64,000 nt of DNA. Source: a virus. Shown piece by piece: positions 1-64,000 of this stretch. The stretch lies in IMG/VR virus record IMGVR_UViG_3300013132_000046, positions 4,575-68,574 of that record, one strand, 5' to 3'. Numbering within the stretch: position 1 is the first letter of the stretch; each line of letters begins with the position of its first letter. Made by a program: the position numbers and the translations under genes. Below the pieces are notes generated by a model, which ran no database searches, was not told the DNA's origin, and worked only from the letters and a program-made list of their open reading frames with translations.

Positions 1-907
1 TACAAATACCACGCTCACCTGACCGTGAATTGTAAAGAGAAGCCCATTCATTCATAAATGTACCAAGACTTGGCTTGCTAGTAAATACAGCAGAGTTATT
101 AGCTAATGATCTATGACCATTAGTTTCCCACCAGGGGCCACTTTTGGCATGGGCCATATCATAATCATTTAGATCTGATAGGCTAATCAGGGCTGAGCGT
201 CTTACGCCACCACTGATAATGCTATCTGCAATCTGACATACAAGATCGTGAACTTCAATTGGTTTTAGTTTACGACCACTGGCACCGTAGAAGATGTTAG
301 ATGTAAACTTAATAAGACGGACAAATGGTTCTGGACCACTGGCTCTGCCACCAAAAGTCTTAAGTCTTGTACCAGCTGCTCTTATTTTACTTACGTCAAC
401 TGTAAAATGCTTACCATTGAACAGTTCCATAATAAAACACTTATAGGCATTAGCCCAACCCTCTCTTGAGTCCTCAACTACAATAGAGTCTGATAACTTT
501 GTAATTGTTTCTGGGATCTGGGGTAGGTTATTAATCTCTTCAGACTCAACTGAAAAGCCAACTACAGTGCCACAGGCTAGGGTGTACAGGATATTTGAGA
601 ATGATTCTACTGAATTAACAGCAACATAGCAGCAGTTATAGGCTGCAACATCATCTTTATCAAGAGCTGGGCCAGCCGTCATAAGAGCGCGCATAGAACC
701 GAATATTTCACGATTCTTCATTGCTTCTCTGGCCTTATTAAACTCTTCGTATTGTAGTTTAGGTAGCTTGGTGTTTAGATTTAGGCGGCTATCTAGGTAG
801 TTAAAGTATCTATCTACAGCCTCGTCCCAGGTTTCTCTGCGGTTTAGGTCATCTACCCAACGACAATACTTATCAATTGCTACTAATTCTTCAAAAATCT
901 TACTCAT
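1..907 (-). CDS. nrdJ: Class II (adenosylcobalamin-dependent) ribonucleotide reductase, 5' part; runs off the left edge
   Basis: Not in the ORF track. Manual translation from ATG at 907 gives MSKIFEELVAIDKYCRW..RRETWDEAVDRY, SMRALMTAGPAL..AAYNCCY, VEDSREGWA, GGRASGPEP, VGGVRRSALISLSD, RSLANNSAV and SGERGI, all typical of phage NrdJ. Confidence 0.9.
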   Translation of the reverse strand, partial: MSKIFEELVAIDKYCRWVDDLNRRETWDEAVDRYFNYLDSRLNLNTKLPKLQYEEFNKAREAMKNREIFGSMRALMTAGPALDKDDVAAYNCCYVAVNSVESFSNILYTLACGTVVGFSVESEEINNLPQIPETITKLSDSIVVEDSREGWANAYKCFIMELFNGKHFTVDVSKIRAAGTRLKTFGGRASGPEPFVRLIKFTSNIFYGASGRKLKPIEVHDLVCQIADSIISGGVRRSALISLSDLNDYDMAHAKSGPWWETNGHRSLANNSAVFTSKPSLGTFMNEWASLYNSRSGERGIC

Positions 908-908
908 A

Positions 909-1694
909 TTACTCCTTATTTAAATCCAAAATGTTTCTATCTCCAAGGTTATTTGGACACCAAAGGGTGATTTCCCTGGTTTCTTTGTTAAAATCACCAT
1001 TTCTTAGGATTCTAACACACCTAGCTTGAGCAAGAGCAAAGTCACTAGGTGCCATATCAGGCACCTTATCTTCTGGTCTTTTTGCCCAGTCTTCTGCTAG
1101 GTACATATCCATGATAACCTTATCCCATTCTTCTCTGGGATACTTGTCCAAAATCTTATTAGCTTTTACAGCCCCAACCTTCCATAGACCCCAGATGTTA
1201 TCTGTAGAATCTCCGGTTAGCCATTGCTGGTAAAAGTATCTATCTGCGGCATCTTGTTCAACACAAACAGGTTCTTCTTCCTTATCAGGATTCCAGTGCC
1301 AACCAGGAATCTGTCGTAGATCCTTGTCTACTGTTACCCCAATAGCTTGACCAGAAGAAACCAGCATACCAATTAAGTCATCTGCTTCTAATCTATCTAC
1401 ACACCGTGATGTAATACCGGTATCATAAATACACTCTAGAGCATAGCTCATTGAGTCGGGTGCTTTGAAATCATCTCTGTGTTCCTTGTAGGGCTTCCAG
1501 AAGACTCTACGATAGTTCTTGTTTCTCGGGCATGACATAGCAATATAAACTTTGTCCACACCCTTGGGAGTCCAATCGTTAATGTCTTTATTGATCCTTT
1601 CCGGCAATGCATCAATACCTTCTTGGTCGGCCCAAAACGCCGCACGATAAGCGATAATATCTCCATCTAAAATAGCCTCTGTTGGTTTATTCAT
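909..1694 (-). CDS. 5'-3' exonuclease (T7 gp6-like)
   Basis: Motifs LDGDIIAY, NYR....YK..R, LEADDLIG, DKDLRQIPG, GDSTDNI.G..VG.VKA; lies in the replication block. Confidence 0.9.
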   Translation of the reverse strand: MNKPTEAILDGDIIAYRAAFWADQEGIDALPERINKDINDWTPKGVDKVYIAMSCPRNKNYRRVFWKPYKEHRDDFKAPDSMSYALECIYDTGITSRCVDRLEADDLIGMLVSSGQAIGVTVDKDLRQIPGWHWNPDKEEEPVCVEQDAADRYFYQQWLTGDSTDNIWGLWKVGAVKANKILDKYPREEWDKVIMDMYLAEDWAKRPEDKVPDMAPSDFALAQARCVRILRNGDFNKETREITLWCPNNLGDRNILDLNKE

Positions 1695-2340
1695 TTTCGT
1701 CTTCTTTTGTCCAAGGTAGTTCTTCGATTTCTAATTTACCAGTATCAAGAATTTCATCAATAGATTCATTTATGTCTTCCTTTAGTTCCATAAGAGTTTC
1801 ATTATTGACAATAATAAGGTCAAATAATTCTTCATACTCACTGTTAGGAAGACCAAAGCTATCTTCTACATCATTGGCTAGCTTTTCACTTTCGTGGTTA
1901 CGCCACTCAGCATTTTCTTCGTTAAGTGTACGACCACCAGAATCAATAAATATCTGTGTGGCTGCTAGTTCCCTGCCAAGTGCTATTTCATTCATGTACC
2001 TAACATCATCCTGAATGATAACATATTCCCAGTACTTTTTATTCTCGGATTTGTTATCTACTTCTTTAAGCATATAATTTTGAATGGTTTCAAAAGTCTT
2101 TTCAATCCAGTATTCTGGATTTTCTTTACGTTTTGAAGCACCAAGTTCTTGGCAAAACTTACGATACTCGTCTGGTTTTGTTTCCTTTGAGTATCCAAGA
2201 TCTTCTGCTGCTTTCTTTAGTGAGTCAGCAAATGGTATAATAACTGGAATATAACCCCTATGGTAAGCTAGGGCTTCTATAATCCTAGCTACCGATGTCT
2301 TTCCAACTCGGCCCTTGCCGCTGATCTGAATAATTCTCAT
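1687..2340 (-). CDS. Deoxynucleoside monophosphate kinase
   Basis: P-loop ISGKGRVGKT, FADSLK, YWI, DDVRYMNE, HESE: phage dNMP kinase pattern. Confidence 0.8.
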   Translation of the reverse strand: MRIIQISGKGRVGKTSVARIIEALAYHRGYIPVIIPFADSLKKAAEDLGYSKETKPDEYRKFCQELGASKRKENPEYWIEKTFETIQNYMLKEVDNKSENKKYWEYVIIQDDVRYMNEIALGRELAATQIFIDSGGRTLNEENAEWRNHESEKLANDVEDSFGLPNSEYEELFDLIIVNNETLMELKEDINESIDEILDTGKLEIEELPWTKEDENE

Positions 2341-2476
2341 TATGTATTTCCTTCCAGTTACGAATAATATAACCTAAACCAATATTACCTTTTTGGTAAT
2401 CAACAACAATTGGGTGTTCTGGGTTACTAGCTATAAACTCGTTTACTTGTCTCATAAAAGTAACAGAGTCATTCAT
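2285..2476 (-). CDS. Hypothetical protein
   Basis: Co-oriented ORF; ATGA overlap with the upstream gene. Confidence 0.55.
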   Translation of the reverse strand: MNDSVTFMRQVNEFIASNPEHPIVVDYQKGNIGLGYIIRNWKEIHNENYSDQRQGPSWKDIGS

Positions 2477-2694
2477 CTTTTTGCTCTATTGTAAGACTTG
2501 GAAACAACTCTTAGATTCTTAGATGTGTTGTTTCTTGGGTTACCATCCCTATGATCAATGTCTTTACCATCACCTTTGCGAACAGTTCCCTTACGGAGTC
2601 CTGCTCGTCGTGCTTTATTACGATGTGCACGATCTTTCTTTGATTTAGTAGATGATTGGAATTTCTTGTACTCGTCTTTGTAATCTCTTGACAT
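2473..2694 (-). CDS. Small HNH-motif protein
   Basis: RDYKDEY...GDGKDIDHRDGNPRNN..KNLRVVSKSYNR; DH-x-N-x-N pattern. Confidence 0.75.
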   Translation of the reverse strand: MSRDYKDEYKKFQSSTKSKKDRAHRNKARRAGLRKGTVRKGDGKDIDHRDGNPRNNTSKNLRVVSKSYNRAKR

Positions 2695-2701
2695 GTTACC
2701 T

Positions 2702-2929
2702 CTATTCTAGAAACCAAACTTTACCCTGACTCTTTAGTAGTTCTGCTACTCTGAATCTAAGTATTTTGTTTTCTTCACTTAGTTTGTCGATTTCATTTTT
2801 AATAATAGTTGGGATGACAACATCCACAACACTCCACTGGTGCTTTACTAGACTTGCATGTAAAGTATTGTAAAGCTCTTGTTCATTAGCGTTATCAGAA
2901 ACTTTAACTTCTAGATATACAGTTTTCAT
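2702..2929 (-). CDS. Hypothetical protein
   Basis: TAATG coupling to the DNA polymerase stop codon. Confidence 0.6.
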   Translation of the reverse strand: MKTVYLEVKVSDNANEQELYNTLHASLVKHQWSVVDVVIPTIIKNEIDKLSEENKILRFRVAELLKSQGKVWFLE

Positions 2930-4650
2930 TAGTGTGTCTCCGACCAGTTGTTACCGATCTTGTATTCAGCTTCAATTAGACAATTACACTTCATTAGATC
3001 ACCAGCAGTGGTTGCTGATTCACAAATTATATTACCAATCTTGTGAGCATACTCTGGATCACACTCTAGCTGAAGCTCGTCATGGACTGAGGCTACCCAA
3101 GCAAACTTGGATGGACCTACTTCTAGTTGCAATCTATGATTAGCAACACAAGCCCAAGCCTTGGCAATGTGGGCACCCGATGACTGGAGTAGTGTATTGA
3201 GAGCAGCATGTTCCTTACGGACAGGAATGGGTCGCCATCCAAATGGCTTGACAACACCATCACTGAGGGTAGAGAAACGACACTGATCAATCAGCTTCTT
3301 AAGTCCAGGAATATTTGACAACAACTTATTCTTTACTTGCTTTGCCTTGTAGGTAGAGCAACCAATAGTCTTGCCAAACTTCTCATCACCACCACCATAC
3401 AAGAAGCAATAGATTGCAGTCTTGGCTGTAGATCTAGACTCTAGCTCCATAGCCTTTTGGTTGTGTGTATGGACATCACCTTCGCATACTTCCTTGGCAT
3501 ATGTGCCTCCGTCGTATGGGTGTAGATAGTGTGCCAGCATCCGTAGCTCAAGACCCTTAAGGTCAGAGCCAACTAGTACCCACCCATCCCGTGGCTTGAA
3601 TAGAGCACGGGCACGGGGATCTGAGTGAACCTGTTGCATGTTGGGTTCTTTAGCAGACATTCTACCAGTAACAGTACCAAGGATATTTACATAGCCGTGA
3701 ATACGATTGTCTCGGCTTGTCTTGGCTCGGCTAACCCAATCAGATACTTGACCCATCAACTTGATAAGGTCGAAGTATTTGCACAGTGTCTTTGCTTCTG
3801 GATATTCTAGTTGAGATAGAACATCGTGGTCAACCTTTGGGTTACCCTTGTCAGTTTCTGGTGGTTCCCAACCATACTTTTCTTTTAGTCTTTCAGCAAT
3901 CTGCTGACGAGAGCCGGGATTAAACACCTCAATTTTATCCTTAAGTTGCTTACCAGTTTTCTTAGAGACTCGCTTGATAATCTTGTCTGGAAAGATGCGT
4001 TGCATTTCATCTTCAATCTGTGACTTTTCAATCAACAGTTCCATCTCAAGATTCTCTGCCTTGTCTAGATCAAAACTAAAACCATTTTCTACCTGACCAG
4101 AGATCATGTCAGCAACAACATGCTCCATCTTGATTGCTCTTGAGTAGGTTTCCCAATACTTAGAGCTAGTCAAGTGGTTGTAAAGCTTAGCAGTTACAAC
4201 AGAGTCTTGCAAGCAATAGTCACCCATCTCCTTAGAGTATGCATCCCAACCACCTTGGTAGTCAGACTTACATTCCTTTAGGTATTCACCCCAGGATCTA
4301 AGTGAGTTGCTTTGGTCAGCTGTTGGTGGTGTTTCTGGATACATCATTCTGGCTAGAATAAGAGTATCAATTACACCAGTAAATGGTTCCTTGTTTAGTG
4401 GACCATACAATCTTTCAATCAATGGGATATCAAACCCATAAATATTATGACCAACAATTGTATCTGCTTGTTTTAGTAGTTCAATACCAACTTCAAGGTT
4501 GTCTTGTTCAAACAGGAATGAATCTCCTGATAGAATATCAACAATTGATAGGCACCAGATTTTGCTGCCTTCCTTGATATAAGTTTTCTTCTTACCAGCA
4601 ATTACTTCATTGAGTCCATCTGCTTCGACGTCAAATGCTAATATTTTCAT
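2929..4650 (-). CDS. DNA polymerase, family A (T7 gp5-like), with 3'-5' exonuclease
   Basis: Exo motifs AFDVEAD, GHNIYGFD, YCLQD; TGRMS..PNMQQV; motif A SDLKGLELR; motif B RSTAKTAIYCFLYG; motif C VHDELQ. Confidence 0.95.
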   Translation of the reverse strand: MKILAFDVEADGLNEVIAGKKKTYIKEGSKIWCLSIVDILSGDSFLFEQDNLEVGIELLKQADTIVGHNIYGFDIPLIERLYGPLNKEPFTGVIDTLILARMMYPETPPTADQSNSLRSWGEYLKECKSDYQGGWDAYSKEMGDYCLQDSVVTAKLYNHLTSSKYWETYSRAIKMEHVVADMISGQVENGFSFDLDKAENLEMELLIEKSQIEDEMQRIFPDKIIKRVSKKTGKQLKDKIEVFNPGSRQQIAERLKEKYGWEPPETDKGNPKVDHDVLSQLEYPEAKTLCKYFDLIKLMGQVSDWVSRAKTSRDNRIHGYVNILGTVTGRMSAKEPNMQQVHSDPRARALFKPRDGWVLVGSDLKGLELRMLAHYLHPYDGGTYAKEVCEGDVHTHNQKAMELESRSTAKTAIYCFLYGGGDEKFGKTIGCSTYKAKQVKNKLLSNIPGLKKLIDQCRFSTLSDGVVKPFGWRPIPVRKEHAALNTLLQSSGAHIAKAWACVANHRLQLEVGPSKFAWVASVHDELQLECDPEYAHKIGNIICESATTAGDLMKCNCLIEAEYKIGNNWSETH

Positions 4651-6352
4651 GGCGATAAATTACTTCTCCTTCCGGTGTTACAATGAACGGTACATCCATA
4701 AGCTTGGCTGTTTGGTCGTTGTAATACAAAGCGGTAGAGATACCACGACGGCCACCCTTACGGTTCTTTAGTACACGAATGTTAGTTGTATTAGAGATAA
4801 GGGGATCAGGATGCTGAGCATTACGCTCTAGTGCAAATACATTGTCAGAGATCTGGGCAAGAGAACCAGAGCCACGAAGGTCATTGAGATTGATACGATC
4901 ACCCTCGTCTACATTCTTATCTGTCTTCTTGATATGAGCAATGACATGGATAGTAACACCAGTACGCTCAACCAGTTCTCGTAGCTTCTTCATTACTGAA
5001 TCTAGAACAAGTCTTTCGTCATTGCCGTAATCAGTCCCAGCAGATAGGAGCATATTGCCCAGAAGGGTAATATGATCAAGGATAATAATACGACAATCAA
5101 GACCAACAGCCATGTACTCAAGGCGATTAATGATGTTAGTAATATTAGAATTACCAATATGGTCATAGAGATAAAGAGATTTCCCAGAGATTTCAGTCTT
5201 AGCAATTTTGTATTCTTCATCTGTTAAGTTGTCCTCTACCATATCAACGGTAGCCTTGTTGTTCTTCTTTCTTAGTTCATTAAGCTGACGCTGAGACATG
5301 ATCTTGCGTACAGGCTTACCAATCTTAGATGAGATTAGATCATCTACAGTTTGCTCTGGAGATTCTTCAAGGAACACAGCACCAACATTTCTGTTGTGGT
5401 TTAGGTGATCCATAATAAGCTCACGAATAATTGTTGACTTACCATGGCCAGTTGCTGATGTCCATAGGTTTAGTCTACCAGAGTCTTGGCCAATCATAAA
5501 TGTAGTTAGAGAATCCCAAGGATATTCATAGACATCATTGTTACGCTTGGTTGATTCAGATACTACCTGACTAACATGAAGGATTGAGTCTGGTGAATAC
5601 GCTTGTGCATTCCAGTATGCTTGTAGCAACTGAGCAGTTTCAGCATTAACCATCATCTCATTTGGATCCTTACGAGGCAAGGCCATGATCTTTACCTTAC
5701 CGGGTGGAAGGATCTCTGCAACCTCACGCGCAGCTTTCTGGCCAGGTTCATCCATATCAAAGCAGAGTACAATTGTTTCAAATGAAACAATAAACTCATA
5801 GTTATCTTTGACAGCCTTGACCGCAGAGTTAACACCATTAGGTACTGAGACTACAGGATACTTGTTATCAAACACCTGTGCCATAGTTAAGCAATCAATT
5901 GCACCTTCTGTAATGGTAATACGTTTGCCACCAGTAGAGAATAGATGCTGACCATAGAATGTTAGATTGCTGGTGTCACCAAGCCAAGCAAACTTCTTGC
6001 CATCATACCGGATGTGCTGAGCCTGCACCTGACCTTGTGCATTGTAGAATGTTTCAATCTCGCTGCCGTTGATACCAGTCAGATAGCCATACTGCTTTGT
6101 AGTTTTCTCTGAGATACGCCGATGCGGTAGGGGCACAGCTTCTCCTGATCGGAATGTTTCATTACTATAAACCGGTGTCTCAATAACTTCTGTTGTCATA
6201 CTTGTCTTTGTTCCTTTAACATAAAACTTACAGGCATAGCAATAGCTATGGCCATCATCATATACTGCTAGGTTGTTACCAGATGTGTCTCCGCCTTTTG
6301 CTGCACATGCTGGGCAACGCTTACGATTAACTACCTTAGATTCTGTATCCAT
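4631..6352 (-). CDS. DNA primase-helicase (T7 gp4-like)
   Basis: Zn finger CPAC..CYAC, TOPRIM ITEGAIDCL and FDMD, Walker A ATGHGKST, ILDHI, DLRGSGSLAQISD, VLKNR. Start moved from 6364 to 6352 (GGAGG 5 nt upstream). Confidence 0.95.
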   Translation of the reverse strand: MDTESKVVNRKRCPACAAKGGDTSGNNLAVYDDGHSYCYACKFYVKGTKTSMTTEVIETPVYSNETFRSGEAVPLPHRRISEKTTKQYGYLTGINGSEIETFYNAQGQVQAQHIRYDGKKFAWLGDTSNLTFYGQHLFSTGGKRITITEGAIDCLTMAQVFDNKYPVVSVPNGVNSAVKAVKDNYEFIVSFETIVLCFDMDEPGQKAAREVAEILPPGKVKIMALPRKDPNEMMVNAETAQLLQAYWNAQAYSPDSILHVSQVVSESTKRNNDVYEYPWDSLTTFMIGQDSGRLNLWTSATGHGKSTIIRELIMDHLNHNRNVGAVFLEESPEQTVDDLISSKIGKPVRKIMSQRQLNELRKKNNKATVDMVEDNLTDEEYKIAKTEISGKSLYLYDHIGNSNITNIINRLEYMAVGLDCRIIILDHITLLGNMLLSAGTDYGNDERLVLDSVMKKLRELVERTGVTIHVIAHIKKTDKNVDEGDRINLNDLRGSGSLAQISDNVFALERNAQHPDPLISNTTNIRVLKNRKGGRRGISTALYYNDQTAKLMDVPFIVTPEGEVIYRHENISI

Positions 6353-6377
6353 AAAGACCTCCATAAATATCTATAAA

Positions 6378-6450
6378 TGCCCCCAGTAGGGATCGAACCT
6401 ACGACCTATTGATTAAAAGTCAACTGCTCTACCATCTGAGCTATAAGGGC
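6378..6450 (-). tRNA. tRNA-Lys(UUU)
   Basis: GCCCTTA acceptor, D arm AGCTCAGATGGTAGAGC, anticodon arm GTTGA-CT-TTT-AA-TCAAT, T loop GTTCGATCC; no encoded CCA. Confidence 0.92.
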
Positions 6451-6453
6451 GTA

Positions 6454-6537
6454 TGACTCCGGGGGGAATTGAACCCCCACGCCGTTTAGGGCGGCAGATT
6501 TTAAGTCTGCTGCGTCTGCCTGTTCCGCCACGAAGCC
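6454..6537 (-). tRNA. tRNA-Leu(UAA)
   Basis: Cloverleaf with anticodon arm GCAGA-CT-TAA-AA-TCTGC, long variable arm, T loop GTTCAATTC. Confidence 0.92.
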
Positions 6538-6544
6538 ATGTATA

Positions 6545-6658
6545 TTATTTCTTTAAACGCTTTATCTGTTTGTATGTAACATAAATATAACTAATAACAG
6601 CAACATTTGCTAAAAGCAAAATAACTACAGAAGTTTGAAGAAAAGTTACTTCATCCAT
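6545..6658 (-). CDS. Small membrane peptide (37 aa)
   Basis: MDEVTFLQTSVVILLLANVAVISYIYV..; TAATG coupling; one hydrophobic segment. Confidence 0.45.
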   Translation of the reverse strand: MDEVTFLQTSVVILLLANVAVISYIYVTYKQIKRLKK

Positions 6659-6984
6659 TAGTGTTCTCCTTCCTTGAAGCATTGCCAGCCCTTGCTCTGT
6701 GCGATATTGATAGCCCTCTGCTCCTCTCCGTTACCTGTTGCGTAGCAATAACTACGCCTCGCCTCGTCGCGCTCTTTGCTAAGGCGTTCGTTCTCTAAGC
6801 GCAGTATGTCGTAGGCATTTTCTTCTACAACCAGTTTCCTACGCAACCGTTCGATCTCGTCGGCGGCTTCTCGGTTCATCAGTTCCACGCTACGATCATT
6901 GTGAAACACCGCGCGTAGTCGGGCTACAATATCATCTCGCATTTGCTGTTGCCACGCTTCAATACTTGCTGGATCATCAGACAT
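6658..6984 (-). CDS. Hypothetical coiled-coil phage protein
   Basis: DDIVARLR..EAADEIERLR pattern common in phage hypotheticals; SD GAAAGGA upstream. Confidence 0.7.
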   Translation of the reverse strand: MSDDPASIEAWQQQMRDDIVARLRAVFHNDRSVELMNREAADEIERLRRKLVVEENAYDILRLENERLSKERDEARRSYCYATGNGEEQRAINIAQSKGWQCFKEGEH

Positions 6985-7006
6985 AATTAATTCCTTTCTA
7001 GTTGAG

Positions 7007-7080
7007 CATCCCCAGCTGGACTTGAACCAGCAACCTACAGCTTAGAAGGCTGTTGCTCTATCCAGTTGAGCTATGGAGAT
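7007..7080 (-). tRNA. tRNA-Arg(UCU)
   Basis: ATCTCCA/TGGGGAT acceptor, anticodon arm ACAGC-CT-TCT-AA-GCTGT, T loop GTTCAAGTC. Confidence 0.92.
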
Positions 7081-7083
7081 GTA

Positions 7084-7156
7084 TGAGAACAGGTGGGACT
7101 TGAACCCACACTCTTGGGCATTGTTCAGCTTGCCTCTACATTGGGCTACTGTTCTC
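7084..7156 (-). tRNA. tRNA-like element with unpaired anticodon arm (pseudo-tRNA or tRNA mimic)
   Basis: Perfect GAGAACAG/CTGTTCTC acceptor, GTGGG-TTCAAGT-CCCAC T arm and GCC/GGC D arm, but the anticodon region AGCTGAACAATGCCCAA does not pair. Confidence 0.65.
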
Positions 7157-7197
7157 GGGGTTTAATATTTTATATGATGGAAACGATTTTCTTTTGT

Positions 7198-7659
7198 TCA
7201 GTTTTCATTGTACTTCCACTTGATCTTCTTGTTCTTGATGCTATCAACTCCATTGGAGAACTTCCGCATCGCAGGCAATGAATCCAAAGTAAACTCAAGG
7301 CTTACATAGTTGTCACGCTGCATTCCCTGCTCGGTGTAATCGATCTTGTTCACCACCCAAGCTAAGGATGGGAACTGCTTTGCAAACTGCTTTCTAAAAT
7401 CCTTGATCCACAGGCTGTCCGTATAGATCAGGCCGTGCTTGTCCGTGTTCCACGACTTCTTGGGGAAGTACACTTTCATATGAACAGGCAGAAAGACAGT
7501 ACACCGATACAGACACGCATCGATTTCTCCAACTTCCATTTCAATCTTGGATGTGGCAACAGTGCGGTTGGTGCTGCTCCAGTACCCATCCCCCTTGGTC
7601 TGACAGAGCATGGGGGTCTTGGAAGGCATGGTGATTGTGCAGTTATCATCTAATGGCAT
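7198..7659 (-). CDS. Hypothetical protein
   Basis: GDGYWS..GLIYTD..W...F...YTEQGMQ pattern seen in phage hypotheticals; AGGAG SD. Confidence 0.75.
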   Translation of the reverse strand: MPLDDNCTITMPSKTPMLCQTKGDGYWSSTNRTVATSKIEMEVGEIDACLYRCTVFLPVHMKVYFPKKSWNTDKHGLIYTDSLWIKDFRKQFAKQFPSLAWVVNKIDYTEQGMQRDNYVSLEFTLDSLPAMRKFSNGVDSIKNKKIKWKYNEN

Positions 7660-7677
7660 TTTGATTCTCCTTTTGGT

Positions 7678-7923
7678 TTAGTATTGTGTACGATTAGCCG
7701 TAGGGTACTCGGCTACAATATAGAACACCCCAAAGATAAGGTGATCTACTAGTCCAACCAAACCTTGCATTTCCTTACGATCCTCAGGCATGAGTAATTC
7801 AGAAGACAAAGAAATAAGAGTTTTTCTTTGCTTCTTTAGAAGCTCAATATCTACTGGAACATGGATAATACATCGGTCTGGATCTTGTGGATCAATACCG
7901 ATATTGGTAGGTGGATTTTTCAT
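7678..7923 (-). CDS. Hypothetical protein
   Basis: Co-oriented ORF with ATGA overlap. Confidence 0.6.
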   Translation of the reverse strand: MKNPPTNIGIDPQDPDRCIIHVPVDIELLKKQRKTLISLSSELLMPEDRKEMQGLVGLVDHLIFGVFYIVAEYPTANRTQY

Positions 7924-8141
7924 GGTTTAATTATATTACTTAAAATAATTCTTACTACGGGATTGAAATCAGAGGCATCGCCTCCGCTTTTACAGATATC
8001 ATAATACTCTTTGTTTTTTACAACTAGAAGTTCACAACTATGAACATCTGTGTAAGTCTGGCCATCGTTAAGTACAACGATTGTTACATAGCCATCCTTG
8101 TCATAAGCATTAGGATCAACATCATCTTCTAGATCAGCCAT
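7920..8141 (-). CDS. Hypothetical protein
   Basis: Likely start MADLEDD at 8141 (track start 8213 overlaps the upstream gene). Confidence 0.55.
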   Translation of the reverse strand: MADLEDDVDPNAYDKDGYVTIVVLNDGQTYTDVHSCELLVVKNKEYYDICKSGGDASDFNPVVRIILSNIIKP

Positions 8142-8652
8142 TACTACCCATCCATCCTGCAAATCGCATACCAGGCTCCTTATAAAACCAATCAAAGTCC
8201 AACTTGTATTCACTGGTTAGAGTCTTGTACAGTTCTTCTGGTGGACTCCAAGCAGTGTCAAATGAAACATAGATATCAGTATACTCATCATCTAGTGTAC
8301 ACTTTAGGAATTCATCAGATGTACAAGACCAATTGGCATCATCACCAACATCCCATTTGGTCCCCCAGTTATTGATGTTCCAATCATACCAGTGTGCAGC
8401 ACCATACTTTGACTTTAGATCCTTTACTTCTTGTTCAGTTAGAATCTGTGTTTCACCTTCTCCAATTTTACGTTCATATCTTTCGCCGCCATCTACATAG
8501 CAATGATTAATATTCTTTAGCTCTTCAGGCATAGGCTTGAGCCGCTGAAAGCTAAACTGATGGCCATCAAAGTAGCCACAGTTAGTTAGGAAACGCTTTA
8601 GTTCTTCTAAAGTTCCGCTAATAGTAATTTCGTTCGAGCACCAATTAGGCAT
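8134..8652 (-). CDS. DUF1281/YubB-like ferredoxin-fold phage protein
   Basis: MPNWCSN..., WYDWNINNWGTKWD, FDTAWSPP, EPGMRFAG. True start 8652; the track's N-terminal extension lies over a tRNA. Confidence 0.8.
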   Translation of the reverse strand: MPNWCSNEITISGTLEELKRFLTNCGYFDGHQFSFQRLKPMPEELKNINHCYVDGGERYERKIGEGETQILTEQEVKDLKSKYGAAHWYDWNINNWGTKWDVGDDANWSCTSDEFLKCTLDDEYTDIYVSFDTAWSPPEELYKTLTSEYKLDFDWFYKEPGMRFAGWMGSNG

Positions 8653-8672
8653 AATAAGATTCCTTTTGAGAT

Positions 8673-8700
8673 AAAAACAGGCCAAGTTAACACCTGGCCT
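8673..8700 (-). terminator. Rho-independent terminator after tRNA-Ile
   Basis: Minus strand AGGCCAGG-TGTTAA-CTTGGCCT-GTTTTT. Confidence 0.6.
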
Positions 8701-8702
8701 AA

Positions 8703-8776
8703 TAGAAGGGGCGGGAGTTGCACCCACATATTCACGCTTATAAGGCATGCGCTCTAACTATTTCAGCCACCCTTCT
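8703..8776 (-). tRNA. tRNA-Ile(UAU)
   Basis: AGAAGGG/CCCTTCT-A acceptor, anticodon arm CATGC-CT-TAT-AA-GCGTG, T arm GTGGG-TGCAACT-CCCGC (variant T loop). Confidence 0.8.
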
Positions 8777-8801
8777 GTGGTAGGGGATTGCTCCCCCACG
8801 G

Positions 8802-9053
8802 TTAACGCTTGCGATTATTCTTTAGTCTAGAAAGCTCAACACAAGCATCATCAATTAAACGAGTATGATTATCAACACTTTGCTGCAATTCAAATTGCTT
8901 GGTAAACAAAGCATCAAAATCATTATTTGATATGTCTCTATCTACTTGTAGTTCGTTGTTAATCTGCCGGATACGCTTGGTAACCTGGTATAGATAAACA
9001 GTAGTACAAACAGCAAATAAAAATATAACAATAAAACAAATTTCAGTAATCAT
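8802..9053 (-). CDS. Hypothetical membrane-anchored coiled-coil protein
   Basis: N-terminal hydrophobic helix followed by a coiled coil. Confidence 0.6.
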   Translation of the reverse strand: MITEICFIVIFLFAVCTTVYLYQVTKRIRQINNELQVDRDISNNDFDALFTKQFELQQSVDNHTRLIDDACVELSRLKNNRKR

Positions 9054-9151
9054 TTGTAAATCCTAACCCTATTGTAAAACATTGTTTGTCTTACAATTTT
9101 ATGTTGTTTTTGTTTGACTTTTAATAGTCTTTTTATAAAGTTTAACATGGC

Positions 9152-9523
9152 CTAATAATCCAACTGAACTAGTCCGTTGGGAATTGAATAATAGATCTCA
9201 TCGAATGTATTAATACACCAGGGCAAACACTTAGCACATGGTTTGGATAACTTCATATCTCCCTTTGGACCAAACCTAAAATTAATCAACACAAGATCTA
9301 ATCGTTGATTCTTAGGAACCTTTAAGAGTGCATCGAGTTCACTGTGGAGTTCACAGTTCCTATAGCCATACTTCATGGCAAGAGGATGGGTCTTTCTCTT
9401 GTTAGTTCCAATACCAACGATACGATTATCTGCAACCACAATTGATACATGGTTGTAGTTTCTTAGTTGACTTGATTTCTGGTATTCTTCGTAAGCGATA
9501 TCACGATACTTTGCGATGTCCAT
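9152..9523 (-). CDS. Zn-dependent cytidine/deoxycytidylate deaminase-family protein
   Basis: HSE-LDAL and SKPCAKC (HxE...PCxxC). Confidence 0.8.
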   Translation of the reverse strand: MDIAKYRDIAYEEYQKSSQLRNYNHVSIVVADNRIVGIGTNKRKTHPLAMKYGYRNCELHSELDALLKVPKNQRLDLVLINFRFGPKGDMKLSKPCAKCLPWCINTFDEIYYSIPNGLVQLDY

Positions 9524-9902
9524 CTTTGATAGTTTCTACGGCTACAGTAAAGTAACCTTCTGTATCTTTGGGTGCCCATTCTTTTGAAATAAACAAAGCC
9601 CAGATTTGAGAATCATCTTCCCACAACTTCCCGTTCAATGAATCTAGAATAGCTTTGGAGTAGTTGTCTACATCAGCCCTTGGGTATTCTAGTTTCGTTG
9701 TCTTAGGTCTTGTAATATAGCATCTAATATCTACAGCTAACTTACCGCTCAGTGGAGTAAAGTTCCGGCCTAGGACTTGGTTTATAACCTGAGCCGCTAG
9801 ATGCCGGAACTTTTTATAAGGCCCTGTAAAATACGCGCCAAACTTGCCAACTCTAGGTCGGCTGGCAGCTACTGGGTTTACAGGAAACTTATACTCCATC
9901 AT
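9501..9902 (-). CDS. rusA: RusA-family Holliday junction resolvase
   Basis: P....RPR, DVDNYSKAILDSLNG..WEDDSQI. Confidence 0.88.
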   Translation of the reverse strand: MMEYKFPVNPVAASRPRVGKFGAYFTGPYKKFRHLAAQVINQVLGRNFTPLSGKLAVDIRCYITRPKTTKLEYPRADVDNYSKAILDSLNGKLWEDDSQIWALFISKEWAPKDTEGYFTVAVETIKDGHRKVS

Positions 9903-9912
9903 GAGTTAATCC

Positions 9913-10392
9913 TTAGAACGGAATGTCACTGGATACTTCTTCCTTTACCGCAGTAAATTCTGAAGAACCAGAGACATAGTTACGTTCAATTAGCTGGATT
10001 GATTCCATGTAGAATGAAACCGAATTGTCACGGGCAATCAGAGCAGGAGTTACCTTGACTCGGACTACATCCGTACCAAACGGAATCATTTCTGATGGCT
10101 TGTTGTCAGGGCCAACGCATGGGAAAGTCTTGATACCCTCCTTGGCCTTGAGTACGTTCTTGAACTTAATGGTCTTAACACCTTCGGAATCCTTGAGGCC
10201 GTTGATCTTCTTACCACCTAGTTCCTTGACAGATGCTTGAAGTTGCTTCTGCAACTCAGGAGTTAGCTCCACAGTTACGGAATGGTTTGGGTTTCCGAAC
10301 TTATCATCTGGTGTCATTAGGTGTGACCATTTAACGGTCACATGCCCAGTGACAAAGGGCTTAGCATACTTATTCTTGGCTGGTGTTGCCAT
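9913..10392 (-). CDS. Single-stranded DNA-binding protein (T7 gp2.5-like)
   Basis: W.HL..PDDKF, IQLIE, acidic tail ending SDIPF; synteny with the resolvase. Confidence 0.8.
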   Translation of the reverse strand: MATPAKNKYAKPFVTGHVTVKWSHLMTPDDKFGNPNHSVTVELTPELQKQLQASVKELGGKKINGLKDSEGVKTIKFKNVLKAKEGIKTFPCVGPDNKPSEMIPFGTDVVRVKVTPALIARDNSVSFYMESIQLIERNYVSGSSEFTAVKEEVSSDIPF

Positions 10393-10561
10393 TTGTGTTT
10401 TCTCCTTCAGTCTTGGGAGTAATGTTGTTGATGTTGGTGCGTAGGTTAAACATAATGCTATCTAGCTGACGGTAAACTTCAGATAGATAAGCAGCTACAG
10501 CACCAGCAGGAATAGCTACAGTTGATTCTTCCTGCTTGATTTCTTCTGTTATTTCGCTCAT
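10370..10561 (-). CDS. Hypothetical protein
   Basis: Likely start MSEITEE, coupled (TAATG) to the phosphoesterase stop. Confidence 0.55.
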   Translation of the reverse strand: MSEITEEIKQEESTVAIPAGAVAAYLSEVYRQLDSIMFNLRTNINNITPKTEGENTNGNTSQE

Positions 10562-11214
10562 TAGAATATCTCCAAATATGGTTGATTGCCATCTATTACA
10601 ATACCACAACTGACGATGGCTTTCTTCAGATGTGCTTTAGAATATTGGAATACAGGATTTGATTGATCAATTCCCGCGCCAACATTCATACCAAAATACA
10701 TGGTATTAGGGCCTTTAATCCAGTTTATACTGGCAATACTGTGGTGATGGCCGCAAACTACAGACTGTAGCCTGGCCTTAGCAGCATTGAATGATGGATA
10801 CATTCCGCCCCATCCATCACCATGTGTGTACAGTACACCGTCTACGTCTGTTTCCATAACCCAGTTCCACTTGGGTGTGTTATAGATATCAGAAAAAGAC
10901 TTGAGGTACATACTAGGTATGCCATGCTTGTTTGATTTACGATGAACTCTTGCATCGTGATTACCAATACAAACAGTAGCATTTGGAAATGCTTTGTACC
11001 ACCAGTACACTTCCCTTAGTGCATCTTTGTATTCTTCAAGAGGACCCGGTAGATCCGGGTTCTTGTCATGCATTGAGATTGCTTCGTGGTCAATTATATC
11101 TCCAATGAATACAGTGTTATTAGTCTTGTACTTTTTCTGCATTGCTTTACAGAATTCAAGATAATTAGGATGCACTGCTGGGCAGTGTAAGTCACCTATT
11201 ACTAGTGTTCGCAT
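10561..11214 (-). CDS. Calcineurin-like metallophosphoesterase
   Basis: GDLH, GDIID, GNHD, HGD and GHHH motifs. Confidence 0.88.
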   Translation of the reverse strand: MRTLVIGDLHCPAVHPNYLEFCKAMQKKYKTNNTVFIGDIIDHEAISMHDKNPDLPGPLEEYKDALREVYWWYKAFPNATVCIGNHDARVHRKSNKHGIPSMYLKSFSDIYNTPKWNWVMETDVDGVLYTHGDGWGGMYPSFNAAKARLQSVVCGHHHSIASINWIKGPNTMYFGMNVGAGIDQSNPVFQYSKAHLKKAIVSCGIVIDGNQPYLEIF

Positions 11215-11425
11215 TTCCATATCTCCTTTTAGCATCTTCCTTCCATTGAACCGCTAGAGGAGGAAGAGGCTCGCCCCCATCTTCTTGGGGAATAGGAGCG
11301 TATACATCAATCTCTCCTCTTAGGTGCATTTCTTGCCACTTATTCAGTGTAATGCTTCCTCTGTCTCGCAGCTCGACGGGCTTGTTCGCGACGCTTCTTT
11401 TCTTGTTTGGCTTTGTATTTGTCAT
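11192..11425 (-). CDS. Hypothetical protein
   Basis: Co-oriented ORF. Confidence 0.55.
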   Translation of the reverse strand: MTNTKPNKKRSVANKPVELRDRGSITLNKWQEMHLRGEIDVYAPIPQEDGGEPLPPLAVQWKEDAKRRYGNANTSNR

Positions 11426-11445
11426 AATTAAAGTCTTTAGTATCT

Positions 11446-11745
11446 TTACGTCTTATGTTCTTCTGTTCTGCCATCTTTCAAATCCGTAATCTCTACGATC
11501 ATTCTCTTTGGGATTTTATTTACCTGAGCTGTTTCATCAGGACCAATAGTATTTGTTACTGCAAAATGATCTTCATCTTCATGCAATACAAAACCAACAG
11601 TAACCATAATTGGTAATGGAGACTTGCTAAATGATTGAGCTTTGCTCTTATCTAGCCACTCCTCACCACCCATAGTTACAGCATCAATCCAGAAGATCAT
11701 AACCAGTTGACAAACTTCTTGTGGATAGGTTACATTCTTAGGCAA
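11446..11745 (-). CDS. Conserved phage hypothetical protein
   Basis: FWIDA..W, TVGF, KIPKRMI pattern; start uncertain (track start 11856 overlaps the RNAP gene). Confidence 0.6.
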   Translation of the reverse strand: MPKNVTYPQEVCQLVMIFWIDAVTMGGEEWLDKSKAQSFSKSPLPIMVTVGFVLHEDEDHFAVTNTIGPDETAQVNKIPKRMIVEITDLKDGRTEEHKT

Positions 11746-14173
11746 AGAAGTATTCAGATCCGAGTACTTCTGAGACATCGAATTCTCCATCTGGTTCTGG
11801 GCAGTCTGGAAGGAAGATTTGGTATCTCTCTTCGGTTTCTTTCTTGAGTTTTTCAAGTTGATTCTCCTTATGAATCTTTACAAACTCTTCTCTTAGAATC
11901 TTATGCATTACATCAATGTCTGTAGCATGTGTTCCATATGAATCATGGATCATAGAAAATGTATTAATACCTACATTCATCATCCTACTGATAGACATAA
12001 ACATATGTGCTGCATCTATCGCATGGATAAAGTTTGGAGAAACAGCGAGATACTGTGCTTTACCGTCGAGATCTTCCGTAACAGTCGAGAATACCAACTG
12101 CTGCCTGTTAAATAGTTCGGCATAAGAAACTCTTTCTAGTACTTCGTTGTATACATGGTGTACTTCAAACCCACTAGGGGTTGTCCATACCAATGGTTTG
12201 TTCATTCCATTTAGAACTTCAGCAACTGAACGCAACCACTCTTTACCTTTATTTGGTGATTCCATAGTTTCACCTAGACCAGCCTGGATAGCACGGCTAA
12301 GTTCTACTACAGCACCTCCTCTGGATTCTTTTGGAACCCAATCCACATGACCCTCTTGCTTTACATACTTCTGCATTCCATAGAATGTAAGACCATATGC
12401 ATCGCACATTGTAGGTCGTTTTGTTACAGCCCGTGGTAATTTATTATTCCAGTTTAAAAGAAATACTTGATACCAATTATTTTCAGGATGCTCTAGCATA
12501 TACTGAGTACTAGAGTCTGCAACATACTGGTATAGATCTTCTGGTTTTTTATTTGGCAGGAGATTTGTAAGCTTTGCTAGCTTCTTGTTTCTCATAATAG
12601 CTGACCAATGTTGACCACCATTGTTAGCACCATCCATTTGAATAGGAAGCTGAGTCATGCCATCCTTCCGGGCAATTTCAAAGATTGCTGCAAGGCGTTG
12701 GAATGACTTGTTCTTTTTCTTTAGTGGATCAATCCATTCTTTATTTGAGTATGGATCTTCTGCAATGCGCAGTAGCATATCAATGTTGTCGTCTACCCAG
12801 TTAACTCTATCTTCAAATGGCTTTTTGTCTTGGTCAAATAGGTTTGCTAGGTGAACCTTAAGCCAGAACAAACCACGTTCAGTTTGTTTCTTTGGCATTG
12901 CAAACTGTACAAGACCACGATCAAAGTCTACTCCTTGTGGAGATAGTAACTCACACACAGAGTATGCACGACCTCTGAAGTCCAGGGTATATGGCATATA
13001 GAAGAAGTCCCAGTCTAGCATTTTCTTTGCTAGCTGTAGCCGTACAATCATTCGACTGCGGGCTTGTTCTTCTTTGTACCATTCTCCCCAAGCTTCATTG
13101 GATTCTTGCATCCATTTAGCTTGTTCTTCTTTTGAACCATCTGTAGGATACGGCCTAGTAAAAGCATAATCCTTGAATGTAAATGCTGGTAGATTTGCAA
13201 GCTTATGATCATTTTCAAACATAGTTTTCATAACAGAATAGACTTGTTTGTTTACTGACCATTCAGTTTCACTAAGGGCATTAAGCCCACGGAGAACAAG
13301 TTCACTTGGTCTTGAGTCCCAATCCTTGGGATCTGCACCTACTGGATGATATCTTTTAATCATCTTCTTCCGAACCCAAGGTGACAAGAAGCCACCATCT
13401 TCTTCGGTAGTGTGCTTTACAGGAGGACAGATCATCGGTCTGTAAACTAGGCAGGCAGTCTCAAGCATTTCGTGACGCTTGCTTAGTTCTTTTAAAATCC
13501 AAGGGGCAAAACAAACCAACAATGATTTCTTGTTCTTACCATTCCAGTGTACCCGTGAAACAAGGATATCACTAGAGAGTGCAATGCGAAGCATGTTATG
13601 ACCAAAGTCTTCCTTCTCTTTTGAGTTTAACTTAGGAAGCTTACCAACTTTAGTTGTAAATGCTTTGCAACGTTTTACAGTCCAGTTCTTAATAAACTTA
13701 GACTGCCTACGCCAATCTTCTGAGAACTTTTTCTTTGCTTGTTGATAAGCAATAATTGAGATTACATCATCAGAGATTAACTTTGATACTTGTTGGGCAA
13801 CCGGAGCATTGTTTGGAATACCTCTAGTATCGTCAAAGTTTTGAATTGTATTCCTGGTTAGGAATAAACGCATAACATTTCTGATTGTAATGTCTGCCAT
13901 CTTAGCAGCACCAACACATAGAAGAGGTGCTAACCAATCAGGCGACTTACGGTTACTACAACATTCATCAATCCACTTCTGATAATAAGGAGTAAGATGT
14001 ATGACTGCACTTTCAAGCAGAAGTTGCTCAGGCTTTCCTTCATCAACAGCACGATTGTACTCCTTCCAGTATTTTTCAATACCATTATCTAGTAGATCTT
14101 CTTCAAATAGCTTTTGATTTATTAATCTATTATCTCTTTGTTCTTTAGATAGTTGTAACCAAGCAGTTGTCAC
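11738..14173 (-). CDS. T7-type single-subunit DNA-directed RNA polymerase (RNAP-A, 811 aa)
   Basis: PMICPP, DFRGRAY, LSPQG.D, motif A MDGANNGGQH, DLYQYVA, motif B RAVTKRPTMCDAYG, WTTPSGF, SPNFIHAIDAAH, motif C MIHDSYGT, C-terminal YFFA. Confidence 0.97.
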   Translation of the reverse strand: MTTAWLQLSKEQRDNRLINQKLFEEDLLDNGIEKYWKEYNRAVDEGKPEQLLLESAVIHLTPYYQKWIDECCSNRKSPDWLAPLLCVGAAKMADITIRNVMRLFLTRNTIQNFDDTRGIPNNAPVAQQVSKLISDDVISIIAYQQAKKKFSEDWRRQSKFIKNWTVKRCKAFTTKVGKLPKLNSKEKEDFGHNMLRIALSSDILVSRVHWNGKNKKSLLVCFAPWILKELSKRHEMLETACLVYRPMICPPVKHTTEEDGGFLSPWVRKKMIKRYHPVGADPKDWDSRPSELVLRGLNALSETEWSVNKQVYSVMKTMFENDHKLANLPAFTFKDYAFTRPYPTDGSKEEQAKWMQESNEAWGEWYKEEQARSRMIVRLQLAKKMLDWDFFYMPYTLDFRGRAYSVCELLSPQGVDFDRGLVQFAMPKKQTERGLFWLKVHLANLFDQDKKPFEDRVNWVDDNIDMLLRIAEDPYSNKEWIDPLKKKNKSFQRLAAIFEIARKDGMTQLPIQMDGANNGGQHWSAIMRNKKLAKLTNLLPNKKPEDLYQYVADSSTQYMLEHPENNWYQVFLLNWNNKLPRAVTKRPTMCDAYGLTFYGMQKYVKQEGHVDWVPKESRGGAVVELSRAIQAGLGETMESPNKGKEWLRSVAEVLNGMNKPLVWTTPSGFEVHHVYNEVLERVSYAELFNRQQLVFSTVTEDLDGKAQYLAVSPNFIHAIDAAHMFMSISRMMNVGINTFSMIHDSYGTHATDIDVMHKILREEFVKIHKENQLEKLKKETEERYQIFLPDCPEPDGEFDVSEVLGSEYFFA

Positions 14174-14373
14174 TCTTCATTATCTCCTTCTTCTTTTGCG
14201 GCGTGGTGTTCCCATTCAGTATCGTAAAGATCTCTGTCACAATGACCACAAATTTGACCCGCATAGTATGGCGCACCATCTACATGTCCACACATTGGGC
14301 AATCCATTCTTGGATTATTATCTTCATCAATATTCATTGAGTTTATTTCCTTAGCTATATACTTGGTTATCAA
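14170..14373 (-). CDS. Small Zn-ribbon protein
   Basis: CPMCG...CGHC; overlaps the RNAP start. Confidence 0.55.
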   Translation of the reverse strand: MITKYIAKEINSMNIDEDNNPRMDCPMCGHVDGAPYYAGQICGHCDRDLYDTEWEHHAAKEEGDNEE

Positions 14374-14424
14374 GGTGTGTATAAAAATGTGGAATAAATC
14401 GACAGGTTATCTGGACTTATTTAT

Positions 14425-15123
14425 TCAACCGACAATAGAGTTGCCCCATACTAGGTGCTTCCAAGATACACTCATGCTATCTGGGATTAGATCATACATA
14501 GCTTGTGCATATTCTTGGATTTCCTTTTGTGCATGAGGATCAGTACGCTGTAGGTAAAACCTTGCACAACTAGATAAATTACCAGTCCAATACCACTCGG
14601 TGTAAACACCCTGAGGTAGCACAAACCGTGCCTGTTCTGGACAAATACCAGACTTAATCAAATAATTGTATGCAACAATTGCATTTTCACAAGCAAGGCT
14701 GTAGACTTCATGTGCATTGTTAGCTACATCAATATTAATATCTGTGTTACTACCCTGCTTAATAGAACCATCAGGCTTTGATCGCCAAGTTGGTTGCATA
14801 AACTCAGGTTCAGAAGAAACATATCGACGGCTGATTTCATTTTCAACAAAGCCAACCTTGTGCTTAAAGAACTGAGTACGAATTGGAATTGGTGCTTTGA
14901 TGTGCCAAGTCAAACTAGTATGAGCAAAGGGAGTCCAGTGCTTGTGCTCTGCAAGATACTTAATTAGTTTCTTATCTTGTAAACTAAGCTTACCATCTAC
15001 TAACTGGGAACGCTTGCCAAAGGATACACGGGCAGCATTAACAACAGATAGATCTGAACCCATATAATCTACTAGTGTAATAAACCCACCGTTACCAACT
15101 CTAGTTGTTTTGTTTAATTCCAT
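14425..15123 (-). CDS. thyX: Flavin-dependent thymidylate synthase
   Basis: GSDLSVVNAARVSF, HWTPF, KHK..ENEISRRY, EQARFVLPQ, HAQKEIQEYA; start probably 15123. Confidence 0.93.
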   Translation of the reverse strand: MELNKTTRVGNGGFITLVDYMGSDLSVVNAARVSFGKRSQLVDGKLSLQDKKLIKYLAEHKHWTPFAHTSLTWHIKAPIPIRTQFFKHKVGFVENEISRRYVSSEPEFMQPTWRSKPDGSIKQGSNTDINIDVANNAHEVYSLACENAIVAYNYLIKSGICPEQARFVLPQGVYTEWYWTGNLSSCARFYLQRTDPHAQKEIQEYAQAMYDLIPDSMSVSWKHLVWGNSIVG

Positions 15124-15553
15124 GTTGTTTAATAGTATTGTAAAATCTTTTAGGTGTTCCGCAGAATACAGGTAAATCATTGAATAGATAGTTTAGTATT
15201 CTACTAGAATTATATACACAATCATTCTTATGTGGTAGATAAAACAAAGTAAACATACCGGAAAGATAACGCATTGCATGATCTTTCTTTGACATATACT
15301 TTAGTGTTTTTATAAAACCAATAAGATCTTCTGCTTGTTTGTTGGATGTACCAACATACAGTATATTACTAAGCGAATTTAATTTATTATCTGCTTTAGC
15401 TGATATAGCTCTTGGATAGTTGTATTGATCACTAAAGTGAAGTACTGTATTTTCTATCTGAACTGAGCAATGATTGTCCCCGTAAATGCTGGATGCAATC
15501 TTGCAGTGTAGTCTGGAGTCCACTACATTGTATGTTCTTAGGTAAACTTCCAA
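15101..15553 (-). CDS. Hypothetical protein, possibly a permuted papain-like peptidase
   Basis: N-proximal HCSV and C-proximal NDCV; weak motif-only evidence. Confidence 0.5.
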   Translation of the reverse strand: MEVYLRTYNVVDSRLHCKIASSIYGDNHCSVQIENTVLHFSDQYNYPRAISAKADNKLNSLSNILYVGTSNKQAEDLIGFIKTLKYMSKKDHAMRYLSGMFTLFYLPHKNDCVYNSSRILNYLFNDLPVFCGTPKRFYNTIKQHGIKQNN

Positions 15554-15650
15554 GAGGAATAGCCTTTCTTACTTCTTCATATGGTAAAATTGGACTACCG
15601 TCCTCTGAGTAATTGATCCTACGAATAGTTATGTCTAGTACAGATATCAT

Positions 15651-15686
15651 AAAAAAGGGCCACACAGGTTTCCCTGTGTGGCCCCT
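15651..15686 (-). terminator. Rho-independent terminator
   Basis: Minus strand GGGCCACACAGG-GAAA-CCTGTGTGGCCC-TTTTTT. Confidence 0.85.
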
Positions 15687-15705
15687 AAGGTTAATCAAGC
15701 GATAA

Positions 15706-16638
15706 TCAAGCGTGTTGTAGTGCGTATTCCATTACGCGGATCTTTGCCTTAGCACGATCCCCAAACAGAATATCATCGAACTTGTTATCAGTCTTGTTGT
15801 TGCCACGATAAATCTGGTCGTGATCCAACCAGTTAGTCACAGCATTTGCCGCAGTCCAGAGGCTTGCTCCGGTACTACGACTTTCTGAATCAAAGGTATT
15901 AGACCACTTGATCATGGTGCTAACAGCCTTTGAGTTGTCATCAGCTTGGTCAGCGTTGACTGGGTTTTCATGGATGTTACCGAACTGACTGATGTAAACA
16001 TTAGTCCAGAAGGTCTGAACAAAGTCAGTAGTAACTTCCCGTTGTGCCATAAGGTTAGCTTGCTTAGCAAACTGCTCAGTACGAACACGGAAGAATTCAA
16101 TACCATCAATCAGTGAGTTAATACGAGCCTGGATATTTCCAGTGTGCTTAATGGTTACCGACATCTTACTGCTACGAAGGGCAGCGTTAAGCGTGTTCTC
16201 ACAGATGACACGCACGGTCGTAGGCAGAACACTCAGGGTATGCTTACCATTATGAGCATTGGTAAGTAGCGTGTAAGGACGAACTTCATCATCGCGGTTA
16301 CCAACATTAAAGCTGTCGCCACGCATGAGGAACCAAATACGCTCACCTTGGTAGAGATTACCTACGGTTTCAATGCGAACATTCTTACCATTAATAGCCT
16401 CTGCCATAGCAGCGACTTCAGAGTTTTGGATAACTCGGTACCCAGAACCAACAATACCAAGCACACGACCAGTATCCTGGCGCACGTTGGAGTAGTACTG
16501 TCCATCAGCCTTGATCTCAGCTTCATGCTGATAAAGTACAGGCTGAGTAGTAACAGTCCAATCAAGGTTAGCATGAGCAATGGCCTCGGTCATGCTCATA
16601 CCATCTACATTACGACCGGCAGTTGTGAAGATTGACAA
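15706..16638 (-). CDS. DUF932-family (phage/plasmid) protein
   Basis: LDWTV, VRQDTGRVLGIVG..YRVIQN, ETVG.L..G..IW, NAHNG, T.VRVICENTL, SLWTA.NAVT..DH; probable TTG start at 16638 after GAAAGGA. Confidence 0.85.
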   Translation of the reverse strand: MSIFTTAGRNVDGMSMTEAIAHANLDWTVTTQPVLYQHEAEIKADGQYYSNVRQDTGRVLGIVGSGYRVIQNSEVAAMAEAINGKNVRIETVGNLYQGERIWFLMRGDSFNVGNRDDEVRPYTLLTNAHNGKHTLSVLPTTVRVICENTLNAALRSSKMSVTIKHTGNIQARINSLIDGIEFFRVRTEQFAKQANLMAQREVTTDFVQTFWTNVYISQFGNIHENPVNADQADDNSKAVSTMIKWSNTFDSESRSTGASLWTAANAVTNWLDHDQIYRGNNKTDNKFDDILFGDRAKAKIRVMEYALQHA

Positions 16639-16819
16639 TCTTATTCCTTTCAATAAATGTTGCGAGTGGGATCCACTCGCTTGAGGTGTCTAAAACCCAC
16701 CCATCAAAGGTGTAGTCTAGGATAATTCCAGCATCAAGAAGCTTGCTTACCATTAATTCCGAAGAGGTACTCATACCACTTGATGGAAGGGTCTGATTCG
16801 ACTTCGTTGGGTTCGTCAT
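16610..16819 (-). CDS. Hypothetical protein
   Basis: Co-oriented ORF. Confidence 0.5.
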   Translation of the reverse strand: MTNPTKSNQTLPSSGMSTSSELMVSKLLDAGIILDYTFDGWVLDTSSEWIPLATFIERNKIVNLHNCRS

Positions 16820-16830
16820 AGTAAAATTCT

Positions 16831-17028
16831 TCAGTCGGATCCGGCTCTGGATCTGGGGTTGCTGCGGCGATTGAGTTCATAGTCAATACAATCTACTTCA
16901 ATTTGATATGCGGGGTGAACATCTCTACCAGAGTTAATAAGACTAAGGAAATAATCCCTAGCCTTGATTAACTCATCGGTAGTTAGAGTATCGAACGATG
17001 GGCGATCTTTGATCTCACTCTGGGTCAT
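16831..17028 (-). CDS. Hypothetical protein
   Basis: Likely start MTQSEIK. Confidence 0.5.
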   Translation of the reverse strand: MTQSEIKDRPSFDTLTTDELIKARDYFLSLINSGRDVHPAYQIEVDCIDYELNRRSNPRSRAGSD

Positions 17029-17305
17029 TGTAATAAGGATCAGGAAGCATATCAAGTTCATAAACGTAGTTGATAAACTCCTTAAGCTTATTCAATTGAT
17101 CTTGAGTAAGGACTAGAATTGGCCTATTTTCCTGAAAGACAGGACCAAAAGCAATGTAAACATTGCGTGGCCTGTAACTAATCTTATCAGTACTAGCTTC
17201 CTTTGTGAAGCCAAAAGTAACCTGATTAGTTTCTTCAAGACCCCTAAGGATTAGGTGTGCTGAGTTAGTTGTACTAAACTTATATTGCTTGTCGTTATTA
17301 AACAT
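17015..17305 (-). CDS. Hypothetical protein
   Basis: Likely start MFNNDK. Confidence 0.55.
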   Translation of the reverse strand: MFNNDKQYKFSTTNSAHLILRGLEETNQVTFGFTKEASTDKISYRPRNVYIAFGPVFQENRPILVLTQDQLNKLKEFINYVYELDMLPDPYYNDPE

Positions 17306-17690
17306 TTGATTCTTCTTTCTCAAACTGACCAAACGAAACATATTCCTGCATGTCGGGACCACCCCAACACTCTGGAATCTGTTCAGAGATTACTTGCTTA
17401 AGTCTTTCTGTCATTTCTGAATCAGTAAGACCCTTGTAATCAATAACCCGTACACCAATTTCTCCAAGACCATCAACCCAGTCGCGCCAGTTGGTTTCCG
17501 TAACATCAGTAAAGCCAAAACCAACTTCGGCTAGCATCTTAGCATTGGTAGTAAGTTTAGCGTTCTGGTCAAGCCAGACGCTCATCTCAATAAACTTGTC
17601 CTTGTTGTCACCGATAAGATGATTAATCTTGTCCAAGCGGTTCTGCCGCTTACGTTCAATAAGTTCTTTGTTAACCATTGTAGTTTGCAT
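17298..17690 (-). CDS. Hypothetical protein
   Basis: 130-aa co-oriented ORF. Confidence 0.65.
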   Translation of the reverse strand: MQTTMVNKELIERKRQNRLDKINHLIGDNKDKFIEMSVWLDQNAKLTTNAKMLAEVGFGFTDVTETNWRDWVDGLGEIGVRVIDYKGLTDSEMTERLKQVISEQIPECWGGPDMQEYVSFGQFEKEESNV

Positions 17691-17817
17691 CCACTTCCAT
17701 AATTTCTTCTGAGATCTTTTCTAGTTGCTCATAAACATGGGTCATGTCACCCACAGTTTCATTACGTTCTTCAACTAAAATCATAAGATTATTAAATGCT
17801 TTGAAAATATCTTCCAT

Positions 17818-18201
17818 TTACCACCATCCAAGTATTACGCCATTGTTATTAGCAACGGCATTGAACCAATCAGCAAGCATTTCTGCTTCGCTGAGATCTA
17901 CACCATAGATAGATTCAGTTGCCTCAAAGGCAAGGTGATCTGGGTTTTGCTTTATAAAATGGTCAACAAACTTGGTAAGCTTATCAGCCATCTTCTTAAC
18001 AACTTTTTCAGGAATAACAGAAGCATATAGAGTTTGTCCTGTGACATACTCTACATAGTCATTGTAGACTTTGCCCCTGAATGTGTTATTATTCATTGAG
18101 CAAACCCCAGAACACAATTTATTATTGTTAAATAGACTATTATCCATGACGGTGAATCCACCATCTGAATCTCTTGTACATGCAAAGTTATCAAGTCCCA
18201 T
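17818..18201 (-). CDS. Hypothetical phage protein
   Basis: MGLDN...FRGKVY..GWW; likely start 18201. Confidence 0.65.
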   Translation of the reverse strand: MGLDNFACTRDSDGGFTVMDNSLFNNNKLCSGVCSMNNNTFRGKVYNDYVEYVTGQTLYASVIPEKVVKKMADKLTKFVDHFIKQNPDHLAFEATESIYGVDLSEAEMLADWFNAVANNNGVILGWW

Positions 18202-18574
18202 TGAAATATTCCTCACATTTGTTCTTAAAGAACTCTTCGTTGGTTGAGAACAACATATGATATTCAGCCCGGAAGTCTTCCTTAGACTTCCATTCCTGGG
18301 TCTTTAGTTCAATTCTAAAGCCCTCTTCGAATGGCCCCCAGATACTTGGGTCATCTTTGTTGTATTCTTCTTCTTCGTATGATTGGAAAGCATCACAATA
18401 GGCACAGCTCCCAAAGTGATACCAAACAATCCCAAACAATCCATCAGGATTCTTCACAAGGTACATGGATGTACCTGAGAAATCTCCCTCGTGTTCAACC
18501 AAAACAACAGTGCAATTAACTTCTTTGCACATAGCTTCAATCACTTGATAAACACTCTTGTATTTAGTAGCCAT
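18191..18574 (-). CDS. Hypothetical phage protein with GSCxxCD motif
   Basis: FGSCAYCDAF; SD AGGA upstream. Confidence 0.65.
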   Translation of the reverse strand: MATKYKSVYQVIEAMCKEVNCTVVLVEHEGDFSGTSMYLVKNPDGLFGIVWYHFGSCAYCDAFQSYEEEEYNKDDPSIWGPFEEGFRIELKTQEWKSKEDFRAEYHMLFSTNEEFFKNKCEEYFNGT

Positions 18575-18666
18575 ATAATCCTTAGGTTTACCTAGGTAAT
18601 ATTAATACTATAGTAATAATAAATACCTAGGTTTGAAGCCCTAGCTATATGCTAGGATATTGGGAT

Positions 18667-18702
18667 AAAAACAGGTTGCAAGGATTATTAGTCCTTGCAA
18701 CC
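18667..18702 (-). terminator. Rho-independent terminator
   Basis: Minus strand GGTTGCAAGGA-CTAATAA-TCCTTGCAACC-TGTTTTT. Confidence 0.75.
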
Positions 18703-18707
18703 CTAGG

Positions 18708-18962
18708 TTAGAAGGGTAGACTGGTTGCCAAAGGCTCAGGAGCCGGTGGCAATTCAGCAGTCTTAGGCGAGGGTCGGCTAAGCTTACCCTTGAAGGCAGG
18801 AGCCCTCGGGTGAGCAGCCCCCGAGTTATCCCACATACTGATGGGATACTTAACTCCGTTGATTGTGACATAACCATTGAGTGCAGGCGATGCCGGGTTT
18901 ACCGAATTAACCTTCCACACATCAATACGAATATTAGGTGCGTTTGCGTTTGTTTCTTGCAT
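18708..18962 (-). CDS. Small DUF736-like putative ssDNA-binding protein
   Basis: P.LNG.V.ING..Y.IS.W...AP.FKG.L pattern; C-terminal ..SLPF tail like SSBs. Confidence 0.6.
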   Translation of the reverse strand: MQETNANAPNIRIDVWKVNSVNPASPALNGYVTINGVKYPISMWDNSGAAHPRAPAFKGKLSRPSPKTAELPPAPEPLATSLPF

Positions 18963-19050
18963 TTGTAAAACTATTGTAAATATTATCTAGGACGTTTCCT
19001 AGGATTGATAAACCTAGACAAATTACCAATCCCGATACAAGGTAAAACAT
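18934..19050 (-). CDS. Small membrane peptide (38 aa)
   Basis: MFYLVSGLVICLGLSILGNV..RNKRKRT; TAATG-coupled to the upstream micro-ORF. Confidence 0.4.
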   Translation of the reverse strand: MFYLVSGLVICLGLSILGNVLDNIYNSFTNARNKRKRT

Positions 19051-19121
19051 TATTCCTCTAATTCATAGGAAGACATTAGGTCTTCCCATTCAGCTACTAG
19101 CTTCCAGTCTTCTTCTTCCAT
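19050..19121 (-). CDS. Acidic micro-peptide (23 aa)
   Basis: MEEEDWKLVAEWEDLMSSYELEE with AGGGAG SD. Confidence 0.4.
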   Translation of the reverse strand: MEEEDWKLVAEWEDLMSSYELEE

Positions 19122-19276
19122 GAAATGAAACTCCCTGGTTAGGATTACGTTAACTTCTTAAAAGACATTCCACACATCTCTGCGAAGAATGCCATATTGG
19201 GGATTCCTAGTTCGACCCCAATCTCTATCAGGGGATGCCTGATAGCTTTTGGCTAACTAATGTGCCAAGGCTAAGG

Positions 19277-19308
19277 AAAAGACAACCTAAGGGTTAGCCT
19301 AGGTTGTC
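19277..19308 (-). terminator. Probable terminator at the end of the non-coding structured region
   Basis: Minus strand GACAACCTAGG-CTAACC-CTTAGGTTGTC-TTTT. Confidence 0.55.
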
Positions 19309-19642
19309 CCATGTAGGTCTTTATATCATCTCTTACCAGAGTAGATATAGACCTTAGACTATCTACTCTTGGTTATCCAATAACCGATGAAACGGTACAT
19401 ATTAGGGGTGTTTCATGTCCCTAACTGACTTCCGGCTTGAATTGAGTCCCCCATGTAGATCCGTCAACCCACACGGGACGCACTATGCTTAGGCTTCTAT
19501 TTATACTCGCATAGTCGAGTAATCTTGAGGTATTGTTGGGGTATTGTCTCTCTATCCTTGGCCTTGCGGCTACATGCTAGGGGATAGTGTTCCCTATATT
19601 TACTGCCAACAGCAGCGAGTCCAACACCATTACCTCTTGAAG

Positions 19643-19677
19643 AAAGATATCCCACAGGTTTCCCCGTGGGATACCAC
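19643..19677 (-). repeat. 35-bp exact repeat, copy 1 (GAAA-loop hairpin)
   Basis: aaagatatcccacaggtttccccgtgggataccac, identical at 19960-19994. Confidence 0.9.
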
Positions 19678-19959
19678 TACCTATAACTGTTGTACAAGTC
19701 GGTAAGCCTTGCACATGAGTCTATATGTTATTCAGATATACCCTATAGACAGGATATATCTAAAGAGGGTGTTTACAGTTCCCACAAACATGATCAAGTG
19801 TTTATAGGTAACACATAACTGCGTGTTTTCAATACACGCATCGAATGCTTTTCTATGAAGAAGGCTGTAGAGGCATTGGCCAGCCTACTAAAGGTTATCT
19901 TATACGCAAAGCGTAAAATAGGGAACCACCCTCAAAGATGCCAATACGACATCTTTAGT

Positions 19960-19994
19960 AAAGATATCCCACAGGTTTCCCCGTGGGATACCAC
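19960..19994 (-). repeat. 35-bp exact repeat, copy 2
   Basis: Identical to 19643-19677. Confidence 0.9.
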
Positions 19995-20301
19995 GCTAGA
20001 CTTGGTTCTAGCACGGGTGGAATGTACCACCTATATCTTCGGTCTTGGTTATACTGGCGGAAGCGCACCAGTAGAGATCTCTGCAGCCTTGATGGGCATT
20101 ACCCCGGGCCGTGGCTTGGCTGGGATTTTAACCGTGTTTTAAGCCACAGTCAACCACTAGTTTGTTGCCCTAGTTGGCTTAATCCAACTACCCGGGCAGG
20201 GCTGGCACCTAGAATGCCATTAGAAGCCACGGAACTGGTGACCCCTACCATGTGGGGGTTGACCAGTGCATGACCTCTAATGGAAGCCTAGGGGCTTGGT
20301 A

Positions 20302-20343
20302 TAAAAGCAGGGGCACCCAAGCAAGATTGCCTGGATGCCCCTG
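20302..20343 (-). terminator. Rho-independent terminator
   Basis: Minus strand CAGGGGCATCCAGGCAA-TC-TTGCTTGGGTGCCCCTG-CTTTTA after the 20362 stop. Confidence 0.7.
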
Positions 20344-20361
20344 TTTCGTCTGTTTCCAGCG

Positions 20362-20574
20362 TCAGAGCTGGGGTTCGGACTGGGTTTCAATCAGTCCACG
20401 GGCTTCAGCCTCGGCCAAGATCCCCTGAATCTTCGATTCGGAGGTGACCTTACCGCGCTGGACCTGGATGACCAGATTCAGCAGCTCCTTGTCGCCCATC
20501 CGGGTGTAATCCACAATCTGCGGACGGGGGAGGGCCACAATGGCCTTCGACGTAAAGGTGATGTTGATGGGCAT
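20362..20574 (-). CDS. Hypothetical early protein
   Basis: Likely start MPINITF after GAAAGGA (track start 20631); GC-rich codon usage. Confidence 0.6.
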   Translation of the reverse strand: MPINITFTSKAIVALPRPQIVDYTRMGDKELLNLVIQVQRGKVTSESKIQGILAEAEARGLIETQSEPQL

Positions 20575-20835
20575 CACCAATCCTTTCTGGGAACCACTGA
20601 TGATAGTGAACATTCCCTTTGGGTCCAACATCAGCAGCCACTCGCGCGAGTGATCTTACTGATGTAAAATCGCAAGAGTGGCGCGACGCGAAGCGGAGTC
20701 GCCACAACGGGAGGGCAACCAGAGGCAAGCCCTGCGCTGAACGGAGCGTGTGGCTCCGTAAAGTCCGCTCTAGGGGCACTTATCCCTAGGGGATAATATT
20801 ATTAGTTAATTGAACCTATGAGTCAGGTTATTGGC

Positions 20836-22725
20836 TTAGCCCATGAAGTTGCGGGAAGCCATGAAGCGATGCTCGTTGATGGGCTTCCATCCCTCCTTCC
20901 AGATCTTGTGGTTGAGGTGGACCTGGTACTGAGCCAGGTTGTTTGCAAGGCGGGGTTCGGTCATGTACATCTTCTTGTACAGAACCTTCCACGCCATCTT
21001 GACGAAGCGCACACCCGCACAGGAAGTGCCGTGCGAGTCATGGATTGGTGAGTATGGCAACCCCTTGATTGCCATGAGCCGAGCGATGCCTGCCACATGG
21101 GCAGCATCTTCCGAGTGAATCACCAGCGGCGGGGCTGCGCTGGCCTGCTTGATCAGCTTACGCTTCATCAGCGTAACCTTGATCTTGCGGTCCCCAACCT
21201 CAAACTCCACGCGGTTGGGCTTTTCATCCTTGTCCCAGTCGTACTGGAACACGAATGACTTGGCACCGTTGTGGTGATGCCAAGTGAAGACCTGGCCCTT
21301 GTCATGTGCCTTGCTATAGGCATCACGAACCAAGCGGATAAACTCCCTCAACTTGGGGAACATCCGCAACAGTGCCGCATGGTACGCCTTGGAAACTTCC
21401 AAGGCATCCTCCCATGCCGTGTCCAGCCTGCCAACCCAAACATCAATCCAGTCTGGGTTGAATGCCTCTGGGTCCTTGGCCAACAATGCCTTGGCCTTCT
21501 TTGGGCAATAGTTATTGCCCTCTGAGATGCGGTCCCAGTCATCTCCGTCCTTGAGGATGAGGCCCTTGGCCAAGCCGCCCGTTCCTGCGCCATAACCAAG
21601 GCGCATGACAAAGTACTTGGCCTCTTCAGGGTGGAAGAACTCCAACAAGGTTCCGCCATAGCCAGCCTGTGCTGACTTGGCAACCTCCTTGTACAATGAC
21701 TTCTTCCTCTTGGTGCCACCAAGGTTGGTGTACCAAGCCAAGGTTGAGTCACCGCACAGCCCAGCAATGCGCTGATAGCCATCGCTGGTGCAGTCTTGCT
21801 GGAACACATAGGACGTTGCCCCCGTGTCTTCCAGCTCAGCCATTGCCACGGCCAATTCAAACCGGGCAACGATCTTGGTGACCTTGCAGCCGAACCAGTC
21901 AGCCGCACTCTGGAGATGGGCAATAGCCCCATCTCGTGGGTGGAAGGGCTGTTCCTGGGTAGGAACAAACCCAATCTTCTCCGACTCCGCATGGGTCATC
22001 GCCATGCGGACGCGGAAGATCAGTTCACGGTAGTTACGGGGAGTAACCCCATCCTCCTTGGCAACCGCCCAGCAAGCTGCCAAGTTTGCCGCCTTGTCTT
22101 TACCAAGGCTGTAAGCCTTGGCGTAGCCCATCAGGCTACGAACCAACACACCGCCCATGTGGGCAAGCGTGTCGGGGAAGTAGAAGCGGCGACGCTTGAA
22201 GCAGTAGAACCTAAACACATCGGTCCCCTGCTTCTCGGCCTGTGCCACAGCCTTGAGAGCCGTGGCAAACTTCAGCCCTCCGCCTTCGGCACCCGGCATC
22301 TTCTGCCCAATGCTGTACAGGCGGGAAGAACCAAACGCCTTCAGGAATCGGAGTGCTTCCGGCCTGAAGGCGTACTGTACGCCCTGAAGGAAGTTCAGGG
22401 TGTCTGCGTCTGATGCAGACAATCCGGGCATTTCCTCCCAAACAGGAGGTTCTGCCCGAGTCAAGAGCGCAGTCTTGGGCACAACCCAGATGCGCTCTGA
22501 ACGATGGCCGTCATCCGTGACCACTTGCTCACGGCTGATGGCGTACTCAGGCCGCAGCAGCAGCTGCTCCACGGCCTTCTTGGCGGCAGCTCCCAGCTCT
22601 GCCTCATTGCCAAGGAACGTGCATGCGTCCTTGGCGACGGCCCAGCACCGCTGGATGGTGAGCGGGTATGTTACCCGCTGAACCAGCGCGCTGAGCATTG
22701 CACTGACAATCTTCTTATTGGTCAT
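20836..22725 (-). CDS. Second, divergent single-subunit RNA polymerase (RNAP-B, 629 aa)
   Basis: Motif A QQDCTSDGYQ (D311), SLYKEVA, motif B AKYFVMRLGYG (K370/Y378), PPLVIHSEDAAH, motif C PIHDSHGT (D563); GAGG SD. Confidence 0.9.
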   Translation of the reverse strand: MTNKKIVSAMLSALVQRVTYPLTIQRCWAVAKDACTFLGNEAELGAAAKKAVEQLLLRPEYAISREQVVTDDGHRSERIWVVPKTALLTRAEPPVWEEMPGLSASDADTLNFLQGVQYAFRPEALRFLKAFGSSRLYSIGQKMPGAEGGGLKFATALKAVAQAEKQGTDVFRFYCFKRRRFYFPDTLAHMGGVLVRSLMGYAKAYSLGKDKAANLAACWAVAKEDGVTPRNYRELIFRVRMAMTHAESEKIGFVPTQEQPFHPRDGAIAHLQSAADWFGCKVTKIVARFELAVAMAELEDTGATSYVFQQDCTSDGYQRIAGLCGDSTLAWYTNLGGTKRKKSLYKEVAKSAQAGYGGTLLEFFHPEEAKYFVMRLGYGAGTGGLAKGLILKDGDDWDRISEGNNYCPKKAKALLAKDPEAFNPDWIDVWVGRLDTAWEDALEVSKAYHAALLRMFPKLREFIRLVRDAYSKAHDKGQVFTWHHHNGAKSFVFQYDWDKDEKPNRVEFEVGDRKIKVTLMKRKLIKQASAAPPLVIHSEDAAHVAGIARLMAIKGLPYSPIHDSHGTSCAGVRFVKMAWKVLYKKMYMTEPRLANNLAQYQVHLNHKIWKEGWKPINEHRFMASRNFMG

Positions 22726-22750
22726 GGTTACCTCTAAGAAAACTTGTGGT

Positions 22751-22825
22751 CATTTAAACTGTTGACCACTTGCAGTTACCCCAAAGGGGAAGCCCAAGGT
22801 AAGACACTTAAGCCTTACCTTGGGG
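22751..22825 (-). promoter_or_regulatory. Triple-hairpin leader element, copy 1 (upstream of RNAP-B)
   Basis: AACTG..CAGTT, CCCC-AAA-GGGG and CCCAAGGTAAG-ACACTTAAGC-CTTACCTTGGG; repeated at 23190-23261. Confidence 0.7.
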
Positions 22826-22830
22826 TAAAG

Positions 22831-23160
22831 TCAGCGAACGCAGGAGATCAGGCGGTTAACATTGAATGACCGCTTCTGTGGAGATCTCCCGCTTGGGATT
22901 TCAAAACCAACAACACACTGCCCAACAACCTCAGTAACGATGAACTCGTCAAACCGCCGAAATTCACCATCAATCTTCATGAACCGGACTGAGTACAGCC
23001 GATCACCGGGCTGAAAGACGTGCCCGATGAACCACGGCTGCGGGTTCCGATTGTATCCCGCTGCCTTTTTTTCTTCCTCCGAGGTTGTGAGGAAGATAGC
23101 AATCATGCCACCCAGGATGAGGAGGACAGCCGCAAAGCAGATGTAGAACAAGATTTCCAT
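22831..23160 (-). CDS. Hypothetical early membrane protein
   Basis: N-terminal TM helix MEILFYICFAAVLLILGGMIAIFL; track start 23181. Confidence 0.6.
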   Translation of the reverse strand: MEILFYICFAAVLLILGGMIAIFLTTSEEEKKAAGYNRNPQPWFIGHVFQPGDRLYSVRFMKIDGEFRRFDEFIVTEVVGQCVVGFEIPSGRSPQKRSFNVNRLISCVR

Positions 23161-23189
23161 CTGAGTCTCGCTTTCAATCAAGGCTAGGC

Positions 23190-23261
23190 CATTTGAACTG
23201 TGGCCCTTACAGTTACCCTAAACAGGGAATCCCAAGGTAAGACACTTAAGCCTTACCCTGG
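23190..23261 (-). promoter_or_regulatory. Triple-hairpin leader element, copy 2
   Basis: AACTGT..ACAGTT, CCCT-AAAC-AGGG and CCAAGGTAAG-ACACTTAAGC-CTTACCCTGG. Confidence 0.7.
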
Positions 23262-23274
23262 AGTAGTACTGCGA

Positions 23275-23748
23275 CTATCTAACAAATTCTTCGTGCTCGC
23301 ACGGCTTCGAGACCAACTCATCATGTGGAATCACCGGATATGGTGATTCGACAAAACCATAAAACTTGTTAACCCATGGAGCGGGAATCCGCATCTTGTC
23401 CCATGTAACATAGGCATAGTACCAGTCCCGCATGACCCATGTTGATGTAACTACGTCGAGAAGCGTAATTGCTTCTCCGTTAATTTCGACAAAATCTAGA
23501 AATGGTTCCTCGCCCCACACCCACCCTTTGATGTAGGTGGGATCTCCCCTAACAATCCTGGACAACAGTGAACGAACACTCCAACACTCCCTTGCTAGGC
23601 GCAACCAACGCACGCGCTGGTTGCGTTCGCGGTAATGCTGGGTTTCGGACGAAACAATGGACAGAATCAAACGAACCCACAACTCAATGGTAACAAAGAA
23701 GTGCTTCACGATCAAACTCGCTTTCTGGTACAAATGTACCAAATTCAA
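23275..23748 (-). CDS. Hypothetical early protein
   Basis: 157-aa ORF filling the space between the giant gene and the leader repeat. Confidence 0.55.
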   Translation of the reverse strand: MNLVHLYQKASLIVKHFFVTIELWVRLILSIVSSETQHYRERNQRVRWLRLARECWSVRSLLSRIVRGDPTYIKGWVWGEEPFLDFVEINGEAITLLDVVTSTWVMRDWYYAYVTWDKMRIPAPWVNKFYGFVESPYPVIPHDELVSKPCEHEEFVR

Positions 23749-23832
23749 GCCAAAAACCCAGGGCTACGGGGGAAAATTACCAACGATGATAATCTATCCA
23801 CCCCGACGAATTTTTTTGACCCCTAAGTCGAT

Positions 23833-26800
23833 TTACAGTAAAGCTTCTGGTGCCTGTATTGGCTGGTTAGCCTTTTGTAAATCTACGGATGTGGAAGTTT
23901 GTTGTGGTTGTGGTTGCTGTGGTTGTGGCTGTGGCAACTGTGGTTGCTGTGGTTGTGGCAATTGTGGTTGCTTAGGTTGTGGCAATTGTGGTTGCTGTAG
24001 TCTTTCCGAACTACGCTTCAAGTATTCTTCTAGATGTCTTTTTGGAATATTATTATATTGTGTTTCTCCTCGCAATACTGCTGGATACTCTGGGAACATT
24101 TCCCTAATTAGTGCATTTGTTGTATCTTCTACTGGTGTAGACATTGAATCTATAATTGCGGATATGTCTCCCTTGGCTCCTCTATACGAGCCTCCTGAGG
24201 TTGGTGAGCTAGTTCCCCATGCTTGTGCTACGGCTACTCTAATTGGTAGTGAGTAACCGTTGGCAATTAGCCAAGGCCCCAATGCTTTATAAGCGGCCCA
24301 GGTTTTTGCATCCCAAGTTTCTTGTGGTGATGCAAATGCTTCAACCATTTTGTATATATCTTTAAATTGTTGCATTAAGCCAGCTTCAGCAACAGAGCTA
24401 AGCATACCACCCTGTGATCTACCGGTTGCTGCTGCTATACTAGCATTAGCAATTAACCCTAGTATGTTATTACTAAATATTGGATTACGCATAACATACC
24501 TAGCAATTTCGCTGATATTGTCTCTTCTATTAAGTTTTTCTAGGATATCTTCATAACTTAATGTGCCTCTAGCCAAAGCAAGTACAAGGTTATAAGTAAA
24601 GTCTAGTAAACTTGCAGTAGCAAGCATCATACCCATTTTTGGAAAACTAGCTGTACTACCTCTTCTAATTATTTGCTGAGCAACAAACAAAGAAGTATAT
24701 GATTTATAGAATGTTAGTAGATCGGTAGCTAAGTTATCACTTCGTGGGGCATCTAGTGCTTTACGGACAACCATACCTCTTGTTGTGTTAAATTCTTGGA
24801 ATTTAGCCATAGCTGTTTTAGCTAGACTTAGTTCAGCTAGTAATTCATTCCTAGTTAAGAATGGTCTTGGTAGTGGTCCGGTTGATCTTGGTGAGGTTGA
24901 GTCTTTTAGTTCTAGTTCGACATCCATCATATCTTGGAATAGAATAACACCTCTAAATGTATTCTTTTCTGTTCTGATATATCGCAATGCCTCTAGTCTC
25001 TTGCCCTCCAGTAAACCAGATTGAATTATATATACAGCAACTTCTTGGTCAATAAAACCTAACTTGTTTTGCCGCAGTAATTCTTTAATTTGACCAACTG
25101 TGGTTGGTTTAGTTGCGGCAGCTCTATAGGCATCTCGGAATCTATTAAGATGTCCCATTCTTTCTAGTTTAACTATTAATCTATTACCGGCAGCATCCAT
25201 AGCAACTCTTACAGATTTCATTGCACTGGAGTTGGAACGGGATCTATTTAGTTTCCATCTATCCCAGAATCCTAATTTTTCAATTAGATCTGAAGATGGA
25301 TCCATAGATAAGAGATTGCTTGGTAGCATTGGTGAAGTAGTTTCTTCAACAAATGATAAAGTATTTTGAGCAAGTCTTCTAATCTTTCTTTGTCTGATTG
25401 GGAAGAATTGTCTTTTTGTTCTTCCACTTGCGTCTGTTACTTTTCCTGGGAAACCAGAAGTATCTACTATAGCATTTGCCGCATTAACTATACCATCTTC
25501 TGCCATATCTCTTAGGAATCTAAAGGAAGATATAACACCAACAAACGGGTTGCTTTCTTGGAACATTTGCGACATTGTACTCATTACACCCTCTACCATA
25601 TAAGTAGCTGTGTTGATATTCATACCGAACCGCATTAATACAAGTGTTTTAGCTCGGTTGTTCCAATCTGCTAGGCTTTGGCCCATGTCTGTGGTATCTC
25701 GTACTAGATTACCCTTTGTTTCTAGTAGCGCAAGTCTAAGTCTATTGATACCTTGACGCATTAAAGCGTTGTTATCAATCTTTAGGTTTCTTTCTCCACG
25801 TTGATCAAATAGGGTAATGTTTCTGCTATTGGAATTAACTGTTTGATCATTCTCAGCTTCAAACATATCTAAGATCTGAGATATATTGAAGTATGCATTT
25901 GGAATACCTGATAGCTGCTGAACCATTTTACGTTCAATAGCATCATATGCAATCTTACCAGTACCCTTAGCCAATGTTGATAGATTTGTTTCAAACAACT
26001 TAAGCATGTTTGGGTTAGTTGATAAGAATACATCTCTGCTGGTTAGGAATACAGAATCCTGTTTAAATAGCGCAGAAGACTTTGTAACTCTATTTAGGAA
26101 CTCAATGGTTAGTACATCAGATGGACCCAAGATACCAGTCATTTCTCCAGTTAAACCATGTGGCATGTTTCTATCAGAAATACTAAAGTGTTTCCTTACG
26201 TCATCTCTTTGGAACTTAGTATTCCATCTTTCGGCTGTTTTTTCATCTGTTGGAATTAGGAATGCTTTCTTAAAAGCTAGTACAACCATGTCCATATTTT
26301 GGGTTGTCATTCCACCAAATGTTTTTTCTAAGGTAACATCACCATCTCTAGTTTGCCACAGTATTTTATGAATTATTTCCTGTACATCTTTATGGATTCT
26401 AACCAAAGATTGTGTAGAAGCATAATCTGCTACTGTTGTAATACCTGTTCTACCAATTGATTGTTTTGCAGCTGTTCTTACAGCCCAATTTATAATTGCT
26501 TCTCTACCACCATTAGCAATAGTATCCTTACCGGAAATAATATCAGCCACAACCTTGTTTAAAGATGCTTCATCTGCTACTAGCATTTCTTCTGGATTTA
26601 GTGGAATTATTCCAGAAGTATATCCTAATAGTGGAGAGAATGTCGCATACTTCCCATTAGTATCTAACATTGCTATATTCTTATTAACCAGTTCTTGTTT
26701 AATTATATCAAACGCATCTCTAGCTAGGTTACGATCCTGTAATAATGAAGTATCTCTTAGTCTAACCGGGAACACATCATTTTTACTAGTTTTTTCTAAC

Positions 26801-35800: not shown

Positions 35801-36351
35801 AAACCCTGACTTTGGTTTAAAAGGCTTTCTACGTTTTCTTCTCTTTTCTTTAAACGCTCTTCTTCAATGATTATTTTTTCTTGTAGATCAGCAACTATAT
35901 CTCCGTCACCAGCTGCTTCGTGAACCTTAACAAGTTTTTCTAAATATTCAATATGGTTTCTTCGGTTTATAGCAGCCGTAGCAAAACTTTTTTCACCATC
36001 TAACTCAACACCACGCTTCTTAAGTAGATCAAAGAACTTAATTGCTTTTTCGTCACCTAAGGCATTTCTAATTACCCTACCAATACTACCTTTTACATTA
36101 TCAGATGTCAAGAAAGATTCATCAATAATGTCTGTTAGTTCATAGAATATTGTTACTAACTCTTTCTTTTCATCTTCTGTTAATGGATTCTTATCTACTT
36201 TTGTTAGGAACCCCAGTTTATCTAGTGTTTCAGAATCTGATTTAATTGTTGCTTCTGTCTTAACAAACTCCATTGCCTTGGATACGGACATACCTTTGGC
36301 TATAAGCTCTATCAACTTTCTCTGTAAACTGGGTAAATCGCAAAGTGGCAT
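23833..36351 (-). CDS. Giant internal virion/ejection protein (4172 aa) with DEDDy exonuclease, N4-vRNAP-like RNA polymerase and zincin-like domains
   Basis: Follows gp14/15/16-like genes. Exo IDIET(612-614)/HNGNGFD(704)/YAEND(821-825); RNAP motif A SDYKYNGKHNILAML (D1360,G1365) and motif B KEFLKGAVTPAFYQAG (K1486,Y1494); EELVH..DEFFA (2740-2803). Confidence 0.8.
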   Translation of the reverse strand: MPLCDLPSLQRKLIELIAKGMSVSKAMEFVKTEATIKSDSETLDKLGFLTKVDKNPLTEDEKKELVTIFYELTDIIDESFLTSDNVKGSIGRVIRNALGDEKAIKFFDLLKKRGVELDGEKSFATAAINRRNHIEYLEKLVKVHEAAGDGDIVADLQEKIIIEEERLKKREENVESLLNQSQGLLEKEFILENFIYIAQLIEESGKTSTVIDADSKVEAKQQQIKAKELDIRLLEGKIAALESKIILTKDKAKKKSFKDEKDKAKKDRKEAVKQLGKLNSELKKALTSLSIASLKDITGIDMTKRVESLTKFKFNLEKELNKVQARMMELGLTSLVRDVRDVSMTSQQMIINQRKLMTIATEGMNLRLSYLNNEIERSGAVVVSQVEEMFGEFAVKTVIGKREKLEDGKTEDLSPMNEAEVKEASQIWRNQLLSSYDGSFFTEDPALLTEEALNTLKSFAVGRGVVDASSPEAIDPTFAPSLTADQVAVHPDNNRGTIPAKNRVKSHREAARVIEGSVRRLRSVFGFKYFNGTINEKLLRQVLGDRLMDIHPEAFQKAYLKTMQRRVISQVGIDDKLSMARNLIKLHGGDPETMPDFADGFDKDNSRLITIDIETFGDVNDPDRKVDGIYSIQIATYDSSNPAALTRSNEVLVNNGTDLVDVKTTEAKERQVLTNDQVTSVLKRIEELQNMGYKLITHNGNGFDLPQLRFFTSDSDLLARVSLRSFDLLANITSQAPGINMFEKSRVRGKKLKELAKNNLPTKTPVLSYPDPTTGKPRIQFTTGYPVNLVTGEEIKLGEGGITELWRRGQETGDFFEFDAYAENDTETTLALFLHMSDPGISSLALQGSDLDEVTTISITPPKSNLLLNNSIEFTGLIPLDTLSDITKITPKVTDIVEQTYMVSSYGYDANAVYDILINWYLKSLLGDPTTNEAKINAVINGLEGRAAEETNFDRSLRRIALENQRAINPLLDELFTKYGFVLSLNYNINDRNEAVVSINDNLDGSMPVGEFKQDGLFSNSVRSAERYENAVLDSFIKFISKSEVKNRFNKAMLDRVKAEPRKETESESQYWERVILDYFKPFVPGLSALQDFGNGSLDWKPADEVGIAFAQVMMDQKPDISVTDVLLQRGNEVESVMQMDDRTLLARGGKGRRKIFGMPSKDKVNMAQPHSLDNEELAYEGWRLQQRVNAILDMDLSDPAVLSSVYSWLETPLTQEPRDPISFFARQQVLDISPDVTVRSPFAAIPNLAERRLLVEEHLYEIPRLLMSFNHDCTYMGMKAPPRFFKDTQPVFYMQDFMSAGGPTAAALMGGAIDQLAHMISYGLMTPDGVKELENVLDRGMEILRTNGDAAWNTSNKSDYKYNGKHNILAMLIAFNDGNFKVMDDLLQVLKATDETGAPATFAGKKVVVAGKDLGDPRFMFIDILLGTSDKNSPYFGTNMLNEMATNPSKFNITPEDAELAKALRAKMGDPSDEKNRAQLKEFLKGAVTPAFYQAGYPGILQGLQEKVKETNLDLTEDEIEFLARMSVRSQLIGSSRLIDEVIGFSRENIQDLRNILLSNAQRLNSSTYSSTLNGSKALGEARSRMERLGSMQEFISVSAKETAKSVARVRGIVNPSNRKLEEIEQEIEAELLTKWKARLDKASSIWEGKAIDSMSPEEYATFIYEMNVALAGGEEAAQNHLMIYALNRRATTPFVLDEDVADIHRFVMGVHIDKEDYTRYLNKEIYFRYGVETASGRNHMVSWYGLGPESSKYAQPRVMEPGGDYNPYGMWKIEEKQAARADFEQIFARQMLLNLAKFYRPTIVTGYKPEINENRTKYFLDLQARSAKEIEAAEVSRYLEKAPKIRKYTVGGIEITAKERNDRNKKAAGTAYARLRFRTLASDTVSSREEIILDPTVDGYGALRPAYADIDFTQRGIYALAAAQHAARIKQNQALQQLAEVEGALSADPNGFVPESLRGYKSPYEPQNMPMIPQSSDDVIGAIALGQKERVEQNAIRLQNVLTEFAKLHGLDESLEAKDWGRIFAVMQLRNKALNPAIDTLQKASQSKTSIDEVLEKDELVREARIRYIDGFLRTAGISSATLSGLKRFSPLDLMATLEERTLSLDTINDIKATFGEEPGWLQVLTYLGTRGKIERLMSMEFGITLDPGVIVRGRQGRAGIPSTTQVPVVAFGREVMHLYQVIGASETAKQVATKMIVGTPYETDPNVKYDSNGFVIIESLDPRTDSALYKKIWNATLLEKQSIAEELLKNFYFAVNSENRVTLRDKNNKVFREDEQLEKLTVQGPTDPYAQITSQVDNPSTLWLNTPQGLIQMLNNLENYKLFSEIELAIQTNKEIYGFKTEIDSVIQEKEAQMFEKMRDMEDELSESIAFLYETDPGTVKPAMLKDYRRVNIDGKSKDVLDLGYYLRSSGDNPATITITIPTSDTYIVAGRAFKTVKQQKINISVADAPFLTVLTEVLVKAQQLGFEDKASQIGDFIVWANNNKTQLPKSVKSPNALIKIAAMMYKVAGNDAAERSVYRYFNAEGLKTSQKQQIDDVVSALMYVMDNEPHDNAKEYYVTRAAMERVVAEPRNLTSDAVFVRAMATASGKELTPAVVSNIRAAVEDFIRPQLEPEIADEIYSDASSSAVYTDPDDFIMSFSNPAHRESAEKFVNYLDGLVSGGVISARARDMKLMLIGNLAKHNPDIVEELTIESFAGEGKDGIMFAAKRNGRYVIGQNITAMKVTAENEILFRFAEELVHIARLKYVKTNSPEWRKVTGLFDTTRSKPVIREMLLAMNNGKPYENLEQEVEYALSNTDEFFAHMGAFFLLRNVLGSKEAITKLRDKYAPVGRAYRLWENAFYAIKKMAQRVLITFNKLNDNTEYSSFMKEAEDVVMAVIGTGMSTRADVGNPDAQLNAFKRVVATENNRQLTPTEMADLNILISELRVEEQNYKIESSKPIPNMATLAAIDSKINDLKQKIREKDINTFMNISVGFVARTLADLDDFSTTKGSRLTERDLLDNGFRRAFLVGLIQRGIDRRGERADEGTAAGIIRSIPFVGSELMISTILQNNLLQGFMNATSLTYNSPFAPLAILTELIDQASVTTKGSLQSDVSGIQNDKLLIDPYVYNVMIKSADLSSEYPNNLNMQHAIIQDVVRNLLGIRPILTGAKEQKHVESLTGAFRLLTDKTVELQTQVGMLEKTSKNDVFPVRLRDTSLLQDRNLARDAFDIIKQELVNKNIAMLDTNGKYATFSPLLGYTSGIIPLNPEEMLVADEASLNKVVADIISGKDTIANGGREAIINWAVRTAAKQSIGRTGITTVADYASTQSLVRIHKDVQEIIHKILWQTRDGDVTLEKTFGGMTTQNMDMVVLAFKKAFLIPTDEKTAERWNTKFQRDDVRKHFSISDRNMPHGLTGEMTGILGPSDVLTIEFLNRVTKSSALFKQDSVFLTSRDVFLSTNPNMLKLFETNLSTLAKGTGKIAYDAIERKMVQQLSGIPNAYFNISQILDMFEAENDQTVNSNSRNITLFDQRGERNLKIDNNALMRQGINRLRLALLETKGNLVRDTTDMGQSLADWNNRAKTLVLMRFGMNINTATYMVEGVMSTMSQMFQESNPFVGVISSFRFLRDMAEDGIVNAANAIVDTSGFPGKVTDASGRTKRQFFPIRQRKIRRLAQNTLSFVEETTSPMLPSNLLSMDPSSDLIEKLGFWDRWKLNRSRSNSSAMKSVRVAMDAAGNRLIVKLERMGHLNRFRDAYRAAATKPTTVGQIKELLRQNKLGFIDQEVAVYIIQSGLLEGKRLEALRYIRTEKNTFRGVILFQDMMDVELELKDSTSPRSTGPLPRPFLTRNELLAELSLAKTAMAKFQEFNTTRGMVVRKALDAPRSDNLATDLLTFYKSYTSLFVAQQIIRRGSTASFPKMGMMLATASLLDFTYNLVLALARGTLSYEDILEKLNRRDNISEIARYVMRNPIFSNNILGLIANASIAAATGRSQGGMLSSVAEAGLMQQFKDIYKMVEAFASPQETWDAKTWAAYKALGPWLIANGYSLPIRVAVAQAWGTSSPTSGGSYRGAKGDISAIIDSMSTPVEDTTNALIREMFPEYPAVLRGETQYNNIPKRHLEEYLKRSSERLQQPQLPQPKQPQLPQPQQPQLPQPQPQQPQPQQTSTSVDLQKANQPIQAPEALL
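23899..23997 (-). repeat. Tandem 24-nt repeat encoding a (Q/K)QPQLPQP C-terminal tail
   Basis: Repeated tgtggttgctgtggttgtggcaa(c/t) units. Confidence 0.85.
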
Positions 36352-36366
36352 TAAATAATCCTTTCG

Positions 36367-39300
36367 TTAGCATGGTTTTGTTAATGAGTTTAACAATTCT
36401 TTTTTGTCGTTTATATCATCTATATCTTCAATAAGTGATAAGACATAGGTTAAGCTTAGGTTATTAGCTTCTAATAGTTGTTTAAATCTACCTACCTCAT
36501 CCTTAGTATAACCTAAGTTCTCAAGTTCAGCAGCGGCTGCTGCATCTTCTTTGCTATATACTTGGCTTTCGGTTACTGGATCTGGAGATGTAATTGGGGT
36601 AGATGGAGCAGTAACAACCGGTTCTGCTGGGGCCGTGGAGGCTATTACAGGCGTTACAGCTGGCTCTGCTACTGTCGGTGGGGTAACTGCCTCGGTAGCC
36701 GCAGCCTTAAGAGCTGTTTCAAATATCTTCCGTTGCTCTGGAGTAAGGTTTTTTCTAACCCCAGCAATGTTTGCTTTTAGTTGCTTACGAATATTATCAA
36801 AGTACTTAGCAAGCTGAGGATCAATAGCTCCACCGCTTTGCTTAATAGCCAGTTGCTTGGTGATCTCTGACTCAATTTTCTTCTCCAAAATCTGGCTATA
36901 TGATTGTGTGGCACTATCCATGCCAATTTCAGAAAACGTCAATTCATTCCCGAAAAACTCGCGTGACAATTGTTGTCCTAGCTGTGCATCCGCTTCCGTT
37001 GCTCCGTGCATGACAATTTGATCGGAAAGTTGGCTTCCTTGGTCCAAATTTTGAACTGTTTTGATGTCTCCGTTGTAACCGCGAGACTGGAGCAATTCCA
37101 TGAATTGCTTGACTTTGTCTGGAGTCAAGGCACTATATATATTTTCAAATCCGGCATATGCCTTATGGGTAACCCCACTGGTGTTTGCGCCGCCATTTAT
37201 TTTGAAATACAACCATGTATTGCTTTTAGCGGTTCCGCTACGAATGCGAATGCCATTAGCAATTTGCTTGCTAGTTGCGGCATCGCGTTGGATTTGTTGA
37301 GCAAACAAGTCAAATGCAGTATCTGCCTGTTGTTGTTGCGGAGTTGCGGACGAACGCATGGACTTTCGCAATGCTTGATATTCTGCCATAGACGTTGCAT
37401 TTCGCAGCGTTGTAGCCATTCGCAATTGATTGTCAGTAATACGCAACCCATTATCAATAGCAAACTGAACGTATTGTTCTCTTGTCAACGTTGACAAATC
37501 AACACCTTGTTGCTTTGCAACACTTGCCAAAACCCACTGCGCGTTCCAGTCGTACAACTTAGGGTCTGTCGCGTATGTCACATAATTACTTGTACTTGTA
37601 GACAACGTATTACGGCCTTGCTTAATAGCTTCTCGCTCAGCTAGGAATAGTACTCGCTGGGTGTTTACCAAGACCTGTGCCTGCTCCTTTGGAGCTAGCT
37701 TACTGAAGTCTGTCTCGCCAGTACTAGCCATTGCAAGCCGTTGGGCATCCTGATAGGTCCGTAGTGAGTTAGATCGTACAGCTCGTTCTACAACGCTTTG
37801 TAGTGGCTCTGCTGGGCCTTGGTTAATCGCTGGGTTAGTTGGAGCAGAGTCGGCTGCGGTTGAAGAACCACCGATCTCACGGGCAGTAGCTGCTTCGGTA
37901 GCCGCAGGAGCGACTGTAGGGGCTGGAGTAGCTGGTTGGTCTACAGTTAATGCTAAACTTCCGTCTATCCCTAAACTCCTGTCTATAAGCCCTTGCTGAG
38001 CTTGTTTTAGCTCTTCTTCTCCTGTTTGTAGACCTCTTGCAGATTCTTCAGCCATCGTTTGTGCATTAGCCGCCATTCTATCTAAGTCTTGTCTACGTCT
38101 TTCAGCAATCCTTTCAGCAATCCTAGCTTGTCTGGCTTCTTCTCTTTTTCTAGCTGGTGCATCTAAGATATCTTGTAACTGCATAAAGAAGTTACCAAAT
38201 CTGGAAGATAAACGTGCATTTGATGTTTCAATAGAATCCTGTGTATCCTGATTAAGAACTGTTTCTATTCCTTCTCTTACAAATGTTTGTTCAAGTAAAG
38301 AAGTTATTAACTTCATCCTTTTATCTGTATTACCAGAAATAGAATCAACAATCTTTTTATCGTTTTCGTCAGTAGAATTTAGGAAATCACTAAGGGCTTT
38401 GTTTAAATCTGATTCAGCTTGAGCTAAATCTGCGGCCTTACCAGATTGCTGCGCATCTTTTAGTTTTTTAGCTAGTTCACTATTTACTTTTAGGATATGT
38501 TCTTTTATTGCTTTATTAGTTGATTCTCTTGCCATTATGGTCAGAGCGTTTGTTCTAGTATCTGCGCGCATACCAGCACCAACCAGGGTTAATAAAGAAA
38601 TAGCACCATCCTCAGTAAACTTAACGCCATTACCAGTATCTTTACTTACAATACCGGCTTCCATTAAATCTTTTAATGAAGTTGGATCTGCATTATAGTT
38701 TGTTTGTAATCCTTCAGCAACTTTACTTACTAAGACACCAGCTTCCATAAGGTTTCCCGTTGATATAGCACCTTCCGTACTTCGTAGTTGTCCAGCAATT
38801 TGAGAAAGAACTGGTATAGCTGTTTCGGCTCTACTTAGTCTACCTTCGCTTACTGAACCAAGGGTGTCTTCTAAAACAATCCCACGAACAACCTGTTCTA
38901 GTCTAATTTGTTGTTGAATTGGACTTAGGTTTTCATATTTTCCGTTTAGTGTATCCATGTAGAGACTTAGTTCTTGCATTCTGCTTTTGCTAAGATTGAA
39001 TATACTAGCAACACGGTTGACAACGCCCTTACTTACGGCTCTACCAGAAAGGTGTACTGGAATAGATGCGCCACCAATTATACCACCAAGCACTGGTTCC
39101 ATTAACGCACCCTCAACAGAAGAGTGGTATAACTGTTCCCAGTCAAAGCTTTCTCTTAAGCCAAGTGCTATTTCGTAGTTTTGATTAACAATGTCAGTAA
39201 ATCCTTCTTCTACAAAACCTTCAGCACCTTGAGATAGAGTCCATATACCCCCGCGTGCTGGTAATCTTGTATACCACTTTAAGTTTTGTATATAGTTAGA

Positions 39301-40902
39301 AGCACTAGGTAATCTACTTAGTGTTTTTTCTAGTAGGGTTGTTGGAATATTGGCTGGTAACCACCGCACAACATTACTAGTTGCCCTACTTACTTCAGAT
39401 GCAACTCTAGTACTACCACCAATAGCTGTTCTTAGTGCTGCTGTTCTTGTTGCTCCTGTTGCTGCTGTTCTAGCAGAAGCCATAGCAGTAGCACGCAAAC
39501 CACCAGCTACTAGTAAATTAGTACCACCAGAAGCTACTGTGATCCCTAGTTGTCCAACAAAGTCTCCAGAAATTAATGTACTCTGAAGCATATCAGAACC
39601 TTTATAAAACTTATCCCACCACCAACCGTCTGTTTTTTCTATAGTAGAAAGGGATCTAGAAATTGAGTTATTAATAAATACTCTATTTACATAACCACGG
39701 AACTCACCAGCAGTTTGCATTGATCTTAGAGTATTTGGATCTGCACCAGCTTTTACCATTTCTACATACAACTCTGGATCTCTTTCTATAATTAAATCAA
39801 CTAAAAGATTAGCATTAATTTTAGGAGATAATTCTCTAGCTACTTCATCTGGATTTGTTGTAGTACCGCTGATTGTACTAAATAAAAAATCAACGATTGG
39901 GACGTTATTCGGATCGACAAAACCAAGAACTGATGGATCAGCTGCTCCATAGTCTCCTGCTCTTTTATATCTAGTCCAGTTATTATTAGCGTCTAAGTTA
40001 TAGTTGTAAAAAGACTCTTCAAATTCATTTCTTCTTAGGTATGTCTCTAATCCAAGTTTAGTAACTGTAGCAAGAATAGGCATTGCATCTTTTGCTAATA
40101 CTGGATTACCATTTTCATAGCCTATAATTGAGTTTGGTCCTACCGGTTCATCTGGATCATTACCAACTAAAGAAGAACCAAGGCTACCAAAGGTAACTGG
40201 ATTACCAGATCTATCAGTATAGTAAACATCGCCCTGCTCATTTGTTTTTGCATTCCATCCTGGTATTTGTTCTACTTTAGGTTTCCATGCTGGACTTGTT
40301 TCAAATAGTGAGGTTGAGTTGTATAATCTATTAGACGATGCTACAACACCTTGGTTTGATGTAAGAAGTTCTAGCCTGCTACCAGCATAAGAGCCAGCCG
40401 CAGAACTTTCGTAAAATCCCATAGTACCTAATCTAAAATTACCAGATTTATCCATTGATAGAGCGCCGACATCTCCAAAATCTTTCTGAGCTTGTTCTTC
40501 AATGTCAGATCTTCCACCAGTTTTTCTTGAAAACCTTTGAAAAAAGGATAATTTTTCTTCATCTGTTTTTGGTGCAGTTGGTTCTGATGGTGTTGCTTTT
40601 GCAGTTTCACTACTTATTGCTAGATTAGTAAAAAACTCTGGTGGTAGTTGTTTTTCTTTTTTTTCTGCAAATGGACTAGATGATGGAGGAATTGGAGTAT
40701 CAATAATACCTAAGCCACCAACTCTAAGTTGACTAACCATATTTCTATAGTATGGCTCAATCTCTGATTGAGTTGCCGTATCAATAGCAAATACTTTTGT
40801 TAAATTTAGTATTCTTTCTTTTTCAACTTCACTTAGTTCTCTTGGTTGAAATGGTTGTATTGGGTTTTGTTCTCGAAATCGTCCAACACTATATTGATCC
40901 AT
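36367..40902 (-). CDS. Internal virion/ejection protein (gp16-position, 1511 aa)
   Basis: Size and position; hydrophobic G/A-rich segments and EG..EE..TD motif typical of ejection proteins; no transglycosylase motif recognised. Confidence 0.65.
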   Translation of the reverse strand: MDQYSVGRFREQNPIQPFQPRELSEVEKERILNLTKVFAIDTATQSEIEPYYRNMVSQLRVGGLGIIDTPIPPSSSPFAEKKEKQLPPEFFTNLAISSETAKATPSEPTAPKTDEEKLSFFQRFSRKTGGRSDIEEQAQKDFGDVGALSMDKSGNFRLGTMGFYESSAAGSYAGSRLELLTSNQGVVASSNRLYNSTSLFETSPAWKPKVEQIPGWNAKTNEQGDVYYTDRSGNPVTFGSLGSSLVGNDPDEPVGPNSIIGYENGNPVLAKDAMPILATVTKLGLETYLRRNEFEESFYNYNLDANNNWTRYKRAGDYGAADPSVLGFVDPNNVPIVDFLFSTISGTTTNPDEVARELSPKINANLLVDLIIERDPELYVEMVKAGADPNTLRSMQTAGEFRGYVNRVFINNSISRSLSTIEKTDGWWWDKFYKGSDMLQSTLISGDFVGQLGITVASGGTNLLVAGGLRATAMASARTAATGATRTAALRTAIGGSTRVASEVSRATSNVVRWLPANIPTTLLEKTLSRLPSASNYIQNLKWYTRLPARGGIWTLSQGAEGFVEEGFTDIVNQNYEIALGLRESFDWEQLYHSSVEGALMEPVLGGIIGGASIPVHLSGRAVSKGVVNRVASIFNLSKSRMQELSLYMDTLNGKYENLSPIQQQIRLEQVVRGIVLEDTLGSVSEGRLSRAETAIPVLSQIAGQLRSTEGAISTGNLMEAGVLVSKVAEGLQTNYNADPTSLKDLMEAGIVSKDTGNGVKFTEDGAISLLTLVGAGMRADTRTNALTIMARESTNKAIKEHILKVNSELAKKLKDAQQSGKAADLAQAESDLNKALSDFLNSTDENDKKIVDSISGNTDKRMKLITSLLEQTFVREGIETVLNQDTQDSIETSNARLSSRFGNFFMQLQDILDAPARKREEARQARIAERIAERRRQDLDRMAANAQTMAEESARGLQTGEEELKQAQQGLIDRSLGIDGSLALTVDQPATPAPTVAPAATEAATAREIGGSSTAADSAPTNPAINQGPAEPLQSVVERAVRSNSLRTYQDAQRLAMASTGETDFSKLAPKEQAQVLVNTQRVLFLAEREAIKQGRNTLSTSTSNYVTYATDPKLYDWNAQWVLASVAKQQGVDLSTLTREQYVQFAIDNGLRITDNQLRMATTLRNATSMAEYQALRKSMRSSATPQQQQADTAFDLFAQQIQRDAATSKQIANGIRIRSGTAKSNTWLYFKINGGANTSGVTHKAYAGFENIYSALTPDKVKQFMELLQSRGYNGDIKTVQNLDQGSQLSDQIVMHGATEADAQLGQQLSREFFGNELTFSEIGMDSATQSYSQILEKKIESEITKQLAIKQSGGAIDPQLAKYFDNIRKQLKANIAGVRKNLTPEQRKIFETALKAAATEAVTPPTVAEPAVTPVIASTAPAEPVVTAPSTPITSPDPVTESQVYSKEDAAAAAELENLGYTKDEVGRFKQLLEANNLSLTYVLSLIEDIDDINDKKELLNSLTKPC

Positions 40903-43900
40903 TATCTAACTCCTTGCTGTAAATCCCTTATTATCTTAAATGTTCTAGTAAATCTAACATTTCTGGATATTTCATTATTGGCTGGTGCATTAGTATCTAC
41001 ATTTGGAAATGCTCCAGGTATCCCATACGGAACAAGATTATTACCGCGTTTAATTAGTAGTACTGGTTTTTTTGTATCAAATGCTACATCAAACTTAACT
41101 TTATTTTGTGATCCAGCACCGATGTTAGCATCTTTTAGTATTTTTAAAAGCTCTACACCCTGGCCCGTAGATGAAAGATGCTCAAGTACCGAAGTTGAAT
41201 CAAGTCTTAAGTTAGGATTTGTAGTTAGGTTTAGTCCAAACATATCTGAAACATACTTTATGTTACTTTCAGTAGCGGGTAAGGACATTAAACCAACAAT
41301 TACCTGATCTGTTGGATCTAATCCTACTTCTATACCCCTGCGTTCACTGGGGTCTTTATCTACAATTTCTCTTAGTAATTCTGCATCTGCTTCAATCACA
41401 TCAGCTATATCTGGTCTATCAACTGGTGAGTCTGTGCCTATCCAGCTGTCGAATTTATTTTCTATGTCATCAAAGTTAGGTATTTGTGCGTCACCAGACA
41501 TTGCTTCTACAGCTTTTTGGCGCATTGTTTCTGGTTGTAATTCACTAGGTAATCTAGGAATATTTGGTAATCTTGTCTGGTAGCTTATTTGAGTATTTGA
41601 TCCTGGATTTCCAGTAATAAAACTAGAACTAACCCTACCATTAGTAAATGTAAATGTAGGTGAAAACTTTGGAATACTAGCTCCAGATACCTCGCTATAT
41701 TTAATACCAGATCTAAATAACTCTTTAACACCACTAAATCTCTCTTCTGGTGTACCTATTAATTCCGCTCTGTCCATTACTCCATTTAATATTATAGGAA
41801 GTTTCATTAAAGATTTAACAGTTTCTGGATTTCCCTTTAATGCTTCATTAAAATAATACTGTAGTTTTTGGTCTGGCGTTAGTTTGTTCCAAGGTAATAG
41901 AGTTTCTGTTGATACCATTCTAGTCCCACCACCCAAACTTTTTTCTTGTGTACTTGATACAGTAGTAACAACTGTTTTATTTTCTGTATCACCGGGTAAT
42001 GGAATTCCATTTGGTAATAGTGGTTTTAATAAACCATGTATTTGCTCTAAAGATGATTGAGCAACTACTTCTGGTGAACCAACAATAGAAGCAGCCGGAA
42101 CTCCAATTTCCTTTGCCATTGCAATCGTTACATATGTTCCAAATTCTTCATCAGAGCCGAGTGGACTTGTGTTACCAGCTTGTAGTGCTCTTGTATATGT
42201 ATTAACTCTTTCTCCAGCAGTAGTTCCCACTGAATATCTAACATCTACTGAGCCAGATCCAGTAACAGCAGCTAAAGATACGTCAAGAGCTGTAGCATAT
42301 ATTGTATTATACTTACTAATATTAGCAGTTGGTGGTATTTCTTGTGATGCCACAAATTCCATAAAGTTTTGCATTACTGGTTGATCATTAAACACACCAA
42401 TAGTTTGTTTTGAGTTTTTAAAACCTCTAGTCATTTCTAGCACGGCAAAGAAATTACTTGGCGTTAGATCATCAATACTCTCAGTCGATAAAGCTTCTAA
42501 TCTTCTTTTGTAATCAGCTAAATATTCATCTCTACCAGCATAACCTAAATCACTTGCGATTGTTTCTGCTTGTATTCTAAGTTTTAAACCTATTCTTCTA
42601 CCATCCGGGGTAATAATTCCTGCATTATCTACCCAGTTTGTTTGGTCGATTAAAGCAGCATCAACTGGTTCTAGTAGATCAAAGTACTTTAATTCGTCTT
42701 TTGATTTTCCATAAAGTGTTTTATAAGCATCATCAACTTTAGTTAAAACTTGATTAGCCTCAATTAACCTTATTTGTTCTGTTGTTGCTCTACCCGAACT
42801 TAATGCACTGTACGCATCTGTTTCTTCGGTTGAGAGTAATCTCTTACTTTGAGCTGTAAGTAGTAATGCCTGTTCAGCTGCTAATCCAAATGTAGTTTCA
42901 AATCTAGCAGCAACATCATATATTATACCGGCTTCTCTTCTTGCTTCTGGTGTGGCAAATGGATCATTAAACACATCTAAAGCTTTTTGAACTATACTTG
43001 GATCTTTAATTATTGCTTGTTTTGCTGCTGTTTCACCTGGTATATTTACACCAAGTTTTGATGATCCTGTTCCAGTAGCTCCCCTAGAAGATTTAATACC
43101 AGATTCAGATAAGGTTTTAACAAAATCATCCTGTATTTTTATTAGATTTTCTGGAGTAAGTCCTACGCTATCTAATAGTTTTTTATCCTCGGGGCTTAGA
43201 TTTCTAATAATATCAGCTGGCATTTCTGTTCTAAGTGTTACAAATCCATCTTTATCTTTAGTAACAAATAATTGCTCTACTGTTGAGATTGGTAATCCAG
43301 TTTGTACACTAAACTGTTGTACAAATTTTGAAGTTGTGTCTTCAAGACTTGGTGGTTGATTACCCATGACGGTACTGATTTCAATACTTCTTCTTAAAGA
43401 TTCAGATACTCTAACTGATGCATCCATTACACTAGAAGAAATACTTTGACCTTCTTTTGTTTCTCTAACAAAACTAACTATATCTTTTGTTTTTAATCCT
43501 TTTAAAGATCCTTTTAGTGGTAATGACCTAAAACCATTATTTAGTCCTCCTTCAAGTATTCGTATTTGTTCTTCTATTGGTAGTTGACTTAATTTACCTG
43601 TTTCTAAATCATTTAGTATATCAGTAGCATTCCTAGTCTTAAAAACCTTATCTAGTTCTTCTTCAAGTATTCGTATTTTTTCTGCTGGTGGTAGTTGACT
43701 AAAGTTTAAGTCACCATTTAATCTACCGGTTTCTAAACCATATAGTATATCAGTAGCATACTTAGTAATTGTATTTAGCTGTTGTGTTTCGTTTTGATCA
43801 GCTAATACTTGTTTTAATGAGGTTGTTGTAGACTCTAGATTTTCTGGTGTTGGGTTGGCTCTAAAATTTAAAGATGCTATATCATAAGCAGAAGATGCTC

Positions 43901-44858
43901 TTCTTAATCTATCTTCTGTTTTCATTCTTCTAGAAAGATCCCAAATATCCTTTGCAGAGGCATCTCTAATACCCGTGGACTTTACAATAAAATCGCCTTG
44001 TACTTTTTCGTCTTCAATTCTAAGACCAATAAAGGTTAGGTCTTCACCCCATTTTTTGTCAAATGCTTCTTTAAACTCAGCAAAGCTTTTAGCACCAGTA
44101 GCCATGTTTAATGTTTCAGCATAAATAGGGTCTGTTTCTTTTAGATTATCTGCCCCAATCTCCCCATCAACAAGTGCTTTTTGTTTATCTGGTGTTAGGG
44201 TATAATCAGCAGCCTGACTTATCACAGCTTGATTTAAAGCTCTCTGGGATTCCATTTCAACAAAGGTTGCTTGAGCTTGTGTAAAGATACCCTCAACCCA
44301 AGGAACTCCAGCTAGTGCTGGATTTTCTTTGATAAACTCATCCATAGCTTCCTGGATAAGTTGTGGACCCATGATATCACCATACTTATCACTATTGCTC
44401 ATTACCCACTTATTAAAACTATTTTGAGCTACTTCATTTGAGAAATCCGCACCCCAAGATTTTACTACTCTTCTTGTAAACTGCGATTTCCACTCGTTGC
44501 CCGAGAATGGTGTTTCTGTTTTATTTAGGATCTTATTAAACTCAGAGATTTTTTCATCTGGTGACAGAGTATCATTAGCATCAATTTCTTCCCACTGGGA
44601 TTCAACTTTTGAAATTGTTCGTCTATCTAGGGTCTGAGCAATGCTTGAGAAATTATTTAAACCCTGCTGAACACCACCAGCAATCTCGGCTAATGCCATG
44701 TATTGTAACTCTTCATTACCCCTACCAACATAAGTTGGAGCCTTAGCAACGTCAGTTTGTCCACCATAAAACTCAGCACTAGTAAATTCTACTGGATTAG
44801 CAGAAACAGATGCTGGAGCTACTTGATCAATTCTTAATAGATTTCTTATATCTGCCAT
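40902..44858 (-). CDS. Internal virion/ejection protein (gp15-position, 1318 aa)
   Basis: Position after the gp14-like gene; helical composition; TAATG coupling. Confidence 0.6.
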   Translation of the reverse strand: MADIRNLLRIDQVAPASVSANPVEFTSAEFYGGQTDVAKAPTYVGRGNEELQYMALAEIAGGVQQGLNNFSSIAQTLDRRTISKVESQWEEIDANDTLSPDEKISEFNKILNKTETPFSGNEWKSQFTRRVVKSWGADFSNEVAQNSFNKWVMSNSDKYGDIMGPQLIQEAMDEFIKENPALAGVPWVEGIFTQAQATFVEMESQRALNQAVISQAADYTLTPDKQKALVDGEIGADNLKETDPIYAETLNMATGAKSFAEFKEAFDKKWGEDLTFIGLRIEDEKVQGDFIVKSTGIRDASAKDIWDLSRRMKTEDRLRRASSAYDIASLNFRANPTPENLESTTTSLKQVLADQNETQQLNTITKYATDILYGLETGRLNGDLNFSQLPPAEKIRILEEELDKVFKTRNATDILNDLETGKLSQLPIEEQIRILEGGLNNGFRSLPLKGSLKGLKTKDIVSFVRETKEGQSISSSVMDASVRVSESLRRSIEISTVMGNQPPSLEDTTSKFVQQFSVQTGLPISTVEQLFVTKDKDGFVTLRTEMPADIIRNLSPEDKKLLDSVGLTPENLIKIQDDFVKTLSESGIKSSRGATGTGSSKLGVNIPGETAAKQAIIKDPSIVQKALDVFNDPFATPEARREAGIIYDVAARFETTFGLAAEQALLLTAQSKRLLSTEETDAYSALSSGRATTEQIRLIEANQVLTKVDDAYKTLYGKSKDELKYFDLLEPVDAALIDQTNWVDNAGIITPDGRRIGLKLRIQAETIASDLGYAGRDEYLADYKRRLEALSTESIDDLTPSNFFAVLEMTRGFKNSKQTIGVFNDQPVMQNFMEFVASQEIPPTANISKYNTIYATALDVSLAAVTGSGSVDVRYSVGTTAGERVNTYTRALQAGNTSPLGSDEEFGTYVTIAMAKEIGVPAASIVGSPEVVAQSSLEQIHGLLKPLLPNGIPLPGDTENKTVVTTVSSTQEKSLGGGTRMVSTETLLPWNKLTPDQKLQYYFNEALKGNPETVKSLMKLPIILNGVMDRAELIGTPEERFSGVKELFRSGIKYSEVSGASIPKFSPTFTFTNGRVSSSFITGNPGSNTQISYQTRLPNIPRLPSELQPETMRQKAVEAMSGDAQIPNFDDIENKFDSWIGTDSPVDRPDIADVIEADAELLREIVDKDPSERRGIEVGLDPTDQVIVGLMSLPATESNIKYVSDMFGLNLTTNPNLRLDSTSVLEHLSSTGQGVELLKILKDANIGAGSQNKVKFDVAFDTKKPVLLIKRGNNLVPYGIPGAFPNVDTNAPANNEISRNVRFTRTFKIIRDLQQGVR
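43550..43759 (-). repeat. Intragenic tandem duplication (ATDIL..LETG.L..SQLP..E.IRILE x2)
   Basis: Nucleotide-level similarity between 43550-43630 and 43663-43759. Confidence 0.8.
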
Positions 44859-44860
44859 TT

Positions 44861-45517
44861 TTAATTCTCCTTAAAAGCTCCACCAATTGCTGCGCCACCA
44901 ATACCACCAGCAATCTGAGCACCACCAGCAATATAACCAGCTGTTGCATAAGCTGATGAGTTTTCGTATATTGGACGCTCTCCAGCAATTCTTAGATTCG
45001 GTAAGAAAATGTTTTCTGTTCGCTGAGACATAGTAGATCTAAATTCTCTATCAAGGTTTTGTAATTCTGTTTGGTAGTTTTTCTTTAGCTGGGTTGCGTT
45101 ATTAATTACATCAATATTTTGTGCCAAAGATAGAGCTGCATATAAACCACTATTTGCAGATATGCCTTTATTTGTTACTGCATTTAGTAAAGAAGCACCG
45201 GCTTGTGTAGCCTGCCTTGATAACTGTGTATTTTGGAATGTGTTAATTTCTGCTGCGTTTTGTCCTTTTTCTGTTCTTGTTCTATATGCAGATGAAGATA
45301 TAGCAGCATTTCTTTTTGTTTGTTGTGCAAAGTTATATGCTGACATAAACTGTTCTCTAGCATTAAAGTTTGCAACTTCTCTTAAGTTTTGCAACCACTG
45401 TTGATATGCTTCTTGATTTCTTTGTTCTGAAGCTGCTTGATTTGCTCTTCCTTGAGCCATTGTACCAACACCACCAGCAATAGCACCAGCAATTAAAACA
45501 CCAGCTAAAATAGCCAT
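44861..45517 (-). CDS. Internal virion protein (T7 gp14-like)
   Basis: Gly/Ala-rich hydrophobic termini around a Q/A-rich coiled coil; about 200 aa. Confidence 0.65.
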   Translation of the reverse strand: MAILAGVLIAGAIAGGVGTMAQGRANQAASEQRNQEAYQQWLQNLREVANFNAREQFMSAYNFAQQTKRNAAISSSAYRTRTEKGQNAAEINTFQNTQLSRQATQAGASLLNAVTNKGISANSGLYAALSLAQNIDVINNATQLKKNYQTELQNLDREFRSTMSQRTENIFLPNLRIAGERPIYENSSAYATAGYIAGGAQIAGGIGGAAIGGAFKEN

Positions 45518-46026
45518 TACAGACCTCTTTCTAAATAGTTTAGAATTTCTTTAGTTCTACTAGTTAAATCTTCAGTATATACATATAACACAGAGTTAAA
45601 TTTATAGTTATTAAGTGCTTCTAGATGATTGTTATAGATAGTTTCTACAGATAAATCCGAAAATAAACTACCAACTTTTGTTTTAATTTCATCCTTCCAC
45701 ACTTTATACATACTGTTTAACTGCGCTTGTTTATCTTTTCTTTCAATTATTATGGCAGCACCAATGCTATTTGGATCTAGTAGTTTAAGACCCTGGGACC
45801 ACATCTTTACAATGTATCCATCAAATGCATTGGTTGCGGCTAGTTGGGGTATTACATAGGGATCTAATTCCCAATATCCACTTAGATTGTGTTTTTTTAT
45901 TGTAAGACCCTTTAAATGTTTTTTACCCATAATAGGTAATCCAACCTTACGGGCTTCATTCATTATATACGAAGTACCAACTCTGGGTCCTACCCCAGTT
46001 ACAATAGATATCATCTCCAACCCCAT
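45517..46026 (-). CDS. Sulfotransferase-like P-loop protein
   Basis: IVTGVGPRVGTSYIM..G and N..GYWE, resembling the 5'-PSB motif G.PRSGTS. Confidence 0.65.
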   Translation of the reverse strand: MGLEMISIVTGVGPRVGTSYIMNEARKVGLPIMGKKHLKGLTIKKHNLSGYWELDPYVIPQLAATNAFDGYIVKMWSQGLKLLDPNSIGAAIIIERKDKQAQLNSMYKVWKDEIKTKVGSLFSDLSVETIYNNHLEALNNYKFNSVLYVYTEDLTSRTKEILNYLERGL

Positions 46027-47672
46027 TGATTTTTCTTAGGTGGTTTATGATTAGTCGATATTAGTTTTAAAGCACCGCTGCTTGGGATATAATCACCAGC
46101 CCTAAAGTTTTCAGCCCAGTTTTTTACTCGCTTTTCCCAAGCTTTCTTTTGATTGTCTTCTGAAGTTTTAGAAACATCTAACTTCATGTGTTCTTTGTAG
46201 TATTCTACAGCTGATGCCAATACGTCAATCCTATCGTCATGTTTTAGTGCCCCACGTCCACGATGGATTCTAGTCAACTGAACTTGGTTTTCTTGGTCTT
46301 TAATAACTTTACGATCAATAACCAATCTATGCATAGCCATAACTGGCTCTAGAGTTTCTATAATACGGATTTCTTTTTGTCCTTTTACCTTGTATTCTTC
46401 TACACCTACCCTACCACACTCATTCATTAGAAATGGTACTAATACTTTGGTAAACAAACCATCACCAAAGTTAGACTCCGTTCTAACTAGTTTTATTTCA
46501 TATTCATTGACAAGTTTAGCAATTTTACCCAGGGTAATGTCATCATATCCGCCATCAATACCCATTAGTTCATGTACAAAGATCATTCCATTTAGTACAG
46601 AAACAACGGCAACCCCGGTTTGGTCTGTTCCTCTACCCGATGGGTCAATACAAAGATGTGTATGTTGATATGGCATAAAGTTATCAGACATGTGCATTGG
46701 TTCTGGAATTATGTCTCCAGTTATACCAAACATTGGCATACCTGATAATGCATTTTGACCCTGCCAAACTATTAAATCTGGGGCTACTGTAGGATTAATA
46801 TCCATAACAATAAGATCCCGTAACTTTAGTGGGTATCTATCGGCATCGGCTAAAGAGGTTATAAGACGATATTGTAGAGCATACGCGCTAGGCCCCATTT
46901 TAGCCTGTCTGGCGGCTAGCTCTACTCGGTCGAACCGTTCGGGCTGGGTTGCATCCCCTGGCTCTATATCAAGCTCTAGGACCCAGGGAGCCACGTCCTC
47001 AGTCTCATGGGGAGTTAGAGCATTAGGCATCTCAGCCGGATACTTAATCATGGGGTACGAAACTTTAAGGACATTATAAATAGAGTCTTGATAATGGGGT
47101 GTACCTAAAAAGATAACCCTAGATGGTTTGTTTCTAATAGACTCAAGTTCATTAAGCTTTTTAAGTAAGTTTTCCTTACCTATTGGTGTTTCATTCTTAC
47201 CAGCAATCTCAATGTCATCTAGGATAATACGGTCTGCATGAAGACCAGTAATCTGCCCAGTAATACCACGGGCTGCACAACTTAAATCTTGTGTAAACTT
47301 AGTCCTAACAGATATGTTAAAACCAAGTGCGTTATCCTTATCTGCTTCACCAGGAATAAGGTGTTGGCAGTACGGAACAACAGATAAAATCTTTCTAGCT
47401 TGGGAAACAAAGTCAATAGCTTTGCCCTGAGTATTAGACAATACAAGGAAGGTACAGTTAGGATTTCTTAACCACTCCCAACTTGCCATGCAGGCTGTAA
47501 TGGTTGATTTACCAGTACCGCGTCCTGCGGCTATAATCTGATCATCTGGACCTTCTTGGATTTGTCTAGCTAGTTCATACTGGATTCGGGTAGGTTCCCC
47601 AAGGCCGAGATGCTTAAAACAAAAGTAAAGGTGGTTTCTAAAATCATCTACAACTTCTTGGGGAACCCGCAT
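46011..47672 (-). CDS. terL: Terminase large subunit (T7 gp19-like)
   Basis: AGRGTGKS Walker A, GITGQITG..AD.IILDDIE, FLGTP, IDPSGRG.D, ESNFGDG, HDDRIDVLA. Confidence 0.95.
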   Translation of the reverse strand: MRVPQEVVDDFRNHLYFCFKHLGLGEPTRIQYELARQIQEGPDDQIIAAGRGTGKSTITACMASWEWLRNPNCTFLVLSNTQGKAIDFVSQARKILSVVPYCQHLIPGEADKDNALGFNISVRTKFTQDLSCAARGITGQITGLHADRIILDDIEIAGKNETPIGKENLLKKLNELESIRNKPSRVIFLGTPHYQDSIYNVLKVSYPMIKYPAEMPNALTPHETEDVAPWVLELDIEPGDATQPERFDRVELAARQAKMGPSAYALQYRLITSLADADRYPLKLRDLIVMDINPTVAPDLIVWQGQNALSGMPMFGITGDIIPEPMHMSDNFMPYQHTHLCIDPSGRGTDQTGVAVVSVLNGMIFVHELMGIDGGYDDITLGKIAKLVNEYEIKLVRTESNFGDGLFTKVLVPFLMNECGRVGVEEYKVKGQKEIRIIETLEPVMAMHRLVIDRKVIKDQENQVQLTRIHRGRGALKHDDRIDVLASAVEYYKEHMKLDVSKTSEDNQKKAWEKRVKNWAENFRAGDYIPSSGALKLISTNHKPPKKNQWGWR

Positions 47673-47684
47673 CCGAATCTCCTA

Positions 47685-47906
47685 TTAATAAGTGGCCTGT
47701 TTCATCTTGAATGGAGCAGCATTTTTCATGGCTTGCTCAACAGCTTCAATAGACTCACTTGGAATCTTGTTAACCTGGTCCTTGTGGTCACTAAGGATAC
47801 CACGGACTACAGTGTAAAAACCAGGAGTACACTTAGCTTCATCACCAAAGTCGGCAATAAGACGAGCAATCAATAACTCCTGTAACTTATTTAAATGCTC
47901 CTTCAT
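47685..47906 (-). CDS. terS: Terminase small subunit (T7 gp18-like)
   Basis: Size, position directly upstream of TerL, L..LQE.L...L..TP....V...L.D pattern. Confidence 0.65.
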   Translation of the reverse strand: MKEHLNKLQELLIARLIADFGDEAKCTPGFYTVVRGILSDHKDQVNKIPSESIEAVEQAMKNAAPFKMKQATY

Positions 47907-47907
47907 A

Positions 47908-48009
47908 TCACTTCTTGCCTAGCTTAGTGATTGGGAAGACATGACCAGCAACATAACCAACTACAAATAACATACCAGCAAACCAAAGACTGCCTAAAAA
48001 TGATTCCAT
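47908..48009 (-). CDS. Small single-TM protein (33 aa), lysis-module candidate
   Basis: MESFLGSLWFAGMLFVVGYVAGHVFPITKLGKK; AGGAG SD. Confidence 0.6.
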   Translation of the reverse strand: MESFLGSLWFAGMLFVVGYVAGHVFPITKLGKK

Positions 48010-48010
48010 A

Positions 48011-48556
48011 TTAATTCTCCTTTTTACTTAACTTACTGTAAGCCGCATCAAAAGCGGGGTCTGATGCCCGTAATGCAGCAACCATTTCCCGGGGGGTAAC
48101 TGGATCAGACTCGTCTAGCGTCTTCTTAGCTAACTCAGCCTGCTCTAGTTTAGCCTTAGGAATAAATAAACCTAAAGAATAGAATATACCCTTAAGTAAT
48201 GTACCTAGTCCGGTATACCAAAGTATAAAGCAAATAGCAATTATACTAAGAGTAATCATTATATAAGATAATAAACTAGCCCACCAAGGAACCTTGTCTT
48301 CTACTTTGGTTAACGCAACCAGTGTAGACTTAGTTAGATTAACTATAGTATCTTGTTCTTTCCTTCCAGCAGATGCTTCTGCTTGAATCGACGCAACATC
48401 TATAACCTCGGTTTTTGTGGCTTCATCAATTCTAATAAACCTTTCCTTAGAAGATTGAGCCAAAGTAGATACTTGATTAGCATCTTTTGCGATTTGTGCT
48501 GTTGGTGATTTACAACCAACTAGAACTAAACATAGTAGTAATATATACTTATACAT
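48011..48556 (-). CDS. Lipoprotein with second TM helix (spanin-like)
   Basis: Lipobox LVGC at residue 15; TM helix PWWASLLSYIMITLSIIAICFILWY. Confidence 0.6.
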   Translation of the reverse strand: MYKYILLLCLVLVGCKSPTAQIAKDANQVSTLAQSSKERFIRIDEATKTEVIDVASIQAEASAGRKEQDTIVNLTKSTLVALTKVEDKVPWWASLLSYIMITLSIIAICFILWYTGLGTLLKGIFYSLGLFIPKAKLEQAELAKKTLDESDPVTPREMVAALRASDPAFDAAYSKLSKKEN

Positions 48557-48822
48557 TACTTTCTTCTTTCTAGTTCAACAACCCTGGCTTTAAGATCATC
48601 TAGTATTGCTTTGTGGGTAGCATCATTAGATGAAACTTGGATTTGAGCTTTAACCAAGTCTTGAACAATTGTTTTTAGTTCTGATAAGTCTTGATTTGTT
48701 TTATCTATCATTTGTGATCTTTTGCCAATATCAACAAAAAAAGCACCAACACCAACGGCTAAAACAACCAATTGGAACCATTGAACTAATATAGCAGATG
48801 TTTCTTTTTCTTTTGGTGGCAT
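48556..48822 (-). CDS. Single-TM coiled-coil protein (holin/lysis candidate)
   Basis: TM helix at residues ~10-30 then coiled coil; directly after the tail fibre gene, where T7 holin lies. Confidence 0.5.
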   Translation of the reverse strand: MPPKEKETSAILVQWFQLVVLAVGVGAFFVDIGKRSQMIDKTNQDLSELKTIVQDLVKAQIQVSSNDATHKAILDDLKARVVELERRK

Positions 48823-48831
48823 AAGATTTCC

Positions 48832-51800
48832 TTAGGTTTCCGAAGTTGCGGTTGAGTTTATTCCCTGGTTAGCTGGCAATCCCCCATCTTGTATTAAGTT
48901 TAACATACCATCAGTACTAAGTATGCTAAGCCTAATCCAAAGATCACTTGGTAATCCAACATTAACAAATTTTACGGCACATTCATTTCTACCAGAAATA
49001 GAACTACCTGAATTGGTAGTCCAGTTATTGCTATTAGCTGTATTAGTTGTTTTAGTATGTTTTGTAAATACGGGTTTTGTAGCTATTTTATCAAATTGTT
49101 GATGAATCTTTGTTACAACACCAGAGTTTTGACCTGATGGCGAACCCATATAAACTTCTTTAAACTGCAAAGGATATCCAGTAAAGTTATACCAATCAGT
49201 TAATCCGTTTGCTGTTCCTGTGTTATGCGAACTAATTGGTAATTCTGCATATCCTGTTTGATTGCCTGATGCAGAAGTAAATTCATCAAAAGAATACATA
49301 GTTAAGTCCCAATTCCAGGGACCATAATCTAATTCCGAGTCCGCAACAGAACCAGTTCCTATTAAATCTCTTGCTCTAGGTAATGTAGTAAAATGATTCG
49401 GTGCTGTTTTTCTAAATATTCTTGAATATCCAATTGATTTTACTCTTGGTACTATAACTCCAATTGTAACTACAAGTCTATCTTTTTGATTTGGGGCTGT
49501 TCCTATTCTTTCGATAGATTCATTTTTTACATATACTTTAATCTTAGAATAGTCAACTCTTGTTTTTACATAATTACTTTGAGCTTCAGTTATATTATTT
49601 TGAAAAATACTATCTAATCCAGCAGCTGTATCTGTAAGAATATTACTAGATGAGAATCTACTATTGGATGCAAATCCATGTTCTAGTATAATACTTGTTT
49701 TTAGTTTGTTTATTCCTGCTTGATAGAATGAGCTTGTTGTGTTTCCTGCTTTACAAACAACTCTAAAAACATATTCATCTACTGGATCTGGAACAAATCT
49801 ACTTGCTTCTGAAAACAGCTTATTAGCATCTATATTTAAAAGATGTGTACCAACTAAACCGTCAGCGTGTTGTGGTGCAGTAAGAGCACCAATTCTAATA
49901 TCGTTTGGTCTATGTGGCCAAGGCCACCAAATGCCACCTTGTGTATTACCAGCAAGTGGTGAATCAGGATCTGTAGAGCCATTTAAAAACCCACCAGTAA
50001 CATCAAATCCAGAATATACAATTGGTGGTACATATGTTGGATTTCCAGCGGTAAATAATCTCATATTAAAACCACTTACGTTTCCTGATAATGTTGTACC
50101 AACATCAGATAACATCCAATCTATATCTGCATGTCCAAAGAAAAATGGATTGTCAGTATAGTATTGGCCTACCCATTGAAAATTCCAGTTTTGCCATACA
50201 CCATCTGCTTTAAAAACAGTTCCATTGTTTGTTTTCCAATTGGTTGTTCCATAATCTGTTGTTCTTGGTCTTGACCAACCCTCAAATCTAACATGTTTTC
50301 TTAATGCGTCTAAGTCACCAGCATTCTTTGAAAAATAACTATTTGTTCCTGGTGGTTGTGTTAGCTGTGGATTATTACCATGCCCATCTCCCTGAATAGC
50401 AGGAAAAGTTGTAGTGTTTTTATCCCATGCTAAAGCTAAGGCTGCTTTATTATAGTAAATAATCTGTTCTGGAATTTTCCAAAGAACATTAACTGCTGCT
50501 TCTGAGCTTTCAAGCCTTTTAAACGATACATCTTTAAATGTATTATATTCAGCAGATATAAGAGAAGCTTTTCTTCTTCTTACAAATCGTTCTTTTACGA
50601 CAACATTATTATTTGCATTTTCCCATTCTTGATTTGGTAGTGGAAATGGACTAACTACTTCTCCGCCTGATGCAACTTCTATTCTATCATTCATTGCAGC
50701 AAAAGCAAAATCCCTTAATGCAGCTAAATAAAAATCATGGTATTTTACTGTTACACTTGAGTTTACATCTATAAATCTTGGTGTAGAGTTTACTGTTAAT
50801 TTTCCTGATAATCCAAGTGCGGATGCACCACCTAAAGAACCTAAAGTACTAAATGCAGAGTTTTCTCTAACAGGAATACTAGATAAGCAAGAGGTAACAC
50901 ATTCTGGTACAGATAGATAAAAATGTTTTACACCATAGCATTCTATTTTTGATGTAAAAACACTTCCCGGCGTAGCAACTTTAGTAAAATATGGCGAAAC
51001 AGTATAAGTTCCAGTAGCATTGGTAATATTAAAATATTGTAATAGTGTACCAGCACCCGAGTAATAACCATCTGTTGAGTATAGTTCTTCTGGTTTATTC
51101 CAAAACATTGTTGCTGAATTATCTAAATAAATTGGTGTTACTTCATTACTCTTAACTGTTTGTAGTCTGTTTTCATTTAGATTCCACAATAATTTTACTT
51201 TAATTGGGTTTGCAACATTTGCTGCAATATTATCAAACCTATTTTCAATACTTTGAAGATATAGTGTAAAATCTGTTATTGGTGGATTTTGGCTTTGTGA
51301 TGTTGGTACTTGAGATTGAATTATGCTATATACTGTAGGTGGATCTGGTATTACCCAGTTATTATTATCGTCTTTAAAGTTGTTTAACTTTGAACCTACA
51401 TCAACACCAGGTCCTGCAGCTGAATAAGCTATAGAAGTATTTAAATTCCCTTGAAAGACTCTACCTGGTGTGACAACTGGAGTACTAAACAAATTAAAAG
51501 AAGCTTGAGTATTTATCCACCTAAATATTGTAGAATCATACTTAAGAATATCATTATTTGCTGGTGGATTTGGTAATGTTACATCAGTTAAACTATTTAA
51601 GTCTGTAGATACGCCATTACTGGCAACAAACTTAGTTCCATCCCAACTAAGGGTAGAGTTTGGATCAAGGTTTTCAAAATCAAATATTACTGGATTTGGG
51701 CCACCAATACTAACAAAATTAAATGAAGATGCTGTTACAAGTGTCCATTTATCTGGGTGACTTGTCGGACTTTCTCCAGCTGTTGTTAACTGTAAACACC

Positions 51801-52290
51801 GATAAACTGATCCGCTAAATGTAACTACAGAACCAATCTGATAAACAGACCCATTACTCCATGCAGGAATACTGTTTAGGTCGGTAAATACATTATTATA
51901 TGTAGATCCACTTAGTTCTTTTTCTTGTGTTAAAAAGAGTAACTGATGAAAGGCTGAGTTAAGTTCAGTAGCCGATAGTTTTGCACCATCACTAAATACA
52001 GTAAGCATTCTTTGGTCATTAGTTATTCTTCTAATAACAACCTGACCAGATGGAGCGGAGTTAAATACAATGTTAGTACCTTGGATTGTGTATTCAGTAT
52101 TTTCTACCCGTAGTGTTTCTACTCCGTTTACTGATGGTCTTGTGTATACATAAATCTGATTAGAAATAGGTATTTCACAAATGTAATATAAAGAATCGTA
52201 TGAGAATGTAGTACCACCAGCTGCATTAAAAACTGCTTCTACATTGCTGGCTAAAATAGGTAGATTTGCTGAATAACTATAACAAGGCAT
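48832..52290 (-). CDS. Tail fibre (T7 gp17-like N-terminal anchor)
   Basis: VVIRRIT...VFSDGAKLSATELN.AF.QLLF..QE anchor; AW....YQIGSVV.F.G..YRC...P...W CBM5/12-like module; LNSLTDV repeat. Confidence 0.85.
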   Translation of the reverse strand: MPCYSYSANLPILASNVEAVFNAAGGTTFSYDSLYYICEIPISNQIYVYTRPSVNGVETLRVENTEYTIQGTNIVFNSAPSGQVVIRRITNDQRMLTVFSDGAKLSATELNSAFHQLLFLTQEKELSGSTYNNVFTDLNSIPAWSNGSVYQIGSVVTFSGSVYRCLQLTTAGESPTSHPDKWTLVTASSFNFVSIGGPNPVIFDFENLDPNSTLSWDGTKFVASNGVSTDLNSLTDVTLPNPPANNDILKYDSTIFRWINTQASFNLFSTPVVTPGRVFQGNLNTSIAYSAAGPGVDVGSKLNNFKDDNNNWVIPDPPTVYSIIQSQVPTSQSQNPPITDFTLYLQSIENRFDNIAANVANPIKVKLLWNLNENRLQTVKSNEVTPIYLDNSATMFWNKPEELYSTDGYYSGAGTLLQYFNITNATGTYTVSPYFTKVATPGSVFTSKIECYGVKHFYLSVPECVTSCLSSIPVRENSAFSTLGSLGGASALGLSGKLTVNSTPRFIDVNSSVTVKYHDFYLAALRDFAFAAMNDRIEVASGGEVVSPFPLPNQEWENANNNVVVKERFVRRRKASLISAEYNTFKDVSFKRLESSEAAVNVLWKIPEQIIYYNKAALALAWDKNTTTFPAIQGDGHGNNPQLTQPPGTNSYFSKNAGDLDALRKHVRFEGWSRPRTTDYGTTNWKTNNGTVFKADGVWQNWNFQWVGQYYTDNPFFFGHADIDWMLSDVGTTLSGNVSGFNMRLFTAGNPTYVPPIVYSGFDVTGGFLNGSTDPDSPLAGNTQGGIWWPWPHRPNDIRIGALTAPQHADGLVGTHLLNIDANKLFSEASRFVPDPVDEYVFRVVCKAGNTTSSFYQAGINKLKTSIILEHGFASNSRFSSSNILTDTAAGLDSIFQNNITEAQSNYVKTRVDYSKIKVYVKNESIERIGTAPNQKDRLVVTIGVIVPRVKSIGYSRIFRKTAPNHFTTLPRARDLIGTGSVADSELDYGPWNWDLTMYSFDEFTSASGNQTGYAELPISSHNTGTANGLTDWYNFTGYPLQFKEVYMGSPSGQNSGVVTKIHQQFDKIATKPVFTKHTKTTNTANSNNWTTNSGSSISGRNECAVKFVNVGLPSDLWIRLSILSTDGMLNLIQDGGLPANQGINSTATSET

Positions 52291-52302
52291 TGTAAATTCT
52301 CC

Positions 52303-55020
52303 TTATTCTATACTTGTATTTAACGATCTCCAGTTACCAATGATGTCTATATTAGTAATGTTACAAGGAGTCGGATAGTCTGATTTAATGAATATTTTGC
52401 ATGATTCTGAGTAAGATAAGATTTTAGCAAAGTGTTCACCTACGGCATCAATCTTAATATTACCTTGAATTGATTGTAAACTGTTAATATCAAAGGGGTA
52501 GAATGAAACATTTGTTGATGGTCTACCACGTCTTTGAATTTCAATATCGTAAACACCAGAATTAAGGTGTCTGGTTGTAATTCTCTTAAGGTTTAATACA
52601 CCCTCTACAACCTGTCCTGAACCCTGGCCACCGCCACGGATTACCTGTTGAGATAGTTCTATAGACATTTCATAAGATCTACCAACCCAAACAGAGTTAG
52701 CTGTAATATTACCAGAAACAGTAAGTTTGGTATATCCAGTAACATTATCAACAAAGGTATTTACGATATTTATATCTGTATAAGCATCATTACCCCATGC
52801 TGAAGACTTTATAACTGAGTTTATTCCTGGATCATAAAATGGTAATGTAATTATTGTATTTGTACCATTAAATGTCATAAATGGTGTAGTTATAAGTGTT
52901 AACCAATCAATCATTGGTGTAGTAAATGGCACCGTTTCTAGGGATGTAAAGTAAACCGTTATGGCTTTATTTGTTGAATTAGCAGTAGCGGGTCTTTTTG
53001 ATATAATATAAAAGTCTTTTTCGTAGGTTTTAAGTGCTACTATGTCATCCTCTGGAGCTAGTATCCATTTATGAAAAGCATTTTGAGCAACCTGTTCGCC
53101 ATTAGTTCTAAATACAAAGTTAAATAGTTCATTTCTATTATTATCATCTACCATGTGAATACTATCTGTAGATGAACTTGTAGTTAAAACTCTAATATTT
53201 TCTGGTAAGTAATCTTTACAGTGCTGGCTAACATCAATAGCTGTGGAGTATTCAGTTGTAGCATTACCACTACCTAAATACATATACATTTTACTGGCAT
53301 TAGCAAAGAAAATATTATTACCAAGTTTTTGTGGTTCAGTAATTTTAGAGGTGCTATAAAAAGATGTAGGTCTAAACTCTACGTTAAATGGAGAAATACC
53401 TACGTCAGCAGAACCCCCTCGGACTTCAAATTGTAAAGACCCAGCAGTAGCTACAAACAATGTACTCTGAAAAGGTACAATATAAGTAAGTTTGTTATAA
53501 ACACCTACAGTAGCCTGAATATCAATAGGATCTGCTTCTGTTACATTTTCAATATCGTTAATCCAGAAATCAAAATAATCATTTAGTCTACTAGAAAATA
53601 TTGTATTTTCCGTAGCAATCCAAAGTCTACTTTTCCATAAAGTAATACCTTGAATTTTTTCTTTTCTAGTAAAGGCTGTTGGTCCGGGATTACTAATATC
53701 AGTACCAGAAATCCTAGGTTGTACCGGTAATGGCCTTACTTTCCAATTACCATTACCACTTACATCTTTGTAAATTATAATGGGTAGTCTTCTATGATCA
53801 AATACAGAATTTGGTGATTCAGATCGTACTCTTTGGTAATACGGATTTTTTGTATATCTAAATGTTCTATAATATGAAACTGGAAATGTACTATAAGAAT
53901 TACGAGCAAAAAATACTTTACCATAACCCGAAGTTGCTGTGTCTCTATTTAAAGGAGATAGCGGTGATGTTAAATAATACTGGTCTGTGGCAAAATTAAT
54001 TGTGTTACCAGCACCAACTGAAATTAATCTAGGTGTGTCAGTTAAGTGACTAAGGGATCTTGTAGCTTTAAATCCACAAGTTGAATCAATAGCATTTTGA
54101 ATATCACTAAGGGGTGTTTGTGGAATAAACTCAAAACTTTCTCTATTTTGCCCTATGTCTTCTTCTTCTCCACCAGAACCAACACTTAATTCAATATCAT
54201 CTCTAACATTTTTATATACTGCAACCCCACCTTGAGCTAAATTATCTTCGGTTTGTGGTGTTGGAACAGCACCAGGATCTGAAACTTTATAATTAAATAC
54301 ATCTCCAGAGTGTATGTATTGATTAGTTTCAAATGTATTCGCCCATCCAGCAGGTGTTGATGTTAATTCTAAAGCTGCATTATCTGGTAAAAAATCTATA
54401 TCAATTAGTTTATTCCAGAGAATTATACCAACATCAAAATCGGCAGATCCAAATGTATTTTTAGTTGTTGCTGGGCTTACGGATGATTTTAAGGTTCTTG
54501 CAATTGGATAGCTAAATGTAGAGTTTTTGTTACCATATGTTAAGTACTCAAACACAGCTCTGTTAAATCCAGATGTATTACTTATTGTTGTACCTACAGA
54601 TGGGTCAACGGTTTCTTTTACCCATTCAGTAGGTTCAATCCTATAAACAGTAATAAAATTAGATAGGTTTATTTCTTCATTTGTATTTGGATTAATATAG
54701 CTAGAAGATGGCTCAAAGTCATATCCAGATCTGTTAATTATAATGCAATAACGATTAAAACCGTCAATATCTAAGAAATGGAAATATAAATTATCAGCAT
54801 TAAAGTTAAGGTTAAGGGGAGGATTTAGATTTAAGATATCTAAATATGCGCTCCCCCCACCCGTATTAATACTACTTAGTGGTGGTCGTTTTTCGGCAGA
54901 CCTCTCCAGCGTAACCAAGCAGTTGTCAATATTCTCTGCTTCGGTTGTCAATCGTTTAGTAGGAGCTTGTCGCCCTACCCCACCACTAAGGCTGTTAATT
55001 GGAAGTCTTATAAATGCCAT
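52303..55020 (-). CDS. Tail tubular protein B (T7 gp12-like)
   Basis: INSLSGGVGRQAP..R..N...GL/AEKRPP N-terminus, RLW, DPID, QNAFHKW. Confidence 0.88.
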   Translation of the reverse strand: MAFIRLPINSLSGGVGRQAPTKRLTTEAENIDNCLVTLERSAEKRPPLSSINTGGGSAYLDILNLNPPLNLNFNADNLYFHFLDIDGFNRYCIIINRSGYDFEPSSSYINPNTNEEINLSNFITVYRIEPTEWVKETVDPSVGTTISNTSGFNRAVFEYLTYGNKNSTFSYPIARTLKSSVSPATTKNTFGSADFDVGIILWNKLIDIDFLPDNAALELTSTPAGWANTFETNQYIHSGDVFNYKVSDPGAVPTPQTEDNLAQGGVAVYKNVRDDIELSVGSGGEEEDIGQNRESFEFIPQTPLSDIQNAIDSTCGFKATRSLSHLTDTPRLISVGAGNTINFATDQYYLTSPLSPLNRDTATSGYGKVFFARNSYSTFPVSYYRTFRYTKNPYYQRVRSESPNSVFDHRRLPIIIYKDVSGNGNWKVRPLPVQPRISGTDISNPGPTAFTRKEKIQGITLWKSRLWIATENTIFSSRLNDYFDFWINDIENVTEADPIDIQATVGVYNKLTYIVPFQSTLFVATAGSLQFEVRGGSADVGISPFNVEFRPTSFYSTSKITEPQKLGNNIFFANASKMYMYLGSGNATTEYSTAIDVSQHCKDYLPENIRVLTTSSSTDSIHMVDDNNRNELFNFVFRTNGEQVAQNAFHKWILAPEDDIVALKTYEKDFYIISKRPATANSTNKAITVYFTSLETVPFTTPMIDWLTLITTPFMTFNGTNTIITLPFYDPGINSVIKSSAWGNDAYTDINIVNTFVDNVTGYTKLTVSGNITANSVWVGRSYEMSIELSQQVIRGGGQGSGQVVEGVLNLKRITTRHLNSGVYDIEIQRRGRPSTNVSFYPFDINSLQSIQGNIKIDAVGEHFAKILSYSESCKIFIKSDYPTPCNITNIDIIGNWRSLNTSIE

Positions 55021-55679
55021 TAGAACCTCGTTCTTGTAAAGTATGGATCGTTACTTAGAATACCACGGCGATTAACTGCTGATCTTGTGCCGGGATCACC
55101 TAAGAATATAGATCTGTTCTTTTTAAATATATCAGATGCTCTGCCCCTAGATACCAAGACTTCTTCTTGCATAGCAAGTCTTTTATCTATATTAATATCA
55201 CCTTGAGTAATCATTTGATACTCTCTGGCGGCAGTTTCCATAATTGCTCTTTGTAAAGGAGAATCAATATCATCCCAACCATATTTACTTGCTTCGTTAC
55301 CTAGTAAAACAATAACTTCGACATCCAAAGACTGAGTAAAAACATCTGTTTGCTTGGTGATGTTGAATAGCCTAGTAGGATTGGACTTTAATGTAGTCTG
55401 AATCACCTCCCCCGTCGTAGGATCGAACAGAGGCTCAACAACCTGGGCATAACAAGCAAGAGATGGTAAGTTAATTTTACCATTAACGTCAGGAGCAATT
55501 GTCGTTACATATCTATTATTAGCTAACCCCCTTAGTTGATAGGTTTTTATGGTCTGCTTAAGAATAAACTCTGCAACACTTATATCAACCCCGGCTTCTG
55601 CGCCAAGGTTATTAATAAGATGTTCACCTGAAACAAGCAACATGTGGTTCACAGCTTCGGTATAGCTATAGGAACCCAT
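55020..55679 (-). CDS. Tail tubular protein A (T7 gp11-like)
   Basis: EAVNHML..SGE..IN.L, Q.RG..N, AAREYQ; position after the capsid gene. Confidence 0.85.
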   Translation of the reverse strand: MGSYSYTEAVNHMLLVSGEHLINNLGAEAGVDISVAEFILKQTIKTYQLRGLANNRYVTTIAPDVNGKINLPSLACYAQVVEPLFDPTTGEVIQTTLKSNPTRLFNITKQTDVFTQSLDVEVIVLLGNEASKYGWDDIDSPLQRAIMETAAREYQMITQGDINIDKRLAMQEEVLVSRGRASDIFKKNRSIFLGDPGTRSAVNRRGILSNDPYFTRTRF

Positions 55680-55846
55680 TACTTAGCTCCCTTCTTTCCA
55701 TAAGGAACAAGCCTGTTTAATGCTTCTTGGCGTTTCTGACAACCACAGCCTTCTGTTTGCTTGAAGCCAAGCTTCTTAGCAACATTAGCTACGGTATCAC
55801 CAAGTCCACGGGACGATTGTTGTACTGGATTGTATGGTTTTAACAT
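55679..55846 (-). CDS. Small protein with GLGD..CGC..RQ..LN motif
   Basis: Start MLKPY after GGGAGG; the track extension runs over the terminator. Confidence 0.65.
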   Translation of the reverse strand: MLKPYNPVQQSSRGLGDTVANVAKKLGFKQTEGCGCQKRQEALNRLVPYGKKGAK

Positions 55847-55861
55847 ATAATCCTCCCTTCT

Positions 55862-55899
55862 AAAAAAAATGCCTAGGGGACCTTTCGATCCCCTAGGCA
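55862..55899 (-). terminator. Tphi-like terminator after the major capsid gene
   Basis: Minus strand TGCCTAGGGGATC-GAAA-GGTCCCCTAGGCA-TTTTTTTT. Confidence 0.9.
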
Positions 55900-55917
55900 C
55901 GAATAAATTATATCAAA

Positions 55918-57294
55918 TTATAGGTTGTAGCTGGCCTGAATAGCAGCGCAGAGTTCAGGACGGAGGATACCAGCACCACCCATGATGCTAGCAACTGTAA
56001 AGAATGTACCTCTACGAATATCCTTAACAGTTTCAACCTTCATACCCTGTAAACGCATTGAGCAGACAGCGTTACGCTGCCAAATCAAAGCTTTAATTGG
56101 GTTTAGTGTAGTACCAGAACCAGTAACTGGAGCTGCGGGTACGTTGTTTCCAGTTGGAGCTAAAACTGTACCTGTCGGAGCATATTCATTGCTACCAGTC
56201 CAGTTAAAGTCATACTTTGGATCACCAAGATCCCAAGTATAACCAGTTGTAGTAACTAATCCAGTTGATGGGCTTACAACTCTACTTACAGTAGCTGAGT
56301 CATTACCTCTAGACTTAACAACAACACCGTCAAGTTGAGCAAGGTGGTTGCTCTTAATAATCTTAACACCCATGTATTCAAGCATATCGGTAATACCAAA
56401 CATGCCTTGGTTTAGACCGGCACCCAAACCACCAGCTTCTGATACACCACCAAAGAATGGTCTACCAGCACCACCGACAAGACCAGTAGCATCTCTAGCA
56501 ATACCTAAAGCACGAATGTCATGGAATGCAGCTGGAGTAACCGCGCAGTATACTTCACCAGCAGGAACGTCGCTTTCCTGAAGGTTAACCATATACATTT
56601 CAAGGCGTTGTAGTAAAGCAAGAGCAGCATTTGTTCTATCAGTATCGGTTACAGAAGTACCACGATTACCGAGGTTATTAAATACTGCGTTTGGTGTAAA
56701 TCTAAATTTACTGGCATCATAGTTATCATTATTCATACCAGCAAGGCTAGATCCAAATGGATTTCTAGCTGGTGCAAATGCGCCCTGAGCAATCATGCAA
56801 GCAATTTGCTTGTCACGGACGTTAGCTAGAGCAAGACCAGCCTGACGAGCTAGCTCGGCTCTATAGTCCCACTGAGTAAGCATGAGGTGGATATCATCAA
56901 GCTCAAAGTAAGCGGCCATAGGACGCTGATCAAGTGAGATATCGAACCAACCTGGGGTTGAGATACCTGAGTCACCAACGAGTTCTTCACCGGCTTCCCA
57001 AATACCTTTGTGACCAACAACACCAGTAATTGGAAATCGTTTAGTAGTACCTGATTCAATGGTTTCAGTTACAACCATTGGTTCAAATACGTTGTACTGG
57101 TCATAGGCGTGAAGAACTTCACCAGACCAAACTGGTAACCAGTAATCTGGGTTAGCGGTCCCAGAAGCAGCTGGTGTAGAAATATTAACAGCTGCTTGAC
57201 CACCTTTTGGCCATGTGTTATTAGTTGCTGATAAAAAACCGCCGTCTGGACCTGAGTCAATTGGGAAAATATTATCAATATTTGGATAAGGCAT
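55918..57294 (-). CDS. Major capsid protein (T7 gp10-like)
   Basis: L.VWSGEVL.AY, I.SG...FP..G, DYR.E...Q.G.ALA...D, IIKSNHL, GAGILRPE.A. Confidence 0.93.
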   Translation of the reverse strand: MPYPNIDNIFPIDSGPDGGFLSATNNTWPKGGQAAVNISTPAASGTANPDYWLPVWSGEVLHAYDQYNVFEPMVVTETIESGTTKRFPITGVVGHKGIWEAGEELVGDSGISTPGWFDISLDQRPMAAYFELDDIHLMLTQWDYRAELARQAGLALANVRDKQIACMIAQGAFAPARNPFGSSLAGMNNDNYDASKFRFTPNAVFNNLGNRGTSVTDTDRTNAALALLQRLEMYMVNLQESDVPAGEVYCAVTPAAFHDIRALGIARDATGLVGGAGRPFFGGVSEAGGLGAGLNQGMFGITDMLEYMGVKIIKSNHLAQLDGVVVKSRGNDSATVSRVVSPSTGLVTTTGYTWDLGDPKYDFNWTGSNEYAPTGTVLAPTGNNVPAAPVTGSGTTLNPIKALIWQRNAVCSMRLQGMKVETVKDIRRGTFFTVASIMGGAGILRPELCAAIQASYNL

Positions 57295-57361
57295 TTTTGT
57301 TTCTCCTTAAAAAAAGTTTCTCTCTGTTATAAATACATATATAGGAGAAACCATCAATTAT

Positions 57362-57413
57362 TCCGTGTCCTTGTAAGAAAAATATATACAAATTTCTTAC
57401 AGGATTATACGGA
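57362..57413 (-). promoter_or_regulatory. Long imperfect hairpin upstream of the capsid gene (processing or regulatory site)
   Basis: tccg..tcct-tgtaagaaa..tttcttaca-gga..cgga. Confidence 0.4.
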
Positions 57414-57414
57414 G

Positions 57415-58344
57415 TTAACGATTTCTAAAACCATACTTACTGGTATTAATCATCATTACTTCAACAGCCCGTCTAAAATTGGGATCGGTACGATACCGGG
57501 GGTCTGACAAAGCAGCCCTCTGTTCATTGATGTTATTAAATACCTGTAATTGTTGCGGAACTTGTGATGAATTAACCCGATTACCAACTGGCTTAGGTTC
57601 CTGTGAAGTAGCCTGTGGTTTTGCATTTATTGCTTCGTATCTGGCTCTAAGACCAAGTAGAACATTTTTATATGCGTTGGACTGCAAAGCGCGATTAGTG
57701 GCATCAACTTCCTCTTGTGAAAGATTTTCTTGTGCCCACTTGAACAAGCGTTTTAGGTTGTCACTGCCTCCTACAACCGAAGCCGCCTCGTCCCATGATT
57801 GCTTAGCTAACGCTTTGCGACCACGAATCATCTGCTCTATAATGACATCATCAGCACCCATTCGCTCTTTGATTTCGTTTCTGGTAGCTGGGCTTACGTT
57901 ACCAGTAGAGTCAATTTCACGACCCCACTTTGCCCAATCTTCAGAACTAACTTTAGAACCAGCTGGTGGCTTTGATGCATTTTGTGCACTGATCTGTAAA
58001 GTTTCTTCTACAGAAGACAAATCCTCAGGTGGCTGAGGTGGTGTAGCTTGCACGGGTTGTTCCTGATATCCAGGATTAGCTAAACCGTTTTCATTATACT
58101 GCTTTTTCAGGGCAGCAATTTCCTGCCTAGCTTGTGTAAAGCCTTTACGGGCTTCTACAAGACTGTTAAACCACGAATCCGCATCCTTAAAATTGGATGG
58201 GATTTTATTACCTTGATCCTGAACATATTTGTTAAACATTGCTCTTTCGTGAGTAATAACAGGATCTTCGGCTGGTGTAGTATTAACTAGTTCTGGCTGA
58301 GTCTCGACAGGCTGAGATTGTTCAACACTTGTTGGTTCTAACAT
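57415..58344 (-). CDS. Capsid assembly scaffold (T7 gp9-like)
   Basis: VGG......L.KWA.ENLS.EE, DPRY..DP.FR..VE; position upstream of the capsid gene. Confidence 0.88.
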   Translation of the reverse strand: MLEPTSVEQSQPVETQPELVNTTPAEDPVITHERAMFNKYVQDQGNKIPSNFKDADSWFNSLVEARKGFTQARQEIAALKKQYNENGLANPGYQEQPVQATPPQPPEDLSSVEETLQISAQNASKPPAGSKVSSEDWAKWGREIDSTGNVSPATRNEIKERMGADDVIIEQMIRGRKALAKQSWDEAASVVGGSDNLKRLFKWAQENLSQEEVDATNRALQSNAYKNVLLGLRARYEAINAKPQATSQEPKPVGNRVNSSQVPQQLQVFNNINEQRAALSDPRYRTDPNFRRAVEVMMINTSKYGFRNR

Positions 58345-58371
58345 TATATTAACTCTCCTTTAGATTGTTGG

Positions 58372-58473
58372 TCATTTACGACCAGTCTTGGATTTTTTGG
58401 TTGAGGTTTTAGATGTATCTGGCTTTGGGCCAGTCCTATTTTTAATGTATTCTTTGTTTACTTTTGGTTTCAT
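58372..58473 (-). CDS. Small Lys-rich protein (33 aa)
   Basis: MKPKVNKEYIKNRTGPKPDTSK..; ATGA overlap. Confidence 0.5.
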   Translation of the reverse strand: MKPKVNKEYIKNRTGPKPDTSKTSTKKSKTGRK

Positions 58474-59864
58474 TTTTTAAGTTTATTTACAATACCAATA
58501 CCAGTTCTGTGGTAATTTCTTTCTGTTTGTGTTAAAGTACCACTACTATTAATATCACCACCATTAAGGTATGATAATCTGGAAACCAATTCACCGCCAG
58601 AAGATATTGTTGTAAAAATAAGATTAGTATTATTAAATAAAGTAGTTGTAAACTGGGGGGTACCACCAATAGAAATAGAATTATCAGCTGGTGTTAATTG
58701 TGAAAGTTCTAATATCCAAGTACTACCCTTTGCATAAACATCATTTTTAGGTTTAATTAATAAAGTACCGCATTGATTTCCAGCTGTACCACCCCCGGTA
58801 TCTGCATCAACTACAGTAGTATTATTAGCAAGCGATATCCAAACAGGCATCCAATTAGGGTTTTCTTCGTATCTTCCTCTAGAATTTAATACAAATTGTT
58901 GAAAATGCCAGGATTGAATATTAATTCTAAATGTTTGAGTTGCTCCAACTATAGTATCAGAAAAACTTATGTTTGATCCTTGAATATTTTGAAAATCTGT
59001 TTCAAGTGGATCTACTTGTTCCCAGTAATCTTCATTTATTGGTAGTTCATGTGCAACAGTTGTATTAACTGTGCACGCATAGTATAATCCTTGATATTCA
59101 GCATATTCTCCATCAAAATAAAAAGAAGTTTCATCAAAAGAAGATACACCAGTAAATGGGTAACCTTCTACTAAAGCTAGTTCAAATGCTGGTTTATTAG
59201 GAGAATTTCCTATTGTATTAAATCCAGTAGAGGTTGAGCTTCCAGTTATAGATATTGTTAATCCACTTGAAAGTGGATTGGCTCCCATATTAGATACTGA
59301 CCAAAATTGTGCATCACTACCTCTTTGTCTTGGAATATCAATTTGAATGTTTCCTTGAGCGGTTTTACTTAATCTAGCTATATTATACGGACCCTCCGCT
59401 TTAGAAACTGTTATATTTGATGCAGCTGGTAAAGGTTCAGCTGAATAGCTTAGTGGACTAATTGAACTAACATATACAGTTTCACTATTTAGTGCTATTA
59501 AATTTCCAGATACTGTTTCGGATGATTTTATAAGTAAAAATCTAGTTGATCCGCTAGTTGCTTGATCAAAAGCTCCAGTTTCAGCTCTTATAATTGATCC
59601 ACCACCACCGCCAGTTGCTTCATTTACTGTACTTTGTGTTGTTGCTAAATTAAAAGTTGCAATTGGTGGATTAAAGGGGGTATCGTTTTGTGTTGCTGGT
59701 ATTTGTTTTAAATCAATATTAGGGGTTGTTAAAAGACCGGTTAAACGTGTTTTGTTAACCGGTAAATTAGTTGATCCTTCTATATTAAATGAACTGTTTC
59801 CATTAGGTGAAGCATATGCCCCAAAAGCTAAAGCGTATGCTTGTTGAATTGAAATGTTTGGCAT
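58470..59864 (-). CDS. Putative virion accessory protein, paralog family A
   Basis: Shares N-terminus (MPNISIQQAYAL) and C-terminus (TERNYHRTG...KLKK) with 59874-60221. Confidence 0.6.
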   Translation of the reverse strand: MPNISIQQAYALAFGAYASPNGNSSFNIEGSTNLPVNKTRLTGLLTTPNIDLKQIPATQNDTPFNPPIATFNLATTQSTVNEATGGGGGSIIRAETGAFDQATSGSTRFLLIKSSETVSGNLIALNSETVYVSSISPLSYSAEPLPAASNITVSKAEGPYNIARLSKTAQGNIQIDIPRQRGSDAQFWSVSNMGANPLSSGLTISITGSSTSTGFNTIGNSPNKPAFELALVEGYPFTGVSSFDETSFYFDGEYAEYQGLYYACTVNTTVAHELPINEDYWEQVDPLETDFQNIQGSNISFSDTIVGATQTFRINIQSWHFQQFVLNSRGRYEENPNWMPVWISLANNTTVVDADTGGGTAGNQCGTLLIKPKNDVYAKGSTWILELSQLTPADNSISIGGTPQFTTTLFNNTNLIFTTISSGGELVSRLSYLNGGDINSSGTLTQTERNYHRTGIGIVNKLKK

Positions 59865-59873
59865 ATTATTACC

Positions 59874-60221
59874 TCACTTGAGTTTTTTAAGAATTTTTTG
59901 ACCGGTAAAATGATATAGTTTTTCTGTATCTGAAACAGAAACATTAGAGTCAAATGATCCACCTTCTTTGTAGATTAATCCACTGGATATAGATAAATCA
60001 TCTGAATCTGCAAGATTATAGCTCTGGTTTGGTGGGTTTAAAGTACCATCTTGTGCTAAAGACGGTACTGTACTTAAGTTTATTAGGTTTCCACTAACTA
60101 TGGTTTTTAAATCTACGTCTTGCCCAGTTTCATCTGTTAATTTAAACTTAGTATTACCTACTGGTGAAATAAAACAACCCTTAACTAGAGCATATACTTG
60201 TTGAAAAGAAATATTTGGCAT
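59874..60221 (-). CDS. Putative virion accessory protein, paralog family A (minimal form)
   Basis: MPNISFQQVYAL...TEKLYHFTG...KKLK. Confidence 0.6.
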   Translation of the reverse strand: MPNISFQQVYALVKGCFISPVGNTKFKLTDETGQDVDLKTIVSGNLINLSTVPSLAQDGTLNPPNQSYNLADSDDLSISSGLIYKEGGSFDSNVSVSDTEKLYHFTGQKILKKLK

Positions 60222-60230
60222 TATTTTTCC

Positions 60231-62162
60231 TTATTTTTTAGTTTTATAAACAACCATACCGCTTGTATTATAAGCTTTGTTAATTTCATCTAAAGATAAT
60301 CTACCAGTTAAATCACCACCGTATTTAAATACCTGTTTTTGTTCGTTTGGGTTAACTGTGGTATCAGTAATTAATTTATCTGTGGTTGCTAATTTAAAAA
60401 ATTGTGGTACTTCTACTAAAGGAGTAAATCCACCAGTATCCCAATCAGCTAACACTTCTGAATAATCTTCATAAGTTATATTTTCTAAATTAAATAAATC
60501 AGTACCTATTCTGTTACTAAAAAGTACTTCTGTAGGAACACCTTTAAATGTTTTTTGAGAACCAAAGTAATTAACACCAGATGATAAAGATAAAGATTGA
60601 AACCGTGAAATGTAAGTATTTTTGTCTGTTTCTGTATTAACTTCAAGAATTCTAGGATATGTTTGTATTAAATCCGATTCTACTATATTTAATTCTGGGT
60701 TATTTGCAATTATTCTGTTTGGTTGTGTAATTTGCCAGCTTTTATCATCTAAGATAATTTTTATTACTCTATAAGTAACCTCATCAAACATTGCAAAACC
60801 ATTATTTATTCCATTTACAGAGTATAGATTATTAATAGAGCATGGCGAGTAAGGAGGTGATTCCGAACATCCCTGATATACACCAGATGAACTAATATTT
60901 GCTGGTGTAGAAGCACTAGCACTAGACCCCTGACCCCCAAATACAAAACTTGTTGTATTATCTAGTTTTATAAACTTAAACATTAAAATTGAACCAGAGT
61001 CACCTGTTTGAACACCACTTAAAAAATCAGTATAGAGAACTGTTGGTGGTTTATTATTCCAAGGAAAAGAACTAACACCACATCCGGCAGACGAAAAATA
61101 TAATTCACCTGGCGAATAAGTAATTGAACTCATTCCGCCAGTTTTCTGTATACCTACAGTATGAAAAGAAGATTGAATAATAAGTGGAGAGGGTCCAGTA
61201 TATGTAGTAGTAGTGCTAAAACCTAAAAATTGATTTACTTTTCTAAGAAAATTCTTGTTAAAGGCAAATAACATTGTTGCATTTTCCGGTACTGGGGTTT
61301 TAAATGCTATAATAGAAGAATCTGAGAAACCTTGAAAATCCTCAATTTTTACATCTGGGTATTTATCTGTTATATCTATTCCTGGGTTTTGTAAAGCAAA
61401 CCAAGTAGGATATAAACTTGGTTTCATAAACCCAGAACCAATTACTGGAATACCAGGAGATCCAGGTGGAATTGTAAAATCATCCCCATTACCAAATCCA
61501 CCAGCTTGTCTTGCTTGTCTAGTATAAAAATTAGTTCCATCAGTTACTGTAAAAGTTCTTTGGTTATTTCTATAATGATCACAAACTAATAAATGTTGTC
61601 TAGTTAGTAATGTAGAAATACGGTTACCAAGTGCATTCCAACCACCCCTTGGTTTATCGTATACTCGCTCATAGAAAGCTATACCAGAATAGTCAAATCC
61701 TGCCCATTCTGTGTTTTGCATAACATTTGGATTTTTAGATACAATTTCTGTTGGATTTACTAAACTATAGTTAAAAATTTGGTGTCTACTTGGATTAAAA
61801 TTATCTTCTGGTTGGTAATATGAAATAGGAATTCCATTAAATGTTGAAGCAACAAATGGTCCAACAATATTACCAACTGTAGTAAAATTTGGTGCTTTTG
61901 CAATAAAATCACCTTCAGCAATCCAATCATTTGAACTATGCGGTACAAACGACCAAATCACACCAGGAGAAGGTGCTATATGATCTACAGTTAAATAGCC
62001 CTGTCCTTTGGTTGTTGGGGTAACTGCCCTTACTATTAACCAAGAGCTTACGTTTCTTCCGCCATCACGGGTTGTTTTTACTACGACAATATCATTAACA
62101 TTAAATCCTGCTATATTTGTAATTAAATACTTTGCACTAAAGGTATTGCCGCAATAATACAT
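60231..62162 (-). CDS. Trypsin-like serine protease domain protein with family-A C-terminal module
   Basis: TLLTRQHLLVCDH (His) and TGDSGS (Ser) motifs; C-terminus FKLATTD..GGDL..Y..SG...KTKK. Confidence 0.6.
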   Translation of the reverse strand: MYYCGNTFSAKYLITNIAGFNVNDIVVVKTTRDGGRNVSSWLIVRAVTPTTKGQGYLTVDHIAPSPGVIWSFVPHSSNDWIAEGDFIAKAPNFTTVGNIVGPFVASTFNGIPISYYQPEDNFNPSRHQIFNYSLVNPTEIVSKNPNVMQNTEWAGFDYSGIAFYERVYDKPRGGWNALGNRISTLLTRQHLLVCDHYRNNQRTFTVTDGTNFYTRQARQAGGFGNGDDFTIPPGSPGIPVIGSGFMKPSLYPTWFALQNPGIDITDKYPDVKIEDFQGFSDSSIIAFKTPVPENATMLFAFNKNFLRKVNQFLGFSTTTTYTGPSPLIIQSSFHTVGIQKTGGMSSITYSPGELYFSSAGCGVSSFPWNNKPPTVLYTDFLSGVQTGDSGSILMFKFIKLDNTTSFVFGGQGSSASASTPANISSSGVYQGCSESPPYSPCSINNLYSVNGINNGFAMFDEVTYRVIKIILDDKSWQITQPNRIIANNPELNIVESDLIQTYPRILEVNTETDKNTYISRFQSLSLSSGVNYFGSQKTFKGVPTEVLFSNRIGTDLFNLENITYEDYSEVLADWDTGGFTPLVEVPQFFKLATTDKLITDTTVNPNEQKQVFKYGGDLTGRLSLDEINKAYNTSGMVVYKTKK

Positions 62163-62171
62163 ACTAACTCC

Positions 62172-62504
62172 TCAGTTGAATAATTTTCTATTAATTTGAT
62201 ATTCGTAAAATGAAACTATTTCTGGTTCTGTATTACCTGTAGCGTATGTTATACCTGAAATTCCTGGTTTAATATCATACGGTAAAGCAATAATACTAGA
62301 AGCTGGGAGCATACAATCAAAATTTGGATTTATTATCCCATCTCTTAATATTTTTATAACAGCGTGACTTAAATCAATTTTATCATTTCCGTGCATTCTA
62401 TGGGCAGAAATAATAAAATGAGTAGCACGAGATGGCACTATAATTAACCCATCTTGAAATTTTGTTGTAAATAAATGTAAGTATTGGCCATTTATAGAAT
62501 TCAT
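62172..62504 (-). CDS. Hypothetical protein, paralog family B
   Basis: NGQY..GLIIVPSRATHFI resembles the neighbour's NGKF..GLAIPTNCTHMI. Confidence 0.6.
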   Translation of the reverse strand: MNSINGQYLHLFTTKFQDGLIIVPSRATHFIISAHRMHGNDKIDLSHAVIKILRDGIINPNFDCMLPASSIIALPYDIKPGISGITYATGNTEPEIVSFYEYQINRKLFN

Positions 62505-62506
62505 AA

Positions 62507-62800
62507 TTACGATGAAATAAACTCAAGAAATGTTACAAATTGGGCTAATTCACTAGAAACTGGAGTTATTGCAAAAGTAGTTCCGCGTAAAGCAACTGGA
62601 ATACCAAGTGGAACTAGTACTTCTTTAGATCCAGTGGGATACTCTGCTGCTGATCCAGTTATTCTTACAGATGCATGTGTTTTGTTATTAAAGCTACTAT
62701 TCATACCAAAAATCATATGAGTGCAGTTTGTTGGTATTGCTAATCCAGCATTTACAGGTGCGGTATTTAACACTCTAAATTTACCATTAAGTGGTATCAT
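62507..62800 (-). CDS. Hypothetical protein, paralog family B
   Basis: See neighbour at 62172-62504. Confidence 0.6.
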   Translation of the reverse strand: MIPLNGKFRVLNTAPVNAGLAIPTNCTHMIFGMNSSFNNKTHASVRITGSAAEYPTGSKEVLVPLGIPVALRGTTFAITPVSSELAQFVTFLEFISS

Positions 62801-62859
62801 TTCTTACCCCCACAACCACATGACATTTTCTTTGTAGATTTTTTCTTTTTCTTTGCCAT
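62797..62859 (-). CDS. Lys-rich micro-peptide (20 aa, CGC motif)
   Basis: MAKKKKKSTKKMSCGCGGKK; coupled at both ends (TAATG, ATGA). Confidence 0.45.
   Translation of the reverse strand: MAKKKKKSTKKMSCGCGGKK

Positions 62860-64000: not shown

Follow-up and report, generated by a model that had tools for sequence, protein, structure and literature searches.

A T7-type freshwater podophage encoding two single-subunit RNA polymerases and a giant protein with a putative, remotely polymerase-like core

The stretch of DNA analysed here (the window, 64,000 nucleotides) makes up most of the 68.6-kb (68,574 bp) metagenomic phage record IMGVR_UViG_3300013132_000046, with all genes on the minus strand. 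It is nearly the entire genome of a member of an uncultured freshwater podophage clade, which has genomes of about 62-70 kb and is found repeatedly in lake metagenomes. Both the replication and the virion modules are of T7 type, as the earlier note on this sequence had proposed, the former comprising a primase-helicase, a family A DNA polymerase, a gp2.5-like SSB and an exonuclease, and the latter a scaffold, a capsid, tail tubes A and B, a fibre and a large terminase. Four or five tRNAs, which read only A-ending codons, are also encoded by the phage. The main genes and regions discussed below are located as follows, in window coordinates.

11738-14173, minus strand: RNAP-A, a canonical T7-type single-subunit RNA polymerase (RNAP) of 811 aa (Pfam RNA_pol, phrog_414)
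20300-23750, minus strand: GC-rich block, about 52-63% GC versus about 38% (composition)
20836-22725, minus strand: RNAP-B, a divergent, short single-subunit RNAP of 629 aa that lacks most of its N-terminal domain
23275-23748, 22831-23181 and 20362-20631, minus strand: the ORFs that accompany RNAP-B in the GC-rich block
23833-36351, minus strand: ORF of the giant protein, 4172 aa, a probable ejection or internal virion protein
36367-44858, minus strand: two very large ORFs (1511 and 1318 aa) preceding the giant gene, candidate partners in the ejection cassette

The earlier note had described three ORFs carrying single-subunit RNAP motifs, one of 811 aa, complete and canonical, one of 629 aa, divergent, and a domain of the giant protein; all three ORFs are present where it placed them, and the nature of the first two was borne out by Pfam and PHROGs. 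RNAP-A is a full-length T7-type RNAP, matching Pfam RNA_pol (PF00940) at 1.8e-85 (287.9 bits, cut-off 22) and phrog_414 at 1.2e-162, and the four motifs follow one another canonically in its sequence: T/DxxGR with GR at 401-402, motif A with its Asp in QMDGANNGGQ, motif B with K585 and Y593-G, and motif C with HDS at 743-745. Its match to the T7-type N-terminal domain, Pfam RPOL_N, reaches 28 bits, slightly below the cut-off of 30.1, and over the full length it is about 29% identical to Autographiviridae RNAPs. RNAP-A is present in all eight records that are at least 90% complete, with an identity of 51-86% among non-identical relatives.

Judged from its sequence, RNAP-B is likewise an RNAP with an intact active site. 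It matches PF00940 at 4.5e-13 (49.3 bits, above the cut-off of 22) and phrog_414 at 6.9e-19, and its catalytic residues, namely the arginine of GR, D311 and G316 of motif A, K370 and Y378 of motif B and D562 of motif C, are invariant in 24 of 24 sequences, with the motif C histidine, H561, kept in 23. The T7-type N-terminal domain is missing, since the hhalign alignment of the RNAP-B family to RNAP-A (E 1e-29) covers only residues 88-629 against 277-811. The same family aligns to the N4-type virion RNAPs (vRNAPs) with E 7e-12, and RNAP-B to N4 gp15 and gp16 with P 3.9e-5 and 1.4e-7, respectively. RNAP-B evolves very fast. None of six divergent positional orthologues in relatives gives a Pfam RNAP match, and these join the family through the family HMM only. 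The earlier note had made its reading depend on RNAP-B recurring in close relatives and on the contig not being chimeric. In fact, a positional RNAP-B occurs in 25 of 25 related contigs that continue for about 2 kb or more past the giant gene, always 0.6-4.3 kb downstream of that gene and inside the GC-rich block; a contig of another, independent run spans the junction near 23.8 kb, and the GC step downstream of the giant gene is also present in relatives, the block being conserved.

With the Autographiviridae (T7, phiKMV) the phage shares a phage RNAP and T7-type replication and virion genes on one strand, including all the genes of both modules named above. In contrast, its genome size and its departure from a single-RNAP layout set it apart from described members, with 68,574 bp as opposed to about 37-46 kb in the best-matching records, a second RNAP gene, and a last cassette protein of 4172 aa with exonuclease-like and polymerase-like domains; the GC-rich block, the tRNAs and a pistol ribozyme are further differences.

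The giant gene is the last of three very large consecutive ORFs behind the terminase gene, the preceding two having no Pfam or PHROG family, and from this position its product is probably an ejection or internal virion protein. N4 gp50 and T7 gp16 likewise end their ejection cassettes (PMC13434306). The N4 protein, as here, has more than 3000 aa. The 27 homologues of the giant protein are 3060-4233 aa long, and a profile search of 1.84 billion proteins returned 69 representatives, all of them giant proteins or fragments, with no link to any RNAP. The domains and motifs of the giant protein are the following.

33862-34539, minus strand: DEDDy 3'-5' exonuclease-like domain, residues about 605-830
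30952-32904, minus strand: polymerase-like core, residues about 1150-1800 (hhalign, VIA-align)
32533-32538, minus strand: His1272-Asp1273, after a hydrophobic strand; motif C-like but ahead of motif A
32233-32274, minus strand: motif A candidate, D1360 to L1373, with Gly at D+5
31870-31908, minus strand: motif B, [K/R]1482-x3-K1486-x7-Y1494
31090-31149, minus strand: T/DxxGR-like motif, T1735-R1739, then GP[E/Q]xSK

In the exonuclease-like domain, which lies upstream of the polymerase-like core, every one of 25 sequences has D612, E614, D704, Y821 and D825, and the sub-threshold Pfam matches of the region are to exonuclease families only (RNase_H_2 0.0018, DNA_pol_B_exo1 0.0068, DNA_pol_B_exo2 0.034). 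As for the core, the claim of the earlier note stood in part, as the giant protein resembles RNAPs by remote methods and is not called an RNAP by standard searches. Pfam and PHROGs gave no RNAP match, and no RNAP was returned from the PDB by phmmer and the family profile, nor by Foldseek on two models. Four Pfam families (PF21769, PF21894, PF21624, PF21867) are carried by 120 of the 120 N4-like vRNAPs among the matches listed; none of them was found in the giant protein at E up to 0.1 or in its core at E up to 1, and a full-length comparison with the N4 vRNAP gave no similarity in the N- or C-terminal domains.

When a 60-sequence alignment of the giant-protein family was compared by hhalign with nine Schitoviridae mini-vRNAPs, two regions of the core aligned, both with low probability: that of motif B (score 48.2, P 3.6e-4, probability 37%) and that of T/DxxGR (score 41.6, P 0.002, probability 14%), whereas the reversed control scored 23.9 and 20 column shuffles at most 19.1. 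With the RNAP-B family as partner, alignments of these two regions gave P 0.0042 and 0.0053. K/R1482, K1486 and Y1494 fall on N4 R666, K670 and Y678 and on motif B of the RNAP-B family, the R-x3-K-x7-Y signature of the vRNAP fingers subdomain is present, and T1735-R1739 with GPExSK falls on N4 T420-R424 with NPQ and on the equivalent part of the RNAP-B family. Structural comparison by VIA-align against 48,161 chains ranked T7 RNAP first for both AlphaFold models of the core, which were built from different alignments, and the top matches comprised T7 RNAP, human mitochondrial RNAP, N4 mini-vRNAP, N4 RNAPII and yeast mitochondrial RNAP. The match to residues 301-447 of N4 mini-vRNAP spans residues 130 to 678 of the core model, and the alignment with human mitochondrial RNAP begins at model residue 262, corresponding to residue 1361 of the giant protein. 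The earlier note had expected the region to model as a polymerase palm, and VIA-align recovers partial RNAP fingers and palm, in contrast to Foldseek.

Within the core, all 47 aligned family members share D1273, D1360, G1365, D1417, K1486 and R1739. Counted motif by motif, D1273 is kept in 53 of 53 and H1272 in 52, position 1482 is K or R in 53 of 53, K1486 and R1739 are found in all 53, and Y1494 in 48; a DxY-type motif is also present. The core does not follow the canonical arrangement, in which T/DxxGR comes first and motifs A, B and C follow, with two catalytic aspartates: the HD motif precedes D1360 of motif A, the T/DxxGR-like motif follows motif B, and a canonical motif C was not identified in the core, so that the domain could be inactive or do something else. 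Taken on alignments and models, the giant protein seems to contain a remote single-subunit-RNAP-like core, which the remote methods place at about residues 1270-1760, and is a putative polymerase.

Two other readings of this core have to be weighed. It is quite improbable that the giant protein carries no polymerase domain and that the matches reflect chance resemblance in a long internal virion protein made up mostly of helices, as two independent kinds of test converge on the same residues, these being the invariant ones; moreover, hhalign scored the real alignments about twice as high as the best of the 21 controls, and T7 RNAP comes first structurally for two models from different alignments, with five different single-subunit RNAPs in the top 28 of 48,161 chains. 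We consider about as improbable a reading in which the giant protein brings in a DNA-directed DNA polymerase or repair module, with a DEDDy exonuclease followed by a family-A-like polymerase, and no RNAP. An exonuclease preceding a polymerase core is indeed the layout of Pol I, the DEDDy residues are invariant, and motif B is common to all family A polymerases. However, no DNA polymerase is found among the best 50 of 48,161 chains in either structural search, where the five single-subunit RNAPs do appear, and hhalign gave no alignment of the core to the family A DNA polymerase of the phage itself (P 0.28). The motif made of T/DxxGR plus a PQ-like element aligns, instead, to N4 vRNAP and the RNAP-B family, and position D+5 of motif A is Gly, not Glu, a Gly at this position being the ribonucleotide-accepting state known from work on T7 RNAP and Pol I.

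Hairpins punctuate the GC-rich block that lies downstream of the giant gene.

20308-20343, minus strand: strong terminator-like hairpin at the end of the block, a 16-pair stem followed by a T run
22787-22827, no strand assigned: repeat of 41 nt that contains a perfect 11-bp hairpin and lies upstream of RNAP-B (direct repeat family D14, inverted repeat I6)
23225-23265: second copy of the 41-nt repeat, 93% identical, upstream of ORF 22831-23181

The N4 vRNAP is packaged and ejected and starts early transcription at hairpin promoters. Repeated GC-rich hairpins ahead of the early genes occur both in this phage and in its relatives, in favour of an N4-style programme, but terminator-like sites are enriched (24 versus 8.7 +/- 3.2), and these hairpins could be terminators instead of promoters.

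The arrangement invites comparison with N4 and the Schitoviridae. In both, a single-subunit-RNAP-type core lies in the middle third of the protein that ends the cassette (residues 998-2103 in N4; about 1150-1800 here, where it is putative), alignment to the N4-type family covers motif B and the region of T/DxxGR, and the presumed programme continues with a small T7-like RNAP without N-terminal domain, here RNAP-B. Unlike its N4 counterpart, the giant protein lacks the four vRNAP Pfam families and any detectable similarity outside the core, its motif order differs, and it has an extra DEDDy exonuclease-like domain; the word 'exonuclease' is absent from the main text of PMC13434306. Furthermore, RNAP-B is a single chain whereas N4 RNAPII is a heterodimer of gp15 and gp16, a third, full-length T7-type RNAP stands here in place of the host enzyme used by N4, and the replication and virion genes are of T7, not N4, type. 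In phiKZ-type jumbo phages, according to PMC4666361 and PMC10612078, an injected RNAP serves the early genes and phage-made RNAPs the later ones, with no need for host RNAP. The logic proposed here would be the same, although those enzymes are multisubunit relatives of the cellular beta/beta' RNAPs in genomes above 200 kb, and ours are single-subunit-type candidates in a 69-kb podophage.

By analogy with these systems, we give an even chance to the hypothesis that this T7-type phage employs three single-subunit-type polymerases in an N4-style cascade without needing host RNAP. The giant protein would be packaged, ejected with the DNA and transcribe the GC-rich block, which would yield RNAP-B as a one-chain counterpart of N4 RNAPII; RNAP-B would then transcribe the following AT-rich small genes and RNAP-A, and RNAP-A the replication and virion genes. 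The last step is carried out in N4 by host RNAP, on which N4 late genes still depend, and host RNAP might then be dispensable for the phage.

The main competitor, which we regard as unlikely, leaves the GC-rich block to host RNAP and has RNAP-B and RNAP-A share the middle and late genes, with the giant core acting as a genome-entry motor or surviving as a relic and not driving early genes. T7-type phages do transcribe their early genes with host RNAP, and the sharp difference in composition between the block and the remaining genome would fit, as a GC-richer host would be a good match for the composition and codons of the block until the phage tRNAs, restricted to A-ending codons, are made. 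The silence of standard searches on the giant protein and its non-canonical motif order also speak for this explanation. Against it, sigma-70-like sites around the early region are not enriched (20 versus 17.8 +/- 4.4 in shuffles) and the 20 listed sites all fall outside 20826-23833, the interval ahead of the block's leading genes, although a consensus scan for one promoter type is weak evidence. The idea of a relic is opposed by the active-site-like residues of the giant core, whose invariance among sequences only 15-23% identical points to an enzyme.

If the three-polymerase cascade is correct, the injected-polymerase strategy arose, or was kept, outside the Schitoviridae; to our knowledge, N4 is so far the sole model for a virion-carried single-subunit RNAP. 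A natural cascade of three polymerases, presumably with three orthogonal promoter sets, would be useful for synthetic biology. It would become possible to test where the N4 programme came from and how T7 and N4 are related, and this enzyme family would gain two novelties, an exonuclease fused to a polymerase core and a rearranged order of motifs. We found no published description of a phage with such a combination, and neither the giant-protein core nor RNAP-B had a tblastn match in 50,697 deposited phage genomes. A bolder version of the cascade is possible but doubtful as a whole: in a podophage independent of host RNAP, the ejected 4172-aa protein, with its rearranged motifs and its own DEDDy exonuclease, would represent a virion RNAP lineage separate from that of N4, possibly capable of proofreading or of RNA/DNA processing, and would read a hairpin-punctuated, GC-rich early operon encoding the second polymerase, the transcript being cut by a pistol ribozyme at the border of the next block.

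This ribozyme lies in an ORF-poor stretch beyond the GC-rich block:

19443-19520, minus strand: pistol self-cleaving ribozyme (Rfam RF02679, 47 bits; gathering score 34.5)

Close by, contig breaks recur at 19.5-20.2 kb in four independent runs, and were these the genome ends, the GC-rich block and the small AT-rich genes would lie at opposite ends, which would speak against the cascade. The ribozyme is kept in four of the five relatives scanned.

The minus strand of the window holds all 37 gene-like ORFs of at least 150 aa, and the source record, of 68,574 bp, from which the window takes bases 4575-68574, is rated complete by CheckV. An earlier note was correct in describing a T7-type virion and replication apparatus, as PHROG scans returned T7-type sets of both kinds: a primase-helicase (6.6e-157), a family A DNA polymerase (1.4e-122), a gp2.5-like SSB, an exonuclease, a ribonucleotide reductase and ThyX for replication, and head assembly/scaffold, major head, fibre and two tail proteins (phrog_446 and phrog_457) for the virion. 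The large terminase was also matched (6.6e-86), and the three very large ORFs located past its gene (1318, 1511 and 4172 aa) had no family match in Pfam or PHROGs. Two further ORFs certainly encode RNA polymerases (RNAPs), and a third, ejected RNAP is probably the 4172-aa giant protein (23833-36351).

The 811-aa product of the ORF at 11738-14173 (RNAP-A), regarded in that note as a complete canonical enzyme, is by its sequence an ordinary, complete T7-type RNAP, with 287.9 bits to Pfam RNA_pol, 1.2e-162 to phrog_414 and all four motifs readable. A tblastn search retrieved 2740 phage records, all with Autographiviridae-type RNAPs, the best at about 29% identity over the full length. Of 23 records in all, 13 carry RNAP-A, including each of the 8 that are at least 90% complete, and those lacking a full-length match are fragments (rated 31-63% complete). 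The 629-aa ORF at 20836-22725 (RNAP-B) likewise proved to be the divergent RNAP that had been claimed, with 49.3 bits to Pfam RNA_pol (cut-off 22). Using phmmer against the PDB only mitochondrial RNAPs were matched (E 0.013, around motif C), tblastn against 50,697 phage records gave no match, and a word index yielded only two homologues. A family of 24 full-length members was built from relatives, and its profile matched the RNAP-A clade (E 1e-29, residues 88-629 aligning to 277-811 of RNAP-A), the N4-type virion RNAP (vRNAP) family (E 7e-12), and N4 gp15 (P 3.9e-5) and gp16 (P 1.4e-7). The arginine of the GR motif, the Asp and Gly of motif A, the Lys and Tyr of motif B and the Asp of motif C are invariant in all 24 members, and the His of motif C is present in 23. 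Based on these profile alignments and invariant residues, RNAP-B is a working-looking RNAP devoid of most of the N-terminal domain, as far as sequence can tell. Its length (585-715 aa in the family) and make-up mark it as a single-chain counterpart of N4 RNAPII.

RNAP-B lies in a block (20.3-23.75 kb) whose GC content is about 52-63%, compared with about 38% outside it, and which is closed by a 16-pair terminator-like hairpin, and the same GC step is found downstream of the giant gene in relatives. The presence of RNAP-B in relatives had been set as a test, and an RNAP-B-type ORF (585-715 aa) followed the giant gene at a distance of 0.6-4.3 kb in all 25 distinct related contigs with about 2 kb or more beyond that gene, eleven further contigs ending earlier; an iterated HMM was needed to bring those of L006, L008, L030, L031, L032 and L039 into the family, and those of L031, L038 and L061 are cut by the contig end. 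A chimeric contig is rejected, because relatives repeat both the gene order and the GC step, and because 21343-24163 is spanned without mismatch by a contig of an independent run.

The proposal that the giant protein contains an RNAP domain was supported by remote profile comparison and by structural matches, but not by Pfam, PHROGs, PDB or Foldseek searches. As reference, nine diverse Schitoviridae mini-vRNAP domains were aligned, and the alignment is considered valid because known catalytic residues (R424, D559, R666, K670 and D951) fall in invariant columns. In hhalign comparisons, giant residues 1050-2150 aligned from 21 sequences matched the mini-vRNAPs at motif B (P 0.0032). With 60 sequences, giant D1417...K/R1482-K1486-Y1494 aligned to N4 D610...R666-K670-Y678 (score 48.2, P 3.6e-4) and giant ALN...T1735-R1739...GPExSK to N4 T420-R424...NPQ..K (score 41.6, P 0.002), the controls reaching 23.9 for a reversed template and 12.6-19.1 for 20 column shuffles. 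Both regions also matched the RNAP-B family (P 0.0042 and 0.0053), and the core (about residues 1150-1800) gave P 0.28 against the phage's own DNA polymerase. An AlphaFold model of residues 1100-1900 (model 2; 30 sequences including a more distant subgroup, pLDDT 64.4) was compared by VIA-align with 48,161 chains, and retrieved the following RNAPs, each Z score lying singly in the range that is ambiguous for helical folds:

Rank 1: T7 RNAP, Z 8.6
Rank 2: human mitochondrial RNAP, Z 7.3, the alignment starting at model residue 262 (residue 1361)
Rank 10: N4 mini-vRNAP residues 301-447, Z 6.0
Rank 24: N4 RNAPII, Z 5.5
Rank 28: yeast mitochondrial RNAP, Z 5.4

No DNA polymerase is among the best 50 structural matches of model 2, and to find five different single-subunit RNAPs among the first 28 of 48,161 chains, at the very residues picked by profile comparison, is for this predicted structure more than chance would give.

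On the other side, neither the whole giant protein nor its core matched an RNAP family in Pfam or PHROGs, no RNAP was found among PDB sequences by phmmer (whole protein) or hmmsearch (25-sequence profile), and PHROGs returned none for the distant family members P0089 and P0069. Foldseek searches of the PDB with both models gave best E values of 0.036 and 0.36, all to unrelated helical proteins. Four dedicated Pfam families occur in all 120 N4-like vRNAPs listed, and none of them was matched by the giant protein. A giant-protein profile run against 1.84 billion representatives retrieved 69 relatives, all giants (about 3400-5500 aa) or fragments, with no recognisable RNAP among them. Likewise, hhalign gave a probability of 0.44% (P 0.13) for the 21-sequence alignment against N4 alone, P 0.063 and P 0.37 for the core against the narrow RNAP-A clade, and a best P of 0.16 when the family was compared at full length with an N4 alignment, likewise full-length and of low diversity. 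In a protein-atlas look-up PF00940 clusters appeared only at ranks 6 and 10 (score 0.89, low recognition), which is a lead and not evidence. We consider an RNAP-type fold of the giant core likely, and polymerase activity a candidate function to be held with less assurance.

Conservation was assessed in 53 members of the giant family, in which D1273, K/R1482, K1486 and R1739 are present in all, H1272 in 52, D1718 in 50 and Y1494 in 48 (F or H in the remainder); in an alignment of 47 rows, which extends down to 15% identity, no change occurs at D1273, D1360, G1365, D1417, K1486 or R1739. The segment D1360...G1365...AML fits as a motif A candidate, in view of its invariance, its 126-residue spacing to motif B and the point where the superposition of the mitochondrial RNAP begins, and received no significant support from hhalign. 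With D1360 as motif A, the series motif A, DxY-type motif and motif B is canonical in order. A T/DxxGR-like segment follows motif B, an invariant HD motif precedes motif A, and D1273 and D1718 are the candidates for motif C. This non-canonical order may reflect a rearranged palm or be the sign of a different activity. Other residues were dropped: D1297 and D1913 as motif A (conserved in 31/53 and 36/53), the Asp of a WDI string, a position at which the giant protein of the window has Lys, and D1541 as motif C, placed inside the fingers by the T7 superposition. Upstream of the core, another domain was delimited:

33862-34539, minus strand: DEDDy 3'-5' exonuclease-like domain, residues about 605-830

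The five catalytic residues of its motifs are the same in each of 25 family members, and the only Pfam matches of this region are three 3'-5' exonuclease families, all below threshold. No exonuclease was found described for N4 vRNAP in the literature covered, and the word is absent from the main text of the 2026 paper on the full-length enzyme (PMC13434306). The C-terminal tail of the giant protein (23880-24010, minus strand) is a Pro/Gln repeat encoded by a short tandem DNA repeat, at which read depth from other runs piles up, probably through unrelated low-complexity matches.

We hypothesize an N4-style order of transcription, which would begin with the giant protein, proceed to the GC-rich block with RNAP-B and then to the AT-rich small genes with RNAP-A, and end with the rest of the genes. 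It agrees with the arrangement of the genes, with a consensus scan in which sites of one promoter type, sigma-70-like, were not enriched, and with the repeated GC-rich hairpins found before early genes in the window and in relatives. These hairpins may instead be terminators. Among exact 10-12-mers in multiple copies none stood out as a phage promoter, and a repeat search gave no family with numerous copies between genes. As a hypothesis the cascade is good, its chances of being right or wrong being about balanced. Within 5 kb past the giant gene, the GC-rich block of relatives (L006, L010, L011, L012, L030, L035, L039, L041, L052, L054, L055 and L064) contains one to four copies of a GC-rich hairpin whose stem is of the type CCCCTAGG...CCTAGGGG, often ahead of small genes and RNAP-B; between subgroups the stem varies in sequence and the hairpin itself is kept. 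A self-cleaving ribozyme was also detected in the window and in four of the five relatives scanned:

19443-19520, minus strand: pistol ribozyme on the sense strand, in an ORF-poor stretch just past the GC-rich block
L006, 13948-14014: pistol ribozyme
L011, 25860-25926: pistol ribozyme
L012, 26653-26716: pistol ribozyme
L052, 27756-27808: pistol ribozyme

In these four it keeps its relative position, 0.9-2.4 kb past RNAP-B, with proteins only 20-40% identical, and it was not found in L062. A long early transcript may be cleaved by it where the following gene block begins. A 46-nt repeat forming a GC-rich hairpin with a GAAA loop lies in the ORF-poor region at 19632-19677 and 19949-19994, and a third hairpin resembling these, with a T run after it, at about 15655-15686, past a 315-aa ORF; all three are probably terminators of a phage polymerase. 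Among 24 sequencing runs, all of DNA and used as contigs, four independent lake-water runs have contigs that end or restart at 19519, 19651-19994 and 20168, and none of their contigs covers 20099-20167. The breaks could be due to the 46-nt repeats, to a strain-variable spot or to physical genome ends.

Evolutionary rates differ sharply among the three proteins. With the near-identical G001 set aside, identity to the window copy is 51-86% for RNAP-A, 21-40% for the giant protein in nine of the ten other relatives (the giant match in the tenth, G022, covers only 147 residues) and at most 26%, or invisible to BLASTP, for RNAP-B. The closest RNAP-A is that of G012 (86%), whose giant protein is among the most distant (22%), the closest giant proteins are those of G002 and G004 (40%), and in all three records RNAP-B is invisible to BLASTP. 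The genomes are, as far as these comparisons go, mosaic, and the giant gene and GC-rich block seem uncoupled from the replication module, through either separate exchange or separate evolution. The note knew of no described example of this combination, and we likewise found no T7-type phage described as combining a virion RNAP with two other RNAPs in the literature covered, including PMC10747016, PMC10654107 and PMC13434306; the supplementary N4-like genome lists of PMC10654107, outside this scope, could hold members of the clade. The giant core, like RNAP-B, had no match in 50,697 deposited phage genomes. In PMC10747016, that large proteins of another podophage group are vRNAPs is no more than a guess from size and helical content.

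Four tRNA genes (Lys-UUU, Leu-UAA, Arg-UCU and Ile-UAU) are located at 6378-8776 on the minus strand, with a fifth, weak Rfam match at 7085-7155, and all of them, the weak match included, read A-ending codons. They sit in the replication block; the genome is AT-rich, and its GC-rich block would not need them.
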